From contig CAVSOU010000010.1 of the NCBI GenBank assembly GCA_963729625.1, forward strand, positions 1,328,719 to 1,392,718: DNA of 64,000 bases. Reading direction: 5' to 3'. How positions within the stretch are numbered: position 1 is the first letter of the stretch; the number at the start of each line of letters is the position of its first letter. The position numbers and the translations under genes are program-made. The stretch is from an uncultured bacterium (GTDB lineage: Bacteria; Chloroflexota; UBA5177; JANWHV01). Under the pieces are notes generated by a model. It made no database searches, had not been told where the DNA came from, and was given only the letters and a program-made list of their open reading frames with translations. Below are positions 1 through 64,000 of the stretch, one piece after another.

Positions 1-509
1 TCGGGCGAGCCATCCAGAGGTACCAGCACGTGCTCGAGGGAGATGGGAGCGCTGGAAGCGTGCACCAGGAGGATCGGCGCCGTCCCATGGCGCAGCACAC
101 GTTCGGCTACAGACCCGAATGCGAAGCGCGCCAGTCCACTGCGACCGTGGGTGCTCATGACAACCATATCGATACCTTCATCGCGCACATACTTGATAAG
201 CGCCGATGCGACGTGGTGTCCATGTTCTTTCAGAGTGGCCGTTCGTCCGGCAACCCCGTTCTTGGCGAGGCGCTGGCACACTGCGTCCAGGTAGTCTGAG
301 GCCGCTCGCACGTCACCCTCTAGGAGGTCGTTGCAGGCGTCCTGTGGAACATATGCCGCCCCGCCCACCGTCATTCGGGCAGCAGGCAAGCGCACCACAC
401 GGACGAGATCAATAGTTGCACCGTTCGCCTTGGCCATTTGATCGGCGATCGGGAGCGCGCATTCGGCTAGCTCTGAGCCATCTAGAGGAACCATCAGGTG
501 GTGAAACAT
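1..509 (-). CDS. Universal stress protein, tandem USP domains (runs off the left window edge)
   Basis: Hand translation (absent from ORF track): MFHHLMVPLDGSELAE...DMVVMSTHGRSGLARFAFGSVAERVLRH..., then a second domain start LEHVLVPLDGSP; AAGGAG RBS upstream. Confidence 0.9.
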   Translation of the reverse strand, partial: MFHHLMVPLDGSELAECALPIADQMAKANGATIDLVRVVRLPAARMTVGGAAYVPQDACNDLLEGDVRAASDYLDAVCQRLAKNGVAGRTATLKEHGHHVASALIKYVRDEGIDMVVMSTHGRSGLARFAFGSVAERVLRHGTAPILLVHASSAPISLEHVLVPLDGSP

Positions 510-767
510 GATCTGCTCTCCTTTCTTGCTGCATCGCAGCCCGTAGCTGCTTAAGAAGCGAACGCAGCTTGCGGCTCACCGCACGGCGTTCGCCGACTAT
601 TCGAGCGTCAAGTCAGCTGCCTCCAATCGCTTTATGGTCTGCCTCCAAGACCGTCGTACGCCTGTCGGGCGTGAATATGAAGGGCCGACCGTCACTGTCG
701 TGACGCTAAACGTCACAATGTGTACGATAGTGGCTGCCATCAATGACTTCGAGCCAAGCGTACCTGC

Positions 768-1802
768 CTAACCCTGAGCCCGCCAGACCGCGGCAAAGTG
801 TTTCGTCAGGTCCAGATACTGCGTGCCGTAGTGAATGCTGGGTTCGATGGTGTTGCCAAGATACCACTGGTTGAAGCTGCTGATTGTGATCCACGCGGGC
901 TTGCTGGCGATCGCTGCCTGCCAGCTCAAGGTGTATGTGGCTCCGTTGTCCCGCGGCACCACCAGCGGCTGGGGTTTCTGGCTATCGTTATAGCCCGGCA
1001 GCACGCCCGCGATCCAGAGTTTCTTCGTGCCGTGCGCCTGGTTGTACGCGTCGACCTTGGCGCGGAAGTTCTGGTAGAGCATGATCATGTCGTGCTGGGT
1101 GATCCCCCAGTAGCCGGCTCCGACGAGGTGCATGCTGTCGAAGGTGTCGTCCAGCACAGTCACCTCGATAGTGTCCAGCGACCAGAACGTCTTGCGCTGG
1201 GGATCGACCTGCTTGCGAATTGCTGCCCAGGTGGCCTGCGTGCGCCCGCCGCCAAAAGCGTCCCAGATGAAGAATACCGGCTTCCCCTGCCAGTGGAAGT
1301 AGGTGGATCGCGCGGTGTACGAAGCGATCGCGTAGTGGAGTTGCTGCTCGATGCGCGACTCGGTCTGCAGCAATGCGCCATCATCTTCCAGCTGAATCGC
1401 AAGCACGAACTGCGTGCCGGTCTTCTTGTTCCACGCGGCGACGCGGTCCAGCATCGTGGCGAAATTGCTGTCCTCGGAGCTCCCCTTCCCCCACCAGGAG
1501 ACGATGAAGCCCGTGACGCCGGCCCGCGATGCTTCGGCTATCTGGTCGTCAATGACCTTCGCATCATTCGAGCTGTACCTGGTGGCAGGCAAGTCGGACA
1601 TCGTACAGGAGCACCAGCTCGACCGCGTGTACCAGGGGTAGTAGAAGGCAAGAACCGGCCGTTCAACGCCCGCCGCCGCGGCGTGCGGGAGCGCGGCCCC
1701 CGGCAGGGTCCCAAGCGTGAGCAGCAGCGCAAGAATGGCGATCCACAGCCTGCCAGGCTGCAAGGTATACACGGTACGAGTGGACGCATCGGCGTGAGTC
1801 AT
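768..1802 (-). CDS. Secreted GH99/GH71-like TIM-barrel protein, catalytic motif degenerate
   Basis: Signal peptide; VLAFYYPWY, GFIVSWWG, PGYND, ITISSFNQWYLGNTIEP (family consensus SFNEWHEGTxIEP); GGAGG RBS before ATG 1802. Confidence 0.75.
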   Translation of the reverse strand: MTHADASTRTVYTLQPGRLWIAILALLLTLGTLPGAALPHAAAAGVERPVLAFYYPWYTRSSWCSCTMSDLPATRYSSNDAKVIDDQIAEASRAGVTGFIVSWWGKGSSEDSNFATMLDRVAAWNKKTGTQFVLAIQLEDDGALLQTESRIEQQLHYAIASYTARSTYFHWQGKPVFFIWDAFGGGRTQATWAAIRKQVDPQRKTFWSLDTIEVTVLDDTFDSMHLVGAGYWGITQHDMIMLYQNFRAKVDAYNQAHGTKKLWIAGVLPGYNDSQKPQPLVVPRDNGATYTLSWQAAIASKPAWITISSFNQWYLGNTIEPSIHYGTQYLDLTKHFAAVWRAQG

Positions 1803-2123
1803 CGGCTTTTCCCCTCCAATATCCGAGTGTATCGCCCAGGCGATGGTTGCAGTTTGACTGGTACCGTCGAGATCGTACGCTGTGCTTCCCGGGTTTCCAG
1901 ACCAATCCGGCAATCGTGCTCCGGGCCGCGGCGCGTATTGCCTGACTCGGATCCCCACGAGACCGCCGCTGCGCGGCAGGTTGGCGCAGGTTGCCGGAAT
2001 CTGCCTATCTTGACAGCAACGGCCTCGGCATGTAGGGTAAGATGTTGCCCTGGAACGGCGTGCACCGCCTCTCACATCCTCATGTGCAACGGGCGCACGT
2101 TCACTGCCAGTCTGGAGGCCGAC

Positions 2124-5100
2124 ATGATTCGCTGGTTCCATCTGTGCGCGGCGCTACTGCTGATAGCGGCGCCGATGTCCGCTCCGATCCGCGGCGCGCG
2201 TGCCGCAGGCGCCGCAGCGCGACCGTACCTCTACGGCTCTGTACGTTCGAAGCCATCGCCCCCGTCGCTGCGGTTGAGCGTCCAGCCGCCACAGGTCAAG
2301 GTCGGACGCGACGTGCTGCTCGCGATCCACGTATCCAACACAGCGGGAAAGGCGGTCTCAGGGGCGCTCGTGACGATCACCGGCGTCAACAGGCCGGCAG
2401 TCGGCAGTACGCGTGGCGGCATTGTTTCCCTGGTCGTGCATGCTGGAACAGTAGGAAGTGCGCTGGTGCAGGTGAGTCACGCCGGCTACACCCCGCTTAC
2501 CGCCCGCCTACCAATAGTATCGGGACCGCCTGCGACAGTGGCCGCGGTCAAGGCAGGGATCAGTGTGCTGGCGCCCAAAGCCAAGCCGGTGCTCGGAAGG
2601 GTCGGTACCGACCTTCTGGATCAGTACCATGCTTTGACCGGATCGGGTCAATACGCCTCCATTGCGCTGCGCGATGGATCGCTGGTCGACCTGAGCACCA
2701 ATACCGACGTCGCGATCAAAGACCCGCTGCATATGACGCTCACAGGCGGCGAGCTGTTTCTGGAAGTTGTCCATGGAGCGGCTAGCCATAACATACAAGT
2801 AGGCACGGCGGTGGCCTCCACAAAGGGCACAAGGCTTGACGTCCGCGTGGACCGCAAGACCAAAGCCATCGTGGTCACTGTGATCGAGGGAAAAGTTCAG
2901 GTAAGCAACCGGAAATCTACGGTGCTGATCGGAGCCGGACGCCAGACTGTTGTACCGCGCAACGGGCCACCGGGTCCGCCGAAACCGGCAAATCTGAGCG
3001 CTATCTTGTCCTGGATCAAGAAGCTTCCAAACACGACGGCTGCCACCGTTCCACCTGTTCTCAACGTACCGAACCCGCCACCCGCACGTGTGACGCTGCC
3101 GCCCACCCGCCTGCCGCCTACGATGACCGCGACAAATCCGGCACAGGCTACCTGGTCCGGAGTCGTCTCGGTCCCGGGCAATATCGACGTGCCCGCGGGC
3201 TCCAGCCTTACCATTCAACCTGGAACCGTGGTGCAAATCGCCGGCAACGCCGGGCTGAATGTGCAGGGCACGCTGCTGGCGCAGGGTACAGCTGCGAAAC
3301 CGATCATCTTCACCAGCGCTGCGGACCGGCCGAAGCCAGGCGACTGGCAGTACATTTCCCTCGACCAACCGAGTGCAAGTGGTAGCCGTCTGGATTACGT
3401 GCAGATGTTCTACGGCAGCTGGACCGGCGGAGACGACGGCATGCTCTCGGTCACCGGCGGCGCAGCTCCAATGATCAGCAACAGTGTCTTTGCCCAGGCG
3501 ACTCAAATCGGAGTGTGGTCGGACGACAACAGCCGCCCCACCATCAGCGACTGCGTTTTCGCGGGCGACGGCGCAGCCGCCATATCGGTGTCCGCCGAAG
3601 GCGCCGGTCTCATTAGCGGTACCCGACTCGGCCAGGGCCAGCGCGGAATCGAGATTCGTGACACGGCAGTCACGCACGACACCGTGTGGCACCGGCAGGA
3701 CGCGCCCATTGTGCTCGATGGCGCTACGGTTAATGCCGGTGCTGCTCTGACTATCGAGCCCGGCTCGGTTATTCGCATGGCGCAAGGCGCCGCATTGCAC
3801 GACCAGGGCACGCTTCTGGCACAGGGTACGGCCGCGGCGCCAATCATCGTAACGAGTAATGCCGCCAACCCGGCACCGGGTGACTGGCAGTATGTCGCCA
3901 TCGACGGGCCCGCCGCGAGCGGCAGCCGGATGGACTACGTGCAGATGTTCTATGGCAGCTGGAAAGGCAGCGACATCGGCATGCTGTCGGTCACCGGAGG
4001 CGCTACGCCGGGAATCGGCAACAGCGTGTTCGCGCAGGCCACGCGACACGGCGTGTGGGCCGACGATAGCAGCAGACCCACGCTCAGCAACTGCATATTT
4101 GCCGGCGACGCGTCGTCCGCGATCTTGGTGCCTGCCGACGACGGGACCCTGGTCACCGGCACGACGCTTGGACCCGGCCAGTCTGGGATCGAGTTGCGGG
4201 GCACGGCAATTACGCATGGAGGCACATGGCATCGTCAGAGCGCTCCGTACATCCTTGACGGCGGCGTTCTGGACGCCAACGTGAGCCTGACCGTCGAGCC
4301 CGGAACGCTGCTGGAAATGGCCAGCGGAGCTGCATTCCTCGTGCAGGGAACGCTCATGGCCCAGGGCACGACCGCAGCACCGATCATCGTAACGAGCAGT
4401 TCCGGCAGCCCGGCGCCGGGTAACTGGCAGTATTTCGCCATCGACGGACCGGCCGCGAGCGGCAGCCGGATGGACTACGTGCAGATGTTCTACGGCAGTT
4501 GGAACGGCCGCGACCACGGCATGCTGTCGATCACTGGAGGCGCTGCGCCGGAAATCGGCCACAGCGTGTTCGCGCAGGCCACCCGGAACGGCCTTTGGGC
4601 CGACGATACCAGCAGACCCACGCTCAGCAACTGCATATTTGCCGGCGACGCGTCGTCTGCAGTCTCGGTGCCGGCCGACGACGGCACCGCGATCGGCGGC
4701 ACGGCACTGACAGCAGGACAGCGTGGGATTGAGCTACGTGATACGGCCATCACTCATGATGGGACGTGGAGCGCGCAGGCGGCGCCGTTTATTCTGGACG
4801 GTGGCGTGCTGTCCACAGGGGTGACCGTGACAGTTGAGCCGGGCGTCTTCGTCCAGATGGCAGACGGAGCGGCATTCCGCATCCAGGGCAGCTTGATCGC
4901 GGTCGGTACGGCCGCGAACCCGATTGTGATCACGAGTGTGAATGCGACCCCGGCGCCCGGAATGTGGAAATACATCGCCATCGAAGGCGCGGGTGCAGAC
5001 GGCACGCGGCTCAACTATGTGCAGATATATTACGGAAGCCGGAACCGTGGCGACAACGGCATGCTCTCTATAACTGGAGGTGCCAGCCCGAGTATCCAGA

Positions 5101-5285
5101 ACAGCCTTTTCGCGCAGGCGAGTGCGGTCGGGATCTGGGCGGACGACTTGAGCAGGCCGGCAGTAGCCTTGTGCACCTTTCAGCAGCTTGGCGGACCCGC
5201 GATGTCCATTCCAAAAGCGGACGCCGCACGCGTGCATGACAATCGCGTCGCTGCCGGCGTTCAGCCCATCGAGATCAGGGGCTAG
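2124..5285 (+). CDS. Secreted FecR-domain protein with four ~180-aa parallel beta-helix-like repeats (paralog 1)
   Basis: GGAGG RBS, signal peptide MIRWFHLCAALLLIAA; Ig-like segment; FecR motifs DGSLVDL..GELFLEV..KGTRLDV..VIEGKVQV; Pro linker; repeats PIIFTS..PGDWQYI at 540-nt spacing. Confidence 0.8.
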   Translation: MIRWFHLCAALLLIAAPMSAPIRGARAAGAAARPYLYGSVRSKPSPPSLRLSVQPPQVKVGRDVLLAIHVSNTAGKAVSGALVTITGVNRPAVGSTRGGIVSLVVHAGTVGSALVQVSHAGYTPLTARLPIVSGPPATVAAVKAGISVLAPKAKPVLGRVGTDLLDQYHALTGSGQYASIALRDGSLVDLSTNTDVAIKDPLHMTLTGGELFLEVVHGAASHNIQVGTAVASTKGTRLDVRVDRKTKAIVVTVIEGKVQVSNRKSTVLIGAGRQTVVPRNGPPGPPKPANLSAILSWIKKLPNTTAATVPPVLNVPNPPPARVTLPPTRLPPTMTATNPAQATWSGVVSVPGNIDVPAGSSLTIQPGTVVQIAGNAGLNVQGTLLAQGTAAKPIIFTSAADRPKPGDWQYISLDQPSASGSRLDYVQMFYGSWTGGDDGMLSVTGGAAPMISNSVFAQATQIGVWSDDNSRPTISDCVFAGDGAAAISVSAEGAGLISGTRLGQGQRGIEIRDTAVTHDTVWHRQDAPIVLDGATVNAGAALTIEPGSVIRMAQGAALHDQGTLLAQGTAAAPIIVTSNAANPAPGDWQYVAIDGPAASGSRMDYVQMFYGSWKGSDIGMLSVTGGATPGIGNSVFAQATRHGVWADDSSRPTLSNCIFAGDASSAILVPADDGTLVTGTTLGPGQSGIELRGTAITHGGTWHRQSAPYILDGGVLDANVSLTVEPGTLLEMASGAAFLVQGTLMAQGTTAAPIIVTSSSGSPAPGNWQYFAIDGPAASGSRMDYVQMFYGSWNGRDHGMLSITGGAAPEIGHSVFAQATRNGLWADDTSRPTLSNCIFAGDASSAVSVPADDGTAIGGTALTAGQRGIELRDTAITHDGTWSAQAAPFILDGGVLSTGVTVTVEPGVFVQMADGAAFRIQGSLIAVGTAANPIVITSVNATPAPGMWKYIAIEGAGADGTRLNYVQIYYGSRNRGDNGMLSITGGASPSIQNSLFAQASAVGIWADDLSRPAVALCTFQQLGGPAMSIPKADAARVHDNRVAAGVQPIEIRG

Positions 5286-5566
5286 AGTGTTCCATCTTCC
5301 CGCGTCGGACTTTCACATCGCTCCGCTCGGCGCACGCATCCGTCGTGGCCGTCCTGATCAACCGTACCGCCGGAGCCCTTTTTCGAGTGCTTACCCTGTG
5401 AGCTCGCCTGCCTGGTGCAAAGTTCGCGTGGAGCGCCCGGCCAGAAGCGGTCAGTCGAGCGTGGTCGTCAGCGCATGGCCAACGCCGCCGTGATGCCGGC
5501 CTTCGGCCCCGGTGGCATCGCGAAGGATGAGATCGAGTGGGCAGGGCACCGGCCTCATAGCGACCA

Positions 5567-6322
5567 CTACTGAAGGATGCGGTCGACCAGGCGATTGAAC
5601 GTCGCGGTTACGGGCAGATCCGGATACTTCACGGTGAAAACGCCACCGCTGGCGAGGGTCATGATCTCATCCGAGTGCGGGAACACGGCAGCCACTTCAC
5701 TGCTATACGTTTCTTGCACGCGCATCCGAACCGACTCGGCATCGAGGCTGGGCGGACACTTGTTCACGACGAGCAACAGCAACGGGACGCTTAGCTTGCG
5801 CGCCACTTGCACGGTCACCCCGGTACCCTGATAGTCCTGCAAGTCTGGTCGCAGCACGATCAGCAGCACGTCGGAAATGGCGATGGACAGCAGTGTCTCC
5901 TCGTTGAGGCCAGGGTGCGTATCGATAATCAGCGTGTCCAGCTTCAAATCGCGTACCAGGGCGTTGAACCCGTCGTTTAGCAATCCAACGTCGTATCCCT
6001 CGCGCAAGATGCGAGCAATGTTGTTTGCCTGCACGCTGGCCGGCACCAGGAAGACGCGGCCGGGCAAATCCCCGGCTACCGTGTTCGTTACGTCATATGC
6101 GGCGTCCTTGATCTCGCACTTGCCCCACAGATAGTCGTTGAGGACGGGGCCGGCCGGATCCTGCGACATGCCGAACAGCACGTGGATACCGGGCGACATG
6201 ATATCTGTGTCAACGATGCCCACACGCTGTCCACGTACAGCCAACAATGCCGCCAGATTCGCCGACGTATTCGACTTCCCAGTGCCCCCGCGGTAGCTAT
6301 GAACCGAAATAATACGCGCCAT
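5567..6322 (-). CDS. MinD/ParA family ATPase
   Basis: Deviant Walker A SYRGGTGKS, VDTD, LIIDTHPG, VVNK. Confidence 0.9.
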   Translation of the reverse strand: MARIISVHSYRGGTGKSNTSANLAALLAVRGQRVGIVDTDIMSPGIHVLFGMSQDPAGPVLNDYLWGKCEIKDAAYDVTNTVAGDLPGRVFLVPASVQANNIARILREGYDVGLLNDGFNALVRDLKLDTLIIDTHPGLNEETLLSIAISDVLLIVLRPDLQDYQGTGVTVQVARKLSVPLLLLVVNKCPPSLDAESVRMRVQETYSSEVAAVFPHSDEIMTLASGGVFTVKYPDLPVTATFNRLVDRILQ

Positions 6323-6352
6323 ATGTATTCCTCTCTTCGTGCAGTCCGGGTG

Positions 6353-6781
6353 CTATGCAGACGACTTTGGACGATGCACGACGACAATGTTCCGGTTTCC
6401 CTCCGCGGTCCGCTCGTAGCGGAGCTCATCGGTGCCGCGAAGGGCCAGGAACACCCCGAGACCACCGATCTCACGCTCTTCCAAGGGCCGGTCCAAGTCG
6501 TCGGGCGACTGTGCTTCATGCGGGTCGAAAGGCTCAGCCTTGTCCTCGAGGCAGAGGCGCAACTCCGCCTCGTCAAGTTCCGCCCACATAGCGATCGGCC
6601 CTTGTCGGTTCGCCCCGGCATAGCCGTGTACGACAATGTTCGTGGCAATCTCGTCAACCGCAAGGCGCAATTGATATGAAGCCTTCCTGTCCAAACCGGC
6701 ATCAGCCGCTGCGCGCAGCACGAACTGGCCGATATCCGCCAGCGATTCCAGGGTGCCAGGGACGGTCAGACGGTCCACCAT
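6353..6781 (-). CDS. RsbW/SpoIIAB-like anti-sigma factor Ser kinase (HATPase_c)
   Basis: LAVDEIATNIVVHGY, ED..PFDP, GGLGVFL. Confidence 0.92.
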   Translation of the reverse strand: MVDRLTVPGTLESLADIGQFVLRAAADAGLDRKASYQLRLAVDEIATNIVVHGYAGANRQGPIAMWAELDEAELRLCLEDKAEPFDPHEAQSPDDLDRPLEEREIGGLGVFLALRGTDELRYERTAEGNRNIVVVHRPKSSA

Positions 6782-6843
6782 TCTCTCCTTTGAAACCTGT
6801 TGTCTCTAGTCGCTGCCCGATCGGTCAGCGCCAGCACGCAACT

Positions 6844-7770
6844 TCAAGTGATTGCGAACGGTTCTTCCGTCGTCGACCGGCGCACTGCCAGCATCGTGAT
6901 GTCGTCGAACTGCACCGCGGTGCCGATATGCGCGGTTAGATGAGCATGGACGCTCGACACCAGCTCTTTCGCCGAAGCCGGCATCGGACTGTTGATGATC
7001 GATCGCAGTCTCGCTTCGGTGAAAAACGCGCCTGTGACATCTCGCGCCTCTGGCACACCATCGGTGAAGGCCAGCAACATGTCTCCAGGCGCAAATGTGA
7101 CCTGCTGGATCGCAAAATCCACGTCCGGGACCATGCCGACTGCGGGTCCCGTTGGCGTAAGGCGCTGCTTCACGCCCGACTCGTTGAACAACCAGGGCGG
7201 GCAATGGCCGCCATTGATGTACGTCAGCACGCCGGACCCAGGGTCTAGCACGCCGAAGAACATGGTGGCAAACATGCTTGTGTCGCCATGATTCGTGATA
7301 ATGTAGTTGTTGGTCAGCGTCATGGCGTTCTTCAGTGCGGTCGTGCCTGTGGAGGGGATGCCGCGGCGCCTGTCCGCGACCGGGCTACTGAGGAAGTCCG
7401 ACTCTTCGTCGCCCATCCAGCGCAGCGAATAGTGCTGCTGAGCAAAGGCGCGAATGAGGCTGCGGAAAAGTGCCATAAACAGCGCCGCCCCTACCCCCTT
7501 GTCGCACACGTCGGCAATCACCAGGCCGAGCCGCCGGCCCTGGTTGAGCGGAAACGCATCGTAGAAATCGCCCGCTACCTCGCGCGCCGGCTCGAACTCC
7601 GCGGCAAGCTCCCAGCCCGGCACCTGCGGCAGCGTCTTGGGCAGAAAGCTGAGCTGAATATCGCGCCCGATCTGTATGTCACGCTCGAGCTTGAGCAGCA
7701 CCTCCTCGCGCTTGGCGTTGGCTGTGCTCTGCTGCCCAGCATCATCCTCTATCATGCAGTGGTTCTCCAT
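6844..7770 (-). CDS. PP2C/SpoIIE (RsbU/IcfG-type) Ser phosphatase without a sensor domain
   Basis: AREVAGDFYD, IADVCDKG, FATMF, NGGH, FTDGVPEA, DDITML. Confidence 0.92.
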   Translation of the reverse strand: MENHCMIEDDAGQQSTANAKREEVLLKLERDIQIGRDIQLSFLPKTLPQVPGWELAAEFEPAREVAGDFYDAFPLNQGRRLGLVIADVCDKGVGAALFMALFRSLIRAFAQQHYSLRWMGDEESDFLSSPVADRRRGIPSTGTTALKNAMTLTNNYIITNHGDTSMFATMFFGVLDPGSGVLTYINGGHCPPWLFNESGVKQRLTPTGPAVGMVPDVDFAIQQVTFAPGDMLLAFTDGVPEARDVTGAFFTEARLRSIINSPMPASAKELVSSVHAHLTAHIGTAVQFDDITMLAVRRSTTEEPFAIT

Positions 7771-7794
7771 CCCTGAGCTTGTGTTCGGACAGGC

Positions 7795-8109
7795 TCAGTA
7801 GGTGTCGACAATGGAGACACTGTGCTGGAAGCCTGTCATCTCCAGCGTGTCCCTCACGCCGTCTTGCAGGCCCACGAGCACGACTTCCACCGAGCCACCC
7901 ATCTTTTGCTTTGCAAAGATCAAGCCGCGCAAACCGGCGCTGGCCATGTATGACAGGCCGGACATAAAGATGACCAGCTTGCTCACGTGCGCGCCGGCCG
8001 CTTCCTCGACCTTCTCCCGAAACGCGGGAGCTACGCTAGCGTCAAGCTCGCCTTCCAAGGTGATCCGTGCTTCGTCCCCTTCGATCGTGAGCGTTGCATT
8101 GAAGGCCAT
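7795..8109 (-). CDS. STAS anti-sigma factor antagonist
   Basis: LEGELDA, YMASAGLR phospho-Ser motif, LEMTGF. Confidence 0.9.
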   Translation of the reverse strand: MAFNATLTIEGDEARITLEGELDASVAPAFREKVEEAAGAHVSKLVIFMSGLSYMASAGLRGLIFAKQKMGGSVEVVLVGLQDGVRDTLEMTGFQHSVSIVDTY

Positions 8110-8151
8110 GTCCTGCTCCATTCCACATGCGAGCGCAGTCAATTGAGCTGA

Positions 8152-10278
8152 CTAGCGCCCAACCAAGATACAAACCGAGCGATCGCTAAGGACCATAGCG
8201 TGCTGGTCGCTCAGCACGGGCTCGGCGCCAAGCTCCCAAACGTCATCGGGTGCAGCCACGCCGGTGTTGGCGAATACGTGCCAGGCACAGCCTTCGGGCA
8301 GTCCCGGCAACTCGAACACGTGGGATTCCCAGTGCATGTTCATTGCCACGTAGACAAAGTCATCCCGTTCGGTGCCGCCTCGCGCGTGATGTCCATCCAA
8401 GAGAAAGGCCAGCGTGCGACTCGTGCCGGACCAATCCGCGTTCCACGCCTGGGTGCCATGCCAGGTGATGTCGGAATAGCCGCTGCCTACGTAGTCGCGG
8501 TTGGAGAAGTGGTACTGGTTGCGCAGCACGGAATGTGCATGGCGGAAGTGGATGCAGGCTCGGCAGAAACGGAGGAGGCCCGCGTTGCTTTCAACCTGGC
8601 GCCAGTCCAGCCAGCTCAACTCGGAGTCGTGGCAATAGGCATTGTTGTTGCCTTGTTGGCTCCGCCCGATCTCATCGCCCATCAAGATCATCGGCACGCC
8701 CTGACTCGTCAACAGCATCGCCAGCGCGTTCTTGATCTGTTTCTGACGCAGGAAATTGATCCCGGGATCGTCCGTCCATCCTTCTGCGCCGCAGTTCCAA
8801 CTGTGGTTATCGTCAGTGCCGTCGTTGTTGAACTCGCCGTTGGCAGAGTTGTGCTTTTCGTTGAACGAGACCAGATCGGCGAGTGTGAAACCGTCGTGGC
8901 AGGTGATGAAGTTGACGGAGGCCGCGGCACCGCGCCCAAGCGCCTCGTAGAGATCCGGCGACCCTTGCAGCCGCTGACCCATGTCGCCTACCACACCCTC
9001 ATCACCTTTGAGGAAACGGCGCAGCGTGTCCCGGTACTTGCCGTTCCACTCGGCCCAGCGACCGAAGGCCGGGAAGCTGCCCACCTGGTACAGTCCGCCG
9101 GCATCCCAGGCTTCGGCGATGAGCTTGCACTTTGCCAGCACCGGGTCGTAGGCCAGGGTCTCCAGCAACGGCGGGTTGGAGAGCGGCGCGCCGTTCTGGT
9201 CCCGTCCCAGAATCGCCGCGAGGTCGAAGCGAAAGCCATCGATGTGATACTCTGAGGCCCAATAGCGAAGGCAATCAAGAACCATGTTGCGCACAATGGG
9301 ATTGTTGCAATTGAGCGTGTTGCCCGTGCCACTGAAATTGAAGTAGTAGCCTTCGGGCGTCAGCATGTAGTAGGTCTTGTTGTCGATGCCTCGGAACGAG
9401 ATGGTCGGACCGCGCTCGTTGCCCTCGGCAGTATGGTTGAACACCACGTCGAGGAACACTTCGATACCGGCGCGGTGGAGATCTTTGATAAGCGCCTTCA
9501 CCTCATCGACTTGCATCCCCAGCTTGCCGGTGGCCGCGTAGCCCGACTTAGGCGCGAAGAAGCCCACGGTGCTGTAGCCCCAAAAATTGTAAAGCGTCTC
9601 CCCTGTCTCCGGCAGCACGCGGCTGCCCTCAAACTCGTCGAACTCATAGATGGGAAGCAGCTCCACACAATTGACCCCGAGCCCCTTCAGATAGGGGAGC
9701 TTCTCGCGGATGGCGGCAAACGTACCGGGGTGTTTGGCGCCCGACGACGGATGCTGCGTGAAGGCGCGTGCGTGCATTTCATAGATCACGAGATCCTCGA
9801 TAGGGATCTCCAAAGGGCGATCGGACTCCCAGTCAAAGTCGTCGTATACCGGCCGCGCACGATGAGGGTAGGCGTCGTTCCAGTCGGGCTGCTTGCCCCA
9901 ATGGTCACGGCCCGCGATCGCCTTCGCGTAGGGATCCAACAGGATCTTGGTCGGGTCGAATCGATGGCCCTCGCTCGGCGCGTATGGCCCTTCCATGCGG
10001 TAGCCGTACTCGATAGACTCGGGGTCGAGGTCGAAGACGACCATGGCGAAGACATTGCCGATGCGGAAGGCATCGGGAACTGGAATCTCCACCAGTGGCT
10101 CCGCCGCCCCCTTCTGGAACAGCACGAGCGTGCAGGTTGTCGCGTGGCGCGAATAGATGGAAAAGTTGATCCCGCCCGGTACGAGCGTGGCGCCAAAGGG
10201 GAAGGGCTTGCCAGGGCGGAGCCGGTAGCCCAGGTGCTCGTGGGTTGGATGGACGTCGATGCGCTCCATAACTGGCAT
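8152..10278 (-). CDS. glgX: Glycogen debranching enzyme / isoamylase (GH13)
   Basis: DVVFNHT, DGFRFDLA, IAEAWD, FITCHDGFTL, GNNNAYC. Confidence 0.95.
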   Translation of the reverse strand: MPVMERIDVHPTHEHLGYRLRPGKPFPFGATLVPGGINFSIYSRHATTCTLVLFQKGAAEPLVEIPVPDAFRIGNVFAMVVFDLDPESIEYGYRMEGPYAPSEGHRFDPTKILLDPYAKAIAGRDHWGKQPDWNDAYPHRARPVYDDFDWESDRPLEIPIEDLVIYEMHARAFTQHPSSGAKHPGTFAAIREKLPYLKGLGVNCVELLPIYEFDEFEGSRVLPETGETLYNFWGYSTVGFFAPKSGYAATGKLGMQVDEVKALIKDLHRAGIEVFLDVVFNHTAEGNERGPTISFRGIDNKTYYMLTPEGYYFNFSGTGNTLNCNNPIVRNMVLDCLRYWASEYHIDGFRFDLAAILGRDQNGAPLSNPPLLETLAYDPVLAKCKLIAEAWDAGGLYQVGSFPAFGRWAEWNGKYRDTLRRFLKGDEGVVGDMGQRLQGSPDLYEALGRGAAASVNFITCHDGFTLADLVSFNEKHNSANGEFNNDGTDDNHSWNCGAEGWTDDPGINFLRQKQIKNALAMLLTSQGVPMILMGDEIGRSQQGNNNAYCHDSELSWLDWRQVESNAGLLRFCRACIHFRHAHSVLRNQYHFSNRDYVGSGYSDITWHGTQAWNADWSGTSRTLAFLLDGHHARGGTERDDFVYVAMNMHWESHVFELPGLPEGCAWHVFANTGVAAPDDVWELGAEPVLSDQHAMVLSDRSVCILVGR

Positions 10279-10284
10279 GGCCGG

Positions 10285-10626
10285 TTACCCCTTTCCCAGC
10301 GATGCCAACGCCGCGGCCACGCTCGGGTACGTGGTGAAGAACTCGAGGAACCCGGTCGCGGCCATCGTGTCCTGCAGATCCTCCGACAAGCCTACCAGGT
10401 GCACTGAGCCGCCTTTGGCGGTGGCGGACCGGTGCGCGGACAGCAGCATCCTCAGGCCGGCACTCGACATATACGCGACTCCCGTCATGTCCAGAATCAC
10501 GCCCACCCCGGCCACCAATTGCTCCAGGATCCGTGCCTGCGCCACCGGCGCCGTGCTCCCGTCGATGTCGCCTGCAAGCTCCACGACGGTCGCACCGTCC
10601 ACGCTCTTGACCAGAACCTCCATCAT
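10285..10626 (-). CDS. STAS anti-sigma factor antagonist
   Basis: LAGDIDG, YMSSAGLR, ATGF. Confidence 0.9.
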   Translation of the reverse strand: MMEVLVKSVDGATVVELAGDIDGSTAPVAQARILEQLVAGVGVILDMTGVAYMSSAGLRMLLSAHRSATAKGGSVHLVGLSEDLQDTMAATGFLEFFTTYPSVAAALASLGKG

Positions 10627-10702
10627 TGCCCTCCAGGCCCATGCACTTGGGCTCCATCCACCTGGGTAGAGACCCGCATCACTTGTGCGGCAGCGCTCCG
10701 GG

Positions 10703-12520
10703 CTACCGAGTAGGCGTCAGCTGTACCTTTACGCGCACCTGATCGCGCGTGTCCGGCAGGTGCACGGTCAGTGCCTCGGTATCAAAGTCGGTGTACGGCT
10801 CGTCATCCACCCACACGGCGGTCAGCTTCACGCTGCCCGGCGGCAGGATATCGGGCGAGACGCGGAGCAAATGGCCGGGAAACGCATCGGGTAACGGCTT
10901 GAAGTAGAGCTCCATGGGCGTCTTGGTGATCAGGAGATTGATGTAGACCGCCGAGAGGTAGCACAACTCCGATGCATGGTAGAAGCTCATGGAGTGGCTG
11001 CCCTTGTAGCGCTCCGTCCCCACCAGATAGGGGATTCCACTGGCCAGCACGTTGAAGTACACACCACCGTCGTCGTGGTCGAGATGGAAGGCGTTGTAGA
11101 ACGCGGCGGCCTCACGTGCATGCTTGAGGTTCTCGTCGCCGCCGAATGTGCCTGATAGAATTTGGTAGCACAGGATTGCCTGCTCCTGCTGCCACCAAGC
11201 CTTTCGGTCGTGCCAGGAGAAGCGATGGTACTTCTCACCTGGGGCCAGCGTGCGCTCCACCATGTCGTACCAGCCGCCGCGCTGTGTGTCGGAGCCGACC
11301 GCCGGCATGACGCGCCCGATCTTCTGCGCCAGCTTGGCGTAGCGTTCATGTGGCTGCGCATTGAAGATGCGCGTAAGGTTCCAGGCTATCTTCAGGTTGT
11401 GCCCGACGACCGCACGATCCTGCTGGAAGCCCCAGGTCTTGTCGTGGCTCCAGTCCTCGTAGAACCGCTCCTGGACGAATGGGCTGTGCTCGTCATCGGG
11501 GAAGTACTGTTCGATGCAATCGGCGCAATACTCCAGCATCTTCGCGTAGCGCTCATCCCCCGTGGCGAGCCACAGGTTCACCAGGTACGCGGGCGCATGG
11601 TCGCCCACGGAATTCCAGTTCTTTTTGCCACGATTGCGTCCAAGCGTCTCGCTGCGCGGATCGAGCGTAATCGGGTCAATGTGCGAGAAGTAACCCTTTC
11701 CTTTGTCGTCACGGAAGAACCGGTCAAAGAGGTCCATAGTTGCAACGGCGTCCGCGTGAATCCGAGGATCGCCCGTAATCCTGTAGGTCTGAATCGGACC
11801 TGCCAACGCATATATCTGCTCGTAGGCCGGAATGGCATCGTAGTCATCGCCAAATTCGGACGCGAAGACTTTGTCCTCGCGCGTGCCATGCACGTCGATG
11901 CCGTGATACCAGTACACGATGTTCTCATCTCGGTCGACGAAGCGCATATGTTCGCGCAAGTATTCGGTGCCCTTCTCGGCGCCCTCCAGGTACTTGTCTT
12001 CACCGGTCAGCATGTAGCATGAAGCGAACCCGTACACCATGCGGGAGATGGTGTCTGTCTCCTGCCGGAAGTCATCTTTCTTCTTGCCGCCGGTCAAACT
12101 GATCATCGTGCGGTAGTTGCGATAGTCGATGGGCTCGTCGCCGAATTGCCAGCGCAGATAGCAGTCGCCCACTGAGGCGATTTGCTTGATCCACCAGTCC
12201 GGCTTTTCGAACAGGTACTCCGTAGGTGTGCGGCCGACAAAGATCAAGCGTTTCGCTTCGTAGGAAAGCGTCTCCTCCGGGTAGAAGCTGCCGTAGGCGA
12301 AGAGGAACCGCCCAGGCACCAGCATCCGATTGATCAGGCCGGTGGCATCGGCATAGGGCTCGTCGGCGTTGCGCAGCAGCTCCGCATAGGCACCGTCGCT
12401 GATCTTGACGGGGAACTCTCGGCCGTCGGACGTCTTCAAGCCAAACGTGCGCTGGGCCTCGTCGAATGTTGTGACGTAGCCAGCGATCGTATCCGAGAAG
12501 GTGAAGCTGACGCTATTCAT
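10703..12520 (-). CDS. AGE-family (N-acylglucosamine 2-epimerase-like) sugar epimerase/isomerase, long ~605-aa form
   Basis: SRMVYGF, VGHNLKIAW, KAWWQQEQ, KGSH..YH motifs; AAGGAG RBS before ATG 12520. Confidence 0.8.
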   Translation of the reverse strand: MNSVSFTFSDTIAGYVTTFDEAQRTFGLKTSDGREFPVKISDGAYAELLRNADEPYADATGLINRMLVPGRFLFAYGSFYPEETLSYEAKRLIFVGRTPTEYLFEKPDWWIKQIASVGDCYLRWQFGDEPIDYRNYRTMISLTGGKKKDDFRQETDTISRMVYGFASCYMLTGEDKYLEGAEKGTEYLREHMRFVDRDENIVYWYHGIDVHGTREDKVFASEFGDDYDAIPAYEQIYALAGPIQTYRITGDPRIHADAVATMDLFDRFFRDDKGKGYFSHIDPITLDPRSETLGRNRGKKNWNSVGDHAPAYLVNLWLATGDERYAKMLEYCADCIEQYFPDDEHSPFVQERFYEDWSHDKTWGFQQDRAVVGHNLKIAWNLTRIFNAQPHERYAKLAQKIGRVMPAVGSDTQRGGWYDMVERTLAPGEKYHRFSWHDRKAWWQQEQAILCYQILSGTFGGDENLKHAREAAAFYNAFHLDHDDGGVYFNVLASGIPYLVGTERYKGSHSMSFYHASELCYLSAVYINLLITKTPMELYFKPLPDAFPGHLLRVSPDILPPGSVKLTAVWVDDEPYTDFDTEALTVHLPDTRDQVRVKVQLTPTR

Positions 12521-12641
12521 CCAGGCGATCTCCTTGCAGCTGAAACACTTACCGCAGATACCGCATGCATCGACAAGCGTGGAGGTTGAGCTCGCAGTCA
12601 ACCCCACCGTCCACGAGCGGCAATAGATGGCTCAATTCTTC

Positions 12642-12650
12642 ACTATAGCA
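12642..12650 (-). promoter_or_regulatory. Possible extended -10 promoter (TGcTATAGT) for the AGE-glgX operon
   Basis: AT-rich patch ~120 bp upstream of the AGE start; no good -35. Confidence 0.3.
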
Positions 12651-12754
12651 GGAATAATCTACAAAAGTTGGGCATTACAGGTCGCTCGTGCCGGTTGGCG
12701 CCATCGAGGCGGTCGTGCCAGCGGCAGTGGCAAACAGGGCGCGTCGGGCTCCCA

Positions 12755-13564
12755 TCATTTCATGAAGCTGTCATCAAGGGGCTGGCCATCGACGACGGCC
12801 GAATCCCCTCCGTCGAAGGTCCGAGACCCGCGGACAGTTCGGGCCCGAAGCTGCAGGTTCTTGAAGAAATCGGTGTCGGCAATCTCGGCCACCTGTTTAG
12901 CTTGGAGTGCAGGGTCGATTTCTATACGGAGCTCGCGCACCTGTTGCTTGAGCGCCTCCTCCCGGGCCTGCACTTCGCGCGCCATCTGCTGAAACTTGCG
13001 GGCAAGATGTCCCAATGAGTCAGTTCGCTGGGTTACTTCCTGCAGCGCTTCAGGGCGGAACGTGCCGACTTCAAGATCGTGGGCCGCAGCGGTGATCATT
13101 TCGACCATGCGAATATACTCGTAGTCCTCCGTCCGATCCGAATTGGTGCCCCGCAGGCGCTCGCACAGCACTTTGATCACGCCTTCAGCCACCTCACTGC
13201 GCTCGCTGAGCAGATGGCGAAATGCCGTGCTACTGAGCCGGTACAGCCGGCAGGCGGTGGCGGCTACTGCGGTGGCACTCCGTGTCTGCGAATCCAGTAC
13301 CGCCATTTCACCAAATACTTCGCCCGGATAGTGGTGATCAAGCAGCAGGGGACCGTCGAAGATGCCGACTTTGCCGTCGACGATGATATAGAGTGCGTCA
13401 CCCATCTCACCCTTGGCGAAAATGGTCCGGCCGGCTTCGATGGCCACCGCAGTGAGGGCCTCTGCAACTTCGAGAAGCACGTGTTCGGGAGTGCCCGCCA
13501 GGATACCAATGCCGCGCAAGCAGGTCAATCGTTCTTCGATGTTCTTCAAGTGTTTCGCCCCCAT
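12755..13564 (-). CDS. cNMP-binding domain + HAMP-like segment + conserved C-terminal motif
   Basis: IFAKGEMGDALYII.DGKV, GEVFGEMAVLD...RSAT; DSLGHLARKFQQM; LRIEID..QVAEIADTDFF; start uncertain. Confidence 0.8.
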   Translation of the reverse strand: MGAKHLKNIEERLTCLRGIGILAGTPEHVLLEVAEALTAVAIEAGRTIFAKGEMGDALYIIVDGKVGIFDGPLLLDHHYPGEVFGEMAVLDSQTRSATAVAATACRLYRLSSTAFRHLLSERSEVAEGVIKVLCERLRGTNSDRTEDYEYIRMVEMITAAAHDLEVGTFRPEALQEVTQRTDSLGHLARKFQQMAREVQAREEALKQQVRELRIEIDPALQAKQVAEIADTDFFKNLQLRARTVRGSRTFDGGDSAVVDGQPLDDSFMK

Positions 13565-13905
13565 CGTGCGACTAGCATGCGTGAGATTGGTAGTGCAGGG
13601 AAGCAACATTCCTTGTTGGGCTTCTCGATCGTAAACAACGAAGAACCGCCCCTTTCTCCAATCTATACTGCCAAGCCCAAGAAGCAAAGGGGTCGCTGCG
13701 AGCCGCGATTGCTCACCAGCGACTCCAGAGCCACGGGCGGGCACTGCAGACATGCAGCGTGAGCCTTCGTCGCCTAGCGGCTAGCTTTGGCAGACCGTTG
13801 GGAGAGCCCCACTGTGATAGTCAGCTAATTCGACAAGATGTATTATTGCGCAGCAAGAAGAACTCTGCCTATTCGACAGGCCTCCCTGTGATGAGGAGTT
13901 GTGCT

Positions 13906-16900
13906 ATGTATCGACGGCCGCGCGCCCTACTCGCGATTTCCGTGCTTCTGCTGGCGACTGCACCTGCGTCGCGTGTCTCCCAAATCGCCTTGGCACACTC
14001 GGACCAGGCATCGAAGTCGCCTGCGAGCCCGACGGCCCTGCTGAAGTTGAGCGTGCAGCCCCCCAAAGTCCAGGTCGGCCGTGACGTTTCGCTTCAGATC
14101 CGTATCACTGATGCCACCGGCAAGCCCGTGACGCGGGTCTTGGTCACCATCATGGGCGCCGGTCGCCCGGGCGCTGGCACGGCGAGCTCCGGCACACTCG
14201 TCTTTGCCGTGCATGCCGCATCGCTAGGCACGATCGTCGTGCAAGCTACCCACGCAGGTTTCGCACCCGCCACCGTGAAGCTGCCCATTATCTCAGGCTC
14301 TCCAGCCACCGTCGTCGCAATCAAGTCCGGGCTAAGAGTCCTGGCGCCCCACGCCAAACCGCAATCCGGCAAAGTGGGCACCGACCTTTTCGACCTCTAT
14401 CATGGCGTTACCGCCAAGAGCCAGTACGCGTCGCTGGCGCTGCGCGACGGAACCTTGATGGACCTGAACGCGAGCACGGACGTAGTGATCCACGACCCCC
14501 TGCACACCACGCTTACGAACGGCGAACTCTTCCTGGAGGTCGTGCACGGCGCGGCGAGCCACCAGATTCAGGTTGGTAATGCAGTAGCCGCTACCAAGGG
14601 GACACGCCTCGACGTCAAGGGAAACTCCAAGACGAAGACGTGGGTAGTGACGGTGATTGAAGGGCAGGTCCAGGTGACCAATGTTAAGGTAAAGGGGGCG
14701 CCGAGCACGATCCTTGTTGGGTCGGGGCAACAAAGCACCGTAGTCGGGAACCGCCCACCAAGCCCACCAGCGCAGGTGAACGTGAGCAAGGTGATAGTGT
14801 GGGTGAAGAATGTGCCTAACACCAATGCGACCACCGTTCCCCCGGTGCTCAACCTTCCCCTGCCACAATATGTACCTCCCGTTGTGGCTCCTCCGGCGGC
14901 CAGCTCGCCGGCGATCACCATCACCGGCACGCTGTCGACCAGCACCTGGACCGCAGGGGACGGCCCCTATCTCCTGAATGGCGGAGTGACCGTGCCGGCA
15001 GGGGCGGCACTGACCATCGCCCCCGGCACCACCGTGGAGATGGGCCCCTACGCCTACCTGGATGTGCTCGGCACGCTCACCGCCCGCGGCACCGACGCCA
15101 CGCCCATCATCTTCACCAGCGCCGCGGCACAGCCCAAGCCGGGCGACTGGCAGTACATCCGTTTCGACGGCGCCCGGGCCGTCCGCAGCGTGTTCGACCA
15201 CGTGCAGGTCTTCTACGGCAGCAGCAATGGCGGCGCCTCAGGCATGCTCTCGCTCACGGGTGGGGCCAATCTGACCATCAGCAACGACGTCTTCAGCCAG
15301 GCCAGCACGCTGGGACTGTGGATTGACGACACCACGCGCCCCACCGTCACCAACTGTGTCTTCGCCGGGAACGGCAGCTACGCCATCGAGGCCCCGGTCG
15401 ACGACCTCGGGCTGATTACCGGCATCGGCTACGGTCCCGGGCAAACGGGCATGCGGGTGCGAGGTGGCACCGTCTCCCATGATGCCACCTGGCAGCGTCC
15501 CGATGTGCCGGTTCAGCTGCTTGATGCCACGACCATAGCCACAGGCGTTACGGTCACTATCGCCCCCGGCACCACCGTGGAGATGGGCCCCTACGCCTAC
15601 CTGGATGTGCTCGGCACGCTCACCGCCCGCGGCACCGACGCCACGCCCATCATCTTCACCAGCGCCGCGGCACAGCCCAAGCCGGGCGACTGGCAGTACA
15701 TCCGTTTCGACGGCGCCCGGGCCGTCCGCAGCGTGTTCGACCACGTGCAGGTCTTCTACGGCAGCAGCAATGGCGGCGCCTCAGGCATGCTCTCGCTCAC
15801 GGGTGGGGCCAATCTGACCATCAGCAACGACGTCTTCAGCCAGGCCAGCACGCTGGGACTGTGGATTGACGACACCACGCGCCCCACCGTCACCAACTGT
15901 GTCTTCGCCGGGAACGGCAGCTACGCCATCGAGGCCCCGGTCGACGACCTCGGGCTGATTACCGGCATCGGCTACGGTCCCGGGCAAACGGGCATGCGGG
16001 TGCGAGGTGGCACCGTCTCCCATGATGCCACCTGGCAGCGTCCCGATGTGCCGGTTCAGCTGCTTGATGCCACGACCATAGCCACAGGCGTTACGGTCAC
16101 TATCGCCCCCGGCACCACCGTGGAGATGGGCCCCTACGCCTACCTGGATGTGCTCGGCACGCTCACCGCCCGCGGCACCGACGCCACGCCCATCATCTTC
16201 ACCAGCGCCGCGGCACAGCCCAAGCCGGGCGACTGGCAGTACATCCGTTTCGACGGCGCCCGGGCCGTCCGCAGCGTGTTCGACCACGTGCAGGTCTTCT
16301 ACGGCAGCAGCAATGGCGGCGCCTCAGGCATGCTCTCGCTCACGGGTGGGGCCAATCTGACCATCAGCAACGACGTCTTCAGCCAGGCCAGCACGCTGGG
16401 ACTGTGGATTGACGACACCACGCGCCCCACCGTCACCAACTGTGTCTTCGCCGGGAACGGCAGCTACGCCATCGAGGCCCCGGTCGACGACCTCGGGCTG
16501 ATTACCGGCATCGGCTACGGTCCCGGGCAAACGGGCATGCGGGTGCGAGGTGGCACCGTCTCCCATGATGCCACCTGGCAGCGTCCCGATGTGCCGGTTC
16601 AGCTGCTTGATGCCACGACCATAGCCACAGGCGTTACGGTCACTATCGCCCCCGGCACCACCGTGGAGATGGGCCCCTACGCCTACCTGGATGTGCTCGG
16701 CACGCTCGACGCCCGCGGCACCGACGCCACGCCCATCATCTTCACCAGCGCCGCGGCACAGCCCAAGCCGGGTGACTGGCAGTACATCCGTTTCGACGGC
16801 GCCCGGGCCGTCCGCAGCGTGTTCGACCACGTGCAGGTCTTCTACGGCAGCAGCAATGGCGGCGCATCCGGCATGCTCTCGCTCACGGGTGGGGCCAATC

Positions 16901-17112
16901 TGACCATTACGAACTGCCTGGTCGCCGACGCCGCGCAGATCGGAATCTGGGTGGAAGACGGCAGCCATCCTACCATCGCCTACTGTTCGTTCCGGGATGA
17001 CAGGGGCGCGGCAATCAGCATTCCTGCGCCAGATCCGGCGCGTATTCACGACAACACGTTTGCGGCAGGCCAGGCAGGAATGGATGTGCGGACGAGCGGC
17101 GCCTCCTATTGA
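13906..17112 (+). CDS. Secreted FecR-domain protein with beta-helix-like repeats (paralog 2)
   Basis: GAGGAG RBS, signal peptide, same Ig-like + FecR N-terminus as 2124..5285, 181-aa repeats. Confidence 0.8.
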   Translation: MYRRPRALLAISVLLLATAPASRVSQIALAHSDQASKSPASPTALLKLSVQPPKVQVGRDVSLQIRITDATGKPVTRVLVTIMGAGRPGAGTASSGTLVFAVHAASLGTIVVQATHAGFAPATVKLPIISGSPATVVAIKSGLRVLAPHAKPQSGKVGTDLFDLYHGVTAKSQYASLALRDGTLMDLNASTDVVIHDPLHTTLTNGELFLEVVHGAASHQIQVGNAVAATKGTRLDVKGNSKTKTWVVTVIEGQVQVTNVKVKGAPSTILVGSGQQSTVVGNRPPSPPAQVNVSKVIVWVKNVPNTNATTVPPVLNLPLPQYVPPVVAPPAASSPAITITGTLSTSTWTAGDGPYLLNGGVTVPAGAALTIAPGTTVEMGPYAYLDVLGTLTARGTDATPIIFTSAAAQPKPGDWQYIRFDGARAVRSVFDHVQVFYGSSNGGASGMLSLTGGANLTISNDVFSQASTLGLWIDDTTRPTVTNCVFAGNGSYAIEAPVDDLGLITGIGYGPGQTGMRVRGGTVSHDATWQRPDVPVQLLDATTIATGVTVTIAPGTTVEMGPYAYLDVLGTLTARGTDATPIIFTSAAAQPKPGDWQYIRFDGARAVRSVFDHVQVFYGSSNGGASGMLSLTGGANLTISNDVFSQASTLGLWIDDTTRPTVTNCVFAGNGSYAIEAPVDDLGLITGIGYGPGQTGMRVRGGTVSHDATWQRPDVPVQLLDATTIATGVTVTIAPGTTVEMGPYAYLDVLGTLTARGTDATPIIFTSAAAQPKPGDWQYIRFDGARAVRSVFDHVQVFYGSSNGGASGMLSLTGGANLTISNDVFSQASTLGLWIDDTTRPTVTNCVFAGNGSYAIEAPVDDLGLITGIGYGPGQTGMRVRGGTVSHDATWQRPDVPVQLLDATTIATGVTVTIAPGTTVEMGPYAYLDVLGTLDARGTDATPIIFTSAAAQPKPGDWQYIRFDGARAVRSVFDHVQVFYGSSNGGASGMLSLTGGANLTITNCLVADAAQIGIWVEDGSHPTIAYCSFRDDRGAAISIPAPDPARIHDNTFAAGQAGMDVRTSGASY
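15016..16907 (+). repeat. Intragenic tandem repeat, 543-bp unit, about 3.5 copies
   Basis: Units start at 15016, 15559, 16102 and 16645; the first three read as identical, the fourth is partial with a few substitutions. Confidence 0.95.
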
Positions 17113-17244
17113 CGTGTAGGTAACCGTGTGCCACCCCGCATGCACCAACCCTTCCCGATTCTGCTATCGCTGGAATCGCGTTTACGAGATAGTATGGATT
17201 GGGCAATTGGACGCCATCGGAGATGCGGGTGGGGGACATCCACT

Positions 17245-17604
17245 ATGCGTGACGCCGAGATCCAGGGTTGGCTGAGCCAGCACGAGAATGAGCCTCGGGT
17301 TCGTGGAGTCACTGCTGTCGATCTATTGGAGCTACCACCAGCGCTCAACCAGATTCTGCGGATGCTGCTTTCGCATGGGCCTATGACGCAGTCGCAGATA
17401 CAAGCCGCCCTGGCCGCGTTGCCGGACACGCTCTGGGTTGACGACAGCGACCTGCCCTTCGCACTTGACGGTCTGGTCAATCTGCAGTGGCTGCTACGCG
17501 AAGCGGCGAGTCCGCCGGAATCGGGGCCGGTATATCGAATCAACTTGCGCACGAAAGCCCGCAACACTGCTGTGACCGGCGGATGGGAGGCGCTCGATTT
17601 CTAG
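17245..17604 (+). CDS. Small hypothetical protein, possible winged-helix fold
   Basis: DLLELP..LNQILRMLL..GPMT..I...L....LDGLV..QWL...YRI pattern; start uncertain. Confidence 0.6.
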   Translation: MRDAEIQGWLSQHENEPRVRGVTAVDLLELPPALNQILRMLLSHGPMTQSQIQAALAALPDTLWVDDSDLPFALDGLVNLQWLLREAASPPESGPVYRINLRTKARNTAVTGGWEALDF

Positions 17605-17632
17605 ACTCGGACTTGGGCTACTTGGGCAGACG

Positions 17633-18961
17633 TTGAACGTTCAGCGCGGCGAGTGGGCAGTGCTTAGCCGGTTTCTCGTGCTGTTCGGCATCCTCAGCCT
17701 GCTGATCGATGGCGTGGACGTACTGGCGACGAGCGACTACGTGCTCAATGTCGGCACCGACGCGATTCCCATCATCTGGTCAGCTGTCACTGTCACGCTG
17801 GTGGTCGTGTCTGCGGCGTATGCCTTGATTGCCGACCGCTTCCCCCGTCAAGTCGTGATGCGTATTGTGCTGACTGCCTTCGGCCTTGCATTCGTCGTGG
17901 TTTGGATGCTGCTGAATGGTTCGTTCCTGTCGAAGGCAGTGCTCTACAACGCTCTCTATTTGTTGACAAACGTGCAGATGATCGTTCTGCCACTTGCGTT
18001 TTGGCCGATGGCCAGCGATCACTACAACGTCGCCAATAGCACCAGGTTGTTTCCGGCAATCGCGATGGCCGGCCTGATCGGCAAGATCGTAGGGAACTGG
18101 CTTGGGGGCGTGTCCGTTGCCTGGTTTGGGGCGCGAGGCCTGAACGGCAACGATCCCCTGCTGATAGGCGGGGGGGTGCTGTTTCTGGCTGCGCTGGCGA
18201 TTCCTGCATTGGTACCGGAACGGCGAAGCGTGGAGGCGAGGTCGGGCTCACCCAAGCTCAGCATCGTCGACACGTTGCGAGAGGGCATGGACTTCGTACG
18301 CGAAGTGCCGTTGCTCCGCTACCTGGCGATCGTCTTCTTTGTCAATCAACTGGTCATAACGATTCTTGACTACCAGTACCTGGTGGTCGGCGCGGAGAGG
18401 TTTCCACGCGCCTCCGACTTCAGCGAGTTCTTCGGCAATCTTCGGGCACTCTGGAACGTGCTCGCCCTAGCCATGCAGGTGCTGATTGTCAGCCGCCTGA
18501 GTGCTCGGCTTGGACCGAAGAACATTTTTTTCCTGGTGCCAGGTGTGTTGGCGGCTGGGATGGCGGGCGCCGCCGTGGCCTACGCATTCATCAGCGTGGT
18601 CATTGTGCGCTTCGCAGCCAATGTCATTACCACGACCTTTGAACGGCCGGCACGGAAGGCGGCCCAGGGCTTGGTGCCGGAGAGCAAGAGGGGCCGGGTG
18701 ACCACCTTCATCGACAGCTTCCTCTTTGCCATTGCCCAGATCATCGGCTGCGCAATCATCGGGGCCGGAATCGTGCTCCGCCGCGCGGGAATTTTGGGTT
18801 CCACAGGCGTGGCGGTCGGTTATCTGGCGATCGGCGCCGGCTGCGCCCTTCTCGGCATATACTTTGTGATGCGTCTGCGCGCTACGTACGATGCCAGCCT
18901 GGTGAATTGGCGCCTGGCACGGCGCAAGCGGGTATCGGCCCTGGTCGACCTGGACCTATGA
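17633..18961 (+). CDS. MFS-fold transporter resembling the TLC/NTT (ATP/ADP translocase-like) family
   Basis: About 12 hydrophobic segments; FWPMASD.Y....TRLFPAI...GLIG motif. Confidence 0.65.
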   Translation: MNVQRGEWAVLSRFLVLFGILSLLIDGVDVLATSDYVLNVGTDAIPIIWSAVTVTLVVVSAAYALIADRFPRQVVMRIVLTAFGLAFVVVWMLLNGSFLSKAVLYNALYLLTNVQMIVLPLAFWPMASDHYNVANSTRLFPAIAMAGLIGKIVGNWLGGVSVAWFGARGLNGNDPLLIGGGVLFLAALAIPALVPERRSVEARSGSPKLSIVDTLREGMDFVREVPLLRYLAIVFFVNQLVITILDYQYLVVGAERFPRASDFSEFFGNLRALWNVLALAMQVLIVSRLSARLGPKNIFFLVPGVLAAGMAGAAVAYAFISVVIVRFAANVITTTFERPARKAAQGLVPESKRGRVTTFIDSFLFAIAQIIGCAIIGAGIVLRRAGILGSTGVAVGYLAIGAGCALLGIYFVMRLRATYDASLVNWRLARRKRVSALVDLDL

Positions 18962-19067
18962 AGCGCGAAATCGGCGCCGCCTGCACCTGGCCAGAGCCCA
19001 ATCAGTTGGCGCAACCATCGACCGGCGTCCGGCCCGTCACTGCATGACGGAGTAGAGGAGTACGAGC

Positions 19068-20132
19068 ATGCGGCGTGTGTTGTCGAACATCCTGAGGCGA
19101 GCCGGCTGGCTGCCGGCGACTGTGACATGGCATGTGCGGCCAGTAATTGCCAGGGTCATCCTCTGGATCCAACTCATGGCGGTGTTCCTGCTACTCTTTG
19201 CCCTGGCCTTTGGGGGCACGGTATACCTGTTCTACAACAATTCGTCCGACCAGGCCATGAGCGTGCTGCGCAACGATCTGAATGGCAGCGCGACTGCTCT
19301 GGCCGCTCAGCTGGATGCCGCGACCGTGGCGAGGATACATGCCGTTGGGCAAATGAATGGCGAGTACAAAGCGGTTCAGGCGCAGCTGCTGTATCTGGTA
19401 GCCTCCGACCCCAAGATCCACGGTGCCTATATCTTCACGCGCAATCCTTCAGATCCCAAGACGATGCTCTGGATTGTCACGTCCAACCTGCATCCAAAAT
19501 GTAAGTGCAACGTGACGCGCAACAAACCGTACGATCCTGCAACACACGCAGCCGAGATGTTCGCCGCGTTTCAGCATCCCACCACGAGCCCCAATATCTA
19601 TAGCGACGTGTATGGTTCGTGGTTGTCTGGCTACGCGCCGATTCGTGACGCCAAGGGAGCCACGGTGGCGATTGCCGAGGTGGACATGACTGCCCAGTCG
19701 GTGGTCACCGTGCAGAACAACATCAAAGATGCCAGCATTCGGGTGTTCGTCATCGTGCTGGCCTGCTTGCTGGCCGTCATCCCGCTCATGGCCGCCGTAA
19801 TCACCAACCCGCTCAAGATTGTGACACTGGCTGCTCGGGCGCTCGAGGTCGGTAGCACCCCTGACAGGGCCGAGCTGGAGCGCGCCACGCAGGGCCGCGA
19901 CGAAGTGAGCCAATTGGCGCGCGTCTTCATTCGCATGACAGACGAAGTGCGGGCCCGGGAAGAAAAACTCAAACGTCAGGTGGCGGAGCTCAAGATCGAG
20001 ATTGACCTCGCCAAGCAGGATACCCAGGTGGCAGAGATTACGGAGACGGACTTCTTCCGCGAGCTCCAGCAAAAGGCGCTTCTCATGCGCGCGCGTGCCA
20101 CGGAGCCAGTGCCGGCCCTGCCGGCTGTCTAG
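19068..20132 (+). CDS. Membrane sensor: TM, Cache-like domain, TM, HAMP, conserved C-terminal motif; no catalytic output
   Basis: YSDVYGSWLSGYAPIRD.KG (Cache-like); ITNPL..RDEVSQLARVF..M (HAMP); LKIEID..QVAEITETDFF. Confidence 0.8.
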   Translation: MRRVLSNILRRAGWLPATVTWHVRPVIARVILWIQLMAVFLLLFALAFGGTVYLFYNNSSDQAMSVLRNDLNGSATALAAQLDAATVARIHAVGQMNGEYKAVQAQLLYLVASDPKIHGAYIFTRNPSDPKTMLWIVTSNLHPKCKCNVTRNKPYDPATHAAEMFAAFQHPTTSPNIYSDVYGSWLSGYAPIRDAKGATVAIAEVDMTAQSVVTVQNNIKDASIRVFVIVLACLLAVIPLMAAVITNPLKIVTLAARALEVGSTPDRAELERATQGRDEVSQLARVFIRMTDEVRAREEKLKRQVAELKIEIDLAKQDTQVAEITETDFFRELQQKALLMRARATEPVPALPAV

Positions 20133-20198
20133 CTATGTTGCGACTAATCAACCGTGCGGCGCGGCGCGCCTGCCACGAGTCGGGGGAGTTCTGGTGAA

Positions 20199-20726
20199 AT
20201 GGTCGAACTGACTTTGACCGCAACGCTGACGGCGGAGCGGGTCACTGCTCGCCACAAACCGTTACTGCGCGAGGCCACACCCGGCGACCGGGACCGTCTT
20301 TGGCAGTTCATCACGAGATCGGGTCTGGAGGCCGCGGGCGCCCTCGAGTCAGGGACCCGTTTCTGGGTGCTGGAAGACGGTGACGGGCAGATCGTGGCGA
20401 GCACCGGCCTTGAGTACGGGCCCACTGCCGTCCTATTTCGAAGTACCGCAGTCGACCGTGCCTACCGGCGCCGTGGCCTTGCCCTGGCCCTGTATGAGTT
20501 TCGCTTCGCGGTGGCTATGACCGAGGGCTACAAGATTGCCTATGGCTTCTGCGATACGCCGGGATTCATGCTGCGCACCGGCTGGCGAGCGGTGCCGGTG
20601 GCAGAGGTGGTGGAAGCGCTGCCTCAGGCTCACCAGGTTGCCCATTTCGCGCGGATCGGCTGGTTGCCTACGGAGCATGCTTTCCGCAGAGACTTGACTA
20701 CCAGGTGGGATGACGGGCTGTCCTGA
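20199..20726 (+). CDS. GNAT family N-acetyltransferase
   Basis: AVDRAYRRRGLA acetyl-CoA motif. Confidence 0.8.
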   Translation: MVELTLTATLTAERVTARHKPLLREATPGDRDRLWQFITRSGLEAAGALESGTRFWVLEDGDGQIVASTGLEYGPTAVLFRSTAVDRAYRRRGLALALYEFRFAVAMTEGYKIAYGFCDTPGFMLRTGWRAVPVAEVVEALPQAHQVAHFARIGWLPTEHAFRRDLTTRWDDGLS

Positions 20727-20857
20727 GGAGAACGGCAATGCCCGGCGTTCACCCGGATGAGCCGGACTGGTAACACCCGACAAAAGTGGAGCAGTAAAGC
20801 GGTCGGCTTCGCGCTATGCCGTCGTTTGGTACCTTTAGGCCAGAAGGAGTTGGAAGG

Positions 20858-21679
20858 GTGAGACGCATCTTGGTCGGTCTTTCAGAGTTCGGATATTGGG
20901 GTGAGGAGTTGGTCGGCCCCTTGGAGGTGCTGCACGAGGAAGGGTACCACACAGACTTTATGACCCCTAAAGGGCGGCGCGCTCATGCACTCCCGCCCAG
21001 CATGACCGCCGGCTATCTCGACCCGCCGCTCGGCAAGGTCGTGACGGACGAGCACTTCGCAGCCGCGACGCGAGCGCTCGACGCCTCGCCACAGCTCGAC
21101 GATCCGGTCAATCTGTCGACGTGGTTTCCCGAGCGCCCGTACTTCAATGTGCCGAACTTTGGTCATGACCTGGAGGCCTATTACGCTGCACGCGATACGT
21201 GCTGGCAGGAGCTCGAGGCATATGATGCGCTGTTGCTGGTCGGCGGCAGCGGCCCAATCGTCGATATGGTGAACAATCAGCGGCTGCACGATGTGATCCT
21301 TGGCTTCCTCGCCGCCGGCAAACTGATCGCTGCCGAATGCTACGGAGTTGCCTGCCTGGCCTTTGCTCGCGACTGGACGGACCGCAGGAGCATTATCTGG
21401 GGCAAGCATGTCACCGGACACGCGATGGAGTATGATTACAAGGATGGCACAGGCTTCCTCAACACGGATATCAACATGGGACCGCCCCCGTACCCACTTG
21501 AGCTCATCCTGCGCGACGCCACCGGGCCTGACGGCCAGTACCATGGTGGTGTAGGGCGCACTCTGTCGACCATTCTTGACTATCCCTTCCTGACCGGGCG
21601 GTCCACGCAAGATTCCCACCTGGTCGGTGAACTCATGGTGCAGGTGCTCGAAAAGGGGCTCCGGCGATACGGCTGGTAA
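20858..21679 (+). CDS. DJ-1/PfpI/Hsp31-like (class I GATase fold) protein
   Basis: GYWGEEL, VGGSGP, AAECYG, TGRS; AAGGAG RBS + GTG. Confidence 0.85.
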   Translation: MRRILVGLSEFGYWGEELVGPLEVLHEEGYHTDFMTPKGRRAHALPPSMTAGYLDPPLGKVVTDEHFAAATRALDASPQLDDPVNLSTWFPERPYFNVPNFGHDLEAYYAARDTCWQELEAYDALLLVGGSGPIVDMVNNQRLHDVILGFLAAGKLIAAECYGVACLAFARDWTDRRSIIWGKHVTGHAMEYDYKDGTGFLNTDINMGPPPYPLELILRDATGPDGQYHGGVGRTLSTILDYPFLTGRSTQDSHLVGELMVQVLEKGLRRYGW

Positions 21680-21729
21680 GGCCGGCCCAAGTCGGACTCA
21701 TATCCTGATTAGCGAGAGGTGTAGGCGCA

Positions 21730-23433
21730 ATGCAGGAAAATGGCCATCATGCGGTGCTGAGGCAGTTCGTGGCCGACGGGATGCACTACATGTTTGGCAA
21801 CCCGGGCACGGTAGAACAGGGATTTCTGGATGCCTTGAGCGATGTTCCGGAGTGCCGCTACATACTGACGCTCCAGGAGAGTGTGGCGGTCATGGCTGCC
21901 GATGGCTACGCCCGTGCCACGCACCGCCCCACGTTGGTACAGATTCATAGCTCCCCTGGACTCGGCAATGCTATTGGCGCCTTGTACCAGGCAAATCGTG
22001 GCCATTCGCCCCTGGTAGTGATCGGCGGTGACGCGGGCATCAAGTATCAACCGATGGACGCCCAAATGGCAGCGGACCTCGTTGCAATGGCCAGGCCGGT
22101 GACCAAGTGGGCGACAACGGTACTGGAATCCCAGTCGTTACTGCGAGTATTGCGACGGGCGATCAAGATTGCCGCTACCCCGCCGATGGGACCCGTCTAC
22201 ATATGTCTGCCGCAGGATATCATGGACATGCCCGCGTCCGAGCCCGTGTTCCCCACCAGCATCCCGTCTGTGCGCGTTGCGCCCCAGCCAAGCCTGCTGC
22301 AGCAACCGGCGGCCTTTCTGGCCGGGGCGTCTCACCCCATGATCTATGTCGGAGACGGCGTTGCCTATGCCGATGCCCAGGATGAGCTGACACGGCTGGC
22401 CGAGCTTCTTGGCGCCGAGGTCTATGAGGCTGATGCGGGCGAAGTCAACATGAGCTACGACCATCCTCTGTATCAGGGGTCGACAGGCCACATGTTCGGG
22501 TACCAGAGCCTGCCCATCATGCGGCGAGGTGACGTCAATCTCATCTGCGGCACGTATGTGCTGCCAGAGGTGTTCCCGGAGCTTGGCGACATCTTTGCCG
22601 ACGGTTCGGTGGTCATCCATATCGATCAGAATGCGTACGAGGTCGGCAAGAACCATCGCGTTGACTTCGGCTTTGTTGCCGATCCGAAGCTGACTCTCGC
22701 CGCCCTTGCCGATGCCGTGGAGGCAGCGGCCACGGCCGAGCAGAAGGCGGCCGCTCGCGAGCGCCTAGCCCGGATCACGGTGGATAGTGCTGAACGCCGC
22801 GCGAAGGCGCTCGAGTCGGATGTGTCGGTGCGGGATGTCATGCCGCTCCACATGGCTCGCTTCGCCGAGGAGTTGAAGAAAGCGTTGCCGGACGATGCGA
22901 TAATCTTCGATGAAGCCCTGACTAACAGCCCCCCGATTAGCCGCTACGTCCTGCCCGGGCGCACCGGGCAGTACTTCGTCACGCGTGGAGGATCGTTGGG
23001 CGTGGGATTCCCGGGAGCCATCGGCGTGAAGCTAGCGAATCCCCACAGGACCGTAATAGGTTTCAGCGGCGACGGCGGCGCGATGTACACGATCCAGGCA
23101 CTGTGGACTGCTGTTCGTCATAACGTGGATGTCAAGCTCGTGGTCTGCAACAATCGCTCATACCGGCTGCTGCAGCTGAACCTCCAGGCCTACTGGAAGG
23201 AACGAGGCGTCGAGCCTCGCGCGTTTCCGCTCAGCTTCGATCTGTCGCAGCCCGACCTGCGGTTCGATGAGATGGCAAGGTCCATGGGTGCCCAGGGCGT
23301 GCGGGTCGAGAAACCGGGGGAAATCGCCCCAGCCATCGAGAAGATGCTGGCAACGCCTGGCCCGTTTCTGATTGACTTGATTCTGGAGGGGGACACGCAT
23401 CCAGAGTTGATAGGCGTTACTTGCGGCCAGTAA
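21730..23433 (+). CDS. ThDP-dependent enzyme, benzoylformate decarboxylase-like
   Basis: FGNPGTVE, LQE, QIHSSPGLGNA, GDGGAMY...NN. Confidence 0.9.
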   Translation: MQENGHHAVLRQFVADGMHYMFGNPGTVEQGFLDALSDVPECRYILTLQESVAVMAADGYARATHRPTLVQIHSSPGLGNAIGALYQANRGHSPLVVIGGDAGIKYQPMDAQMAADLVAMARPVTKWATTVLESQSLLRVLRRAIKIAATPPMGPVYICLPQDIMDMPASEPVFPTSIPSVRVAPQPSLLQQPAAFLAGASHPMIYVGDGVAYADAQDELTRLAELLGAEVYEADAGEVNMSYDHPLYQGSTGHMFGYQSLPIMRRGDVNLICGTYVLPEVFPELGDIFADGSVVIHIDQNAYEVGKNHRVDFGFVADPKLTLAALADAVEAAATAEQKAAARERLARITVDSAERRAKALESDVSVRDVMPLHMARFAEELKKALPDDAIIFDEALTNSPPISRYVLPGRTGQYFVTRGGSLGVGFPGAIGVKLANPHRTVIGFSGDGGAMYTIQALWTAVRHNVDVKLVVCNNRSYRLLQLNLQAYWKERGVEPRAFPLSFDLSQPDLRFDEMARSMGAQGVRVEKPGEIAPAIEKMLATPGPFLIDLILEGDTHPELIGVTCGQ

Positions 23434-23502
23434 TGGCATAAACGCGCGTGGTAGTCTGCGTTCGTGCTGGGCGAGGATTGAGACAGTGCGGAAAGGAGCG
23501 CG

Positions 23503-24072
23503 ATGAAACTCACCGGGGCCAAGGTTGGCGTGCTCATCGAGGGCGACTTCTATGAGAACGAGATCCTCTATTACCAGCACCGCTTCCCTGAAGAAGGGAT
23601 AGATCTGCACTTCTTGACCAGGCTGTGGGGGCAGCCTTCGCTGACTTTCCTCGGACACGAATATCGAGTGCCCTTTGAGTGCCGCGAGAGCTTCGAAGAC
23701 CTGGATGATCAGGCTTTGCGTAGCTTTTCGGCAATTATCGTGCCGTCGGGCATTGTGGCTGACCGGTTGCGGTATACCGAGGACATCAGTAAGCTGCCAC
23801 CGGCACTCGAATTTCTCAAGCGAGCATTCGCCGAGCAAAGCATCATCAAAGGCATCATTTGCCACGGCCTGTGGCTGGTGGCATCGGCGCCTGAGCTTGT
23901 GCGCGGCCGGCGGCTCGTCGTACACAACAATTTGATCGGCGATGCCAGAAATATGGGAGCCATCTACACGGATCAGGATGTGGTCGTGGATGGCGACCTG
24001 GTGACGGCGCGTACCGGCGGGCATTGCCATCAATTCGCACGCACAATCATCGATATCCTGGCCGCCCGCTAG
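23503..24072 (+). CDS. DJ-1/PfpI family protein
   Basis: FYENE, ICHG, VVVDGDLVTAR. Confidence 0.9.
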   Translation: MKLTGAKVGVLIEGDFYENEILYYQHRFPEEGIDLHFLTRLWGQPSLTFLGHEYRVPFECRESFEDLDDQALRSFSAIIVPSGIVADRLRYTEDISKLPPALEFLKRAFAEQSIIKGIICHGLWLVASAPELVRGRRLVVHNNLIGDARNMGAIYTDQDVVVDGDLVTARTGGHCHQFARTIIDILAAR

Positions 24073-24212
24073 TGGGTCAAGTGCGTTGCTCATGGCCATT
24101 GCCACCGCGCCTGAGACTCCGGCCTTCAGGCCGGAGGGCCTCACCCGCTCGCCCAGCCGTGGCCTTCAGGCGGCATCTGAACGGCGATGAACGTGACAAG
24201 CGACCCACCTAG
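24069..24212. mobile_element. MITE-like element, copy 1
   Basis: Ends CTAGTGGGTC...GACCCACCTAG; closely similar to 39544..39686. Confidence 0.7.
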
Positions 24213-24271
24213 CGCGTCAGCTGTGCCTGCCCAATAGCCCATTACCCTATGCGTAGAGGAGTTGAGCAACA

Positions 24272-24718
24272 ATGGCCGAACCCATCACCCTGGAACAGAT
24301 CAAGAGACTGGTGGCTGCGTGGTATCTGGCGCTGGATCAGCACGACCCTATCGCAAACTGCTACGCGTTGCTCGCCGACCAGGGCCTCAACGTGCAATTC
24401 CCCGACGGCGACATCCGTGACCATGCCGGCTTCAAGAAGTGGTACGACCGGGTCACCAATTTGTTCTTCGACGAGAGTCATGTTGTCCAGAGCGTGGAAG
24501 CCGAAATCAAGGGTGATGCGGCCGACATCAGAGTCGTCGTGGGTTGGCAGGCCAGCTGGTGGGAGGCGCCTGCGGCGAAGAGCAAACGCGTCTCCATGGA
24601 TGCGACGCAGGCATGGACGGTGCGCCGGTCGGCAAAGAATGCCTATGGTCTGGAGATCGTCACCTACAACGCGACCGTTGAGCCTTTCAAGTATGCGCCG
24701 GGATTTGCGCGCCTGTAG
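24272..24718 (+). CDS. NTF2/SnoaL-like protein
   Basis: Size and pattern (FKKWY..V...FFDE.H); GGAG RBS. Confidence 0.75.
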   Translation: MAEPITLEQIKRLVAAWYLALDQHDPIANCYALLADQGLNVQFPDGDIRDHAGFKKWYDRVTNLFFDESHVVQSVEAEIKGDAADIRVVVGWQASWWEAPAAKSKRVSMDATQAWTVRRSAKNAYGLEIVTYNATVEPFKYAPGFARL

Positions 24719-24990
24719 CTCGCCGCCGCTCCTTAGGACCGAACTTGCTACACTGCCCTCATCAGGGCATCCTCACCTTGACCGCATGAGGCTGTTCTTG
24801 ACGGGTTGAAGCGGGTTTAGGAAAGGAAAGGCACGATCGTCTTCTCGTGGTTGAGCTGCACGCAGGCGCGTCCCCGGCTCTTCCGTTGGCCCACACCTCC
24901 TGGCCTTGGTGCCCCGCGCTAGACCTGGAGAACGTCCCCTCGCTCCGTTGTCACGAGTCCGATGTATTGACCACGTATTTGGAGGACGGC

Positions 24991-25482
24991 ATGCCGAAAT
25001 TGACAGAGGCGGGTCTTCAGGAATTCATCCTGGAGTTCTACCGGCAGGCGGACAGTAGTGCTCCCCTGGTCTGGTTCCTTCCCTACATTGAAGACGATTT
25101 CCACATGGTCTGGACGCCCACGTGCGAATTTCGTGGCCAGGTGGGATTCGAGGAGTTCTACCGCAACCTTACTGGAAACCTGTTCGATCGCGTTCACCAG
25201 GTCTCCGATATCAGCATCAAGACTGACGGCGATAAGGCTGAGGTCACCTTCACCATTCACCTGACCGCCAAGGTATGGAGCGCTCCGCTACCAAAAAGCA
25301 TCCACGCCGAGAACTACGCCAACTTCCGCTGGACCGTACGCACATCCGAAAAGACCGGCAATCTGGCCATCATGGACTACTTCCTGACGGGAGTGCGTTT
25401 CCCAGAAGGAAGCATTATTGTCGATGCGGACAAGGTCTTCAAGTACCCGAGCTGGATGCACGGCCCCTGGGGTTTCCCGTAG
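24991..25482 (+). CDS. NTF2/SnoaL-like protein (distant paralog of 24272..24718)
   Basis: GFEEFY......LFDRVH; GGAGG RBS. Confidence 0.7.
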   Translation: MPKLTEAGLQEFILEFYRQADSSAPLVWFLPYIEDDFHMVWTPTCEFRGQVGFEEFYRNLTGNLFDRVHQVSDISIKTDGDKAEVTFTIHLTAKVWSAPLPKSIHAENYANFRWTVRTSEKTGNLAIMDYFLTGVRFPEGSIIVDADKVFKYPSWMHGPWGFP

Positions 25483-25759
25483 ATCGCTGGGGCCACGGTG
25501 AGCGGTACGCAGGCTGCGACCGGCACATGCGCGCCGTGAGAAGTCGCGGCACTGGCAAGGGGCTCCCGGGCCGGTACGGTGCTGCCTGCATGATGTAGGT
25601 GGCCGGAAACGCGCCAGAGGCAGTCGCTCACGGTTACTCGCCACCAGGCCGATACGAGTCGTCGACCGCGCGCGCAGTACGCACGTCTTGATGCGCTCGC
25701 GGGGTTTGGTAACGGGCACAAGGTAACAGGCACGCGCGCCGAGTAAGGAGGCCAATGCT

Positions 25760-26173
25760 GTGACACCTTCCGACAACAGAGCAGTCGTTCAGGCCTGGGC
25801 AGATGCCCTGAGCGCCGGTGATATCGATAGGGCTCTCGTCCACCTCGCACCAGATTACGTCGGTCACTTTTCCGCAATGCCCGAGCCCGTGCAAGGACCC
25901 GAGGGCTTCAAGGGCATGTACATGTACTTCATCAAGCCTGCGTTCCCAGATCAGAAGATTACGATCGAGCGGCAGGTAATCTCAGGCGACAGGATAGCGA
26001 TCCAATTATCGTGGACCGCGACGCACCAGGGCCCGTTTCTGAACACGCCGCCCACCGGAAGACGTGTCGAGGTCCCCGGCACCGGCATCTTCCGTGTAGC
26101 CGGCGGCCAGATCGCCGAGGAGTGGATGCTCGAGGACTTCCTGGGCCTCTATCAACAGATCACTCAAGGCTAG
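25760..26173 (+). CDS. SnoaL-like ester cyclase family protein
   Basis: AFPD, TATHQGPF...PPTGRRV, GQIAEEW. Confidence 0.88.
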   Translation: MTPSDNRAVVQAWADALSAGDIDRALVHLAPDYVGHFSAMPEPVQGPEGFKGMYMYFIKPAFPDQKITIERQVISGDRIAIQLSWTATHQGPFLNTPPTGRRVEVPGTGIFRVAGGQIAEEWMLEDFLGLYQQITQG

Positions 26174-26191
26174 TGCTGCAGGGAGGGCGTC

Positions 26192-26611
26192 ATGCCAGAA
26201 CGGGAAAACGCGGCTATACTGGAACGCTACTACGAAGAAGTGGTGAACCAGGGGAAGCTTGACGTGGTCGACGACGTTATCGCGCCCGACTACGTATCGC
26301 ATCATAACGACCCAGCCCACCTCCCCCCCGGGCCTCCTGGAGTCAAGGCGTTTGTCTCCATCACCCGAGCAGGGTTTCCCGACCTCCACCTTACGGTTGA
26401 TCAAGTCTTTGCTGAGGGCGACCAGGCAGCCTCGATGTGGACAATGGAGGGTACCCACACGGGCGAGTGGTTCGGCGCTCCCGCGACAGGCAAGCATGCG
26501 AAGTGGTCAGGCATCGTGGTATCGCGCTTTGAGAACGGCAAAATCGCTGAGGACTGGTACAACTTCGATCAAGTATCGTTGCTGCAGCAGCTCGGCATCA
26601 TCCCGAGTTAG
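26192..26611 (+). CDS. SnoaL-like ester cyclase family protein
   Basis: GFPDL, EGD, GTHTGEW.G.PATGK, GKIAEDW. Confidence 0.9.
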   Translation: MPERENAAILERYYEEVVNQGKLDVVDDVIAPDYVSHHNDPAHLPPGPPGVKAFVSITRAGFPDLHLTVDQVFAEGDQAASMWTMEGTHTGEWFGAPATGKHAKWSGIVVSRFENGKIAEDWYNFDQVSLLQQLGIIPS

Positions 26612-26628
26612 CCTTCTGGTCAGGAACT

Positions 26629-26689
26629 CGCAACGGCGGTGAAATGCAGGCCTCGCCGCAAGGCGAGGCGCTCGTTCCATCGCCGCTGC
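26629..26689. other. Intergenic stem-loop (terminator or mRNA stabiliser)
   Basis: Perfect GCCTCGCC-GCAA-GGCGAGGC hairpin (26650-26669) inside an outer imperfect stem; no U tract. Confidence 0.45.
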
Positions 26690-26899
26690 GGACCCACGTA
26701 ACGCACAAGCGCGCTCGGATGTCTGGCCTGCGCCTGGCGCACCGGCCGGCTGACCTTGGTGAGATCGTTTGTTTGTTCTGCGGGAACATGTTGTGCCGGG
26801 TGAGCCACCTGCGATCCCGGCAGAACGCACGATGGAGAACCGCACGCCCGATCCAGTGACACGCGCTATTGCAAGGAGTGGCAGAAAGATGGGATTTCG

Positions 26900-27691
26900 A
26901 TGAATGCCAAGGGACAGCGTGAGCCAAACAGATTGAAGCGGAACCTCATGGCCGGCAAACCGTGCATCGGCACGGTGGTGACCCTCAACAACGTCGCGGT
27001 GGCCGAAATGCTCGCCCGCGTCGGCTACGACTGGCTGTGGTTCGAGACGGAACACACCTCGCTTGAGCTGGAAAGCTTGCAGGCCATGCTTGCCGCCACA
27101 AACGGCTCTGACGTGAGCACGGTGATTCGCGTGCCGTGGAACGACAAGACCATGATCAAGCGCGCGCTCGACCTGGGTCCGGACGCGCTCATCATTCCGG
27201 AGGTCAACACCCGCGCAGAAGCCGAGCAAGCCGTCCGTGCGATGAAGTACCCACCGTGGGGCGAGCGGGGCGCCGGTATGGCTCGCGCGCAGTCGTACGG
27301 CGGTCAGCTTGTGGAATACCTCGAGATGGCCAACGACGAAGTGATGGTGATTCCGATGATCGAGCATATCCAGGCCGTAGAGAACATCGATGAGATTCTC
27401 GCGGTCAAGGGAGTGGACTCGGTGATGGTCGGCGCGCTCGATCTCTCTGGGAGCCTGGGCCTGCTGGGCCAGACGGGCCACCCGGATGTCGAAGGTGCTG
27501 TGCAGCGGGTTTTGGCGGCGTGCAAGCGAGCAGGAATACCGTGTGGCGCCGTCGCCATGACGCCTGAACAGGCCAACGCACGGATCGAGCAGGGCTTCAC
27601 CAACATCTCGTTGGGCATGGACGTGGTCTATCTCCGCGGCTCCGCGAAGGCTGCCGTGGAACAGGTGAAGCGCCCTGCCACCGCCAGCTAG
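26900..27691 (+). CDS. HpcH/HpaI class II pyruvate aldolase
   Basis: ETEH, IRVP, IKRALDLG, YPPWGERG, MIE, GALDL. Confidence 0.92.
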   Translation: MNAKGQREPNRLKRNLMAGKPCIGTVVTLNNVAVAEMLARVGYDWLWFETEHTSLELESLQAMLAATNGSDVSTVIRVPWNDKTMIKRALDLGPDALIIPEVNTRAEAEQAVRAMKYPPWGERGAGMARAQSYGGQLVEYLEMANDEVMVIPMIEHIQAVENIDEILAVKGVDSVMVGALDLSGSLGLLGQTGHPDVEGAVQRVLAACKRAGIPCGAVAMTPEQANARIEQGFTNISLGMDVVYLRGSAKAAVEQVKRPATAS

Positions 27692-27784
27692 CCGTCGGCA
27701 TGGCTACTGGCTCGCTCAAGCTCGTTTGGAATTAGGCAGAGGGGCCCCAAGGCCGGACCGGGCGCGCCTATCTGGATGGGCCTG

Positions 27785-28396
27785 TCAACCCTGGTGGTCG
27801 CCGGGCACGTGATCGAGCATCCGGCGCGCTTCGTCGTACTGCGCCATGGTGTCCACGTCGATCGCTATCCTGGCGTCTGGCGCCGGTACCGTGGCCACCA
27901 GGTCCGGGCGCTCGAGTAGCAGCGAGCGCACTCCACGGTCGCCAGTGATGGACATGACCAGAGGCCAGACTGTGCGATCGAGGAGCAGCGGTGCGCCGCT
28001 GTATCCGCCATACTCGGTGGCGATCAAGGGCTGACGTGTCTCCACATGCCGGGCCTCGAGTAACCCGAACAGGTCACTGGTGACGAAGGGCTGATCGCCA
28101 ATGACTAGTATGACGGCCGTGACGGCCGGTCTCAGGCAGGCAAGCCCAAGCCGGAGGGAGCTGCTCAGTCCCTCGACATGCTGCGGATTGATCACCACGT
28201 CGATACCGGCCAGGTCAACCGCGCGCGAAATCTCGTCAGCCGCGTGCCCCAACACCACCACCAATTGCGCGGGACCATACTGTCGCAGCGCCGCCAGAGG
28301 CCACTCCAGCAGAGGCCGCCCACCCAGCGGTAGCAGCTGCTTTGGTTGACCAAGCCGGCGCGAGGCGCCGGCCGCCAACACGAGGCCGGCTATCAC
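27785..28396 (-). CDS. MocA-like molybdenum cofactor cytidylyltransferase
   Basis: LAAGASRRLGQPKQLL, GDQP, GDRG, DVDT; overlaps the xdhC-like stop. Confidence 0.85.
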   Translation of the reverse strand: MIAGLVLAAGASRRLGQPKQLLPLGGRPLLEWPLAALRQYGPAQLVVVLGHAADEISRAVDLAGIDVVINPQHVEGLSSSLRLGLACLRPAVTAVILVIGDQPFVTSDLFGLLEARHVETRQPLIATEYGGYSGAPLLLDRTVWPLVMSITGDRGVRSLLLERPDLVATVPAPDARIAIDVDTMAQYDEARRMLDHVPGDHQG

Positions 28397-29499
28397 GAGC
28401 GTGTGCCGGCAAGCGCGCTCAGGGGGCCGCCAACCCTGCCGTGCCGCGTTGCCACGATCTCTGCCAGGATGCTCAGCGCAATCTCCTCCGGCGTGTCTGC
28501 CCCGATGTCCAGGCCGATCGGGCCGCTCAGACGTTGCAGATCCCGATCGCTGAACCCCAGGGCCTGCAGGCGCTCGCGGCGCTGCGCGTGCGTCCGGCGG
28601 CTGCCAATCACGCCAACATAGGCAGCCGAACTGCTCAAGAGCACCGGCAGCAATGGCTCCTCGAACTTGGGGTCATGCGTCAATACGGCCACACTGGTGG
28701 TAGGACCAATCGGCCGTCCGATGAGCGCTTCATGCGGCCAGGCGACGATGATCTCGGCAGCATGTGGAAAGCGCTCCCGCGTGGCAAAAGCCGACCTGGC
28801 GTCGATCACAATAACGCGGTAGCCGATCAAGCTCGCCATCGACGCCAGGGCAATCGAGACATGGCCGGCGCCGATGATAACAAGCGTGGCTGGTGGCACG
28901 TGCGACTCGACGAAGAGTTCCACCATCTGCTCGCCGTCCGGTGCATCACAGCCGAGCACACCGGAGTCCAGAGGATAGCGGCGCGTGCGAGAGCGTGACA
29001 TGCTTAGGGCTCCCCGTGCGTCCTCTTCAACACGCGCATCGAGTTGACCAAGGCCCAGTGAACCCTGCTTTGAGCCATCCTGGAAGATCAGCATCTTTGC
29101 TCCAAGAGTTGCGGGAGCGCCGATCACCGTGACCTCGACCACCGGCTCCTGTGCTCGAATTGCTTGTGCCAGGCTGCAATAGTGCATCGTCGACAGGCGT
29201 TCGATGGACACACGCATGGCGCCGCCACACGCCAGACCGATCTCGAAGGCCATATCGCCGGTGAAGCCATACTCCACCACTCTCGGCGTTCCGCTCTCGA
29301 TCACCTGCAGTGCGTGCTCGAAGACGTCGGCCTCGACACAGCCGCCGCTGACGGATCCCACGAATTCCCGCTCGGGCGTCATCGCCATCTTGGCGCCAAC
29401 ACCCCGAGGAGTGGACCCTTCCACCGATACCACGGTCGCCAGCGCGACCTGCTTGCCCTGTTGGTGCCACAGGTCGATCTGATCCAGAAGCTCCCGCAT
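28393..29499 (-). CDS. xdhC: XdhC/CoxI Moco insertion chaperone
   Basis: GSTPRGVGA, GSVSGGCVE, GLACGG, GAGHV, IGSRR, PIGLDIGA.TPEEIA. Confidence 0.9.
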   Translation of the reverse strand: MRELLDQIDLWHQQGKQVALATVVSVEGSTPRGVGAKMAMTPEREFVGSVSGGCVEADVFEHALQVIESGTPRVVEYGFTGDMAFEIGLACGGAMRVSIERLSTMHYCSLAQAIRAQEPVVEVTVIGAPATLGAKMLIFQDGSKQGSLGLGQLDARVEEDARGALSMSRSRTRRYPLDSGVLGCDAPDGEQMVELFVESHVPPATLVIIGAGHVSIALASMASLIGYRVIVIDARSAFATRERFPHAAEIIVAWPHEALIGRPIGPTTSVAVLTHDPKFEEPLLPVLLSSSAAYVGVIGSRRTHAQRRERLQALGFSDRDLQRLSGPIGLDIGADTPEEIALSILAEIVATRHGRVGGPLSALAGTRS

Positions 29500-29742
29500 C
29501 TGACTGCCCCAGGGATACTGCGGGGCCTGCTCATGCGGCCCCATACAGGATTATTCTAGCCGGTCCAACAGGAAGGTCGAAGATGTGTCCTGGCGATGCG
29601 TCGTCGTGATAGGCCAGGTTGACTTCTGGTACTGTCAATTGCCCTCGCGCCGCACTTGCTATCTCACTGGCTTCCGAACTGCTACCATTTATCTTAGGAC
29701 AGCCTCGCGCTGAGCAGAATCGTGAGAGGGTGGTTGCGAAGA

Positions 29743-30522
29743 ATGGGCAAGAAGGTTCTGGTACTCGCCTCCAATATTGGCTTGTGGGCCGAGGAATTGC
29801 AGGCTCCGTGGGACGCGCTCAACAAGGCGGGCTTTGACCTGACGCTGGCTACAGAGCAGGGGAAGACGCCGCTATCCTTGGCACTCAGTGAGGATCCGGA
29901 GTTTGTGGATCCGGTCCAGAAGTACCATGTGAACCCTCCAGAAGTCGTGGAGAGGGTCAAAGAGATCTACGCAACCGGCGAGTGGGACAACCCGATCACT
30001 ATCGCGTCCGCCAACATGGACGACTATGATGCGATTGTCGTCGTCGGAGGGCCCGGGTCACCGCTGGATCTGACTGGAAACGCGAAAGTCCATCGCCTGC
30101 TCGAGAAAGCATTTACGGACAGCAAGACCATCGGGGCTCTCTGCTATGCCGTGGGTGCGCTCGTGTGGGCACGGAACCCCTCCGACTGGAACAAGAGCAT
30201 CATCTACGGAAAGCAGATAGTTGCCCATCCCAAAGAGTGGGATTTCACAGGCCCCCTTCCCTACCCGCTCTATGGAGCGACCCCCGACAATCCGGGCACC
30301 GATCTGGTCACGCCCGGGTTTGTCTATCCGCTCAGCCCCATTGTCGTAGATGCCGTAGGGCCAAGCGGGAAAGTTCATTCCGACCCGACCGCCAATCGCG
30401 AGCATCCACAGGTGATGTATGACCCGCCTTTTGTCACCGCGCTGTCAGTCGAGTCGTCAATCGCCTTTGGTGAGAAGCTGGTCGAAGTTCTTTCGGCCAA
30501 GCTCGCCGGGGTGAGCGCCTGA
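29743..30522 (+). CDS. DJ-1/PfpI/Hsp31-like protein (paralog of 20858..21679)
   Basis: GLWAEEL, VGGPGS, ALCYAV. Confidence 0.85.
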   Translation: MGKKVLVLASNIGLWAEELQAPWDALNKAGFDLTLATEQGKTPLSLALSEDPEFVDPVQKYHVNPPEVVERVKEIYATGEWDNPITIASANMDDYDAIVVVGGPGSPLDLTGNAKVHRLLEKAFTDSKTIGALCYAVGALVWARNPSDWNKSIIYGKQIVAHPKEWDFTGPLPYPLYGATPDNPGTDLVTPGFVYPLSPIVVDAVGPSGKVHSDPTANREHPQVMYDPPFVTALSVESSIAFGEKLVEVLSAKLAGVSA

Positions 30523-30690
30523 GACACAGACCACGGGGGAACGCAGGGCGAGGCTTTGGTGAATCGCCTACCGCTCCCGAACGCTGTTGATCGCGCTCGT
30601 CTTGGCTGTCACAGGTCGTGTCCCAGGTAGGGGTACGCCCTGTCTTCTGGATGAGCCCTTAAGCATCTTGGTCCTATGGGAGTAAAGACG

Positions 30691-31038
30691 ATGGCACTCG
30701 ATACGCCAGGCTGGAAGTTCTTTGAGAAGCACCTGCAGTTCTTCATTGATAAGGACGTCGACGGCTTGCTTGCCAGCGACTATCACGACGACGCCATGTG
30801 CATATCCTACGACTTCGCAGTCAAGGGCAAGGAAGGCCTCAAGAGCCTGTTCACCGGTTACCTCGAGATGGTTGGCGACATCGCGCTCAGATCCACGGAT
30901 CATTGGCGCGAGACCGAAGACTCTATCCTCATCGAGGCCACAATGGACACCTCGCGCGCCGGAGAGCGGAAAGTCTACGACATCTTCATGATGAAGGACG
31001 GCAAGATCTCGCATCACTTCACCGGCGTACGAGCGTAG
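30691..31038 (+). CDS. NTF2/SnoaL-like protein
   Basis: DKDVDGLL..DY.DDA; KDGKISHHF. Confidence 0.8.
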   Translation: MALDTPGWKFFEKHLQFFIDKDVDGLLASDYHDDAMCISYDFAVKGKEGLKSLFTGYLEMVGDIALRSTDHWRETEDSILIEATMDTSRAGERKVYDIFMMKDGKISHHFTGVRA

Positions 31039-31132
31039 AAGCACTCGTATGTCGCACAGCAGCATTGGAGCCCGAGGAAGGCCCACCGGCTAGTAGTGCG
31101 CAGAACTGGTTTCTGGCGAGAAGGGGGAGACC

Positions 31133-34030
31133 TTGCGGATTTCGCTCACAGTCAACGGGCAGCCGTATCGAGCGGAGGTCGAGCCGAGACTGCCGCTTGT
31201 CGACTTGCTGCGTGACACGCTTGGTTTGACGGGCACGAAGAACGGTTGCGGCACGGGTGAGTGTGGTGCATGCACCGTTCTGCTCAACCACCGGTCGGTC
31301 AAGAGCTGCCTGTTGCTCGCCGCACAGGTGGACGGTGCCGAAATCACGACGATAGAGGGATTGGCCACGCGCGATCAGCTCAATCCAATCCAGCAGGCAT
31401 TCTGGGAGCAGTTCGCGGTTCAGGATGGATATGCTACGCCTGGTGCGGTGCTCGCGGCAACGGACCTGCTCGAACACAATCCGGCGCCGACCGAACGAGA
31501 GATCCGGGGCTGGCTCGATGGCTCGCTCGATCGAATTACCGGTTATCAGAACGTAGTGACGGCAATCAGTGCCGCCGCTGGAGTATTGCAAGGTACAGCA
31601 CCCTCCCCCGATGGAGCTGCCCCTTCTCCGATTGTAGGCGCGTCAATCAAGACCAAGGAAGCGCCGGCGATGCTGCGCGGTGAAACACGCTATGTTGCCG
31701 ACATTACACTGCCCGGCATGGTGCACGCTGCGATTCTTCGCAGTACGGTGCCACATGCTCGGCTCAAGCATGTCGACACGTCGGCTGCCAGTACGATGCC
31801 CGGCGTCGTGGGGGTGTATACCGGCGAGGACACGGCGGACATCATGCCGCTGCCTGTTATCTGGGTACCGCAGGATGTGGAAACCCACTTCCCGCCTCAC
31901 CCATCGGGCATGGTACCCGGCTCCCAGCTGGTTCTTGCGAGGGAGCGAGTACGATTCGTGGGTGATCCCATCGCGGTAGCGGTTGCGGAAACCCGACAGC
32001 AGGCCGTTGACGCTCTCGACAAGATCGTGGTCGATTATGAGCCATTGCCGTTCGTACTCGATGCCGAGGAAGCGCTCAAGGATGGCGCACCACAGCTGCA
32101 CGATACGGTGCCTAACAACCTTGTGTTCCGCGCTTCATACGGAGACAAGGCGCAGACGGAACAGGCTATCGCGGACGCCGAGGTCGTCGTGCGGCAGCGC
32201 ATCCGCAGCCAGCGAATGATCGCCAACACTATCGAGACGCGCGGGGCAATCGGCAGCTACGACCAGACGACCGGCGACTACACGCTGTGGACCAACGTGC
32301 AGCCGCTGTATCCGGTACGCCTGCTCATCTCCCTGTATGTGCTCGGTATCCCGTACAACAAGCTTCGCGTTATCGCCCCCGCAATCGGCGGCAGCAACGG
32401 CTCGAAGGGCTACCTGTTCGCCGACGGGCCGCTCGTGCTCTGGCTGTCGAAGAAGATCGGCAAACCGGTCAAGTGGATCGACACACGCGAGGGCATTGCC
32501 CAATCCACGCCACATGGTCGCGACCATGTTGACGATGTCACGCTTGCCGGTACGAAGGACGGCAGAATCACAGCGCTCCACTGCTCGGGCTACAGCAACA
32601 TCGGTGCGTATCCGGTGATAAACGCCCCCGGTCAGCCGCGCACGCTGATTGGGAAGAGCATAACAGGCGCCTATGCAATCGAGCGCCCCTATTACGAAGT
32701 CGCAGTGGTCATGACGAACACGGTGCAGGTCGGCGCCCTGCGCGGCTCCGGCAGGGCCGAGGCCATCTACATGATCGAGCGCATGGTCGACATCTACGCG
32801 CGCGAAATCGGCATGGACCCCGCCGAAGTCCGCCGCAAGAATATGGTGCAGCCGGATCAGCTTCCCTATGACAACAAGCTGGGCTGGCTTTATGACTCAG
32901 GCGACTACCCTGCGGCGTTGTCCAGGGCGCTGGAGGCGGTCGATTATGCCCACCGCGCGGAACGAAAGGCCGAAGCGCGCGGGCGTGGCAAGAGGCTGGG
33001 CGTGGGAATCGGCTCTTACGTCGCGGTCGCGGGTGTGGGCCCGTCGGCCAAGATGGGCAAGGAAGGGCTGGTAAGTGGTACGTGGGGTAGCGCTCATATC
33101 GGCGTTCAGCCAACCGGCGAGGTGGTTGTGACCACGGGCGCTCAACCCCATGGACAGGCCCACGAGACCACGCTGGCACAGATCGCCGGTGCCGAGCTCG
33201 GCGTCCCTGTCGACAGGATTCGGGTCCGTCACTCGGACACGGAAGGGCCACTCCTCTATGGCCAGGGAAGCTATGGCAGTCGAACGCTCTCCGTCGAGGG
33301 CGCAGCTGTCCACCTCGCGGCGCAGAAGATCAAGGACAAGGCTCGGCGACTCGCGGCCCATCTCTTCAAAGCAAATGTCGACGATATCATCTACGACGGG
33401 GACGCAGGCAAGGTCTTCCTGAAGTTCGCGCCAGACCAGGCGGTGATGCCGCTCCAACAGGTTGCGTTCGTGGCTTGGCTTGCCTGGGATCTGCCGGAAG
33501 GCATGGATCCCGTGCTGGAAGCACTCGCGTATTTCAATCCACCCGAGTTCAACTACCCATTCGGGACACACGTGGCCGAAGTTGAAGTCGACGAGGACAC
33601 CGGCGAGGTTAGCCTGGTGCGCTATGTCGCGGTCGACGACTTCGGCACCGTCGTGAACCCCGGCGTTGTGGATGGCCAGACGCACGGCAATATCGCGCTG
33701 GGCGTAGGGCAGGCACTATTCGAAGAGGCTCTGTACGGTGCAGATGGGCAGCTCGTGGCGGGCGACTTCTCCGCGTATGCCATTCCTCGAGCGTCGCAGC
33801 TGCCAAGCTTCGAGTTGCACCGCACGGTCACGCCTACGCCGAACAATCCGTTGGGGGCGAAAGGGGCAGGCGACGTCAGCAATCCGCCCGTCGCTCCCGC
33901 GGTTGTCAATGCCGTTTGCGATGCGCTGAGCGACCTGGGCATCCGACACATCGAAACGCCGCTGACTCCCGAAAAGGTTTGGCGGGCGATGCAGGCGGCT
34001 ACAGAACGTAGTGGGGCGGTGATTGCATGA
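31133..34030 (+). CDS. Xanthine dehydrogenase/CoxL-family molybdoprotein with fused [2Fe-2S] subunit (S+L fusion), atypical motifs
   Basis: GCGTGECGAC..SC; YVADI..PGM; ALRGSGR; GQAHET; GSYGSR; GAKGAGD; TTG start with GGGGAG RBS. Confidence 0.9.
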   Translation: MRISLTVNGQPYRAEVEPRLPLVDLLRDTLGLTGTKNGCGTGECGACTVLLNHRSVKSCLLLAAQVDGAEITTIEGLATRDQLNPIQQAFWEQFAVQDGYATPGAVLAATDLLEHNPAPTEREIRGWLDGSLDRITGYQNVVTAISAAAGVLQGTAPSPDGAAPSPIVGASIKTKEAPAMLRGETRYVADITLPGMVHAAILRSTVPHARLKHVDTSAASTMPGVVGVYTGEDTADIMPLPVIWVPQDVETHFPPHPSGMVPGSQLVLARERVRFVGDPIAVAVAETRQQAVDALDKIVVDYEPLPFVLDAEEALKDGAPQLHDTVPNNLVFRASYGDKAQTEQAIADAEVVVRQRIRSQRMIANTIETRGAIGSYDQTTGDYTLWTNVQPLYPVRLLISLYVLGIPYNKLRVIAPAIGGSNGSKGYLFADGPLVLWLSKKIGKPVKWIDTREGIAQSTPHGRDHVDDVTLAGTKDGRITALHCSGYSNIGAYPVINAPGQPRTLIGKSITGAYAIERPYYEVAVVMTNTVQVGALRGSGRAEAIYMIERMVDIYAREIGMDPAEVRRKNMVQPDQLPYDNKLGWLYDSGDYPAALSRALEAVDYAHRAERKAEARGRGKRLGVGIGSYVAVAGVGPSAKMGKEGLVSGTWGSAHIGVQPTGEVVVTTGAQPHGQAHETTLAQIAGAELGVPVDRIRVRHSDTEGPLLYGQGSYGSRTLSVEGAAVHLAAQKIKDKARRLAAHLFKANVDDIIYDGDAGKVFLKFAPDQAVMPLQQVAFVAWLAWDLPEGMDPVLEALAYFNPPEFNYPFGTHVAEVEVDEDTGEVSLVRYVAVDDFGTVVNPGVVDGQTHGNIALGVGQALFEEALYGADGQLVAGDFSAYAIPRASQLPSFELHRTVTPTPNNPLGAKGAGDVSNPPVAPAVVNAVCDALSDLGIRHIETPLTPEKVWRAMQAATERSGAVIA

Positions 34031-34899
34031 TTCCCGCGCAGTTTGAGTATGCGACGGCAACCAGCGTGAACGAAGCTGTGCGGTATCTTGAGGCGCATCC
34101 AGGCGCACGTGCGCTCGCTGGAGGCACGGGGCTGATCCCCGCCCTCTCACGCCGCCGCCTGACCGCAAGCGCCTTGGTCGATCTTCAACACATACCCGGA
34201 CTTGCGGCCATGACGCCGCTGGACACGGGTGGCGTGCGCATAGGGGCGCTTGCCACGCTCGCGGCGATTGTCGACAGGGAGGGTATGCGGGCAGCCTATC
34301 CGGTGTTGGCGGAAGCAATCGCTTCTGCCGCCGATCCACAGATTCGCAACCGCGCGACGCTCGGTGGCAGCCTTGTCCTCGACCACCGGGGAGGAGATGT
34401 CGCGGCTGCGCTTTTGGCTTTGGGCGCGTCTATAAACGTCACTGGGCCTGCCGGCGATCGGGTGGTCGCCATCGACAGGCTCCTCAGCGATCTCGGAGCT
34501 GCTCGTCTTGCCCCAGCCGAGATCGTGACGTCGATCGATCTTCCCGGTGACGCCTCGGGCACTGCGTATGAGAAGATCCGCAATCCTGCCAGCGGCTTTG
34601 CCATTTGCGGCATAGCTGCGTTGATCCGGCTTGGTGGGGAAGGCGCGGTGAGCCAGTGCCGCGTGGCGGTGACCGGAGCGACCGCTGCTGTGACCCGTCT
34701 GCTGTTGCTGGAGGAAAGCCTCACGGGACAAGCTGCTTCTCTGGCGACGATTGCCGGCAGCGCGCTTGCGGCGCAAGTGGCAACCCTCGCTTTCGCCGGC
34801 GACTGGCCGGCGTCTGCAGAGTTCCGAGCGCATTTGACTCGAGTACTGGCAGTGCGCGCCGTGCGACGCGCGGCAGAGCGCGCCGGATGGCGTGCGTGA
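34027..34899 (+). CDS. FAD-binding medium subunit (CoxM/XdhB-like)
   Basis: LAGGTGLIP, PQIRNRATLGG; ATGA overlap with upstream gene. Confidence 0.9.
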   Translation: MIPAQFEYATATSVNEAVRYLEAHPGARALAGGTGLIPALSRRRLTASALVDLQHIPGLAAMTPLDTGGVRIGALATLAAIVDREGMRAAYPVLAEAIASAADPQIRNRATLGGSLVLDHRGGDVAAALLALGASINVTGPAGDRVVAIDRLLSDLGAARLAPAEIVTSIDLPGDASGTAYEKIRNPASGFAICGIAALIRLGGEGAVSQCRVAVTGATAAVTRLLLLEESLTGQAASLATIAGSALAAQVATLAFAGDWPASAEFRAHLTRVLAVRAVRRAAERAGWRA

Positions 34900-35013
34900 G
34901 TCGCCACGGGAGCTCGGGCCTGTGCCCGCCCTCGTCCGGCGGATAGGACGCCAGGTGTCTTGGGGCGCAGGCATCTTGCCGGCCCTGGTTTGGAACGGAG
35001 AGGGTGATCAGCG

Positions 35014-35406
35014 GTGAAGAACGTACCTGACACAGCGCTCGGGCGCATGTATCGTGAGCACATCCAACATATCCTGGACAAGGACATCGAGTCACTGCTG
35101 GACCAGTATACCGATGATGCCCTGCTGATCAGCAGCTTCACCCGAAAGCCCCTCATCTACAAGGGTCGTGCGGAGATCCGCGAACATATGCAGGGTATTC
35201 TTGGCATCCAGGGCCTGGAAACCGACATCGCATTTTGGGCGGAGACAGAGAGTCCGCAGACTCTCATGATTGTGGAGGAGATCACCATGCAAACTGCTGA
35301 CGGGGAAGCACGCATGCGCTTCGCCGACAGCTGGGTGCTGCGTGAAGGGCGTATAGCCATACACTTTGCTGGGATGACCCAGTATCCCGACGGCTCGGTG
35401 GCCTAG
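35014..35406 (+). CDS. NTF2/SnoaL-like protein (paralog of 30691..31038)
   Basis: DKDIESLLDQYTDDA; REGRIAIHF. Confidence 0.78.
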   Translation: MKNVPDTALGRMYREHIQHILDKDIESLLDQYTDDALLISSFTRKPLIYKGRAEIREHMQGILGIQGLETDIAFWAETESPQTLMIVEEITMQTADGEARMRFADSWVLREGRIAIHFAGMTQYPDGSVA

Positions 35407-35411
35407 CACAC

Positions 35412-36272
35412 ATGTCTGCCCTGCGCAACAAGTATCTGGCAATGCGCTATTTCCAGGAGATCATGGTCGGGGCCAACATCGCGACCATGTATGAGCTGGT
35501 GGCGCCAGAGTGTGTCCTGACTCTGCCCACATACCCCCATACCTACAGTGGCCCGGATGGCTGCAGAGACCTCGTGAGCATGCTGCACGGTTGTTTCCCA
35601 GATTACTTCATCCATCTCAATGACATGGTGGCATCCGGTGACACTGTGGTGACGCGCTGGCGATCTGGTGGCACGCACCTCGGCGCGACGTTCACATCAG
35701 TTGGCGGTAGTATTCCGGCCAGTGGGCGCTCGTTTGAAATTGACGGCATGACGTGGCTTCGCATGGCCGGTGGCCAGATCGTGGAAGCAATCGGCCATGA
35801 GGATACGGCCGGCATGTTCACGCAGCTTGGCGTGATCCCCAGTGCGTCGAGCGCCACAACGCCGGAGCAGAACCTTGCTACGGCGCACCGCTACTTCGAT
35901 GAAGTCATGAATCAGGGCAAGCTGCGTGTGATCGAAGAGATCATGGCGCCCGGCATCCAGTTCATTATCCCAACTCAGCCGGAGCCTATCACGGGATACG
36001 GCAATATGGGCGGGTTTGTCGGCTATCTGCGCAACGCCTTCCCGGACATCCATTTTGCTGTTGAGCGTGAGATTGCGGTGGATAACAAAGTCGCCGTGCG
36101 ATGGTCCATCACAGGCACGCATGCCGGCGAATTCCTGGGCAAGCCGCCTACCGGGAACGCGATCGAGGACTTCGGCATCGATATCTTTACGTTTGAGGAC
36201 GGTAAGATCCGGGCCGTGCACGTGAGCGAGAATGACTTCGGACTGTTTCAGCAACTCGAACCCAGAAAGTGA
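35412..36272 (+). CDS. Tandem two-domain SnoaL-like ester cyclase
   Basis: Two copies of FPD...RW..GTH.G...P.G. Confidence 0.88.
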   Translation: MSALRNKYLAMRYFQEIMVGANIATMYELVAPECVLTLPTYPHTYSGPDGCRDLVSMLHGCFPDYFIHLNDMVASGDTVVTRWRSGGTHLGATFTSVGGSIPASGRSFEIDGMTWLRMAGGQIVEAIGHEDTAGMFTQLGVIPSASSATTPEQNLATAHRYFDEVMNQGKLRVIEEIMAPGIQFIIPTQPEPITGYGNMGGFVGYLRNAFPDIHFAVEREIAVDNKVAVRWSITGTHAGEFLGKPPTGNAIEDFGIDIFTFEDGKIRAVHVSENDFGLFQQLEPRK

Positions 36273-36303
36273 TTCGCGGTTGGCGCCTGCTGAAAAGACG
36301 CTG

Positions 36304-37833
36304 GTGAGTGCCCGACACGCCTATGACTACGTTGTGGTCGGCGCCGGCGCGAGCGGCTGTGTGCTGGCCAATCGCCTGAGTGCTGACCCGGCGACGCAAG
36401 TCCTGCTCCTAGAAGCCGGTGGGACCGACCACGAGCCCCGCATCCACAATCTGGACGGCTTTGTGCAGCTCTGGGGCACCGATGTCGCCTGGGCTTTCCT
36501 CACTGAGAAGCAAGCTGGCCTCAATGGGCGGCAAATCCTGATCAACCAGGGCAAGGTGTTTGGCGGCGGCAGCTCGATCCACGCCATGATGTACGTGCGC
36601 GGCAACCGCCTCAACTTCGATCAATGGAGCGCGCTTGGCGCGGATGGGTGGAGCTACGAGGAAGTACTGCCGTATTTTAGGAAATCTGAGAACTACGAGG
36701 GCGGCGCTTCAGCATATCGCGGCGTAGATGGCCCGCTCGATGTCCGACCGTGCCCCGACCCTGTCGCCCGCTCGCTCGCGTTTCAGGAGGCGGCCGTGGA
36801 GCTGGGTTACGACGGCCCGGATTGGGATTACAACGGTGCCCGCCAGGACGACGGCGTGGGACCGATCCAATTCAATATCGGCAACGATGGCCGTCGCGTC
36901 AGCGCGGCCACGGCGTTTCTCACGCCGGCACTCGGTCGCCCTAACCTCACTGTGCACACGCATGCCGAAGCTACCCGCGTGCTTTTCGCGGGCATGCACG
37001 CGGTGGGTGTCGAGTATCGCCAGGACGGCCAGGACCAGCAGGCCCGGGTCGCGCGTGAGGTAGTCCTCAGCGCCGGCACATTCATGTCGCCCAGGATTCT
37101 GATGCATTCCGGAATCGGACCGGCGCCGCACCTGGAGGCTCACGGCATCCCCGTGCTCGTCGACCTGCCCGGTGTTGGTCAGAACTTGCACGATCACCTG
37201 CAGATCTCGGTGGTCTACAAGTCGCGAGTACCCCTCGCCGATCCCACGCTGCTGGCCGGGAACGTCCTGTTCACGCGCTCCCGCAAGGGCACGCAGACCG
37301 CGCCGCCCGATCTGCAGATCATGTACAGCCCCGGCGTCCCGTCGGCCCTATCGTCCGCGATCCCAGGGCCTCGCCCAGCCAGCATTTTCATTCCCATTCT
37401 GCTGCAACCCCGTAGCCGGGGAGACGTCCGCCTGCGATCTGCCGACCCGACCGATGCGCCGGTCATCGACCCACAGTACCTGCAGCGCGAATGCGACCTC
37501 GAGGCCCTGCTGCAGTCGGTCCGTATAGTACGCGATCTGGCCGGTACCAGGGCGTTTTCCGATCTCAATGGCGGCGAGATAGCGCCGGGCCCGAATGCCG
37601 ACCTCAAGGACTACGTCCGCCGCAGCGCGACGACCATGTGGCATCCTGTCGGCACGTGCAGGATGGGCCGCGATGCCCTGGCGGTGGTCGATCCGCAATT
37701 GCGGGTCGTTGGCGTCTCCGGGCTCCGTGTTGCCGATGCGTCGGTCATGCCGGCAATTCCCAGCGGCAATACATTCGCGGTATGCGTGATGATTGGCGAG
37801 AAACTGATAGGCCTGTTACATGGCACTGATTGA
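36304..37833 (+). CDS. GMC family FAD oxidoreductase
   Basis: YDYVVVGAGASG, GKVFGGGSSI, VGQNLHDH, WHPVGTCRMG, ADAS, SGNT; start uncertain. Confidence 0.93.
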   Translation: MSARHAYDYVVVGAGASGCVLANRLSADPATQVLLLEAGGTDHEPRIHNLDGFVQLWGTDVAWAFLTEKQAGLNGRQILINQGKVFGGGSSIHAMMYVRGNRLNFDQWSALGADGWSYEEVLPYFRKSENYEGGASAYRGVDGPLDVRPCPDPVARSLAFQEAAVELGYDGPDWDYNGARQDDGVGPIQFNIGNDGRRVSAATAFLTPALGRPNLTVHTHAEATRVLFAGMHAVGVEYRQDGQDQQARVAREVVLSAGTFMSPRILMHSGIGPAPHLEAHGIPVLVDLPGVGQNLHDHLQISVVYKSRVPLADPTLLAGNVLFTRSRKGTQTAPPDLQIMYSPGVPSALSSAIPGPRPASIFIPILLQPRSRGDVRLRSADPTDAPVIDPQYLQRECDLEALLQSVRIVRDLAGTRAFSDLNGGEIAPGPNADLKDYVRRSATTMWHPVGTCRMGRDALAVVDPQLRVVGVSGLRVADASVMPAIPSGNTFAVCVMIGEKLIGLLHGTD

Positions 37834-37866
37834 TCGACACTCGTGGCTCAGGGAGGTAGAGGACAA

Positions 37867-38289
37867 GTGGTTCATACGGCGTTTGCCCACGTGGGGTTGA
37901 CCTGCAAAGATCCTGTCGCGGTCGAGCGGTTCTATACTGAGCACTTTGGCTTCCGGCGAGCGCGCGCGATCCCGCTGGGGGGCACTGAACAGATCGTCTA
38001 CATCAAGTCGGGCGATATGTACCTGGAGCTGTTCCAGGCGAAAGCGCCGGCCCCGATCGCGCCGCCCGAGCAGGATGGTTATGGCTGGCCCGGCGTGCGC
38101 CACCTGGCGTTTGTAGTAGACGATGTCGATGCCAAGCTCGCCGAGCTTGGCAATGCCGCAAAGGTCACGCTTGGACCGCTGGACTTCAGTGACTTCATTC
38201 CAGGATGGCGAACCGCCTGGGTTGCCGATCCGGAGGGCAACATTGTCGAGATAAGCCAGGGGTATCAGGACGATCCGGGCCTGATCTAG
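37867..38289 (+). CDS. VOC/glyoxalase family protein
   Basis: AHVGL, LELF, RHLAF.VDD, DPEGNIVE. Confidence 0.9.
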   Translation: MVHTAFAHVGLTCKDPVAVERFYTEHFGFRRARAIPLGGTEQIVYIKSGDMYLELFQAKAPAPIAPPEQDGYGWPGVRHLAFVVDDVDAKLAELGNAAKVTLGPLDFSDFIPGWRTAWVADPEGNIVEISQGYQDDPGLI

Positions 38290-38417
38290 TCGACTGCCAG
38301 GTATCAGGATGTGCGCCGGCCTAACACCGGAGTACGCAGCACCCACTGCTGTGGGTCGCGGTGCCCAAATGCCATAGCTTCGGGATGGGAGCACTGCTGA
38401 ACTGGGGGAAACCACGC

Positions 38418-39515
38418 ATGGCTGTCGCCCACGTTGGCGCCTTCGTCGTCGGCATGGCACTGGTAATTCTGACGCTCCGTTCGTCCATTCGCACGTTTGT
38501 GCTCCCCAGGAGCATCAACGACTCACTCACGCGTGCTGTGTTTCGAGCCATACACAGGCTGTTCCTGCTGTTTGCGCCGCCGGCGCGGGCCTATGAGGAG
38601 CGCGATCGGATCATGGCTTTGTTTGCGCCGGTGGCCTTGCTGAGTCTGCCGGTCGTGTGGATTGCTATAGTCACGACCGGGTACGCAGGCATGTTCTGGG
38701 CCTCCGGCGCCCGCGATGCGCAGGCCTCTTTCACGATCAGTGCATCGTCCATGGTCACGCTTGGGTTTGACGCGCCGCACGGCCTGCTGCAGACCTTCCT
38801 TGCGTTTAGTCAGGCGTCGGTCGGCCTGGGTCTGGTGGCTCTCCTCATCGCCTATCTGCCGACCATCTACGGCGCGTTCTCCAGGCGCGAGTTGGCCGTC
38901 AACATGCTCGAGGTCCGGGCCGGGTCACCGCCATCGGCCGTCACCCTCATTACTCGATTTCAGCGCCTGGAGAAGCTGGAGCGACTGGAAGCGTTTTGGG
39001 AGGGCTGGGAAGTCTGGTTTGCCGAGCTGGACGAGACGCATACCTCGATCGGCTCGCTGGCGCTGTTCCGTTCACCGCTTCCCCAGCACTCATGGATTAC
39101 GGCAACTGGTGCCGTGCTCGACGCGGCTGCTCTGCGCTGTTCGGTGGTAGCGTTGCCGCGAGAGCCGCAAGCCGAGCTGACCCTGCGGGCAGGGTATCTG
39201 GCGGTGCGCCATATCGCGGACTTCTTCAAGCTTCGGTATGAGGCTGATGTCGACTGGCGGTCTCCGATCAGCGTCGCGCGTCAGCAGTTTGACGAGGCAT
39301 GCGCGAGTCTCGCGGAGGCCGGTGTTCCACTGAAAGACGATCGCGACCAGGCATGGAAAGACTTCGTAGGCTGGCGCGCCAATTACGACGGCGCCTTGCT
39401 GAGCTTAGCTGCGCTGACCATCGCGCCGAGTGCGCCGTGGCTGTCAGCTCACGCGCGTGGAGCACCGCCGATAGCGGCGAGAGACGGAGCAAAGCGCTCG
39501 GACAACCTCGAGTAG
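38418..39515 (+). CDS. Membrane protein with a K+ channel-like pore region
   Basis: TM helices flanking S.SSMVTLGF; C-terminal soluble domain. Confidence 0.6.
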   Translation: MAVAHVGAFVVGMALVILTLRSSIRTFVLPRSINDSLTRAVFRAIHRLFLLFAPPARAYEERDRIMALFAPVALLSLPVVWIAIVTTGYAGMFWASGARDAQASFTISASSMVTLGFDAPHGLLQTFLAFSQASVGLGLVALLIAYLPTIYGAFSRRELAVNMLEVRAGSPPSAVTLITRFQRLEKLERLEAFWEGWEVWFAELDETHTSIGSLALFRSPLPQHSWITATGAVLDAAALRCSVVALPREPQAELTLRAGYLAVRHIADFFKLRYEADVDWRSPISVARQQFDEACASLAEAGVPLKDDRDQAWKDFVGWRANYDGALLSLAALTIAPSAPWLSAHARGAPPIAARDGAKRSDNLE

Positions 39516-39543
39516 CACTATTCCGTCGCGTAAGGGCAACGGG

Positions 39544-39686
39544 CTAGTGGGACAAGTGCGTTGCTCATGGCCATTGCCGCTTCATGTGACACTCCGGCCT
39601 TCAGGCCGGAGAGCCTCACCCGGTCACCCAGCCGTGGCCTTCAGGCCGCATCTGAACGGCGATGAACGTGACGAGCGACCCACTCG
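39544..39686. mobile_element. MITE-like element, copy 2
   Basis: CTAGTGGGAC...GACCCACTCG; similar to copy 1 along its length; lies between convergent genes. Confidence 0.7.
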
Positions 39687-41564
39687 CTATGTGTGGCCCG
39701 CTCCCGCTCCTTCAGACGGCTGCTCCAGCTGCGGGCCAAGTCCATAAACACGAATGGCGGTGGTCCGTCCCTTGACGTGGATATCGCCGAGTTGAGTGGG
39801 AGTGAGTTCTGCTCTGAGCTCGGGAGCCAGTGCGTCGACAACGGCCGCGCTGGCCACGATCGAGAAGCCGGAGTCCTTGGTATGGCTCTCCAGGCGTGAG
39901 GCAGTGTTGACTGTATCGCCGATCGCCGAGTATTCGCGCTTGGACGGCGCACCCATGACGCCAACAGCCGCCGGACCGTGATGCAGTCCGATGCCGACCG
40001 CAATCCGCAGGCCGAACGTAGTCGAGAATTCTTCGTTGAGGGCGTGCAGCCGTTGTTGCATTGCCAGCGCAGCGCGAACGGCCTTGGTTTGAGGCTCTGC
40101 GAGGTCGGAAGGCGCTCCAAACAGCGCCATGACGGCGTCTCCCACATATTTGTCGACCGTGCCATCCTGTCGCTGTATTTCTTCCACCATGGCACTGAAG
40201 TAGCGGCTCAAGAGCCGCACGATGGCCTGGGGCGGCAACCCTTCGGAGAGCGTTGTGAAGCCACGGATGTCGGAGAACAGGACCGTGATCTCGCGTAGCT
40301 CGCCCTCCAGACCAAAGGCGTCGGGATCATCGACGATACGCGATACCACGCCGGGCGCTACATACCGGCCGAAGAGCGAGCGAAGCTCGCGATGGGCGCG
40401 CTGCTCCGTGGAAAACCGCGCCCCAAGCACCGAAAGCGGCGCCAGTACAAGCGCGAGTGTCGGCGAGCTTACGTCGACCCACATGCTGGCTGCCAGGAAA
40501 GCCGCTACGCTTGCACCTAACGCGATCACCGTGAGGCAGGCTGTGACCAGCAAGGTTGTCAGAAGCCGGGCGCGAATCGCCCAAGCGGAGACCAGGATTG
40601 CCAAGGGGAAAGTAAGGAGAATCTGCATGGGCGTGCCGGGCCTCCGCAGCGGATCATGTTCCAGAAGGGTGTTAAGGGCGTTGGCATTCATCTCAATGCC
40701 ATACATGAGGTCGCTGCCGCCAAGGTTTTGCGCGTCGCCGCTGTCAACAGGCGTTGCGAAATAGTCCTTGTCGGTGCTCAGCTCATCGCCGATGGCCACG
40801 ATCGCGCCCTTGACGGCCGCTAGGTTCTGCGTGCCGTTGAGTACCGCGGCGAGCGAATATGTTGGGTACGTGGCGCCCGCAGGCCCGGCGAAATTGACCA
40901 GGAATGTGCCACCGCTCGTAGTCGGGTGCTCGCCGAGAGCGATCGCGGCTGCCAGGGCAAATGACGGCGGCGCACTGCCCGTAGCAGTTCGCACGGCCTC
41001 GATCCAATAGTTGTAGGCGCGATACTGAGCATTTGGGTCGTTGCTGTCCGGAGGCGGGAGGTTGACCACGCCGACTCCGCGCGCCGCCGCTGCAATGCTG
41101 CTTTGGAGCGGTACCAAGCTTATCGAATTCGTGTACATGGTCGAACCGAGCGCAATCTCCTGAGCGAGAATCACGTTGCCGGCTCGACGAATGGCGCTGC
41201 TCAACTGGGCAGTGCCGCTCCGATTGTCTTCGTAGAGACGGTCGACCGCGATGAGCCGTGCGCCGGCCGCGTGCAGGCGGTCCAGCAGCTGCGCGGTCGC
41301 CTCGCGCGACCAGCCGCCAAGCGCCTGGTCGCTGTTTTGGTCATACGCGACGATGATGATTGGGGCTCGCGGCGGATCGAGCCCAGCCAGGTGCCTCAGC
41401 GTAAACAACCGGCTCTGCCATGCAAGGTCCACCGGCTCGAAGGCGCCACGCAAGGCCATGGCGCCGCACACGAAAAGCACTGCAAGCGCGGCAACCGCAC
41501 AAGCGATTCGAGTTCTGCGGCGGGCGCGTTGCGCCGCTCCTCTAGGATTTCGCGTCTTCGGCAC
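39687..41564 (-). CDS. CHASE2-domain class III adenylate/guanylate cyclase
   Basis: W.RE..AQLL..L..AGA, D.FATP, YGIE..ANA; 3 TM; VLFSDIRGFT, DKYVGDA, IGDTVNTASRLE. Confidence 0.92.
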   Translation of the reverse strand: MPKTRNPRGAAQRARRRTRIACAVAALAVLFVCGAMALRGAFEPVDLAWQSRLFTLRHLAGLDPPRAPIIIVAYDQNSDQALGGWSREATAQLLDRLHAAGARLIAVDRLYEDNRSGTAQLSSAIRRAGNVILAQEIALGSTMYTNSISLVPLQSSIAAAARGVGVVNLPPPDSNDPNAQYRAYNYWIEAVRTATGSAPPSFALAAAIALGEHPTTSGGTFLVNFAGPAGATYPTYSLAAVLNGTQNLAAVKGAIVAIGDELSTDKDYFATPVDSGDAQNLGGSDLMYGIEMNANALNTLLEHDPLRRPGTPMQILLTFPLAILVSAWAIRARLLTTLLVTACLTVIALGASVAAFLAASMWVDVSSPTLALVLAPLSVLGARFSTEQRAHRELRSLFGRYVAPGVVSRIVDDPDAFGLEGELREITVLFSDIRGFTTLSEGLPPQAIVRLLSRYFSAMVEEIQRQDGTVDKYVGDAVMALFGAPSDLAEPQTKAVRAALAMQQRLHALNEEFSTTFGLRIAVGIGLHHGPAAVGVMGAPSKREYSAIGDTVNTASRLESHTKDSGFSIVASAAVVDALAPELRAELTPTQLGDIHVKGRTTAIRVYGLGPQLEQPSEGAGAGHT

Positions 41565-41680
41565 GTCTAGTTCCCGCCGCCAACAAAACATACAGGGCAC
41601 GCCGAAGCGCGATTGGAGCCGTCGTACGCTCGCCTTCGACTGCGTCCGTCAGATGACCTGGGCGTGCCCAAGTCGTCGTT

Positions 41681-43054
41681 TCAGACTGAAGCTGCCACAG
41701 CGAGTTCTGTTGAGTGCTGGAAGCCACTCGTTTCTCCCACGGCTGTCACTATGTGTGTGCCGGCCAACTCGATCACCGGAATAACAGCCGTAGTACTGAA
41801 CGTGCCATCAGCAAGCACAGAAGGCAACGTCAATTGTACTCCATCCATTGAAATCAGCACGAGCTCGGAAGCCTGGAAACCGGTACCGCTGACGGTCACA
41901 GTTTGACCAGGAATAACGGCTGAAGGGTTACCCGGCACCAAAGATGTAAATGCAATACGCAACGTAGGCGGCCGAAAAGCCGGCGCAGTCGCCGTCGGCG
42001 TCACTGTCGGCGTCCCAGTCGCGGTCACCCGGGGCGTGAACGCCTGCGTGCCGTGCGCGGTCACTGTTGGCGTGAGCGTCTGCGTGGCGGCCGCCGGCGC
42101 CCTATGGATCGCCGTCGGCGCCTTCGTAGCCGCGCTAACAGGCGGAAACAGGTTCGACGGCAACACGGCCGCCGTGGTGTTCGGCAGCGCCCTTACCCAC
42201 GACACGACCTTGCCCACATTCACGTTCTTGGGTGCACTCGGCGGCTGGTTGGCCACCACGGTCGCCTGCTGCCCGGCACGTACCAACGTTGATTTCCCAC
42301 GGTTGGTCACCTGCACGCGCCCCTCCAGCACCGTGACCACAAATGTCCGGCTCTTGGTCGTGTAGCGCACGTCGAACCGCGTTCCCTTGGTTGCCGCCAC
42401 CGCCGTGCCCGCCTGTACCAGATGGCTCGTTGCACCGTGCACTACCGCCAGGAACAGCTCCCCGCCGGTGAGTGTTGCGTGCAGCGGGTCCTTGATCAGC
42501 ACGTCGGTATTGCTGTTCAGATCTATCAGGGTGCCATCCCGCGCCGCCAGCGAGGCCAGTTGCGCCTGCCCCGTGAGCGCCTGGTAGTTCCCCAACAGGT
42601 CGCTGCCCACCGCGCCCATGTGGGCCCTGGCGTGTGGGACCAAAATACTCATGCCATGCACGATCGCCGCCACCGAGGCCGGCGGGCCCGGCACGATCGG
42701 CACCCCTAGCGTTGCGGCGCGAAACCCCGTCGCCGTGGCCTGCACCGTGGCGATGCCCAGCACGTTGGCGTGCACCATGATGGTGAGCGTTCCTCGTGCC
42801 GCGGTGCCCTGCAGCGTCTTGCCAACCCCGCTGATGCTGATATGCGCAGCGACCGGCTTGTTGCCCGAGCTGGTCACCACGATGTGCAGCCGGACGTCGC
42901 GTCCCACGTTGATACGATTCGGGGTGACCGTCACGTGCAGGGTGGCCGTCGGCGCCGCGTAGGATCGCGCGGCATCCGCAGGCAGACCCTGCAATGCAGC
43001 CAGCACCGACACGAGTGCGACCAGAAGTACTCGATCGAGACTACGCAAAAGCAC
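41681..43054 (-). CDS. Secreted FecR-domain protein with Thr/Pro linker and C-terminal Ig/IPT-like domain (paralog 3)
   Basis: Same N-terminal Ig-like + FecR region as paralogs 1 and 2; PGQTVTVSGTGF C-terminal domain. Confidence 0.8.
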   Translation of the reverse strand: MLLRSLDRVLLVALVSVLAALQGLPADAARSYAAPTATLHVTVTPNRINVGRDVRLHIVVTSSGNKPVAAHISISGVGKTLQGTAARGTLTIMVHANVLGIATVQATATGFRAATLGVPIVPGPPASVAAIVHGMSILVPHARAHMGAVGSDLLGNYQALTGQAQLASLAARDGTLIDLNSNTDVLIKDPLHATLTGGELFLAVVHGATSHLVQAGTAVAATKGTRFDVRYTTKSRTFVVTVLEGRVQVTNRGKSTLVRAGQQATVVANQPPSAPKNVNVGKVVSWVRALPNTTAAVLPSNLFPPVSAATKAPTAIHRAPAAATQTLTPTVTAHGTQAFTPRVTATGTPTVTPTATAPAFRPPTLRIAFTSLVPGNPSAVIPGQTVTVSGTGFQASELVLISMDGVQLTLPSVLADGTFSTTAVIPVIELAGTHIVTAVGETSGFQHSTELAVAASV

Positions 43055-43189
43055 TCCGGAGGAAGGGGGGGTTGCAGGCGCCCAGCCGATAGGACATAAT
43101 TCACGCTACCTTGTTGCGGTGGTGTCGTCAAGCAGAGTGCCTTCGCGTTCCAGGGTCCGCAAATAGTCGTCTGCCCCTTCAGACTCTCT

Positions 43190-43510
43190 ATGTCAGGGGG
43201 CTCGCCCACGGCGGTCGACCATCAGATATACGGCCTCCCCTGGGCACCGAGTTGCTCCTTCGGCCAGAATGGTTTCAGCTGCAATGCTCGCGAGTCGATC
43301 AAGCTACTGCTGACATTACTGCGCGCTGCCTTCCCTACCTTCAGCACTGCCATCGTCGACCATGCTGCTACGGACAACATGATCTTCGGCAGGGCTAGCA
43401 CTACGGGGACCTTTACAGGTACGGCTACAACGGTTGGTGGTTCACACATTACACCGACGAACCAGTCATTCAGCATTGAGATTCACGACCAGTTTCGGTT
43501 TGAGCGCCTC
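43190..43510 (+). pseudogene. Fragment of a SnoaL-like ester cyclase gene
   Basis: LRAAFP.....IVD......GTFTG....PTNQSF..EIHDQFRFE; lacks a normal N- and C-terminus. Confidence 0.45.
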
Positions 43511-43572
43511 TCCGATTACCAGTTGAGCCGGGGCCAGACCCAGCGCTCTGCCGTGACCCTCACCCCAGATCT

Positions 43573-43659
43573 CAGGCCGGCGTGGACTTCCCGCCGCACC
43601 GCCTCTTCACGCTGGTAGCCGCACAGGAAGATCGTCTTCACGGCCCGGCCCAGTTCGAG
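43573..43659 (-). mobile_element. Tn3-family transposase remnant
   Basis: LELGRAVKTIFLCGY..EEAVRREVHAGL resembles the Tn3 DDE segment ELGRxxxTIFxxxY...LRREIHxGL. Confidence 0.65.
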
Positions 43660-43784
43660 GTGCACGGGAAGTGCCGTGCCCGGGTGAAGAATCGGCACTC
43701 GGCCGCAGGCGTGCGCATCCTCGTCCGCCCACCCGTTTGCCGATTATGGCGTGCCCCCCCAACGATGCCGGCTGCTGCCCCTGG

Positions 43785-44225
43785 TCAGGGTCCCGCGTCG
43801 TCTGCCACTCCCTCCTGATCCGCAAGGCGGTTCAGAAACACAGCGGGCGTGACGATAGGTGGCCGGCAACCGGTCAGCCCGGTGAGATGCGGGTCGCCGG
43901 AGACCAGGTAGTCGACGCCCGCCTGTTGCGCCAGCGCGATCAGATAGTCATCGTCCGGATCGGGAGAGAGCGCCAGGGGCGGGGGACCGTCCGGCTGGAT
44001 ACGGGCGATTGTCCCCACGAGTGCCACGTACCGCCGCGCCTCCTCTGCTGAAAAGTAGCGCCGGAACTTGGCCCGCTGCAAAACCTCGTCCAGTTCAGCC
44101 AGCACCAGGGGGGAGGCAACAAGCACATAGCGACCGTCAAGAGCGGCCGAGAGCACCCGTCCACACACGCCGTGCGGCGTGATTGCGGCGGCGATCAGGA
44201 CGCCGGGATCGAGGACGGCCTCCAC
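43785..44225 (-). CDS. PIN-domain toxin (type II TA)
   Basis: VLDPGVLI, ELDEVL, DPDDDY, LVSGDPHL. Confidence 0.88.
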   Translation of the reverse strand: MEAVLDPGVLIAAAITPHGVCGRVLSAALDGRYVLVASPLVLAELDEVLQRAKFRRYFSAEEARRYVALVGTIARIQPDGPPPLALSPDPDDDYLIALAQQAGVDYLVSGDPHLTGLTGCRPPIVTPAVFLNRLADQEGVADDAGP

Positions 44226-44228
44226 CGG

Positions 44229-44504
44229 CTAGACAGAGGGTCGTGCACGGCGGGCCTCGTGCAGTTCGATGTTTGCCAGGTGCAGGGCTTCCTCGTCGTC
44301 CAGATCGGCACGCGGCGCAACCTGGTCGAGCAGGTTGCGGAGCGCGTCTCGGCTCGTGGGAACGGCAGCCTCGCGCAAATACCGGCGCAACGCCTCTTCA
44401 AGTACCTCGTATTCATGGCGACCGGTGCTCGCCGCGAACACCTTTGCTGCACGGAGCAGCTCAGGGTCGACGTAGATCGTGGTCTTCTTGCGGCTACTGT
44501 TCAT
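44229..44504 (-). CDS. Ribbon-helix-helix antitoxin
   Basis: KKTTIYVDPELL..AK..A....EVLEEALRRYL; 3 bp upstream of the PIN gene. Confidence 0.8.
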   Translation of the reverse strand: MNSSRKKTTIYVDPELLRAAKVFAASTGRHEYEVLEEALRRYLREAAVPTSRDALRNLLDQVAPRADLDDEEALHLANIELHEARRARPSV

Positions 44505-44511
44505 AGCCGAT

Positions 44512-44540
44512 AGTCTAGAGGTTTTCTGTCTTTCGTTCAA
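44512..44540 (-). promoter_or_regulatory. Sigma70-type promoter of the TA operon, probably leaderless
   Basis: TTGAAC-17 bp-TAGACT, 7 bp before ATG 44504; no SD sequence. Confidence 0.55.
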
Positions 44541-45214
44541 TACGTACTGCAACACCCTTTGCAAAGTGTTCCCTGCTACATCGACGTGCGCTACATCCAC
44601 GTTCACGTCGCCTGCGGTGAGCGATGGCACTGACGGTGTTGGTTCGCCGTTCCAGATGGCTAATTTGCACTTGGCTGCAGCTTCCGTGACACTGGGCCCT
44701 ATTCCGTCGCGCACCCTGCAAGGTGACGCCCAGCCGATGCCGATAGTCTCTCGGCAGTTGCGGCCCGTCACATCCGACTAGTGTTCCTACCGGCGGCAGG
44801 CAGGGTTCGGCTCCGCGGCACGAACCTTGCCTGCTGCTGTATGTCCGTGCCGGGCCGGTCGGGGCCACCGCGTGCTGCCCGCCGTCCGGTGCGCAACTGC
44901 GTGCTTCGCTAGGCGTCTCACCCGCGCCATCCAAGGGGGCAGTGGCACTGCGTTGGTCCTCAGGGCCGGCGCTCCAAACATTCAGCCGAGCAACTGAGGC
45001 ATCCGTTGGCCTGTACAACCCGAATTCGTAGCCCGGCCACGGGCGCAGGCGCCTTCATCGGTCACGCCTAGATGCGCCATGCTCTGGCCTGGCAGGCTCA
45101 GCACGGTCGCACACAAGCGCCATGACGCTCGGGCGCCTCCAGATCCGTGAAGACGGGCGCGCCGAAGCGCTACCCTGATGGGCAGCGTGTAGTCGTGAAG
45201 CAGAGTGGGCGTCG

Positions 45215-46537
45215 ATGACCGAGCGACCTGGACACGGGCAGAAGCCGTCGCTGATTACGGGTGTGGGCTATGCCCTGCGAGCGGCCCGCGGGCTCTTCAC
45301 GCTCAATCTGCCGGTATCGGCCAGGGTCAGACGTGACTTCAAGCTGGATCTGCTGGGCGCCGTCCTGTATGGTGTGTTCAACGGCGCCGTCGTGGGGTAC
45401 ATGCTGGTGGTCGCGCGCACGATTGGCGTCAGCCAGACCGGCATCGGCTTCCTCGTGGCCACACCGGCCCTTGGCGCTATACTGTCCCTACCGGTGTCGC
45501 TCGCCGTCACCGGCGCTCGCTCGCGGCTCTTCCTCCTGCTGACCTTCTACCTTGGCCGCGCCCCGCTGCTGCTGTTGCTGTTCCTCGCCTCTCCATCTCC
45601 CTATCTGGTCGCGGCCTCCACGTTCTTCATCTTCGGCAGCCTCTCGTCGCCGTTCTACGCTGAGGTCATGCAGCATGTGTACCCAAGTGAATTCCGCGGA
45701 CGCCTCATGAGCCTGGTACGCATCGGTACGGGTGTGGCCACCACCCTGTCGTCGCTGGCTGCCGCGTATCTCCTGGGCGCGGGGAAGGTGTCGTACCAGG
45801 TCATGTTTGCCCTGGGTGCCGTGCTGGCACTGGCCGCGACCGTCGTGTTCGCGAGGATCACGCCGGTTCGGCCGCCGCCCCGGCCGCGACAATCCCTCCG
45901 CGACACGTTCGGGATCCTGGTGCGCGACAAGCCGTTTGCGCACTTTCAGCTGGCCCTCTATTGCATGGGCATCGGCAATATCATGGCCGGCACGCTCTAT
46001 CCGCTGGTTATTGTCGACAAGCTCCACGCCGGTTACGGGCCGTTCGGCGTGCTCGCGGTGATTACGTCGCTGGGCTATCTCGTGTCCTGGCTCGGTTGGG
46101 GTCGCGTCGTCGATCGGGCCGGCCCGGTGCCGACCATCCTGCTGGCCCAGGTATTCAATCTGGCACTGCCCGCCGGGATGCTGGTGGCCCCCAGCGTCTA
46201 CTGGCTCGCTCCCGCCATGTTCTTGAATGGCGTCTCCAACGCCGGTTTCGAAATCGGGCCTTTTGCCTCGTCCATACACTTCAGCGCAGCAACACCCCAG
46301 GAAGTGCCCAGGTATATGGCGCTGCATTCACTGCTGTACGGCACGCGCGGACTGGCCTGTCCGTTCATCGCCACGCTGTTGCTCGCCGGCAATCGATTCA
46401 CGTTGTCGATCGGCACGTCGTTGGTGATGGCGGTCGCCGGTGCCGTCCTGATGGGGCGCCTCTTTGCGATTGCGCGGCATACGGATCGGGCTCGACAGGA
46501 GACCAACGGCCGAGAGCAGTGGAACACTGGGGCGTGA
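45215..46537 (+). CDS. MFS transporter
   Basis: About 12 TM; YPSEFRGR, WGRVVDRAG. Confidence 0.85.
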   Translation: MTERPGHGQKPSLITGVGYALRAARGLFTLNLPVSARVRRDFKLDLLGAVLYGVFNGAVVGYMLVVARTIGVSQTGIGFLVATPALGAILSLPVSLAVTGARSRLFLLLTFYLGRAPLLLLLFLASPSPYLVAASTFFIFGSLSSPFYAEVMQHVYPSEFRGRLMSLVRIGTGVATTLSSLAAAYLLGAGKVSYQVMFALGAVLALAATVVFARITPVRPPPRPRQSLRDTFGILVRDKPFAHFQLALYCMGIGNIMAGTLYPLVIVDKLHAGYGPFGVLAVITSLGYLVSWLGWGRVVDRAGPVPTILLAQVFNLALPAGMLVAPSVYWLAPAMFLNGVSNAGFEIGPFASSIHFSAATPQEVPRYMALHSLLYGTRGLACPFIATLLLAGNRFTLSIGTSLVMAVAGAVLMGRLFAIARHTDRARQETNGREQWNTGA

Positions 46538-46797
46538 TCGACAATCTTGTCCTGCTGCTCGAGCTCCAGGGTTTCGATCCTACCAAGCCTCCCTTTACTA
46601 ATCCGAAGAATCTTCCTACGTACCCTGTCGGCCTCTAGCGCTGAACGTCGAACGACCTCATCGGCAGCCTGATCGGTGCCGTTACCGCCGGGCAAGCCCA
46701 AGAGCGACTCGCCCGGCATGGTCTTTCCCGGGACAGCCATGTAACGCGTTGGCCAGGACCTCCGGCTTTCTACCAGCTAGGTTGCCGGGCGATCCGC

Positions 46798-48286
46798 CTA
46801 GGCAGGCATCGAAGCCAGGCGATCCGTCCCCGTTTCATGGGCCTGCTTCGGCGCCGGGAGCAGCACGAAAGTAAGCAGAACGCCCACTGCCAGCACAATT
46901 GCCGAGCCCGCGAAAGCGTAGTGATAGCCATCGATCCGCGCTGAGGCAGTGGATATCCAGTATGCCGGCAGTGGAAACTGCCCCACCTGGACATGATTCG
47001 CGGTGATGACATGATTGAAGCGCGTGGTGGACACCGTGACCAGGGCGGCTAAACCGACTGCGCCGCCAACCTGCTGCGACGCGTTGATCAGGCCGGAAGC
47101 CAGGCCAATCTCCTTCGGATCGACTCCCGCTACCGCGGCAATTGGCAATGGCACAAAGATGCAGCCCAGTCCTACCGCCACGATCAGCATGCCGGGGATG
47201 AGGTTCAGGCCGTACGAGCCGTTCACCGGGAGGGCGAGGAACAGCAGCAGGCCGATGGTGGTCAAGGCCATGCCGATGGCGATGATGTACTTAAAGCCAA
47301 ACCGTGTCACCAGCCCCGAGGCAATGCCTGCAGTCACCGAAATCGCGATCGCCATCGGCAAGAACGAAAGCCCAGCCTTGAGCGCAGTCCAGTTCAGCAC
47401 GATCTGGGTGTAGAGCGAGAGGAAGTAGAACAGCGCCACGATCACCAGGCCGGTCAGGAACCCCAGAACGTTCGCCACGGCAAGCGATTGATTCCGGAAG
47501 ATTCCCAGCCGCAGCAGCGGGGCATGAGAGCGCATCTCGGTCACGATAAAGACCGCGAGCAGTACCGCGGCCAGGACAAAGAAGCCTATCGTCTGGCGCC
47601 GAGCCCCAGCCGTTGTCCGGAGCCTTGACCACGGCGTAAACGATGGAGCAGAGCCCACCGGTAACTGAGGCAGCGCCGAGCAAATCGAACGCGCCCGGCT
47701 TGTAGGTACCATGAAGCGCAGGAATGAATACAGGGCTGAGCGCGATGACCGCGATGCCAATCGGCACGTTGACATAGAATACCCACTCCCAGCCAAAGTC
47801 GGAGGTCAGGACGCCACCTAGCAGCACGCCGAGCGCGGCGCCGAATCCGGCCAGTGCGCCGTAAATCCCCAGCGCCTTATTGCGAGCCGATCCCTCGGAA
47901 AACAGGCTGCTCACGATTGAGAGTGCCACCGGCGAGATAATCGCACCACCCAGACCCTGGACTGCACGGGCGATGACCAACCAACCGGCATTCTGCGCAA
48001 GCCCGCACATAAACGAAGCCAGCACGAAGAGCGCCATGCCACCAACGAACATACGACGCCTTCCGAACAGGTCGCCCGCGCGCCCGCCCAATAACAGGAA
48101 TCCGCCAAACACCAGCACGTAGATGTTGACCACCCACTGCAAATCTTCCTGGGTAAACTTCAGCCCCCGCTGGATCGAGGGCAGGGCTACGTTGATGATC
48201 GAAATATCGAGCACAATCATCAGCTGCGCGATGGCGGCCAGACTAAACGCGGCCCACGGGCGGGTTGACTGCGAACCTGTTGCCAC
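46798..48286 (-). CDS. DHA2 (EmrB/QacA-type) MFS efflux pump, split by one frameshift near 47596
   Basis: LDISIINVALPSI, GGRAGDLFGRRR, ARAVQGLGGA, WVFYVNVPIG; C-terminal half continues in another frame. Confidence 0.85.
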
Positions 48287-48724
48287 GGTAATCCCCTTCT
48301 CCTTATTCAGCACCAATCTGGCGCATAAAAGCCATAACACGCACGACTCGGCTGGGCATCATGGTGAGCACCAGCCCCCGCATGCCCATCTCCTCGCGGG
48401 ACACTGTCTGCGTCTCGCCTGCCCTCCACCAAGTCATGGCCACGACCAACTGGTGGCGGCCTAATCTGCCCGCGGACGCATCGGCGAGCGCGGGCAGCCT
48501 CAGTCGCACAAGGCCACTGTAGATTCCTCCTACTTTACACTATAGTTTCTGCTCATACTTCGCAATGCCAGGGGTGCAGCAAAGTGCCGGCAGCGGCAGC
48601 CGCGGAAGTATGCATGCCGGATTGTGCCAGCCCTTCAGGATACCCTACCAGACGTTAACGCCTCACACCTTGACGAGCGCTCGTCGCACCCCGTGCACGC
48701 TTCCCAAGCCGCGAATGAGGTAGC

Positions 48725-50605
48725 ATGGTATGCGACATGGCACCGTGCCAGAGCGAGAGGGTGAGGGCATTGGCTGCGGAGACATCACGCGTGCGCCACG
48801 ATCAAGTACTGTCCACGTCCGGCCGGCGCGTTCTACGGACGCCGCCCTCGCCCGCGCCTGAGCCTGAAGCTGCCGGCCGGCGCCACGCTCCTGCCGGCGC
48901 ACGAACGGCGCAAGCGCTCAGCAGGGCGAGCGGCGTCTTGCTTCACCCCACCTCGCTGCCGGGGCCGTACGGGATCGGCGACCTCGGACCGAGTGCCTAT
49001 CAGTTCGTCGACTTCCTGGCTGCCGCGGCCCAGACGTACTGGCAGATCTTGCCGCTGGGGCCCGTCGGCGCCGGCAATTCGCCCTACCAATGCTACTCGG
49101 CCTTCGCCGGCAACCCCCTCCTGATCAGCCCACGCCTGCTCGTCGACGAGGGCCTCCTGCCGGACGACGCACTCGACGGGGCGCCCTCATTCCCGGTGGA
49201 CCACGTGGACTACGAGGCAGTGGCGGTGTACAAGCAGCGGCTGCTCGCCGAGGCCCATGCGCACTATCGGCTCCGGGGCACCCCCGCCCTGCGGCGCGCC
49301 ATGGACGACTTTGTCGCTGCGCATCGCGCATGGCTGGAACCGTTCGCACTCTATATGGCCCTCAAAGATGCGCACGAGGGCCGACCCTGGACTGAGTGGG
49401 AACCTGACATCGCAGCGCGAGAGCCTGAAGCGGTTGCGGTCTGGAGATCGCGACTGCAGGAGGACGTCAGTTGCCACTGCTACAGCCAGTATCTGTTCTT
49501 CCACCAATGGCGCCGCCTGAAGGACTACGCGGCGGGCAAGGGCATCCGCGTCATCGGCGACGCGCCCATCTTCGTGGCCCACGAGAGCGCCGACTGCTGG
49601 GCCGCTCCCGAGCTGTTCTGGCTCCGCCCAGATGGGAGGCCGTCATTCGTCGCCGGTGTGCCGCCTGACTATTTCAGTGCCACTGGTCAGCTCTGGGGCA
49701 ATGCGCTGTACCGCTGGGATGTGCTCACGGCAGACGGGTATCGGTGGTGGATCGAGCGCCTTCGCCTGCTCCTGGCCACGGTCGACCTGCTGCGCCTGGA
49801 CCACTTCCGCGGCTTCGCCGGATTTTGGGCGATACCGGGCGATGCGCCGACGGCGGAAACCGGTCACTGGGAGCCGGGACCGGGTGTCCCCTTCTTCGCG
49901 GCTATTCAGCAGGCTCTTGGCCGCTTGCCACTCATTGCCGAGGATCTCGGTGTGATCACGCCGGACGTCGTTCGCATGCGCGAGCGTTTTGGCTTCCCGG
50001 GCATGCGGGTGCTGCAGTTCGCCTTCGACGCCTTCGAGGAAGGGGCGGGCAATCCGCACCTGCCCCACAATCATGTGCGGAACTCCATTGTCTATACGGG
50101 GACGCACGACAATGACACCACCGCCGGGTGGTACGCGGGCCTCCCACCGCGCCGCCGGCGCTACGTGCGAGCGTATGCGCGCTCCACGCGGACAGGCCCG
50201 GACGCCGTGGCGTGGGACCTCGTGCGCATGGCGCAGGCCTCCGTCGCCCAAATCGCGGTAGCCCCGTTGCAGGACCTCCTTGGGCTGGGGAACATGGCAC
50301 GCATGAACCTTCCGGGGACGCCAGCGGGCAACTGGCAGTGGCGGTTTGCGGCGGAGGCATTGACGGAGGACCTGGCGACTCGACTCGCGCACCTCACCCG
50401 CCTGTTCGGGCGCGGCCCTGCCGGGCGACCCTTCCGCTGGCTCTGGCACAACCGGCGAAAGTGTACCCGCGGCAGGGCACGGTGTGAAGCGCCCTTGAGT
50501 GGTACCCCTACCGCCCCAGCCTCCCGCTCCGCCCGTGGTGCGCGAGGCGGACCGGAATGGACGCTCCGACGCCGCGCAGCATGGTCCGTCACCGCCCAGA
50601 GATAG
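48725..50605 (+). CDS. malQ: 4-alpha-glucanotransferase / amylomaltase (GH77)
   Basis: RASGVLLHPTSLPG, GVPPDYFSATGQLWGN, RLDHFRG, IAEDLG, THDNDT, MNLPG; both termini uncertain. Confidence 0.93.
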   Translation: MVCDMAPCQSERVRALAAETSRVRHDQVLSTSGRRVLRTPPSPAPEPEAAGRRHAPAGARTAQALSRASGVLLHPTSLPGPYGIGDLGPSAYQFVDFLAAAAQTYWQILPLGPVGAGNSPYQCYSAFAGNPLLISPRLLVDEGLLPDDALDGAPSFPVDHVDYEAVAVYKQRLLAEAHAHYRLRGTPALRRAMDDFVAAHRAWLEPFALYMALKDAHEGRPWTEWEPDIAAREPEAVAVWRSRLQEDVSCHCYSQYLFFHQWRRLKDYAAGKGIRVIGDAPIFVAHESADCWAAPELFWLRPDGRPSFVAGVPPDYFSATGQLWGNALYRWDVLTADGYRWWIERLRLLLATVDLLRLDHFRGFAGFWAIPGDAPTAETGHWEPGPGVPFFAAIQQALGRLPLIAEDLGVITPDVVRMRERFGFPGMRVLQFAFDAFEEGAGNPHLPHNHVRNSIVYTGTHDNDTTAGWYAGLPPRRRRYVRAYARSTRTGPDAVAWDLVRMAQASVAQIAVAPLQDLLGLGNMARMNLPGTPAGNWQWRFAAEALTEDLATRLAHLTRLFGRGPAGRPFRWLWHNRRKCTRGRARCEAPLSGTPTAPASRSARGARGGPEWTLRRRAAWSVTAQR

Positions 50606-50816
50606 TGGGTCAAGTGCGTTGCTCATAGCCATTGCCGCGGCGCCTAAGACCCAGGCATCACCCACTCTTGTGGGTTCCCGGCCCGGGTACCCGCTCGGGG
50701 GTGCGCAGCACACCGCAGCGGGTCAAGTCCTCACGTGCTGAGCTAACTGTGACCTTCAGGCCGCCCAGAGTCTCGCGCTCCGCGAAAAGCCATAAACGTG
50801 AAAAGTGACCCGCTGG
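50602..50816. mobile_element. MITE-like element, copy 3 (composite of two related units)
   Basis: Starts TAGTGGGTCAAGTGCGTTGCTCATAGCCATTGCC; second unit 50716..50815 bounded by perfect CAGCGGGTCA/TGACCCGCTG. Confidence 0.6.
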
Positions 50817-50903
50817 TAGTTTGGGCGCGGCCCGCGCGACTTCGCTCCGGCGAAGCGTGCGTTGCCTCGGGGGCGGTATGCTTGGATAGAGGGAGCAAGC
50901 TTC

Positions 50904-53817
50904 ATGCAGGAGCAGGTGTCCGCGCTGATCACGATGCTCTATACGGACATCGAGGGCAGCACCCATCGGTGGCAGCGTTTTCCCCAGATCATGCATGCCG
51001 TGCTGGCTCGGCACGATGCCATCCTGCAGACCGCCATCTCGCAGCATCGGGGGAAAATCGTTGTCACCACCGGAGACGGCGTGCTGGCCGTGTTCACCTC
51101 CGCCCGCGATGCCGTGCAGGCCGCGCTGGCCGCACAACGCGCCCTGGACGCCGCGGATTGGGCAGACGTTGATGACCTCAAGGTGCGGATGGGCTTGCAC
51201 ACGGGCGAGGCTGTGGAGTCGCACGGAGACTATCACTCACCGGCGCTGAATCGGGGCGCTCGCCTGATGGCCGCAGGGCACGGCGGGCAGATCCTCTTGT
51301 CGGCGGCGACCTTCGAGCTGATACGGGACGACGTACCGGTGGGCGCGGTGCTGCGGGATCTGGGAGAGCACCGGCTCAAAGATCTGATCCGGCCTGAGCA
51401 CATCTTCCAGATCGCGGCGGAGGATGACCATCGGGAGTTTGCGCCACTGAAGACCCTGGACCACCATCCCAACAACCTTCCCATGCAGGCGACGCCGTTG
51501 ATCGGCCGCGAGACACAGGCCGCAAACCTGCAGGCGCTGCTGCGCCGCGCTGATGTACGGCTGGTGACGCTGACCGGGGTGGGCGGCGTGGGCAAGACGC
51601 GCCTGAGCCTCCAGGTGGCGGCAGAGCTGCTGGAGGAGTATCCCGACGGGGTGTACTTCGTGGCACTGGGGTCGCTTGACGCCGCGCAGCTCGTGCTGCC
51701 GGCAGTTGCCCTGGCGCTCGGCGTCAAAGAGAGCGGCGACCAGTCATTGCGCGACCGCGTCGCGGCGTTCGTGCGGAACAAGCAGCTGCTCCTCGTGCTG
51801 GATAACTTCGAGCACGTGCTGGCAGCCGCTCCCGTCGTGACGGAGCTGCTGCAGGCGGCGGCACGGCTGAAGGTACTCGTCTCCAGCCGGATCGTGCTGC
51901 ATTTGTACGGGGAGCGGGAGTACCCGGTACCGTCCCTGGAGCTGCCGGCGCCGCAGAAGCTTCCGGCCAGCCTTGAGACTGTGTCCCAATGTGCGGCGGT
52001 GAGCTTGTTCATTGCCAGAGCTCAGCTGGTGAAGCCGGACTTCGCGGTGACCAATGAGACAGCGCCGGCGGTGGCGGAGATCTGTTCACGGCTCGACGGG
52101 CTGCCGCTGGCCATTGAGCTGGCGGCCGCGCGAGTCAAGATGTTGCCGCCTCAGGCCCTGCTGGCGCGCCTCGAGAACCGCCTGAAAGTGCTGACCGGTG
52201 GAGCGCGGGATCTGCCGGCACGGCAACAGACCATCCGTGGCGCCATTGACTGGAGCTACAACCTGCTCGATGAGTGTGAGAAGGATCTGTTTGCCCGCCT
52301 GAGTGTGTTTGCCGGCGGCTGGACGGTGGAGGCAGCGGAGGCAGTCTGGGCGGCAGGGGAGATCCCTCACTGGAGCTGCTGGACGTCCTCTCGTCGCTCG
52401 TGGACAAGAGCCTGGTGCGGCAAGACGATCGCGGATCGGACAGCCAGCCGCGTTTCACTATGCTGCAGACCCTGCGAGAATACGCGACCGAGCGGCTGGT
52501 GGCGGGCGGAGCGCGGGACGATGCGCGCCGCGCACATGCCGGCTATTTTCTGGCCTTGCGTCGAGAAGGCCGAGCCGCAGCCGACTGGGAAGGAGCAGGT
52601 CGCATGGCTCGCGCGGCTCGAGGACGAGCACGACAACCTGCGGGCCGTGCTGCGCTGGGCACTGGAGAGCGGTGAGATCGCGCTTGGCCTGCGCACGGCC
52701 GGCATCGTGGGACATTTCTGGTGGCGACGTGGCTATCTCAGCGAAGGGCGCGGCTGGCTCGAGGCGCTCCTGGCCGCGGCGGGAACCGAGTATGATGCCG
52801 GGATGGCAAGCGCGCGCGCCGCGGCGCTCCAGCAGGCGGCTCGCCTTGCCGACGCCCAGGGCGACACCGCGCGGACCATGGCACTGGCGGAGGAAGGCCG
52901 GATCCTCTGCGGCGCTCTGGGAGACTCACGTGGTGCGGCAGGCTGCCTGAACTTGCTGGGCGGCGCGGCCAGGCGTACGGGCGACTATTCGCGGGCGACG
53001 GCGCTGCATGAGGAGAGCCTGGCCATCTGCCGAGCGCTTGGCGATCTCCGCGGCACGGCCACGTCGCTCAATAACCTGGGAATCGTCACTGCCGAACAGG
53101 GCAACTACCGGCGCGCCCTGGAGCTCTACGAGGAAAGCCTGACCTTGCGCCGGAAGCTCGGCGACACGTGGGGCATCGCCGTCTCACTGAACAACGTGGG
53201 TCTGGCGGCGCTGGACCAGGGCGAGTACGCGCGAGCTGCATCCCTCTATGCAGAGAGCCTGGCGCTGCTATCAGGAGCTGGGCGACAAATGGGGCATCGC
53301 CTACGCCCTGGGTAACCTGGGCGACGTGGCGACGCAGCAGGGCGACTACGCACGGGCGGAGGCCCTGCACGAGGAAAGCCTGGCCTTGCGTCGGGAGCTG
53401 GGAGATACATGGGGGATCGCCATCTCGCTCCTGAGCCTGGGCTGCCTGGCGGCCGACCAGCACGACTACGCACGGGCGGCAACGCTCGAGAAGGAGGCGC
53501 TGTCCCTGTACGGGGAATTGGGCGACAAGCGGTGGATCGCCGCGTGCCTCGAGGGCCTGGCAGCGGTAGCCGGTGTGCCCGGCAGCACACAAGAGGCGCT
53601 GCTTCACGCGGCGCGGCTCTTTGGGGTGGCCGCCGCGCTGCGCGAGGCGATCGGTGCACCGGTGGAACCGAACGAGCGGGAAGCCCACGAGCAAAGGGTG
53701 GCTTCCGTGCGCACGGCTATCGGCGAGGGAGCGTTCGTGGCTGCGTGGGCGGAAGGGCAGGCGTTGACCTTGGAGCGAGCCGTCCCCCTGGCGCTGGCCG
53801 CGCCATCTCCTGCCTGA
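50904..53817 (+). CDS. Class III cyclase-like + STAND NTPase + TPR protein, three apparent frameshifts (~52358, ~52559, ~53268)
   Basis: TDIEGST, GDG, RMGLHTG; GVGGVGKT, LLVLDNFEH, DGLPLAIELAA; LVDKSLV..RFTMLQTLREY in alternate frame; TPR repeats. Confidence 0.85.
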
Positions 53818-53898
53818 GCGGCGGGCGCGGCGTCGTAGTCGGACCATCCCCGCCATCCGGCGCCGCAGCGTGACGGCCGTGCGCGCCGACGCGAAGTC

Positions 53899-54597
53899 TC
53901 AGCCGCCTATGGGCGCCCCCCTCTCATGCTTTTTCAGCTTGGCGATTCGCAGCACAAGACTCAGGTTGTCGGCGTAGCCATCGTTGTAGCTGCCGAACTG
54001 GCGCGTCATGGTCAGAGTGACGGCAATCGACCGGGTACCGGGTGGCAAGCGGCCGGTCTTGGAGCGCCGCAACAACCCGGTGACGTCGTGACGGTCCTTT
54101 GGCGTCACGCCGCCGACGTTCACGCTCCCCAGCTGCGTGCCGCCGGCGTTCAAGAAGCGGAGAGCCATGGTGGCCGAATCACCCTGGTTGCCGAAGCCGC
54201 CAAAGTATCCCGAGACGGTGAACGACACGTCTCGGTCAATGTCTGCCGCGGCGGCGGACACATCGATGCTCTGGGTGGCCGTGGACGCAGCGACGTTCGG
54301 ACCGCCGGCAAACAAATTCTTGCCTCGCGATGACGGACCAGGCGAAGCGGGACCGGGAAGACCGCCGCTCGCCCCGTACTGGACCGCGGTGAAGCCGGCG
54401 CTTGCCTTCCAGCCAACCGGCGGCAGGACACTGGTGTCATCGTGGGCGCCCGGGCTGCTTTCCGCATCCCCATTGACGATCAGGTTGGTCCCAAGCACGC
54501 TCGGGGCAGCGCCGGCCTGACGCATGGCACCAGGAATCGCAAACGTCGGCATGGAAAGTAGGATCGCACAACTCAGGAGCAGTACAACACGTTTCAC
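53899..54597 (-). CDS. Secreted protein with a galactose-binding-like (jelly-roll) domain
   Basis: Signal peptide; NLIVNGDAE...QSID...SGYFGG...DGYADNLSL. Confidence 0.6.
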   Translation of the reverse strand: MKRVVLLLSCAILLSMPTFAIPGAMRQAGAAPSVLGTNLIVNGDAESSPGAHDDTSVLPPVGWKASAGFTAVQYGASGGLPGPASPGPSSRGKNLFAGGPNVAASTATQSIDVSAAAADIDRDVSFTVSGYFGGFGNQGDSATMALRFLNAGGTQLGSVNVGGVTPKDRHDVTGLLRRSKTGRLPPGTRSIAVTLTMTRQFGSYNDGYADNLSLVLRIAKLKKHERGAPIGG

Positions 54598-54711
54598 TGG
54601 ACTCCGTCCTTCCTGCCGCGCTCCACCAAGAGGAATACTGCACGGTTTTTGGGCATGCATGTGAATGCCTGCCCCTTACGTCCAGCTTGCCTGAAGGACA
54701 GAATACGCGTA

Positions 54712-55359
54712 CTACTCCGGTATTGAGGGCGAACCTGGCAAAGTAATGGGCAGGGCGAAGAAGATGGCGAGGGCAATGCAGAGCGCCAGGCTTGCCTCGG
54801 CGCTGACCAACGCCAAACCCATAGCTACCACGTACATGAGCGGGCCAAAGGCGACCTGGCGAGTGACGTTGCGGATAGTCATATCATCCGTACCGGCGTC
54901 GAGCAGGCGCCTGCGGCGCGAGGCATAGAGCCACATAATGACAAACAGTGTGGCCATCATGAGGTACAGGCCGCTGTAGACTACCTGCGCCACCCGCTTG
55001 TCCGGTCGCTGGAGGTAAGTCGCCAGCAGGGACGTGCTGAATGGAATCGCCGCGACCACCATCAGCAGCAGGCCGTTGAGCACCAAGAACACGTGGTCGA
55101 TCCGTTGTACCAGGAGAAACATGTGATGGTGGTTTATCCACACGATCAGAATGCTGAGAAAGCTCAGCGCGTACGCCAGGTATGTCGGCCATTGGTTTAG
55201 CAGTGCCGAGGTGAGCCCTTGCCCGTCTACTTTGGCCACGGAGGGGACGGTGAGGTTGAAGGCGAGCAAGGTGACTACAATGGAGAGCACTCCGTCGCTA
55301 AATGCCTCCAAACGCGCGGTCTCCATTGTAGGTCTCTGTGATGTGACATCATCAGCCAT
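54712..55359 (-). CDS. TMEM175 (DUF1211) family K+ channel
   Basis: RLEAFSDGV.SI..TLL signature, WINHH; GGAGG RBS. Confidence 0.92.
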   Translation of the reverse strand: MADDVTSQRPTMETARLEAFSDGVLSIVVTLLAFNLTVPSVAKVDGQGLTSALLNQWPTYLAYALSFLSILIVWINHHHMFLLVQRIDHVFLVLNGLLLMVVAAIPFSTSLLATYLQRPDKRVAQVVYSGLYLMMATLFVIMWLYASRRRRLLDAGTDDMTIRNVTRQVAFGPLMYVVAMGLALVSAEASLALCIALAIFFALPITLPGSPSIPE

Positions 55360-55575
55360 GTACTACCTCCGCAGTCGGAAACTTCTTCTTCGGCTCGAAG
55401 CATAGCAGTTCCAGGATGGGCAAAGGAGTGGCTGACCGTCATCCTGGGCCAAGGTGCGTCAGTATCTCCATCTGGAGCTGATGCCGGCGCCGGTTGTCTG
55501 CGCGCCACGCGCAAGGTTGTTCTTCAGTTGCTTCCACGGCCACCGGTGGCGGAGCGTGATGGCGGTCCTCTCCGG

Positions 55576-56112
55576 CTAGAGGATCCACTCCCGCCGCGCG
55601 GCGAACTGGTGCAGAGCCAGCTCCTGAAGCTCGCTGCCTATGGCGCCGGGGCAGCGGGCGCGCACCTCGTGGACCGCAGCATCCGGGGACACGCCGCGAC
55701 GAATCAGATATGCGGCGAGCACCGTGCCGGTCCGTCCCTGGCCGGCCAGGCAGTGCACGGCCACAGACCGACTGAGCATCTGTTGCCGGTCGATGAAGCG
55801 CAGGGCGGTCATGAATTGCTCAGGAGTCGGAGCGTGGAGGTCCGGCACCGGCAAGGGCAGCATCGCCAGCCCGTGCGCGGCAACGATTGCTTCCGGGAGT
55901 GGCGTCTCGGTCAGTGACAGCACGGCACCCACGCCTTGCTGCGCCAGCCAGGTGAGGTCCTGGCTGAGTGTCTCGCCTCCCGCCCCGGCGACCGGCGGGC
56001 CGCCTCGGTATCCTCCGGGGCATGAGCAGCCGGCCAGCTCTCCCTCTACCAGCCAGTAGAATCGTAGCAGCAACAGTCTGGTCCTTTCCTCTGAAACCCT
56101 CTGATGACGCAC
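55576..56112 (-). CDS. Dual-specificity / tyrosine protein phosphatase
   Basis: VHCLAGQGRTG (CX5R), PVPD..AP; start uncertain. Confidence 0.88.
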   Translation of the reverse strand: MRHQRVSEERTRLLLLRFYWLVEGELAGCSCPGGYRGGPPVAGAGGETLSQDLTWLAQQGVGAVLSLTETPLPEAIVAAHGLAMLPLPVPDLHAPTPEQFMTALRFIDRQQMLSRSVAVHCLAGQGRTGTVLAAYLIRRGVSPDAAVHEVRARCPGAIGSELQELALHQFAARREWIL

Positions 56113-56326
56113 CGGTGAGAGAAGCGCAGAGTGCGTACCTTCACTCTACTTCGACGCTGTCGACATGCACACCAGTAGTTCGGCTAGGCACAGCACTGGT
56201 CAAAAGCAAAGGAGCGAGATGTGCTAATCCGGCCGCGACAGTGAAACAGCCCTGCAAGCAGACTTGACTATTGGGCCCGGTAACATACCCTAAGGAAGAG
56301 TCGGATTTCAGCAACCGGGGCGTGAG

Positions 56327-58345
56327 ATGCATATCGAGTTCAGCCGCAGCGAGCTGCAGACACTTGAGGCTGGTCTCAAGCGCGAATGGTTGCTGACCAA
56401 TGGAATTGGTGGCTACGCGTCCGGGACAGTCAACTGTGTCAATACGCGCCGGTACCATGGACTGCTTATCGCTGCGCTGCGGCCTCCGGTAGGGCGTGTC
56501 GCTCTGCTGCTCAGGCTGAATGAGGCCGTCACGATCGATGGGGTTACAACCGAGCTGACCGCAGCCGAATACAGCGACGGTACGGTGTTTCCCGGTGATC
56601 TCGAGCACCTCGAGTCGTTCAGGCTCGAGCACGGCTCACCCGTCTGGTCCTATGCCGTGTCCGGTCACCTCATCCGGCGAAAGATTTGGATGGTCCCCGG
56701 CCACAATACGACCATCGTGCGCTACAGGCTCGTGGTGGGTAGCAGCCCGGTCGACCTCGCCATCCGGCCCCTGTGTGCGTCTCGCGCCCACCACACGTTG
56801 CAGCGAGGAAGCGCGGACCAGCATTTCTCCGTCCTGCCGTTCCATTCCGGCGTTCGCGTGCAGGCCGGGCTGACCGCGGCCCCGCTCTGGCTCGCCTCGG
56901 CAGGCGCCTCATTTGTGCAGGGTGGCGACTGGTATTGGCATTTCTTGCTTCGCGAAGAGCGAATGCGCGGATATGACTACGTTGAGGACCTGTACCAGCC
57001 CGGAACGTTTCACGCCACGCTCGAGCCTGGCAGCTCGTTGATATTCATCGCGAGTGCCGAAGATCCCGTCGAAGGTCTGCCGGATCCGGATGTGGCGCTG
57101 ATGGCGGCTCGGAATTCGGGTACGCGAAGCCGCAGGAGCGAGCATAGGGTGCTGGGTGAAGGCGACACATGCCTTGCTGAGATTGAAGATGCGCTCACCG
57201 CAGCGGCGGATCGTTTCGTCGTACACCCGCCGTTTGCTTCTGGCGAAGAGGCACATACCACCAGCATCGCCGGCTTCCACTGGGGCGAAGACTGGGGCCG
57301 CGACGCGGCGGCCTCACTGCCCGGGCTACTGATTGCCACGGGCCGGATGCGTGATGCTGAGTCGCTGCTTCGCCATCTCGCGGCGCAGACCGATCGGGGC
57401 ATGATCCCTGGGAGCCACAGCGAGCTGGAGCGCGCCCCAATCTACGACTCGGCAGATGCCGTGTTCTGGTTCTTCCGGGCCCTGCGGCTGGCACTTGATG
57501 CCGGAGCCGACGAGCATATCCTGACCGATCTATATCCAGGGCTTGCGGAGGCTGTCGACTGGCATCTGCGCGGCACGCGCTTCGGCATCGGCACCGATCC
57601 CTCCGACGGGTTGCTCCGGGCCGGCCTGGCGGCACCGGGAACACCGCCGACGCGCCTTACCTGGATGAACGCGACCTTTCGCGACGTCGTGTATACGCCG
57701 CGTGTCGGAAAGCCCGTGGAGCTCAATGCCCTGTGGATCGATGCGCTCGACTCCATGGCAGCGTGGGCGCAGCGTTGCGGCGACGATCCGCGGCCATTCA
57801 AGGAACACGCGGATCGCGCGGCCCGCGCCTTCGCGCGACGGTTCTGGTTTCCAGACGGCGGCTACCTCTTTGACGTAGTGGACGGCCCAAATGGGGACGA
57901 TGCGAGCTTCCGTCCAAACCAACTGCTGGCTCTGGTAACACCCCGAAAGCTGGTGTCCGCGGCCCGCTGCCGGAGCGTGCTGCGGCACGTGAAAGAGGAT
58001 CTCCTCACGCCGTATGGCTTGCGCACGCTTTCTCCTACCGATCCACGATACAAGGGCACCTACTTCGGCGACCAGCCGAGTCGCGACCGCGCATACCATC
58101 AGGGAACCGTGTGGCCGTGGCTACTGGGACCGTATGCGGAGGCACTCCTGCGAACGGGGTCGGATCCGAAGGACGTGGGTGCGCTGCTGCTCCCATTCCA
58201 CGAGCATCTACGCAGCGCGGGTATCGGCAGCGTGAGTGAGGTGTTCAATGGCGACGCGCCGCATTACGCGAGCGGCTGCATTCATTACGCCTGGAGCGTC
58301 GCGGAGCTGCTTCGTAGCATCAGGTTGATCAATAAGACGCAGTAG
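56327..58345 (+). CDS. Amylo-alpha-1,6-glucosidase-like protein (GH133-type glycogen debranching enzyme)
   Basis: REWLLTNGIGGYASGT, TRRYHGLL, WGRD, RPNQ, YHQGTVWPWL, AWSVAE. Confidence 0.88.
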   Translation: MHIEFSRSELQTLEAGLKREWLLTNGIGGYASGTVNCVNTRRYHGLLIAALRPPVGRVALLLRLNEAVTIDGVTTELTAAEYSDGTVFPGDLEHLESFRLEHGSPVWSYAVSGHLIRRKIWMVPGHNTTIVRYRLVVGSSPVDLAIRPLCASRAHHTLQRGSADQHFSVLPFHSGVRVQAGLTAAPLWLASAGASFVQGGDWYWHFLLREERMRGYDYVEDLYQPGTFHATLEPGSSLIFIASAEDPVEGLPDPDVALMAARNSGTRSRRSEHRVLGEGDTCLAEIEDALTAAADRFVVHPPFASGEEAHTTSIAGFHWGEDWGRDAAASLPGLLIATGRMRDAESLLRHLAAQTDRGMIPGSHSELERAPIYDSADAVFWFFRALRLALDAGADEHILTDLYPGLAEAVDWHLRGTRFGIGTDPSDGLLRAGLAAPGTPPTRLTWMNATFRDVVYTPRVGKPVELNALWIDALDSMAAWAQRCGDDPRPFKEHADRAARAFARRFWFPDGGYLFDVVDGPNGDDASFRPNQLLALVTPRKLVSAARCRSVLRHVKEDLLTPYGLRTLSPTDPRYKGTYFGDQPSRDRAYHQGTVWPWLLGPYAEALLRTGSDPKDVGALLLPFHEHLRSAGIGSVSEVFNGDAPHYASGCIHYAWSVAELLRSIRLINKTQ

Positions 58346-58444
58346 GTCAAGACAGGCCGCGACAGCAGGAGTGTCAATTGCGGATTCCTGTGGTAGTAGC
58401 GCCCGGCCCTGACACAGCCAGTTCCACTCACTTCTATTCAGGCT

Positions 58445-58641
58445 GTGTGCCAGAACCACAGCGAGCGCACCCTGGCCGGCTGGGTCGACGAGCTGGCGGT
58501 GCCGCTCTATCGAGGACGTGAGGTGACGGGGTTCGCGCAGGACGACACCGGCGTCGACGGGGAACTGTCCGACGGCCCGTCCCCGCGGGCGGCTTATCTC
58601 GTCGGGTGCGCTGGCGGACGCAACCTGATCCGAAAAGCCGC
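58445..58641 (+). pseudogene. Internal fragment of an FAD-dependent monooxygenase (Rox/PheA-like)
   Basis: QNH.ER.L..W..EL.V...RGREVTGFAQDDTGV..ELSDG...RA.YLVGC.GGR..IRKAA. Confidence 0.7.
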
Positions 58642-58668
58642 CCGCAGAACGTACAAGGGAGGGAGTGG

Positions 58669-60203
<1,535 letters not shown>

Positions 60204-60399
60204 CGAGCCAGCCAGGCCGCTGCCGGCGGGACTTGTCCGCATTGAGTCGTGCGAGTCAATGTGGCACGGTACCTTGGGCGAACGGGGAGACCGAGCGTTA
60301 AGGTATAAGGTATGCACCTCCACCGTCTCGGACACGGCGCCGAGGCGACCGCTACCGTGCGAAAGCAGGTCGACGCGCACCGCCGCAGCTGTCTGACCG

Positions 60400-60687
60400 C
60401 TAATCGCGCACTTGGCCTTCGGCCAGTTGCCGCTGCAACGCCTCAATTTGATCGATCAGTCGCATGACGACTTCGAGTCCTGCCTGGTTGAGGCCCAAAT
60501 CGCGCTCAAGCCGCCGGATACGGCGTGCGCGCCGCACGTCCTCTGCGGTAAAGCGCCGAGGCGAGCCGGGACCCTCGGGCTCGCCGCTGGCTTCGATCAG
60601 GCCGGCTTGCAGGTAGCGCCGCATCTGGGATCGGGAGAGATCGAGTAACTCCCGTACAACGTCGACACGATAGTACATGAGCGGCAT
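60400..60687 (-). CDS. CbpM/HspR-like MerR-type chaperone modulator
   Basis: RARRIRRLERDLGLNQAG; start overlaps the J-protein stop. Confidence 0.8.
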   Translation of the reverse strand: MPLMYYRVDVVRELLDLSRSQMRRYLQAGLIEASGEPEGPGSPRRFTAEDVRRARRIRRLERDLGLNQAGLEVVMRLIDQIEALQRQLAEGQVRD

Positions 60688-61691
60688 CAGGCATGCTCTC
60701 CTGTCTTGCTGCGTCCGCGCAGCGTCGCCAGTGTGCCAAACAGGTTACGCTCCTCCTGGCTGAGGAGTACGGGCAGCACGACCTTCACGAGGATAAGCAG
60801 GTCGCCGGTGATTTCCGGATGCTTGAGATGGGGCATGCCCTGCCCCTTGAGCCGAATGACCTTCCCGTTCTGCGTTTCGGGGGGAATGCGCACCGCCAGC
60901 TTCGTGCCTTTGAGTGTTTCGACATGGATCTCGCCGCCGAGCATACAGGTGTAGAGATCCAGCAGCTCCTCACGGCGCAGGTCGTTGCCGTCGCGCTGGA
61001 ACCGCGAATTCGGCGCCACCGAGACGATCAGATAGAGGTCGCCGGACGGGCCTCCGCTCTGGCCCGCGCCTCCCTGCCCGCGGAGCTGAATACGCGACCC
61101 ATCACGCACACCTGGCGGAATGCGCGCTTCGATCGCGCGCACACCCCCTGAAGGATCGGTGAACTGCAGATGCCTCGCCGTGCCACGGAAAGCTTCCTCA
61201 AGGGTGACCTCCACTGCCGCCTGCGCGTCGGCGCCTTTCGCCGGCCTGCCGGAGGCACGTGTGTCGCCGAAGACCGACTCGAAGAAATCGGAGTACGGGC
61301 GCTCTTGGCCGAACAGGTCCCGCAGGTCCTCGGGGGACGCCTGTGTGCGGCCTCGTTCTGCGCGCGCGGACTGCCGGGAGCCGCTCTCGGCCCGGGCGGG
61401 TTCTGCAGTCGCCCGGGCGAATTCGGCAGGCGACGCGGCCCCTCCGGCCGCGCGATACTGCTCGTATTCCTTCCAGCGCGAACCGAGTGCGTCGTAGAGC
61501 ACGCGTTTGTTGCTATCCGACAGGACCTCATTCGCCTCGTTGATCTGCTTGAAGCGGGCCTCGGCGGCGTCGTTGCCAGGATTCACATCGGGATGATGCC
61601 GACGCGCCAGCTTTCTGAACGCAGACCGGATCTCTTTGTCCGTGGCCGTCTTGGCTACGCCCAGCACGGCATAGTAATCGCGAAACTCCAT
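60687..61691 (-). CDS. CbpA-like class B J-domain protein (no Zn finger)
   Basis: DYYAVLGV, HHPDVN, SDFFES.FG, LRGQG, GDLY. Confidence 0.92.
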   Translation of the reverse strand: MEFRDYYAVLGVAKTATDKEIRSAFRKLARRHHPDVNPGNDAAEARFKQINEANEVLSDSNKRVLYDALGSRWKEYEQYRAAGGAASPAEFARATAEPARAESGSRQSARAERGRTQASPEDLRDLFGQERPYSDFFESVFGDTRASGRPAKGADAQAAVEVTLEEAFRGTARHLQFTDPSGGVRAIEARIPPGVRDGSRIQLRGQGGAGQSGGPSGDLYLIVSVAPNSRFQRDGNDLRREELLDLYTCMLGGEIHVETLKGTKLAVRIPPETQNGKVIRLKGQGMPHLKHPEITGDLLILVKVVLPVLLSQEERNLFGTLATLRGRSKTGEHA

Positions 61692-61694
61692 GCG

Positions 61695-61994
61695 CTACAC
61701 TTCCTGGTACTCGCCCTCCACGGTGTTTTCGTCGTGCCCCGGCGCCCCGGCTTTGCCGCCAGTCCCACCGTGACCGCCGAAGCCTCCGCCATTGTGGCCC
61801 GAGCCGTTTGAGCCGTTGCCTGCGGCACTCGACTGGCCGTAGATCGCGGCGCCGACTCCCTGCAAGGCTTTCTTGAGCGCCTCAGACGTGGATGTGACGC
61901 GCTCAACGTCGTCGCTCTTCAGGGCAGCTTTGACGTCGCCGATGTGTCGCTCAATCTCGGACTTCAGCGTATCGCAAGTCTGCTCGCCCATCAC
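61695..61994 (-). pseudogene. dnaK: C-terminal remnant of dnaK
   Basis: Lid helix + Gly-rich tail ending DENTVEGEYQEV directly upstream of the J-protein gene; no ATPase domain upstream. Confidence 0.7.
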
Positions 61995-62514
61995 TGTAGC
62001 ATATGCTGGATAGATTCACGTTATCTGAAGAGCATCGACGCCGGCCATAGTCGAATTGGCATCCGCAGGCCGCAAAGGCTGGCTCGACGCCGATTGTGCG
62101 AATTCCATCATGGCGAGGCTCCCGGTCGACGCTCACAGTGAGAAGCCTTCAATCGCCGGGCACAGCACCTGGCCCAACGGCAAGGATTCCTGCCGCGGTT
62201 CCCGCTCCCGGTACTCGGTCATTGCCATCACCGGGAGAGGAGTGGCCGGCTGGGCGAGCTTCCCGCGATACATCGCCGCCTACGGCGTAGCCTTCGCCAG
62301 ATAGCCTCTTGACATCTCAACTTTGGCGCGCTCAGCATTGGGCTCCCGCTCCGCCGCCCCAGCATAACCCAAGAGAACCCTTCCTGGCGTCCCTTGCCGC
62401 CTACCGCGTTCATCAGATCTTTTCCTGGTGCACTGACTCAAGATAGGGTAACGTTAATTAGTACGATGGGCGTTTGACCTAGTCGCACCCCACTACGCGG
62501 GAGGAAGGTGGAGT

Positions 62515-63978
62515 ATGGTCGTCAAAGAACGTAGGGACTACAGTCTCACCGGAGCAGTGAACGGCCGCGTTCTGGCTCTGGATGACGACCACATTGAGGA
62601 TCAGGTAGAAGAAACTTGGTGGCATCCCGCGCTTGACCGCAATGAGCTCAAAGCCCTGATGCAGAGGAGCGATGGCCCTGCTATCCGGCATTTTGCTCTG
62701 TGGATTGTCTTGCTCGTCGCCAGCGGTTATGCGGCGATTCGCTCCTGGAAGACGCGCTGGGCCATCCCCGCGTTCCTCACCTTTGGCACGATCTTTTCCT
62801 CCTCCGATGCCAGCTGGCATGAATGCGGTCACGGCACACCCTTCAAAACCCGCTGGCTCAACGAGATCTTTTACCAGATCAGCTCGTTCATGACGCTCCG
62901 CGAAGCCGTCCTGTGGCGCTGGAGTCACGCCCGCCATCATACGCACACCTACGTCGTCGGTCTTGACCCCGAGATCCAGGTCATGCGGCCCGCCGATCTG
63001 GTCAAGGTTGCCATGGATTTCCTCTGGCTGCGCAGCGGGCCGCCGGAAGTCTGGCGTATCGTCCGCCATGCGTTCGGAAAGCCCACCGCCGATGTACGCA
63101 GCTTTGTGCCCGCATCCGAGCTGAAGAAGATGTACCGGTCAAGCCGCATCTACATGGCCATCGTCAGCTTCTTTGGTCTGTGGTCGCTGAAGAAACGCAG
63201 CTTCCTGCCGCTCATGTTCGTCGGTCTCCCCCGCTTCTACGGAGGTTGGCTGCATCAACTCCTGGGGTTGACCCAGCACGCCGGGCTCAAGGAAAACGTC
63301 TTCGATCACCGCCAGAATACGCGCACCGTCTACATCAATCCGGTGTTCCGATTTCTCTACATGAATATGAACTATCACATCGAGCATCATTCGACGCCCA
63401 TGGTGCCGTATCACGCGCTCCCTCGTCTGCATGACGCCATCAAAGCACAAACACCGCGCGCCTATCGCTCCTTGTGGGCGGTCTACAAAGAGATGATCCC
63501 GGCCTTGTATCGGCAGGCCACACAAGACCCTGACTATCACATCGTGCGCGAGCTTCCCACCACGCCGCAGACGCCGGCAGCGACGTCCAGCGGCGCGGCC
63601 AGTCATCTAGCATCGCTTGGGCCTGCTCCGGAGACGATCACCGGGTGCTGGGTGGACGCCTGCGCGGTCGACGATATTGCTGAGGACGATGTGATCGCCT
63701 TCAACCACAATTCCAAGGTCTATGCCATCTACCGCCTGCGCGGCAACAGGTTCTATGCCAGTGACGGGCTGTGCACCCATGGCCGAGCGGAACTCTCCGG
63801 CGGTCTGGTCATCAGCGGCTGCATCGAGTGCCCCAGGCACAATGGACGTTTTGATCTTGCCACGGGCAAAGCCGTCCGCGACCCCGCTAAGGTTGACCTG
63901 CACGTGTACCAGGCAGAACGGCGGCGTAACCGGGTGTTCATTCACATACCAGATGAGCAGCCAGAGCCGCTGGGTTGA
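62515..63978 (+). CDS. Fatty-acid-desaturase-family hydroxylase fused to a Rieske ferredoxin (MocD+MocE-like)
   Basis: His boxes HECGH, HARHH, HIEHH; Rieske CTH...CPRH. Confidence 0.9.
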   Translation: MVVKERRDYSLTGAVNGRVLALDDDHIEDQVEETWWHPALDRNELKALMQRSDGPAIRHFALWIVLLVASGYAAIRSWKTRWAIPAFLTFGTIFSSSDASWHECGHGTPFKTRWLNEIFYQISSFMTLREAVLWRWSHARHHTHTYVVGLDPEIQVMRPADLVKVAMDFLWLRSGPPEVWRIVRHAFGKPTADVRSFVPASELKKMYRSSRIYMAIVSFFGLWSLKKRSFLPLMFVGLPRFYGGWLHQLLGLTQHAGLKENVFDHRQNTRTVYINPVFRFLYMNMNYHIEHHSTPMVPYHALPRLHDAIKAQTPRAYRSLWAVYKEMIPALYRQATQDPDYHIVRELPTTPQTPAATSSGAASHLASLGPAPETITGCWVDACAVDDIAEDDVIAFNHNSKVYAIYRLRGNRFYASDGLCTHGRAELSGGLVISGCIECPRHNGRFDLATGKAVRDPAKVDLHVYQAERRRNRVFIHIPDEQPEPLG

Positions 63979-64000
63979 TCGATACAGCGGGCCGCCGCAC

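Follow-up and report, generated by a model that had tools for sequence, protein, structure and literature searches.

The icfG cluster of Synechocystis joins two sugar enzymes to a bacterial partner switch, and the window analysed here, 64,000 nucleotides of contig CAVSOU010000010.1 from an uncultured member of the Chloroflexota, raises the question of what a larger version of such a cluster might do. The original prediction was of a complete system that senses an outside cue, mobilises glycogen and converts the sugar to a small molecule through a set of sugar-tailoring enzymes.

The seven-gene core and its counterpart in Synechocystis

Pfam and NCBIfam searches bear out the core gene set as first described, on the minus strand. 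It comprises an AGE-like sugar 2-epimerase/isomerase of 606 aa (10703-12523; Pfam GlcNAc_2-epim, 39.5 bits); STAS1, an Slr1856-type anti-sigma antagonist encoded between AGE and GlgX (10285-10626; Pfam STAS, 81 bits; TIGR00377); a GlgX-type GH13 enzyme orthologous to Synechocystis GlgX2/Slr1857 (8152-10278; TIGR02100, 711.9 bits against a cut-off of 640.9); STAS2, of the Slr1859 type, after GlgX (7795-8109; Pfam STAS); a short PP2C/SpoIIE phosphatase of the IcfG type without a sensor domain (6844-7770; Pfam SpoIIE, 156 bits); a serine kinase of the RsbW/SpoIIAB and Slr1861 type (6353-6781; Pfam HATPase_c_2, 78 bits); and a ParA/MinD-like P-loop ATPase with the Walker A motif RGGTGKS (5567-6322; Pfam ParA/AAA_31/CbiA), every NCBIfam match of which lies under cut-off. 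Of the single operon proposed to run from AGE to MinD, the gene set and order stand, while operon status is plausible only, from intergenic gaps of 6-76 bp across the seven genes (ORF coordinates with refined starts).

The resemblance to the icfG cluster of Synechocystis is confirmed. The two share the order AGE-STAS-GlgX-STAS-PP2C-kinase, differing in that a ParA-like ATPase follows here, and in Synechocystis salina one locus (L040) keeps this order at 40-69% identity, with a DJ-1 gene upstream. The icfG core is already known, having been published since 1999. Among 80 related loci from many phyla, in which relatives of the AGE-like protein are 58-70% identical, GlgX is found in 73, the RsbW-type kinase in 52 and the PP2C/SpoIIE gene in 42, the phosphatase of other loci being found fused to cNMP-GAF, REC, GAF or dCache-HAMP. 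ParA-like orthologues adjoin the core in eight of them (L002, L003, L008, L010, L034, L035, L066 and L075) and in both copies of the cluster in a genome of the same genus (G001).

The predicted model of the AGE-like protein (pLDDT 84.4, pTM 0.90), which starts at Met29 of a 634-aa ORF, has an N-terminal beta domain, an (alpha/alpha)6 barrel and a C-terminal beta domain. Fold comparison places it nearest to glucose 2-epimerase 8H1K and cellobiose 2-epimerases (TM 0.72-0.80 on target), with mannose isomerase also among the matches, so that the model assigns the protein a sugar 2-epimerase fold, an assignment that is new here. The family's catalytic Arg and His pair correspond in the alignment to R161, H375 and H516, all three of them invariant. 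Where the family has its conserved Glu, the invariant residue here is a Gln (Q448), next to a Glu, and the chemistry may therefore differ from that of known epimerases.

The GlgX-type enzyme retains GH13 regions I-IV intact, and a second GlgX paralogue of 47% identity is encoded elsewhere in the genome. The proposal that the cluster mobilises glycogen is nevertheless weakened, since a preprint describes the orthologous Synechocystis GlgX2 (Slr1857) as without debranching activity in vitro in a GlgP-coupled assay and its deletion as without phenotype (10.1101/2022.11.21.517384); on that account the substrate of the cluster may not be glycogen.

In Synechocystis, a study of 2025 showed Slr1861, the core kinase, to act as an anti-SigC factor, and regulation of the icfG operon follows carbon status (PMC12329169); the operon slr1852-1862 is salt-repressed (PMC8670252). 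These observations favour an alternative that we consider unlikely, namely a co-regulated stress island with no common pathway, in which the switch acts only via a distant sigma factor and the neighbouring enzymes carry out general aldehyde and dicarbonyl detoxification, being on in the same state (carbon excess, dormancy or stress) and consuming no AGE/GlgX product. As the Synechocystis kinase acts via SigC, direct enzyme control is not needed to account for the switch.

The STAS proteins argue against this alternative. STAS1 domains form a clade of 57 rows and STAS2 domains one of 72, each with support of 100/100, and the presence of STAS1 co-varies with that of the kinase. In Synechocystis, IcfG dephosphorylates the STAS1-type Slr1856 but not the STAS2-type Slr1859 (PMC12329169). 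The STAS2 clade, in which Ser57 is invariant, takes in every one of the 14 STAS domains that are joined to the C-terminus of AGE, one in each of 14 loci; the fused domain is on sequence grounds of the post-GlgX type, which is new here. All 46 well-covered loci (those reaching at least 7 kb to either side of the AGE gene) have STAS2, an arrangement far from chance, and in 12 of these it is kept with AGE and GlgX where STAS1, kinase and PP2C are all missing. Such loci and the fusions make sigma control alone a poor explanation.

A carbonyl-handling block that travels with the core

The prediction of about 20 enzyme genes agrees with the 19 enzyme-type genes at 20.1-38.3 kb, which lie on the plus strand unless stated. 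The first is a GNAT acetyltransferase (20154-20726; Pfam Acetyltransf_7/1), 69-71% identical in both G001 arrays and with a GNAT counterpart in the L002 set. DJ1a, a DJ-1 superfamily protein of the ThiJ_like type (20816-21679; Pfam ThiJ_like, 76.9 bits), retains its Cys in an alignment to 1u9c and is at least 45% identical in 10 of the 80 loci; a benzoylformate-decarboxylase-like ThDP enzyme (21730-23433; Pfam TPP_enzyme N/M/C; top PDB match BFDC, 6.6e-59) reaches that level in nine. The PfpI/YhbO-type DJ1b (23503-24072; Pfam DJ-1_PfpI), whose Cys-His elbow is retained in an alignment to 8r3n, does so in 30, with a maximum of 80%. There follow four NTF2/SnoaL-fold genes (24272-24718, 24847-25482, a weak match, 25760-26173 and 26192-26611; Pfam SnoaL/SnoaL_2), and beyond these an HpcH/HpaI-type aldolase (26900-27691), with a MocA cytidylyltransferase (27785-28396) and XdhC (28393-29544) on the minus strand, all three from Pfam and NCBIfam. 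These last three have no counterpart in the 80 loci or in either G001 array, and the stretch 26900-29544 appears from this comparison to be a local insertion. An assignment of the 'NTP transferase' as a sugar nucleotidyltransferase was rejected, the gene being of the MocA molybdenum-cofactor type beside XdhC (NCBIfam).

The remainder begins with DJ1c, a third kind of DJ-1 protein (29722-30522; Pfam), at least 45% identical in 11 of the 80 loci, mostly of anaerobes, and an NTF2 protein (30676-31038; Pfam), 43% identical to genes just upstream of a Mo enzyme in L003 and L066. Longer overlapping frames at 24.3 and 30.7 kb were rejected in favour of the NTF2-fold genes 24272-24718 and 30676-31038, the former reading frame being fixed by a G001 counterpart of 83% identity and by counterparts of 36-48% in 11 loci. 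A xanthine-oxidase-family Mo enzyme with fused 2Fe-2S and MoCo subunit (31133-34030; Pfam Fer2, Fer2_2, Ald_Xan_dh_C, MoCoBD_1/2) and its FAD subunit (34027-34899; Pfam FAD_binding_5) score under the NCBIfam cut-offs for CO-DH and glyceraldehyde-DH; the enzyme lies within the block also in L003 and L066, has no orthologue in G001 and is, to judge from this distribution, an occasional add-on. Two NTF2/SnoaL proteins, Sno3 (35014-35406; Pfam; 64-80% identical in several phyla and 88-91% in G001) and the double-domain Sno4 (35412-36272; Pfam), precede a GMC flavin oxidoreductase (36232-37833; Pfam GMC_oxred_N/C; closest PDB matches alcohol oxidase and choline oxidase) and a VOC/glyoxalase-fold protein (37843-38289; Pfam Glyoxalase), which are at least 45% identical in eight and 18 of the 80 loci respectively, the VOC gene mostly directly upstream of AGE.

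With three DJ-1 proteins, the ThDP, GMC and VOC proteins, at least seven NTF2/SnoaL domains, the aldolase and the aldehyde-oxidoreductase-type Mo enzyme, the block would appear to handle carbonyl and aldehyde chemistry and not classical sugar tailoring; the proposed 'sugar-tailoring' set finds no support in a block that holds no glycosyltransferases and no NDP-sugar enzymes. That no characterised pathway matches the set is upheld, since all NCBIfam equivalog matches of block enzymes fall under their cut-offs and a search of the literature yielded no description.

Core and block are co-inherited. Counting DJ-1, ThDP, GMC, NTF2/SnoaL or VOC genes at least 45% identical and within 10 kb of AGE, 37 of the 80 loci have at least one and 33 at least two, in 11 of 14 named phyla. 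Against this stand the 43 loci with no such gene; they include many short contigs, but most cyanobacterial loci have only a distant DJ-1 (about 30% identity), with CMD and ABM genes in place of the block. In copy 1 of G001, AGE through the membrane protein h384 forms one co-directional array of about 23 kb. Among 31 relatives, orthologues of AGE, DJ1b (85-88%) and ThDP (80-81%) are limited to the same two genomes. Distance matrices correlate for AGE/GlgX (r=0.60) and AGE/DJ1b (r=0.46), values reached in 0 of 2000 permutations, in a measure that kinship inflates. The original prediction had staked itself on core and block occurring together in other genomes, and it survives on this point because the block travels with the core across phyla.

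DJ-1/PfpI proteins and VOC proteins belong to the classical stress proteins of the glyoxalase type, and the make-up of the block varies widely from phylum to phylum; both points suit a stress island, as do the Usp, LtrA and TMEM175 genes described below. Against it, block genes are 60-80% identical between phyla and keep the same adjacency to AGE, tighter than a loose regulon predicts.

An MFS transporter (17633-18961, plus strand; Pfam MFS_1) provides the flanking transporter that had been foreseen; it has a 77% identical counterpart in G001 copy 1 and occupies the same position in L002 and L075. It bears on a catabolic role, which we hold to be improbable, whereby a substrate from outside (an oligosaccharide, a glycoside or an aromatic/heterocyclic compound) enters through the transporter, has its sugar part trimmed by the GlgX2-type and AGE-like enzymes and is otherwise degraded by the GMC, Mo, ThDP, aldolase and NTF2 proteins. 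The reported inactivity of GlgX2 on glycogen would fit, as would the resemblance of the benzoylformate-decarboxylase-like, alcohol-oxidase-like, xanthine-oxidase-family and HpcH enzymes to peripheral catabolic pathways and the recurrence of the MFS gene beside the core in L002, L075 and G001. However, the MFS gene occurs in just three of the 80 loci, and the cluster has no conserved companion among substrate-binding proteins, porins or catabolic transcription factors. The same-genus arrays lack the aldolase as well as the Mo enzyme and its maturation genes, and internal alpha-glucan genes are plentiful (MalQ and GDE in the window, the second GlgX elsewhere in the genome).

Conservation of the MFS and GNAT genes in this lineage could suit a biosynthetic role of the kind first envisaged, in which a glucan-derived sugar becomes a signal, protectant or antibiotic-like molecule exported by the MFS protein, and SnoaL, ABM, EthD, AtaL and SRPBCC-type small proteins typical of natural-product tailoring recur nearby. 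We think this very unlikely: Pfam and NCBIfam find no scaffold-building PKS, NRPS or terpene synthase, and no glycosyltransferase or sugar nucleotidyltransferase; the best-conserved block members, DJ-1 and VOC, are in known cases removers and not makers of reactive carbonyls; and the bacteria that carry the cluster range from gut anaerobes to soil phototrophs.

Sensors and local neighbours

The two sensors described as output-less, a cNMP-binding protein (12755-13564, minus strand; Pfam cNMP_binding, 71.5 bits) and a membrane HAMP sensor (19068-20132, plus strand; Pfam HAMP) with a partial SiaA-like NCBIfam match, indeed have no Pfam or NCBIfam output domain. As judged from their sequences they have a C-terminal tail in common (12863-12925 and 19995-20057), an observation that is new here. 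An HMM search finds three copies of the tail genome-wide, two in the island and the third in a 92% identical paralogue of the cNMP protein, and it ends HAMP, cNMP and CHASE2 proteins in eight cluster loci, seven of which have a ParA-like gene. Orthologues of the HAMP sensor occur in both G001 arrays, L075 and L002, and one of the cNMP protein lies upstream of AGE in G001 copy 2; cNMP input recurs as a cNMP-GAF-PP2C fusion (L066), a cNMP protein (L003) and a cNMP-histidine kinase (L045). A CHASE2-adenylate cyclase (39687-41600) and a FecR-domain protein (41681-43054), together spanning 39687-43054 on the minus strand (Pfam CHASE2 + Guanylate_cyc, FecR), have counterparts of 83% and 73% identity in G001 copy 2, where they lie immediately upstream of AGE and the cNMP gene. 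This pair is probably the cAMP input, in an association at genus level only, and the predicted response to an outside cue is plausible given that cyclase, FecR and cNMP-binding proteins also flank one of the two G001 copies.

Other neighbours are more local. FecR2, with FecR and beta-helix repeats (13891-17112, plus strand; Pfam FecR, Beta_helix, NosD), has an N-terminus that is signal-peptide-like by eye and is probably secreted; with about 10 paralogues in the genome, and no counterpart in the 80 loci or near G001 copy 1, it is a lineage-specific neighbour. Of the secreted FecR flanks originally proposed, three FecR-domain proteins (two with beta-helix repeats) are present, secretion being indicated by the N-terminus of FecR2 only. 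Nothing in the 80 loci or in G001 corresponds to the left end (768-5285), which holds a GH99-like gene and FecR1, and on these comparisons the GH99 and FecR/beta-helix genes are best regarded as local neighbours and not conserved cluster parts. HpcH, MocA and XdhC, too, recur nowhere else examined.

The small conserved protein h158 (17128-17604, plus strand), which has no Pfam match and belongs to no family, has copies 57-61% identical directly after ParA in both G001 arrays and is possibly a winged-helix protein, as judged by eye. At the array end, h384 (38361-39515, plus strand), 75% identical to the protein ending G001 array 1, has no Pfam match; its ESM Atlas neighbours carry Ion_trans_2 in 10-24% of members, a lead that it is possibly a K+ channel relative. 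A Usp gene in the window, and LtrA and TMEM175 in other loci, are recurring stress-type neighbours.

A proposed three-layer cluster

Our preferred explanation, held with a confidence that stops a little short of even, is that the island, which runs from 5.6 to about 43 kb, represents a widespread, laterally mobile cluster of three layers in a copy that has been rearranged and locally enlarged. The first would be the AGE-superfamily sugar 2-epimerase/isomerase and the GlgX2-type GH13 enzyme, with a STAS gene after each. The second would be the partner switch of RsbW-type kinase and PP2C phosphatase, to which this lineage adds the ParA-like ATPase and the separate cNMP-binding and HAMP sensors with their common tail. 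The third would be the carbonyl-handling block of three DJ-1 types, ThDP, GMC, VOC and many NTF2 proteins, with the aldolase and the Mo enzyme as additions here.

In such a cluster, the balance of PP2C and kinase would be set by cAMP that the CHASE2 cyclase makes, together with a membrane signal passed on by the HAMP sensor, and the phosphorylation state of STAS1 would control the kinase, which by analogy with the hold of Slr1861 on SigC may also hold a distant sigma factor; the nearest 317 kb or so contain no gene of the sigma-70 family. The direct target of STAS2 would be the AGE-like enzyme, and perhaps GlgX as well. Once switched on, the enzyme pair would convert an alpha-glucan or oligosaccharide to a keto or epimerised reducing-end sugar, and the block would then convert reactive carbonyl products of that sugar, a coupling of enzyme pair to block that the gene neighbourhood suggests.

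Gene content of the island and its relation to the icfG cluster

When the long ORFs of the window are scanned with Pfam and NCBIfam, seven genes appear in a row on the minus strand, separated by gaps of 6–76 bp: those for the AGE-like protein (10703–12523), STAS1 (10285–10626), GlgX (8152–10278), STAS2 (7795–8109), a PP2C phosphatase (6844–7770), an RsbW-type kinase (6353–6781) and a ParA/MinD-like ATPase (5567–6322), the last with an arginine replacing the signature lysine of the deviant Walker A motif (SYRGGTGKS). The start of the AGE-like protein was placed at Met29 of its ORF because all relatives start at the same MNxxxFxFSD motif. Upstream of it on the same strand lies the gene for a cNMP-binding protein (12755–13564). 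Tightly packed plus-strand genes then run from 13.9 to 39.5 kb, encoding a FecR/β-helix protein, the family-less protein h158 (158 residues), an MFS transporter, a HAMP sensor and a GNAT protein, followed by DJ1a, a BFD-like ThDP enzyme, DJ1b, four NTF2/SnoaL proteins and an HpcH aldolase, then DJ1c, an NTF2 protein, a fused FeS/MoCo subunit, a FAD subunit and two SnoaL proteins, and finally a GMC oxidoreductase, a VOC protein and the family-less membrane protein h384 (384 residues). Within this series only MocA and XdhC, for maturation of the Mo enzyme, run on the opposite strand, and after h384 come a CHASE2-adenylate cyclase and a third FecR protein (39.7–43.1 kb). ORFs at 24249–24809 (+) and 30568–31086 (−) were discarded as shadows of NTF2 genes. 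The gene content described in the original prediction is present in these scans, while some of its frames and an 'NTP transferase' assignment had to be corrected.

The G+C content of the window is ~62% and its composition is unbroken across the island. Between 5 and 21 kb, five promoter-like sites (4.2 expected), four of them within the divergent 13.38–13.87 kb region, and six terminator-like sites (12 expected) are signals too weak to define transcripts. A scan of the window with Rfam returned no family at gathering score, and among public sequencing runs five DNA-type metagenome runs contain parts of the window (best share 0.30), with no RNA run listed. A defence-system reading was set aside, PADLOC having returned only generic P-loop and cNMP-domain matches for the ParA-like, h384, h158, cNMP and HAMP proteins. 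Neighbours of h384 in the ESM Atlas include some of Ion_trans_2 type, which serves as a lead only.

The core is already known as the icfG cluster, whose connection with carbon regulation in Synechocystis dates from the 1990s and for which the primary papers are reportedly those of Beuf 1994, Shi et al. 1999 and Gonzalez et al. 2001. The order of AGE-like, STAS, GlgX-type, STAS, PP2C and RsbW-type kinase genes on one strand, the DJ-1 gene upstream and the presence of both STAS types are common to the two, and the locus of Synechocystis salina (L040) has equal gene order with identities of 65% (AGE), 46% (STAS1), 69% (GlgX), 52% (STAS2), 47% (PP2C) and 40% (RsbW). The window differs in adding the ParA-like ATPase, h158, the MFS transporter, the HAMP sensor and the GNAT protein, in having a large DJ-1/ThDP/NTF2/GMC/VOC set in contrast to the small CMD/ABM/DJ-1 set of most cyanobacteria, in its Mo-enzyme insertion and in the inversion of the core relative to the block. 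In Synechocystis PCC 6803 the cluster spans slr1852–slr1862 and, in a 2025 New Phytol report, is linked to SigC (PMC12329169).

Among 31 related genomes the AGE gene was found only in the source genome and in a same-genus genome (G001), the remaining 29 having a completeness of 58–100%. G001 carries two copies of 87% identity, ~620 kb apart on one contig (G001:C16:284592-307000 and 908688-926000; loci L082–L087), and its cluster proteins are 70–91% identical to those of the window; the genomes with orthologue-grade DJ1b (85–88%) and ThDP (80–81%) are precisely the two in which AGE was found. Copy 1 is a single co-directional array of ~23 kb that runs AGE, STAS1, GlgX, STAS2, PP2C, kinase, ParA, h158, MFS, HAMP, GNAT, DJ1a, ThDP, DJ1b, NTF2, Sno3, more SnoaL, GMC, VOC and h384. 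The window therefore shows this array, its core inverted and a FecR gene interposed. In copy 2 a CHASE2 cyclase, a FecR protein and a cNMP protein precede the array and a FecR/β-helix gene ends it, so that this sensor end is found in one of the two copies only; no FecR/β-helix gene lies within 30 kb of copy 1. Some ten paralogues of the FecR/β-helix family are scattered through the source genome, and the pair of the third FecR protein and the CHASE2 cyclase recurs at genus level only. No counterpart of the GH99 gene (768–2141) or of the first FecR gene (~2142–5285) was found near any related cluster, and both lie outside the conserved unit. Here a plus-strand ORF of 1495 codons (798–5285) overlaps the minus-strand GH99-like gene, with homologues only from ~2142 on (FecR and β-helix domains).

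Neither G001 copy contains the segment from 26.9 to 34.9 kb, with HpcH, MocA, XdhC, DJ1c, NTF2 and the Mo enzyme, and an orthologue of the Mo enzyme is missing from that genome altogether. L003 and L066, both Chloroflexota loci, do have NTF2, Mo enzyme and FAD subunit within the block, which makes this part an occasional accessory. Of the 31 relatives, 23 have paralogues of the Mo enzyme, a tally that takes in an unpublished genome (G018). A Caldilineaceae metagenome-assembled genome (L002, 16315–20214) has a short PP2C gene followed by genes for an AdoMet-decarboxylase-like protein, an MFS transporter, a GNAT protein and a HAMP protein bearing the C-terminal tail discussed below, with ParA opposite; it carries the accessory set of the window, with a possible polyamine flavour.

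Further genes lie beyond the island. Downstream, a second α-glucan set comprises MalQ (GH77, 48725–50605) and an archaeal-type GDE (56327–58345), together with a dual-specificity phosphatase (55576–56112) and a 486-residue PPDK_N and PEP-utilizer protein (58606–60066) that could form a glucan phosphatase/dikinase pair like SEX4/laforin and GWD. Two overlapping minus-strand ORFs at 46798–48340 each match half an MFS transporter and could be the parts of a single gene, disrupted by a frameshift or assembly error. The second cyclase of the window (50862–53315, 817 residues) joins an adenylate cyclase domain to NB-ARC/AAA and TPR repeats, and the gene at 62515–63978 encodes a fatty-acid desaturase domain with a Rieske 2Fe-2S domain fused C-terminally. 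A TMEM175-type K+ channel gene occupies 54712–55359; this family lies directly upstream of AGE in six of 80 related loci (e.g. L046, 8634–9308).

Distribution of core and block across phyla

Contigs from one genome per species hold at least 596 relatives of the AGE-like protein, and the 80 best of these (58–70% identity) come from Cyanobacteriota, Chloroflexota, Bacillota, Bacteroidota, Verrucomicrobiota, Spirochaetota, Omnitrophota, Deinococcota and others. When the window proteins were compared with these 80 loci by tblastn (E < 1e-6, at least half of the query covered), the core was found as GlgX in 73, STAS2 in 77, STAS1 in 56, the kinase in 52 and PP2C in 42, and the block as DJ1b in 53, ThDP, DJ1a and DJ1c in 20 each (DJ1a and DJ1c match each other), VOC in 19, Sno3 in 13 and GMC in 12. 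ParA was present in seven loci and the Mo enzyme in two, and the same search gave no match in the 80 loci for GH99, the FecR proteins, the cNMP protein, h158, GNAT, HpcH, MocA, XdhC, h384 or the CHASE2 cyclase. At an orthologue-grade identity of 45% or more, at least one block gene accompanies the core in 37 of the 80 loci and at least two in 33, the 37 loci covering 11 of 14 named phyla (labels assigned from record titles). The enzyme block thus does co-occur with the partner-switch core in other genomes, where a lack of co-occurrence would have counted against the original prediction. The figure of 37 is a minimum, since for 34 of the 80 loci the sequence to one side of AGE is shorter than 7 kb. 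An unbiased clustering of all ORFs in the loci brought out further recurrent neighbours, namely CMD, ABM, EthD/VOC/AtaL/SnoaL fusions, a 4-OT tautomerase, cupin, SDR, a second ThDP type and a GH63-like protein, which share the chemical flavour of the block.

Core and block genes are co-inherited: over 46 loci the distance matrices of AGE and GlgX correlate with r = 0.60 and those of AGE and DJ1b with r = 0.46, values that relatedness inflates and that none of 2000 permutations reached in either case. Phyla are intermixed in the AGE tree, with at least four changes required among the Chloroflexota and the window alone on a long branch; together with the patchy distribution, this topology fits a lateral spread of the whole unit. 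Supplements aside, no description of the extended cluster, of a link between AGE and STAS or of the tail was found in the literature.

The AGE-like enzyme, its proposed STAS partner and the carbonyl enzymes

As modelled by AlphaFold (pLDDT 84.4, pTM 0.90), the AGE-like protein consists of an N-terminal β domain (~9–95), an (α/α)6 barrel (110–532) and a C-terminal β domain (537–604), and the top 28 listed Foldseek matches (ranks 1–33) all belong to the AGE superfamily. The best of these (E ~1e-13 to 1e-8; target TM 0.72–0.80) are the glucose 2-epimerase of Runella slithyformis (8H1K, chain N), cellobiose 2-epimerases (3WKF, 5ZIG), mannose isomerase (5X32), AGE and YihS. In profile-to-PDB alignments R161, H375 (GH motif) and Y515-H516 (YH motif) align with the substrate-binding arginine and the two catalytic histidines of the family, and R161, H375 and H516 are invariant in 30 AGE-like sequences. 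The protein differs from the characterized members in an identity of only 13–19%, in the invariant Q448, with invariant E447 adjacent, aligning with the family glutamate of the W-x-Q-x-E helix, in the additional N-terminal (~100 residues) and C-terminal (~70 residues) β domains predicted by the model, and in its conservation across phyla at 58–70%. Fold and aligned catalytic residues lead to the testable statement that the AGE-like protein would act as a sugar 2-epimerase or isomerase.

The cluster GlgX scores 711.9 bits against the TIGR02100 equivalog cut-off of 640.9, and motif patterns which we take to define GH13 regions I–IV are found in the window protein and in 65–67 of 67 full-length cluster GlgX sequences. 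Elsewhere in the genome the cluster GlgX has a paralogue of 47% identity. In a 2025 preprint, its Synechocystis orthologue in the icfG cluster, GlgX2 (Slr1857), showed no debranching in vitro, its deletion was without phenotype and its function was left open (10.1101/2022.11.21.517384).

Among the block enzymes none reached an NCBIfam equivalog cut-off. DJ1b aligns a Cys-His pair with PfpI 8r3n, keeping the nucleophile elbow, DJ1a aligns its nucleophile-elbow cysteine with 1u9c, and the closest matches are benzoylformate decarboxylases for the ThDP enzyme and alcohol and choline oxidases for the GMC enzyme. With two 2Fe-2S domains, MoCo-binding domains, a FAD subunit and XdhC and MocA genes, the Mo enzyme is a xanthine-oxidase-family molybdenum hydroxylase. 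Identity as a CO dehydrogenase (604.8 bits, cut-off 991) or a xanthine dehydrogenase (all equivalog scores under their cut-offs) was rejected. The non-phosphorylative Entner–Doudoroff pathway of the Sulfolobales uses a Mo glyceraldehyde oxidoreductase and a KD(P)G aldolase, and the window likewise has Mo subunits matching the glyceraldehyde-dehydrogenase models NF041018/19/20 and, 3.4 kb from the Mo genes, an HpcH-type 2-keto-3-deoxy-acid aldolase. However, the scores of 561.6, 182.1 and 197.5 bits are all under the cut-offs of 790, 350 and 290, so that the enzyme is no glyceraldehyde-dehydrogenase equivalog; the window aldolase comes from another family than KDG aldolase, and neither same-genus array contains the segment.

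A maximum-likelihood tree of 129 STAS sequences separates two clades with 100/100 support, one (STAS1, Slr1856 type) formed by the genes between AGE and GlgX and the other (STAS2, Slr1859 type) by those after GlgX. Where a STAS domain is fused C-terminally to an AGE-like protein, as in L016 and 13 cyanobacterial loci, it belongs to the STAS2 clade in all 14 cases. STAS2 is present in 46 of 46 well-covered loci, of which 29 have the full set and 12 are without STAS1, kinase and phosphatase. Fusion and co-occurrence thus tie STAS2 to the enzymes and STAS1 to the kinase, and give the testable statement that the STAS2 type would belong to the AGE-like enzyme. The partner-switch set comprises STAS proteins carrying a phospho-acceptor serine (Ser57, invariant in 28 STAS2 sequences; an SSAGLR motif in STAS1), a GHKL kinase and a PPM phosphatase. 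It shares the phosphorylatable STAS antagonist, GHKL serine kinase and PPM phosphatase with the partner switches of Bacillus subtilis, RsbV–RsbW–RsbU/σB and SpoIIAA–SpoIIAB–SpoIIE/σF, but differs from these in having no sigma gene in the cluster, in two STAS types interleaved with enzymes, and in one of these types being kinase-free in 12 loci and enzyme-fused in 14. The scanned ORFs of the window contain no Sigma70 domain, and the nearest of the 15 sigma-70 family genes of the genome lies ~317 kb away, a further difference from the icfG cluster, with a distant target possible. In the Synechocystis study, Slr1861 is a kinase that phosphorylates the STAS proteins and an anti-SigC factor that binds SigC, and IcfG dephosphorylates Slr1856 and not Slr1859 (PMC12329169), in agreement with the division into STAS1–kinase and STAS2–enzyme pairs.

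Sensors, shared tail and a possible glucan-derived carbonyl route

The cNMP and HAMP proteins have no Pfam or NCBIfam output domain and both end in a common stretch of ~65 residues. Searched with an HMM of the tail, the whole genome gave three copies. The third belongs to a paralogue of the cNMP protein (92% identity) that is encoded on a different contig (G000:C15:7876-12049) beside two FecR paralogues and reflects either partial duplication of the island's sensor end or a duplicate produced by assembly or binning (contamination 5.24%). In other loci the tail forms the C-terminus of HAMP or Cache proteins (L075, L002 and G001), of the G001 cNMP protein and, in L034, L035 and L036, of CHASE2 proteins that lack a Pfam output domain and are encoded next to the PP2C gene. 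A ParA-like gene is present in seven of the eight tail-bearing cluster loci. PP2C is short in the window, G001, L002 and L010, where the sensors are separate proteins, and is fused to sensors in other loci as cNMP-GAF-PP2C (L066), REC-PP2C (L003), GAF-PP2C and dCache-HAMP-PP2C. A word-index search of 5.8 billion proteins gave 12 tail carriers, too few for judging its spread, among them REC-only and CHASE4-HAMP proteins; an FHA protein in L003 with a weak match to the tail HMM (E 2.8e-5) was dropped as probable coiled-coil noise. We read the tail as a putative docking element that would link interchangeable sensors to the switch, with the ParA-like ATPase or PP2C as its candidate partner. It is likewise a testable statement that cAMP would be a recurring input of the cluster.

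Taken as a pathway, cAMP and a membrane signal would act on PP2C and the kinase, the kinase would be governed by STAS1 and the AGE-like enzyme by STAS2, the enzyme pair would yield a sugar with an altered reducing end, and the block would convert the reactive carbonyl species that ensue. The boldest form of this reading, which we consider improbable, is that the cluster performs a non-hydrolytic, non-phosphorolytic 'peeling' of α-1,4-glucans from the reducing end, switched by STAS2 and with sensors docked by the tail. Peeling is a chemical reaction, of which an enzymatic counterpart is proposed here. The GlgX2-type enzyme would provide free chain ends, the AGE-like enzyme would convert the reducing-end glucose to a ketose, and the 4-O-linked chain, being β to the carbonyl, would be eliminated. 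The resulting 4-deoxy-dicarbonyl sugar would be rearranged or cleaved by the DJ-1 and VOC (glyoxalase-type), ThDP (diketone-cleaving), NTF2 and tautomerase proteins. Control would be exerted at the protein level by STAS2 binding the isomerase, under the influence of cAMP, PP2C and the kinase, and the sensors would dock via the tail to the ParA-like ATPase or the phosphatase. The scheme is chemically coherent and is analogous to two reported oxidation/elimination routes of glycoside cleavage, an O-glycoside β-eliminase that acts after C3 oxidation (PMC10628242) and the levoglucosan pathway (PMC7676230), the likeness being one of concept: a carbonyl set beside the glycosidic bond, elimination and the handling of an enone or dicarbonyl, with a flavin oxidoreductase also in the window cluster.

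In the version carried by the window, core, sensors and a large carbonyl-enzyme block become readable as one unit. We know of no explanation so far for the gene-by-gene interleaving of a phosphorylation switch with two sugar enzymes. If the block acts on the product of the enzyme pair, the cluster would represent an undescribed glucan-derived carbonyl route, found from gut anaerobes to soil cyanobacteria.

Follow-up and report, generated by a model that had tools for sequence, protein, structure and literature searches.

A conserved sensor tail as a candidate coupling module for an RGGTGKS MinD-like ATPase

Linkers of the HAMP and S-helix types, the latter with the signature ERT, join sensors to dimeric outputs, including histidine kinases, class III cyclases, GGDEF domains, PP2C phosphatases, and NtrC AAA+ proteins. 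ATPases of the MinD family depend on ATP-driven dimerization for their cycle, with the ATP-bound sandwich dimer as the active state of MinD/ParA proteins. Their known regulators include MinE with MinD, the ParB N-terminus with ParA, and McdB with McdA, partners whose task is to place cargo or the division site. In the split tyrosine kinases CapA/CapB, a P-loop kinase from that superfamily is switched on by a membrane protein through its C-terminal tail. FleN and FlhG are MinD-like ATPases that serve as switches, regulating either transcription activators or flagellar proteins. In the part of PMC1592074 available, S-helix linkers sit between sensor and catalytic domains, and the available part of Kaur et al. 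2020 (PMC7159879) presents the MinD/ParA-like effectors of vWA-MoxR conflict systems as predicted inactive and kinase-coupled. We found no description in the literature of a conserved sensor tail coupled to a MinD-like ATPase, and the text of a review of the ParA/MinD family (PMC11407121) does not contain HAMP, receiver, sensor, or signal transduction.

The locus described here lies in a 64,000-nucleotide stretch of DNA (the window) and encodes two different sensors, A and B, that the initial annotation had reported to end in the same motif of about 45 aa.

12755..13753, minus strand: protein A, with cNMP-binding domain, HAMP-like unit, and tail; longest open reading frame 332 aa
12821..13105, minus strand: shared module in A, residues 217-311 (BLASTP against B and alignments)
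12821-13006, minus strand: tail proper of A, LARKFQQ...TDFFKNLQLRAR, residues L250-R311
19068..20132, plus strand: protein B, 354 aa, with TM helix, single-Cache periplasmic domain, TM helix, HAMP, and tail
19812..20099, plus strand: shared module in B, residues 249-344 (BLASTP against A and alignments)
19914-20099, plus strand: tail proper of B, LARVFIR...TDFFRELQQKA, residues L283-A344

The two proteins are identical at 49 of 97 residues (51%; BLASTP E 8e-22, A217-312 to B249-345), a likeness that far exceeds chance and coiled-coil composition, and the tails quoted in the annotation translate as written in their places. The common tail is real, but the shared module is larger than proposed, about 100 aa: a HAMP-like unit leads into a coiled coil that closes with IEID, and the helix QVAEIxxTDFF comes last. 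In A, Pfam places cNMP_binding at residues 104-184 (6e-20). The true start of A is probably M64 (13564), giving 269 aa, because a paralogue on contig C15 has 267 aa and the DNA identity between the two (94.7%) is confined to window positions 12774-13587; this near-identical cNMP-binding paralogue carries the third tail copy in the genome. The HAMP unit of B is sub-threshold in Pfam (23.8 bits against a cut-off of 25), and Foldseek matches of B are the sensor domains of WalK, KinD, and CitA and the formate sCache. An AF2 model of B (pLDDT 79.5) gives its tail as a helix at 279-325, a break at E326-T327, and a last helix at 328-344. Pfam detects no kinase, cyclase, phosphatase, or MCP domain in A or B and NCBIfam gives no match above its cut-offs, in agreement with the annotation. 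The tail is not an annotated domain either: no Pfam, NCBIfam, or PDB entry covers it, and a PDB sequence search found no match (the best was a designed scaffold at 0.22).

A profile built from both tails matched 1905 clusters (50% identity) with a cut-off of E<=1e-3 and 779 with E<=1e-10; certain positions stay invariant, or almost so, from one phylum to the next. In the family consensus the coiled coil closes with (L/I)x(I/V)EID and the final helix reads QVAEIT-x-TDYF..L..KA..LR; the strongly conserved polar residues are ARE, EID, and QVAEIT-TD. In the unfused proteins examined, the tail forms the C-terminus, with REC, cNMP, Cache, GAF, PAS, MASE1, and other inputs ahead of it; a median of 9 residues follows the match across 168 proteins, and more than 40 follow in only 7, all low-complexity. 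More than 12 kinds of input domain precede the tail. Among the best 150 representatives, 128 carry HAMP alone, dCache_1, sCache_3_2, GAF, PAS, REC, HisKA-REC, cNMP_binding, CHASE3, 4HB_MCP, MASE1, DUF4118, Tll0287-like, or ECF-type TM inputs, and no catalytic domain lies behind the tail in these 128. Judged by these architectures the tail is modular, one tail with many input domains, which bears out the proposal of a non-catalytic output. Tail genes also occur in tandems of two to four, with four in locus L053 and others in L058, L051, and L030.

Partners suggested earlier for the tail were a MinD-like ATPase and a sensor-less PP2C, both encoded in the window among the following genes.

5567..6322, minus strand: RGGTGKS MinD-like ATPase, Walker A HSYRGGTGKSN, proposed tail partner (Pfam ParA, AAA_31, CbiA)
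6353-6781, minus strand: RsbW-like kinase, partner-switching gene in the ATPase operon (Pfam, NCBIfam)
6844-7770, minus strand: PP2C/SpoIIE, partner-switching gene in the ATPase operon (Pfam, NCBIfam)
7795-8142, minus strand: STAS, partner-switching gene in the ATPase operon (Pfam, NCBIfam)
8152-10278, minus strand: isoamylase, between A and the ATPase operon (Pfam)
10285..10626, minus strand: second STAS, anti-sigma antagonist-like (Pfam STAS 5e-23), with homologues in 6 related loci
10703-12607, minus strand: GlcNAc-2-epimerase-like gene, between A and the ATPase operon (Pfam)
13759..17112, plus strand: FecR and right-handed beta-helix exoprotein, divergent from A (Pfam)
17128..17604, plus strand: winged-helix family protein, 158 aa
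17633..18961, plus strand: MFS/TLC-like membrane protein, directly upstream of B (Pfam MFS_1)
20154..20726, plus strand: GNAT acetyltransferase, directly downstream of B (Pfam)

The closest structures to the ATPase by sequence are archaeal and Aquifex MinD (1hyq, 3.5e-22; 4v03, 4e-16). Its subfamily has the Walker A motif HS(F/Y)RGGTGKSN, and the protein looks active: 20 sequences keep GK[ST], the switch I D-x-D, and the DTHPG Walker B with little or no variation. In 19 of these 20, arginine takes the place of the deviant Walker A signature lysine. The ATPase has no C-terminal tyrosine cluster, and no C-terminal membrane-targeting helix is evident in it. The window ATPase is the sole member of its subfamily in the genome (399 bits, against 51 for the next ParA-like open reading frame), and the ratio of three tail proteins to one such ATPase fits the suggestion that different inputs are funnelled to one partner.

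Distribution across genomes points to the same pairing. Among 301 genomes of the window's phylum (ATPase at E<=1e-40, tail at E<=1e-8), the ATPase was found in 35 and the tail in 37; both were present in all 35 ATPase-positive genomes, and 264 had neither. Within the window's own genus, two of five genomes have both and three have neither. In the complete genome G086 the tail match is strong (4e-25) but the ParA matches are only generic (34 bits). Of 201 cyanobacterial genomes, 35 carry the ATPase, 29 the tail, and 28 both. Seven have the ATPase without a tail at 1e-8; when five of these were rechecked, weaker tail matches appeared in three (one of them 2 kb from the ATPase) and no tail, even at 0.01, in the other two. 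The co-occurrence of tail and ATPase, as read from these matches, is near-perfect in two phyla, although the counts overstate the statistics, related genomes being non-independent samples.

Gene order and fusions carry this further. The window ATPase is 52-66% identical to most of the ATPases in related loci, many of which adjoin a tail gene. In 70 related loci a tail gene was called (crude calls, from longest open reading frames). The ATPase occurs in 36 of the 70, is adjacent to the tail gene in 26, and is the next gene downstream, in the same orientation, in 23 (with gaps from -37 to 183 nt); within about 10 kb it is absent from the other 34. Adjacency holds for REC-, cNMP-, HisKA-REC-, dCache-, sCache-, and ECF-TM-type tails, and therefore the tail module is the only part these proteins have in common. 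In the window itself neither tail gene adjoins the ATPase, A ending 6.4 kb and B starting 12.7 kb away. A search gave 199 longer homologues of the window ATPase at E<=1e-30, and in 108 of the best 120 listed the tail stands directly N-terminal of the ATPase domain, 2-82 aa off. Seven of these 108, read residue by residue and with cNMP, HisKA-REC, dCache, PAS, and REC inputs, run sensor, tail, ATPase in one chain. In a further longer homologue, P0189, a Ser/Thr kinase and an FHA domain share the chain with this ATPase.

We consider it likely that the tail is a coupling or docking module by which sensors control the RGGTGKS MinD-like ATPase; of the partners proposed earlier, this one draws support from co-occurrence in two phyla, operon adjacency, and abundant fusions. 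The module (HAMP-like unit, signalling coiled coil, and last helix) would be the output of a sensor family whose effector is a dedicated MinD-like ATPase. The sensor would act as a dimer, its coiled coil carrying ligand- or phosphorylation-induced changes to two ATPase units and setting whether these can form the ATP-bound sandwich dimer, much as HAMP and S-helix linkers control dimeric kinases and cyclases. Where sensor and ATPase are separate proteins, as in the window, a free tail would attach to the ATPase by non-covalent docking, and the ATPase at 5567-6322, the only one of its subfamily, would be the common target of three sensors, the two cNMP-binding paralogues and the Cache sensor. 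In many relatives the same segment is an in-chain linker and not a free tail. A predicted complex of two ATPase and two tail chains with ATP and Mg lends this contact weak support (score 0.38 against 0.09 for the best control), with no interface reported; its runs agree in at least 84% of contacts, with partner pLDDT of at least 63. Of 157 solved complexes, 116 reached the same mark, as did 2 of 215 mismatched pairs, but just 18 of the solved complexes, and both of the mismatched pairs, did so at 0.60 or below. An AF2 model of a fused protein was poor (mean pLDDT 58.7, alignment of 8 rows). If the proposal is true, it would describe a previously undescribed route by which bacterial sensors pass on signals in several bacterial phyla.

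Conserved neighbours offer candidates for downstream steps, namely the winged-helix protein at 17128-17604 and the STAS, RsbW, and PP2C genes of the ATPase operon, which are separated by gaps of 24-62 nt (6353..8142). The winged-helix protein is the best match in G000 (3.5e-7) to an HMM built from eight small wHTH neighbours and matches its L053 homologue at 3e-8 (BLASTP); its family accompanies these ATPases, with members in 19 of 80 loci and, in L027 and L046, fusions to ParA-like proteins. MFS/TLC-like homologues occur in 14-16 related loci, usually ahead of B-type sensors, and in 20 of the 301 phylum genomes, all 20 of them tail- and ATPase-positive; by this distribution the protein is a system-specific accessory. 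In L030 and L068 a GNAT gene separates the MFS gene from the gene for the B-type sensor. The STAS/PP2C/RsbW set adjoins tail and ATPase genes in L030, L069, L006, L074, and L073, and tail genes in L012. In L030, isoamylase and GlcNAc-2-epimerase-like genes (67-76% identity) precede a STAS-RsbW-PP2C-tail-ATPase run, as isoamylase does in L069, and on contig C15 the paralogue of A is followed by a similar FecR and beta-helix gene (1055 aa).

Other readings of the tail deserve weighing. It might be mainly a self-association coiled coil, forming dimers, tetramers, or mixed arrays, with the ATPase in the same pathway but not in contact. The predicted long helices, the tandems of two to four tail genes, which would suit mixed oligomers, and the weakness of the complex prediction are in keeping with this, but we think it unlikely: an oligomerization helix would hardly follow one ATPase subfamily so closely (in 35 of 35 and in 28 of 29 genomes) or stand just ahead of its domain in 108 of the best 120 longer homologues, and the conserved polar residues exceed what a zipper needs. 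That the likeness is chance or compositional, or a functionless remnant of a histidine-kinase DHp domain, is scarcely credible. In its favour are the helical structure and abundant charged residues of the region, and histidine kinases also begin with HAMP and then a helix; however, the A-B match, the 779 clusters with near-invariant positions, the lack of any HisKA match overlapping the tail in 128 proteins, and the empty PDB search all oppose this reading, which the conservation data refute.

The tail could instead dock another conserved neighbour: the winged-helix protein, the MFS/TLC-like protein, or a CheY-like single receiver. Its IEID-x-A stretch recalls the EIDAL motif through which, in the part of PMC6946799 available, FliM binds CheY; the wHTH and MFS families recur as described, and single REC genes sit just upstream of tail genes in L022, L036, L047, L055, and L066. 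Each is a minority presence, though, with MFS in 20 of 35 ATPase-positive phylum genomes and wHTH in 19 of 80 loci. The single REC genes accompany tail proteins of the HisKA-REC-tail type and therefore fit a phosphorelay, wHTH is fused to ParA-like ATPases rather than to tails, and no wHTH, MFS, or REC candidate was found fused next to the tail, as the ATPase is; we regard this reading as quite improbable. Still less probable is docking to the PP2C or its partner-switching proteins, despite their shared operon with the ATPase and their place beside tail genes in six loci. The PP2C occurs in 12 of 301 phylum genomes at E<=1e-50, five of which (G081, G117, G135, G153, and G198) lack both tail and ATPase, and has homologues in just 8 of 80 loci; those that are close, with at least 59% identity, are limited among the phylum genomes to three tail-bearing ones, G000, G190, and G131. 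At least 25 of the 35 tail- and ATPase-positive genomes therefore lack it, and on this distribution the PP2C, contrary to the earlier suggestion, is not the general tail partner.

Taking the ATPase as the likely partner, the module can be set beside the described systems. Like HAMP and S-helix linkers, it is a long conserved helix directly after HAMP or another sensor domain and, in fused relatives, joins a sensor to a dimerizing enzyme. Unlike the S-helix, it carries A-R-E in place of ERT, has the extra terminal helix QVAEIT-TDYF, and ends the chain in hundreds of proteins, with the output encoded by a separate gene; that output, a MinD-like P-loop ATPase, is absent from those named in the available part of PMC1592074. 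As with MinE, ParB, and McdB, a short helical element of another protein would act on a MinD-family ATPase, but in this case that element forms the output end of signal receptors, and the ATPase departs from MinD/ParA in its Walker A arginine and in lacking an evident membrane-targeting helix. The CapA/CapB systems (3bfv, 2ved, 4jmp) likewise combine a membrane protein's cytoplasmic C-terminal tail with a separate MinD-superfamily P-loop protein, and natural fusions of both halves exist. Nevertheless, only the P-loop is alike in sequence (E about 6e-7, model positions 5-57), the ATPase falls well short of the cut-offs of NCBIfam tyrosine-kinase models (33.9 against 108), the tyrosine cluster is lacking, and the tail is unrelated to CapA. 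FleN and FlhG (5j1j, 8pb9) resemble the present ATPase in its proposed role, that of a MinD-like regulatory switch not used for positioning, and may be a model for its action on the co-occurring winged-helix proteins; the similarity is distant (1.8e-10), however, there is no flagellar context here, and FleN and FlhG are not known to have a link to sensors through a conserved tail. Like the vWA-MoxR effectors as presented in the available part of PMC7159879, whose text does not contain HAMP, these are MinD/ParA-like domains in signalling-type multi-domain contexts of multicellular bacteria (compare P0189), but here the catalytic motifs are conserved and the coupling would be to HAMP-tail sensors.

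Two sensor proteins encoded in the window, which we call A and B, end in the same non-enzymatic C-terminal helical region, here called the tail:

12755-13753, - strand: protein A, with a cNMP-binding domain (Pfam, 6e-20) and no other Pfam domain
19068-20132, + strand: protein B, with a sub-threshold HAMP as its sole Pfam match (23.8 bits against a cut-off of 25)

Residues 217-312 of A and 249-345 of B are 51% identical (BLASTP, E 8e-22). This bears out the initial annotation, whose two quoted tails translate exactly as given, at 12821-13006 and 19914-20099. The shared motif of about 45 aa that it described is real, but the region is about twice that length and includes a HAMP-like unit. As also claimed there, neither protein carries a kinase, cyclase, phosphatase or MCP domain: Pfam gave none at E<=0.1 (GGDEF/EAL, HATPase_c, PP2C, MCP signal), and NCBIfam gave no match above cut-offs for either protein. 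The module begins with the HAMP-like unit (consensus lT.AAaavE.G.f...R.DELGqLARVF), continues through AREqrLKqQV.ELrIEID and ends in QVAEITETDYFr.Lq.KA..lR. The HAMP-like consensus is retained in cNMP-type and REC-type tail proteins as well; A has no Pfam match to HAMP (PF00672), and many relatives with the same module exceed the PF00672 gathering score, at 27-62 bits.

Protein B was modelled with AF2 from a 27-row alignment (mean pLDDT 79.5). In the model, an alpha/beta periplasmic domain lies between two TM helices, and the second of these leads into a HAMP unit and then the tail. The two-helix arrangement of HAMP is present in the model, with a helix to residue 261, a connector, and helices at 267-274 and from 279 onward. 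The tail, modelled less confidently (pLDDT 53-76), is one long helix (279-325) running through IEID up to EIT, a break at E326-T327 and a last helix at 328-344. Foldseek of the model identified residues ~56-208, between the two TM helices, as a Cache/PDC fold, with matches to the extracellular domain of WalK (2.4e-9), a formate-binding sCache (2.4e-5), KinD and CitA. There is no Pfam Cache match in B, and the label "Cache-HAMP" that it had been given holds by fold but not by Pfam.

A third copy of the tail is present in this genome, in a 267-aa protein on another contig (C15). Its DNA is 94.7% identical to that of the window, and because the identity is confined to 12774-13587, the copy is a true paralogue in a different context. 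A strict motif regular expression returned A and B alone from the genome, and the C15 copy was recovered by HMM search. Protein A is probably 269 aa long rather than 332.

The tail is not an annotated domain of known function. Pfam and NCBIfam gave no model for it and returned only spurious weak matches (LSU and HAUS2), a tail profile found nothing among PDB sequences (best, a designed scaffold at 0.22), and its neighbors in the ESM Atlas are "hypothetical protein" clusters only. A profile built from both tails, run on 1.84 billion representative proteins, matched 1905 clusters with E<=1e-3, of which 779 had E<=1e-10; a word-indexed search gave the same picture, with generic names only. The tail lies near the chain end, with a median of 9 residues after the match in 168 proteins; more than 40 residues follow it in seven of these, all low-complexity. 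Pfam, run on 128 of the 150 best representatives (the 22 omitted were short fragments or duplicates), placed no catalytic domain behind the tail in any of the 128. Before the tail it found HAMP alone, dCache_1, sCache_3_2, GAF, PAS, REC, HisKA-REC, a full hybrid kinase, cNMP_binding, CHASE3, 4HB_MCP, MASE1, DUF4118, Tll0287-like, ECF-type TM and WD40 plus dCache inputs. A scan for related loci (one genome per species), seeded with a 5-row tail alignment, confirmed 454 places, of which the best 80 were retained. These 80 loci are mostly from Chloroflexota, with others from Cyanobacteria, Armatimonadota, Acidobacteriota, Binatia and, within Actinomycetota, Rubrobacteraceae, Solirubrobacterales and Gaiellaceae.

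The initial annotation had proposed that the tail funnels different inputs to one partner, either a MinD-like ATPase or a PP2C phosphatase. Both are encoded in one operon of the window, with gaps of 24-62 nt:

7795-8142: STAS protein
6844-7770: PP2C
6353-6781: RsbW-like protein
5567-6322, - strand: MinD-like ATPase

The last of these is a P-loop ATPase of the ParA/CbiA/AAA_31 type (ParA 57.1, AAA_31 57.1 and CbiA 46.6 bits, all above cut-offs), and its closest PDB relatives are MinD structures. MinD/ParA ATPases carry a deviant Walker A motif, KGGxGK[ST], with a signature lysine. The motif of the window ATPase is RGGTGKS, and none of 20 aligned members has the lysine: 19 have R in its place and one has H. 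Across the 20 sequences (mean column identity 65%), GK[ST], D38-x-D40 and the DTHPG Walker B vary little or not at all, and the family is further marked by HS[FY]RGGTGKSN, VDTDIQSPGIH, LNDYLWGKC, IDTHPGLNEETL, LRPDxQDYQGT and YPDHP. The ATPase falls below the NCBIfam cut-offs for cell-division MinD proper, with scores of 92.8 against 201.75 for minD_arch and 50.9 against 212.9 for minD_bact. The BY-kinase, or CapB-CapA, type was rejected (eps_fam, 33.9 against 108.05), the likeness being confined to the P-loop; none of the 20 sequences has a C-terminal tyrosine cluster.

Gene neighborhoods associate this ATPase with the tail. Simple gene calls of our own placed a tail gene in 70 of the 80 loci, with 81 tail genes in total. 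Among genes within four positions, the commonest neighbor family is ParA/MinD-like, found in 38 loci and mostly at distance 1, and the window ATPase (MARIISVHSYRGGTGKSN...) is 52-66% identical to most of these neighbors. With a minimum score of 200 bits for membership, 36 of the 70 tail-gene loci have the ATPase. It lies within four genes of the tail gene in 33 and adjoins it in 26, and in 23 it directly follows the tail gene on the same strand, at intergenic distances of -37 to 183 nt. The inputs of the ATPase-adjacent tail genes are REC, cNMP, HisKA-REC, dCache, sCache_3_2, Tll0287-like and ECF-TM (Pfam, 68 of the 81 tail genes), and the sole part common to these genes is the tail module.

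The pairing is also borne out by co-occurrence. In a sample of 301 genomes of the phylum, where related genomes are not independent samples (20-row ATPase profile, E<=1e-40; tail, E<=1e-8), the ATPase was found in 35 genomes, every one of which also has the tail; the tail was found in 37, and 264 have neither. Of the two tail-only genomes, G224 has a weak partial match (1.6e-9, model positions 3-39). The other, G086, has a strong one (4.3e-25) in a 372-aa protein (G086:C63:53959-54138), and because this genome is complete and its ParA matches are generic only (34 bits), it is a real exception. The distribution varies within families and within the genus of the window, in which this genome and G190 have both genes and G127, G163 and G172 have neither, so the link is not merely one of descent. 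Among 201 cyanobacterial genomes, where the tail profile, built on Chloroflexota-like rows, is weaker, the ATPase was found in 35, the tail in 29 and both in 28, leaving one tail-only and seven ATPase-only genomes. Five of the latter were looked at again at E<=0.01: two gave no tail, and the other three gave sub-threshold tails, in one case 2 kb away from the ATPase. PP2C does not behave as a general partner: it is present in 12 of the 301 genomes at E<=1e-50, five of which are without both tail and ATPase, and its close homologues are found only in this genome, G190 and G131. Of the two proposed partners, the ATPase is thus favored by co-occurrence, adjacency and fusions, and PP2C is disfavored by its phyletic pattern. 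The idea of a funnel to one partner fits this genome, which has three tail proteins and one ATPase of the subfamily (399 bits; next ParA-like ORF, 51), but no general three-to-one rule emerges; the 35 positive genomes have 74 tail and 57 ATPase matches, which are not strict copy numbers.

The fusions come from longer relatives of the window ATPase (441-2000 aa; 199 proteins at E<=1e-30), of which the 120 listed are 47-64% identical over the whole ATPase. Precomputed Pfam assignments for these 120 include cNMP_binding plus ATPase (~500 aa), dCache_1 plus ATPase (~760 aa), HisKA plus REC plus ATPase (~700-790 aa, many of them cyanobacterial and annotated "response regulator"), PAS plus ATPase and REC plus ATPase. 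Their lengths are those of a tail protein and the ATPase placed end to end. Read residue by residue, seven of seven fusions have the tail motif directly before the ATPase, and an HMM scan placed it there in 108 of the 120 listed, with 2-82 residues between the matches (median 48). In seven of the other 12 the ATPase is N-terminal with something behind it, and another protein, P0169, resembles a frame-shifted gene call. A frequent input is HisKA (DHp) plus REC without HATPase_c, seen in tail genes at L022, L028, L036, L047, L055 and L061 and in many fusion proteins (e.g., P0172 and P0190). Tail genes of this type are preceded by hybrid kinases and single-domain REC proteins, and their input resembles a relay or phosphotransfer unit that would pass its signal to the tail and ATPase.

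Complex prediction lends weak support to a contact between tail and ATPase. The input comprised two copies each of the ATPase (20-row alignment) and the B tail (residues 24-96 of a 35-row alignment), with two ATP and two Mg, and the score was 0.38 against 0.09 for the best control. The runs scored 0.38, 0.42 and 0.28 and agreed in at least 84% of contacts, with partner pLDDT at least 63; the prediction reported no interface. In calibration, solved complexes reached the mark in 116 of 157 cases and mismatched pairs in two of 215; at 0.60 or under, it was reached by 18 of the 157 and by both mismatches. So weak a pass counts only because the genomic evidence had already made the pairing likely. 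The AF2 model of a fused cNMP-tail-ATPase protein (P0171; eight close rows, mean pLDDT 58.7) was too poor to define an interface. The interpretation in the initial annotation, that the tail may be a sensor output acting through the ATPase, is supported.

The active form of a MinD/ParA ATPase is a sandwich dimer with bound ATP, and it is by altering helix packing that HAMP and S-helix coiled coils control dimeric outputs. The coiled coil of a dimeric sensor would set the geometry of two ATPase units, and this geometry may in turn gate ATPase dimerization or ATP turnover. Docking on the ATPase in split systems would involve the IEID region and the terminal helix (TDYF..L..KA..LR). No membrane-targeting helix is evident in the ATPase. 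Its localization would then be a further effect of membrane sensors such as B, and not of soluble ones such as A.

Candidates for downstream outputs are found in three conserved neighbor sets: winged-helix proteins, an MFS/TLC-like protein and the STAS/RsbW/PP2C proteins. The winged-helix family (95-132 aa, with a conserved C-terminal peptide, ..R.xPLxIWxxL..) is found alongside the ATPase and is present in 19 of the 80 loci, with members at L053:10449-10784, L035:10989-11333, L033:5358-5699 and others; its best match in this genome is at window 17128-17604 (3.5e-7). The domain is fused to ParA-like proteins, at the C-terminus in L027 and the N-terminus in L046. It also occurs mid-chain in ~960-aa proteins with amino-acid-transporter-like TM regions (L022, L028, L035, L036, L039, L064 and L074). 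The MFS/TLC-like protein (window 17633-18961) is encoded by 20 of the 301 phylum genomes, all 20 positive for tail and ATPase, and its gene usually precedes B-type Cache sensors, together with ATP-grasp and radical-SAM genes or a GNAT gene.

The B-type operon is itself conserved (window 17128-20726; L013, L053, L056, L058, L069, L030 and L068). It comprises the MFS/TLC-like gene, an ATP-grasp (D-Ala-D-Ala-ligase-like) and radical-SAM pair or a GNAT gene, the sensor and the ATPase, an arrangement suggestive of a loop in which a small molecule or peptide is made, exported and sensed. At one related locus, L030 (Thermoflexales), a single run encodes an epimerase, isoamylase, STAS, RsbW, REC-PP2C, tail and ATPase, followed by MFS, GNAT, a B-type tail, wHTH and ATPase. 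Because this locus carries the same parts in one run, window 5567-20726 appears to be one conserved cluster in a looser form. In related Chloroflexota, genes for a GlgX-like isoamylase and a GlcNAc-2-epimerase-like protein (window 8152-12607; L030:43-3833; L069:57-1346), 67-76% identical, keep synteny with the STAS-RsbW-PP2C-tail-ATPase run, which hints at a tie to glycogen or sugar metabolism in this clade. A conserved four-gene set is found in Nostoc (L004, L008, L018 and L040), in which a dCache-HAMP-tail gene and an ATPase gene are followed by DUF7005 (Pfam, 1e-170) and a double-cNMP-binding protein.

Each cNMP-tail gene of this genome adjoins a gene for a large secreted protein with FecR and a right-handed beta-helix (window 13759-17112; L081:5874-9041 on C15), and a third such protein (window 798-5285, 1495 aa) abuts the ATPase gene. 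Elsewhere, cNMP-tail genes adjoin 1800-2200-aa choice-of-anchor Q plus CSLREA proteins and adenylate cyclase-AAA_16-TPR (STAND) proteins (L005, L006, L009, L014, L017, L046 and L073), whose cyclase may supply the cNMP. BLASTP found no homologues of the window FecR plus beta-helix proteins at 1e-4 in the 80 loci, so the link to the large beta-helix proteins beside cNMP-tail genes elsewhere is one of Pfam/NCBIfam domain type only. The protein at 13759-17112 (+ strand, 1117 aa) contains three identical repeats of ~181 aa and a fourth that is near-identical (TIAPGTTVEMGPYAYLDVLGTL..GTVSHDATWQRPDVPVQLLDATT). The opposite-strand ORFs 15238-15744 and 15781-16287 translate identically, giving a DNA period of 543 nt; either a recent tandem expansion or a collapse in the assembly might explain the repeats.

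Bacterial signaling censuses tally sensors by known outputs, such as kinase, cyclase, GGDEF, MCP or DNA binding. Hundreds of tail proteins are annotated merely "HAMP domain-containing", "cyclic nucleotide-binding" or "response regulator" and therefore appear as sensors without an output. We see about an even chance that tail sensors and the RGGTGKS ATPase form a previously unrecognized prokaryotic signal-transduction pathway, in which Cache, GAF, PAS, cNMP and phosphorelay-receiver receptors switch a P-loop ATPase on or off via a coiled-coil coupler, within one chain or through a docking tail. It would have its own accessory set (winged-helix, MFS/TLC-like and partner-switching proteins) and extend across Chloroflexota, Cyanobacteria, Actinomycetota, Armatimonadota and Acidobacteriota. 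Set against two-component systems, such a pathway would roughly resemble the receptor-coupled NTPase switches of eukaryotes. If the coupling is true, an effector would be assigned to a whole class of orphan sensors in Chloroflexota, Cyanobacteria and Actinomycetota, receptor-controlled switching would become a role of MinD/ParA ATPases, and cAMP/cGMP and phosphorelay signaling in these phyla would acquire a new branch. Natural cNMP-tail-ATPase fusions of ~500 aa offer ready-made soluble test objects.

A search of freely available full texts of articles returned no paper in which the tail, or a coupling between it and the ATPase, is described. Among the nearest concepts are FleN/FlhG, which are regulatory MinD-like ATPases, and the MinE and ParB partner helices of ParA/MinD ATPases; a review of that ATPase family (PMC11407121) makes no mention of HAMP, receivers or sensors. 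Split CapA/CapB tyrosine kinases share the P-loop only; their models fall below cut-off and the ATPase here has no tyrosine cluster. Kaur et al. describe MinD/ParA-like effector domains of vWA-MoxR conflict systems, predicted to be inactive and linked to kinases; HAMP is absent from that paper's text (PMC7159879), whereas the system here has HAMP-tail sensors. The EIDAL motif of FliM is an N-terminal peptide that binds phosphorylated CheY (PMC6946799). The IEID-x-A of the tail lies instead inside a C-terminal coiled coil, and its resemblance in sequence to this CheY-binding motif is a lead only. The S-helix signature is a central polar constellation of the ERT type, whereas the conserved polar site in the tail reads A-R-E. 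The S-helix is described as a coiled-coil segment of ~40 residues that links a sensor or HAMP to a catalytic output domain (PMC1592074), and the tail has the same placement, between sensor and ATPase, in 108 of the 120 listed longer homologues. The outputs that passages of that paper name do not include a MinD-like ATPase, whereas the proposed output here is MinD-like. A coiled-coil coupler between a sensor and a dimeric output is the known principle; the unexpected part would be a MinD-like ATPase as that output.

Follow-up and report, generated by a model that had tools for sequence, protein, structure and literature searches.

The window, a 64,000-nucleotide stretch of an uncultured Chloroflexota genome, contains a fused CoxS-CoxL-type gene (P0001; Table 1) whose single predicted chain joins a small subunit (Fer2 and Fer2_2) to a large subunit (hammerhead, MoCoBD_1 and MoCoBD_2) and matches the Pfam families Fer2, Fer2_2, Ald_Xan_dh_C, MoCoBD_1 and MoCoBD_2. 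The large-subunit domains score as those of the XDH family do (PF01315, 92.6 bits; PF02738, 210.5 bits; PF20256, 252.4 bits), and PF00111 (31.3 bits), together with four Cys, marks an N-terminal plant-ferredoxin-type [2Fe-2S] domain. P0001 is thus a predicted CoxSML-type molybdenum hydroxylase of the xanthine-oxidase family. Its stop overlaps by 4 nt the start of the gene for P0002, which has the profile and motifs of a FAD subunit (PF00941, 142.7 bits; PF03450, 53.2 bits; AGGTGL at 31 and TLGGS at 111).

Table 1. Genes and sequence features of the window, with coordinates and strand
Feature	Coordinates	Strand	Remarks
Co-conserved block	6353..12607	-	
RsbW-like kinase	6353-6781	-	
SpoIIE/PP2C phosphatase	6844-7770	-	Pfam annotation only, not among synteny matches
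Two STAS proteins	7795-8142, 10285-10626	-	
GH13 isoamylase-like	8152-10278	-	
GlcNAc-2-epimerase-fold protein	10703-12607	-	
Upstream conserved block	20816..27691	+	
ThiJ-like protein	20816-21679	+	287 aa
ThDP enzyme near benzoylformate decarboxylase	21730-23433	+	
PfpI protein	23503-24072	+	189 aa
Four SnoaL-like proteins	24272-26611	+	
HpcH/HpaI aldolase	26900-27691	+	
MobA-like NTP transferase / MocA-like	27785..28396	-	Best MocA (MCD synthesis) match in own genome
XdhC-family Moco insertion factor	28393..29544	-	Transcribed away from operon
DJ-1/PfpI (ThiJ_like) protein	29722..30522	+	Likely true start, ATG near 29743
NTF2/SnoaL_2-like protein	30676..31038	+	120 aa; conserved beside enzyme genes, 38-83%
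Fused CoxS-CoxL-type gene P0001	31133..34030	+	965 aa; TTG start; no internal stop
Codons C39, C44, C47, C59, N-terminal plant-type [2Fe-2S] (Fe/S II) ligands	31247..31309	+	Intact
Codons D98, A101, D133, I135, Moco-proximal [2Fe-2S] Cys positions	31424..31537	+	Zero Cys
GGSNG loop, residues 419-423	32387..32401	+	Replaces family GGGFG
GAKGAGD, residues 908-914	33854..33874	+	Asp914 replaces catalytic Glu
FAD subunit P0002 (CoxM-like)	34027..34899	+	290 aa; FAD_binding_5 + CO_deh_flav_C
SnoaL_2 protein	35014..35406	+	130 aa; always inside core module
Tandem-SnoaL protein	35412-36272	+	
GMC oxidoreductase	36232-37833	+	
VOC/glyoxalase-fold protein	37843-38289	+	50-80% conserved in clade loci

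The distal cluster is represented by GCGTGECGAC at residue 38 and KSC at 57. The Fer2_2 fold is likewise recognizable (PF01799, 74.8 bits), but the four-Cys pattern of the proximal cluster (QCGxCxxG ... CxC) is missing: the corresponding segments read QDGYATPG at residue 97 (nt 31421) and GSLDRITGY at 130 (nt 31520), and in HMMER alignments the solved chains 4zoh_C, 5y6q_A and 1n5w_A have the Cys of QCGYCTPG and GNLCRCTGY where P0001 has D98, A101, D133 and I135. The scaffold around the lost site (Q97, G99, T102-P103-G104, G130, L132, R134 and G137-Y138) is conserved. In the large subunit, alignment to CoxL (8uem_A) and CutL (1ffu_B) shows GGSNG at the place of GGGFG, the Moco-binding loop, and D914 at that of the Glu in GAKGIGE or GAKGVAE, the catalytic Glu of GxKGxGE. 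A first-pass annotation had noted the absence of the four proximal Cys, the intact first cluster motif, GGSNG and GAKGAGD, all of which these alignments bear out, as well as an intact reading frame with xdhC, a MocA-like gene and the FAD subunit retained, which the ORF and Pfam annotation confirm.

The best solved relative of the large subunit is the aerobic [MoCu] CO dehydrogenase CoxSML (PDB 8UEM, 1N5W/1ZXI, 1FFU; 8uem_A, E 1.4e-166), which shares with P0001 the domain set, the FAD subunit, XdhC-type maturation and membership of an MCD-type family. It differs in having separate subunits, proximal ligands, the catalytic Glu and GGGFG, and its active-site loop AYxCSFR (8uem/1ffu) is ALRGSGR in P0001, without the Cu-binding Cys. 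Form I CO dehydrogenase was rejected as an assignment (TIGR02416, 604.8 bits, below the cut-off of 991.15; Cu-loop absent). The small-subunit part finds its best solved match in 4zoh_C (E 2.2e-50), from the three-subunit, aldehyde-oxidising archaeal glyceraldehyde oxidoreductase / Sulfolobus tokodaii oxidoreductase (PDB 4ZOH; NCBIfam NF041018-20, the second-best NCBIfam match), which, unlike P0001, keeps QCGYCTPG and NLCRCTGY. Glyceraldehyde dehydrogenase was rejected as well, since all three subunit models (NF041018/19/20, alpha/beta/gamma) score below cut-off (561.6 vs 790, 182.1 vs 350 and 197.1 vs 290). The subunit fusion is no novelty, being found already in the aldehyde oxidoreductase of Desulfovibrio gigas (AOR or MOP; PDB 1SIJ, 1VLB), an MCD enzyme with small and large subunit in one chain, whose alignment to P0001 (1sij) begins at residue 5; unlike P0001, however, it works without a FAD subunit and has both of its [2Fe-2S] clusters.

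A clade without proximal-cluster cysteines

The proximal Cys are lost (at least three of four) in 85 of the 120 best database matches, the remainder being two fused proteins that keep the Cys and 33 proteins without the small-subunit part. In the tree the Cys-less proteins group together with SH-like support of 98, as a single clade of 84 rows and one fragment (85 in all), with named members from four phyla, cultured Spirosomataceae among them. Random decay of a single dying copy, for which nothing speaks except the missing Cys themselves, is therefore rejected and retains only a vanishing probability: the same state recurs in these 85 proteins, several phyla and cultured isolates included, the reading frame is intact, synteny is conserved and dN/dS is about 0.1. 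The first-pass annotation had likewise argued against random decay, proposing that close homologues be tested for kept Cys, and that argument holds.

What has replaced the Cys is far from uniform. Across 81 full-length clade proteins we counted 29 different residue quartets at the former ligand positions, with N, D or T at the first, mostly S or A at the second, S, D, T, C, A, G, V or E at the third and E, I, V or S at the fourth; both Asp at the lost site of P0001 are lineage-specific. Because the replacements vary to this extent and no conserved ligand set is apparent, another metal site, as first suggested, is unlikely. The distal-cluster Cys (CCCC), by comparison, are present in 80 of the 81, one member (P0047) lacking these too. 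The F422 column is N, Q or L in most of the clade.

The sister of this clade in the tree is a 32-row clade whose uncharacterised members are CoxL-like proteins of an 'Asp-type' (e.g., P0087-P0122; 56-62% identity), with examples in Chroococcidiopsis, Scytonema, Mastigocoleus (L002) and Bryobacteraceae (L007). They share with P0001 the GAKGAGD(V)S motif with its Asp and an HFPPHP insertion, but keep GG[GAS][FY]G where P0001 has GGSNG, are mostly unfused and have no DJ-1-like neighbour; ten fixed substitutions (e.g., C242V, Y258S and G676S) set the two clades apart. Asp stands in place of the catalytic Glu in 32/32 sister-clade proteins, and those members checked (P0087 and P0088; loci L002, L007 and L111) keep all eight Cys. 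By this phylogenetic reasoning the change from Glu to Asp, common to a sister clade with all its Cys, is older than the loss of the cluster, and the supposed link between the two finds no support. Of the altered residues whose conservation among homologues the first-pass annotation proposed to check, the Asp of the GD is conserved, whereas the D/A/D/I quartet as such is not.

Outside the family these changes are rare. Among 149 representatives from outside P0001's own 50%-identity cluster, Glu occupies the catalytic column in 97% and Phe the GGGFG column in 98%; Asp at the catalytic column occurs in none of the 149, and all five Asp seen belong to P0001's family. Seven of seven outgroup representatives with a homologous fused small-subunit part keep the four proximal Cys. 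Judged from these alignments, the motif changes in P0001 exceed chance.

Purifying selection and the molybdenum site

As the first-pass annotation had proposed, we estimated dN/dS, which between the window's P0001 and its counterpart at locus L112 is 0.11 for the whole gene, 0.12 for the cluster-less Fer2_2 and about 0.1 in each domain except the linker, which is saturated. Mean pairwise identity among the 81 clade members is 59.6% in Fer2, 60.0% in Fer2_2 and 64-70% in the large-subunit domains, and the clade retains 112 of 136 family-conserved columns. Its specific losses are few (the proximal Cys, R174, D177, G420, F422, G676 and G712); Q97, R134, R537, G674, R717 and G908/G913 do not vary at all, and Y714-G715-S716, K910 and D914 hardly vary. 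P0001 is accordingly a predicted functional member of its clade, under purifying selection.

With regard to cofactor supply, the XdhC encoded beside P0001 is the only one found in its own genome, and the neighbouring MocA-like protein scores 132.9-133.2 bits, short of the curated cut-off (186.45). That genome, 87% complete, contains one MoCoBD_1 gene (P0001), one Fer2_2 and one FAD_binding_5, plus MoaC; neither a second XDH-family gene nor a second Fer2_2 protein was found in it, and another client of XdhC and MocA could lie in the unassembled portion. Of the loci compared, the window alone has xdhC and mocA next to the enzyme genes; neither was found within 10 kb at L113, L001, L115 or L131.

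These observations bear on whether P0001 binds molybdenum cofactor at all. The changes at GGGFG, G676 and the catalytic Glu might also reflect an impaired Moco site, and P0001 might be a pseudoenzyme that neither binds nor uses Moco and whose role is instead to scaffold or bind the products of neighbouring island genes or to act as a sensor for them. The alteration of G676, which belongs to the GQGH motif, and the decay of the electron chain described below would fit, as would the tight linkage to small, highly conserved SnoaL and DJ-1 proteins as possible partners. Nevertheless, we consider a pseudoenzyme improbable, given the columns retained and the large-subunit domains being the best conserved part, an Asp914 that is highly conserved and common to a sister clade with all cofactor motifs, and adjacent xdhC and MocA-like genes for which P0001 is the only client found in its own genome. 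From the retained cofactor motifs and by comparison with relatives we infer that Moco would still be bound, probably as MCD supplied by the XdhC and MocA-like proteins encoded alongside, with the helical Fer2_2 domain staying as a scaffold against the pterin and the N-terminal [2Fe-2S] kept. The two adjacent genes, the presence of MoaC and the finding of no other XDH-family gene in the genome point indirectly to bound MCD with a sulfido ligand.

The FAD subunit and the electron chain

Electrons in the canonical enzyme pass from MCD through the two CoxS [2Fe-2S] clusters to FAD in CoxM (bioRxiv 10.1101/2024.01.09.574806); a second source places the redox centres about 12 A apart, with the pterin mediating transfer, and describes Mo(V) of D. 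gigas AOR as magnetically coupled to the proximal cluster (PMC12316806).

A FAD subunit is present in 9/9 other Cys-less loci, but its evolution is roughly twice as rapid as that in canonical relatives: at 60-65% large-subunit identity, FAD-subunit identity is 28% for Cys-less pairs (n=14) vs 53% for canonical ones (n=166), at 80-90% it is 40% (n=4) vs 68% (n=429), and at 90-100% it is 65% (n=6) vs 88% (n=96). The comparison of the window with L112 (large subunit 84%, FAD subunit 65%) falls inside the canonical range. FAD motifs are kept in the window, L112 and L113, and L114 scores likewise by Pfam; in the Cytophagales-type branch the AGGxxL motif has become TGDQxY (L115, L117, L118 and L131) or is deleted (L001), FAD_binding_5 reaches 62-92 bits vs 129-164 in the window's branch, and the distal Cys are kept. 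The electron chain thus looks dispensable in the Cys-less clade, and the changed electron path suspected in the first-pass annotation gains support from the fast evolution of this subunit and the motif loss in one branch. Decay is uneven, however, since the distal Cys persist in nearly all members and the motifs of P0002 are normal, which argues against a purely vestigial chain.

The chain might still work, either because non-Cys ligands (Asp, Asn, Ser or Glu) hold a redox centre at the proximal site or because electrons pass from the pterin directly to the distal cluster and thence to FAD, which would leave P0001 an ordinary dehydrogenase. The conserved distal Cys, the ubiquitous FAD subunit and its motifs in the window's branch are consistent with this, as are the two Asp of P0001, Asp ligation of Fe-S clusters being known in other proteins. 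Many of the 29 quartets, however, include A, I, V or G, residues unable to ligate metal, the FAD subunit is fast-evolving, with AGGxxL gone from one branch, and the genome yielded no additional Fer2_2 protein to act in trans. Moreover, if the distance from Mo to the distal cluster in P0001 resembles that in relatives, skipping one centre would about double the canonical spacing of about 12 A given in PMC12316806. On balance we regard a working chain as slightly less probable than a pseudoenzyme. Less probable again is a complex of two enzymes, one being a separate module of distal [2Fe-2S] and FAD (e.g., an NAD(P)H-dependent reductase) and the other a Mo domain with chemistry of its own: the conserved distal Cys and the intact FAD motifs in the window's branch agree with it, but the Cytophagales-type branch lost the FAD motif though it kept the distal Cys, constraint on the FAD subunit is relaxed clade-wide, and no gene stands out as that of an acceptor or donor.

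We favor, with moderate confidence, the reading that P0001 is a Moco enzyme whose flavin has been disconnected by a clade-wide loss of the proximal cluster, its molybdenum turning over without the wire. Since its lineage lost the cluster that carries electrons from molybdenum, its mode of action is probably not that of its known relatives. As the proximal cluster is the sole stepping stone from Mo to the distal cluster and FAD, the internal wire would be cut, and the Mo centre would have to turn over without it, either by completing the reaction within the active site, where Mo would alternate between Mo(VI) and Mo(IV) in a redox-neutral or ping-pong scheme, or by handing electrons straight to an outside acceptor, for example O2, with the FAD subunit and distal cluster becoming largely structural.

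A conserved island and a possible reaction

The genes around P0001 form an island of about 17 genes co-conserved across loci, including three DJ-1/PfpI proteins, the ThDP decarboxylase-like enzyme, the aldolase and the VOC protein of Table 1, many SnoaL proteins and partner-switching regulators. The DJ-1-like protein upstream of P0001 is 60-87% identical in 9/9 other Cys-less loci (L112-L118, L131 and L001), its gene adjoins the enzyme genes in all nine, and its nucleophile-elbow Cys (GALCYAVG) is invariant in 7/7 aligned sequences, whereas no such gene lies beside the enzyme in the Cys-keeping relatives L002, L007, L111, L003 and L082. Of 121 Spirosomataceae-family genomes, the same four carry both the fused and the DJ-1-like gene, within about 3 kb, a co-occurrence within one kin family that may reflect one or few acquisition events. 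The SnoaL_2 protein directly downstream of P0002 is the island's most conserved protein across loci (69-86%), and in Persicitalea (L001) the counterparts of the minus-strand block come straight after the enzyme genes. A minus-strand ORF at 30568-31086 is a shadow of the NTF2/SnoaL_2-like gene. Going by Pfam and NCBIfam names, the island probably encodes stress-regulated, carbonyl-handling enzymes, and within it the substrate of P0001 would most likely be an aldehyde or 2-oxoaldehyde.

Precedents for molybdenum turnover without an internal wire exist outside the family: plant sulfite oxidase passes electrons straight to O2, and acetylene hydratase and pyrogallol-phloroglucinol transhydroxylase are Mo/W enzymes that likewise need none, the centre being reoxidised directly or undergoing no net redox change. 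These belong to the sulfite oxidase and DMSO reductase families, without sequence relation to P0001, and offer a functional analogy only. To our knowledge no example of wire-free turnover is known from the xanthine-oxidase family, and our literature searches found none.

One specific and speculative form of wire-less turnover, which we think unlikely, is that P0001 is a Moco-dependent Cannizzaro-type isomerase or dismutase of reactive 2-oxoaldehydes, in effect a 'wire-less' molybdenum hydroxylase. Its Mo=S/Mo-OH centre would take a hydride from the aldehyde carbon and return it, in the same active site, either to the carbonyl next to it or to another molecule of substrate, and the enzyme would act beside the three DJ-1/PfpI proteins and the VOC protein in a stress island under partner-switching control. 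If this were true, P0001 would be the first xanthine-oxidase-family enzyme with acceptor-free catalysis.

Cys ligands, active-site motifs and family assignment of the fused protein

By fold and domain order, the fused protein (P0001) is clearly a CoxSML-type member of the xanthine-oxidase family: Pfam places Fer2, Fer2_2, Ald_Xan_dh_C, MoCoBD_1 and MoCoBD_2 domains along it, and FAD_binding_5 and CO_deh_flav_C domains in its FAD subunit (P0002). P0001 nevertheless lacks three hallmarks of the family, namely the Cys ligands of the proximal cluster, the catalytic Glu and GGGFG, and scores below every curated NCBIfam cut-off. It is not a CO dehydrogenase, its loop reading ALRGSGR without the Cu-binding Cys, nor is it a recognised glyceraldehyde dehydrogenase. 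In this family the helical-domain cluster (Fe/S I) is the one adjoining Moco. In HMMER alignments, the four Cys of QCGYCTPG and NLCRCTGY in small subunits of solved structure (4zoh_C, 5y6q_A, 1n5w_A) face D98, A101, D133 and I135 of P0001; against CoxL (8uem_A) and CutL (1ffu_B), GGSNG takes the place of GGGFG, and D914 that of the Glu in GAKGIGE or GAKGVAE. The motif positions reported in the first-pass annotation are borne out by the motif table, and are listed below with the other features. Mo(V) is reported to couple to proximal Fe/S I (PMC12316806).

Coordinates of the fused gene, its motifs and other features of the window
Feature	Window position (nt)	Strand	Residue of P0001	Remarks
Fused small and large subunit ORF (P0001)	31133-34030	+		intact, 965 codons, TTG start
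FAD-subunit ORF (P0002)	34027-34899	+		290 codons; overlaps stop of fused ORF by four bases
XdhC	28393-29544	-		opposite strand to fused gene, just upstream of it (Pfam/NCBIfam)
MobA-like/MocA-like transferase	27785-28396	-		opposite strand to fused gene, just upstream of it
GCGTGECGAC			38	KSC at 57
QDGYATPG	31421		97	
GSLDRITGY	31520		130	
GGSNG			419	
GAKGAGD			908	
NTF2-like gene, 120 aa	30676-31038	+		83% identical in L112, a metagenome locus
Rejected ORF, 172 aa	30568-31086	-		shadow of the NTF2-like gene
DJ-1/PfpI-superfamily genes (three, all different)	20816-21679; 23503-24072; 29722-30522			in one island
SnoaL/NTF2-like genes	between 24272 and 36272			at least eight
Partner-switching block	6353-12607	-		20 kb from the Mo-enzyme genes
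SpoIIE/PP2C phosphatase	6844-7770	-		inside the block by Pfam; not among synteny matches
FecR and right-handed beta-helix protein	798-5285	+		very large, 1495 aa
FecR and right-handed beta-helix protein	13759-17112	+		very large, 1117 aa
FecR-only protein	41681-43054	-		
CHASE2 adenylate/guanylate cyclase	39687-41600	-		near FecR proteins
cNMP-binding protein	12755-13753	-		near FecR proteins

Distribution and ancestry of the Cys loss

Of 7999 candidates scored in a word-indexed search, 4286 were relatives, and the best 120 of these were inspected. Among these, 85 had the site visible with at least three of the four Cys missing (P0003-P0085, P0092 and P0100; 56-90% identical), two fused proteins (P0087 and P0088) retained all four, and the remaining 33, all either fragments or large subunits without fusion, lacked a small-subunit part. 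Loss shared by 85 of the best 120 relatives, in one clade, is not the decay of a single copy; the first-pass annotation had likewise argued against random decay. In an exhaustive HMMER search of 1.84 billion representatives, the whole group fell into one 50%-identity cluster (representative P0064, 60% identical), and the next match was only 42% identical. Of two further candidate loci, L063 ('FIVD') proved to be a tblastn mapping artefact with canonical QCGYCTPG/NLCRCTGY behind an insertion, and L179 ('AA--') was left out of the Cys-less counts.

Across 81 full-length Cys-less proteins, P0001 counted, the four former ligand positions hold 29 different quartets: N (48), D (28) or T (5) at the first; S (52), A (15) and others at the second; S (37), D (15), T (10), C (7), A (4), G (4), V (2) or E (2) at the third; and E (32), I (23), V (15), S (8) and others at the fourth. 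Such variability makes a new metal site at the old cluster position, an option that the first-pass annotation had offered, unlikely. The scaffold round the lost ligands (Q97, G99, T102-P103-G104, G130, L132, R134 and G137-Y138) is at least 90% conserved in an alignment of 88 rows, seven of them Cys-keeping sequences. Ligands of the distal cluster read CCCC in 80 of the 81 proteins, and this strict retention argues that the distal cluster still matters, for folding at least. The exception, P0047, sits on a long branch of the tree and has D, T, C and S at positions 39, 44, 47 and 59; judged by these residues, it would carry no Fe-S cluster whatever. The opposite decay was seen at a metagenome locus (L121:5969-6440) encoding a related Asp-type enzyme, 46-47% identical, with GGSYG and a separate small subunit in which three of four distal-cluster Cys are gone and proximal QCGYCTP and LCRCTGY are retained, which suggests an independent loss of the distal cluster.

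In a comparison alignment of 155 sequences (six from the P0001 family and 149 outgroup representatives), the catalytic column has E in 146, Q in 4 and D in 5. All five Asp come from the P0001 family, and the Asp-type subfamily, the sole group with Asp at this position among the sequences compared, is uncharacterised as a whole. Among the 149 outgroup representatives, Glu occupies the catalytic column in 97% and Phe of GGGFG is present in 98%; the Cys pairs are retained in 7/7 of those having a homologous fused small-subunit part.

In a FastTree phylogeny of the large-subunit part (residues 170-955; 124 rows including six outgroups, with fragments below 780 aa and P0092, P0095 and P0100 removed), all 84 Cys-less rows and the fragment P0086 form one clade with an SH-like support of 98, a FastTree value that is less reliable than the support of a careful tree search. 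The sister clade comprises 32 rows of Asp-type proteins, with the two fused, Cys-keeping ones among them, and P0102, with Glu at the catalytic position, is basal. Besides fusion and Cys loss, ten fixed substitutions relative to the sister mark the Cys-less clade, C242V, Y258S, P360Q and G676S among them. Members of the sister clade (e.g., P0087-P0122) have GAKGAGD for GxKGxGE, a conserved HFPPHP(Y/S)G insertion and Cys242. Because the Cys-less clade is nested beside this Asp-type clade, the Glu-to-Asp change is, on the tree, older than the cluster loss. The first-pass annotation had linked the two changes, a link that is not supported: Asp also occupies the catalytic position where small subunits retain all eight Cys (P0087 and P0088; loci L002, L007 and L111).

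Constraint on the Moco site and divergence of the FAD subunit

Mean pairwise identity among the 81 proteins is 59.6% in Fer2, 60.0% in Fer2_2, 24% in the linker (residues 151-170) and 64-70% in the large-subunit domains. A dN/dS check of the window gene against L112 (82% identical) gave Nei-Gojobori ratios of about 0.1 (whole gene 0.11, Fer2 0.13, Fer2_2 0.12, large part 0.10), which are rough since dS is near 1; dS of the linker was saturated and yielded no value. The Fer2_2 domain is thus maintained without its cluster, and its role is probably a structural one against the pterin.

In the Cys-less clade, 112 of the 136 family-conserved columns (at least 85% in outgroups) stay at or above 80%. 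Clade-specific losses comprise the Cys columns, R174 and D177 (in the RxED stretch at the large-subunit start), G420 and F422 (GGGFG), G676 (GQGH) and G712, and the changes common to the Cys-less and sister clades include D431, G454, S701, D914 and S916. Invariant are R537, G538, G540, E549, G674, T679, R717, G908 and G913, and nearly invariant are Y714-G715-S716, K910 and D914, all of which we take to belong to the family's Moco-contact motifs. The source genome of the window (5.4 Mb, 87% complete) contains one MoCoBD_1 match (P0001), one Fer2_2, one FAD_binding_5 and one XdhC (adjacent), together with MoaC; its best MocA-like match adjoins the fused gene and scores 132.9 bits, short of the curated cut-off. 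XdhC and MocA serve the xanthine-oxidase family only, and since P0001 is the sole family gene found in this genome, 13% of which is unassembled, the simplest reading is that P0001 still receives MCD, a form of Moco.

In the Cys-less clade, the FAD subunit has changed faster than in canonical relatives. Compared at equal large-subunit identity across loci with adjacent genes (28 Cys-less and 7750 canonical pairs), FAD-subunit identity was 28.3% (n=14) in Cys-less versus 52.6% (n=166) in canonical pairs at 60-65%, 38.7% (n=2) versus 63.7% (n=505) at 70-80%, 40.2% (n=4) versus 68.0% (n=429) at 80-90%, and 65.2% (n=6) versus 87.7% (n=96) at 90-100%, although the pairs are not independent, and no more than three or four lineages stand behind the eight Cys-less loci. 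In the window, L112 and L113 (both of the window's branch), the FAD pyrophosphate motif AGGxxL is retained; it reads FTGDQAY/H in L115, L117, L118 and L131, and is deleted in Persicitalea (L001). Pfam FAD_binding_5 scores 142.7 bits in the window and 128.6, 153.7 and 164.0 bits in the others of its branch, versus 62.5-91.6 bits in the other branch. Given this fast change, the AGGxxL loss and the low scores in one branch, the electron chain looks dispensable to varying degrees.

Canonical enzymes pass electrons from MCD to FAD via both [2Fe-2S] clusters of the small subunit (bioRxiv 10.1101/2024.01.09.574806), with redox centres about 12 A apart and the pterin mediating transfer (PMC12316806). 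Without the first cluster, the remaining gap would be roughly double 12 A. Tunnelling falls with distance, and a doubled gap would be too far for catalytic rates; our reading is therefore that the enzyme has lost its connection to the flavin. P0001 would then be a separated Moco catalyst, turning over either through a self-contained reaction or through direct reoxidation of the reduced Mo by an external acceptor.

The gene island and its implications

Comparison of the window ORFs with nine Cys-less loci (tblastn and blastp) defined a core module of a 130-aa SnoaL_2 protein (69-86% across these loci), the fused gene followed by the FAD subunit, a 120-aa NTF2-like protein, and a 266-aa DJ-1/ThiJ-like protein (60-87%, in 9/9 other Cys-less loci). 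Further conserved are a 287-aa ThiJ-like protein, a 189-aa PfpI protein, several SnoaL proteins, a ThDP enzyme nearest benzoylformate decarboxylase, an HpcH/HpaI aldolase, a VOC protein, a GlcNAc-2-epimerase-fold protein, a GH13 isoamylase-like protein, two STAS proteins and an RsbW-like kinase. The 130-aa SnoaL protein matches SnoaL_2/NTF2 clusters only (Atlas search), and the DJ-1-like gene, judged by its homologues, probably starts some seven codons into the listed GTG ORF (window 29722-29745), at an ATG giving MGKKVLVLASN. In Persicitalea, a single strand carries all conserved island genes within about 18 kb; the window has them in three separate blocks and contains xdhC, mocA, a tandem-SnoaL gene and a GMC oxidoreductase besides. 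The window's partner-switching set (the RsbW-like kinase, the SpoIIE/PP2C phosphatase and both STAS proteins) is interleaved with the GH13 isoamylase-like and GlcNAc-2-epimerase-fold genes, and all genes of that block except the phosphatase share the conservation of the Mo-enzyme island, in Persicitalea as well as in metagenome loci.

The DJ-1-like neighbour is absent at the Cys-keeping relatives L002, L007, L111, L003 and L082. The fused gene (59-61%) occurs in 4/121 sampled genomes of Persicitalea's family, the same four carrying the DJ-1-like gene as well (63-69%, at a distance of about 0.5-3 kb), and in Persicitalea alone among 151 genomes sampled from its order. Among 201 genomes of the window's phylum, a tally that takes in the unpublished genomes G038 and G145 although nothing concluded here depends on them, only the window's own has the fused gene; the best other match is unfused (59%), and four same-genus genomes gave unfused matches of at most 48%. 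By name, database sources of the Cys-less clade are Bacteroidota, Chloroflexota, Acidobacteriota and Actinomycetota, with Runella zeae, Spirosoma gilvum, Persicitalea jodogahamensis, Nibrella saemangeumensis and a Dyadobacter strain as cultured carriers. This patchy spread suggests an accessory island moving between lineages.

The concentration of DJ-1/PfpI and SnoaL/NTF2 genes is unusual and without a known pathway, and the island is undescribed as far as literature searches reach: the accessible text of the literature searched, including PMC13653126 and PMC10223205, contained no description of it. An Rfam scan of the whole 64-kb window at gathering thresholds returned no Moco riboswitch (0 matches), and a scan of 27500-38600 found three promoter-like sites versus 2.3 expected and two terminator-like sites versus 6.1 expected. 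A search of sequencing runs for the window gave no RNA run, and the best DNA run shares 0.34 of the window's words. The family names of the neighbours (glyoxalase-III-like DJ-1/PfpI proteins, a VOC protein, a 2-oxoacid decarboxylase-like ThDP enzyme and an aldehyde-releasing aldolase) point to an aldehyde or 2-oxoaldehyde as substrate, and those of the partner-switching genes point to stress control of the island.

Descriptions of the xanthine-oxidase family give it a fixed wire running from Moco through the proximal and distal [2Fe-2S] clusters to FAD or another exit. To our knowledge, its variants add or drop the last station of this wire, never the first, and the accessible text of the full-text literature searched, outside which most subscription journals lie and which is thus not proof, made no mention of a member without the proximal cluster. 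A conserved and selected clade without the first station directly raises the question of what recycles the centre of a molybdenum hydroxylase once the relay is gone, and provides a natural experiment on what the Fer2_2 domain does besides holding iron. As the clade occurs in harmless, cultured bacteria of soil and freshwater, the question is experimentally approachable, and the island may define a new stress or reactive-carbonyl pathway.
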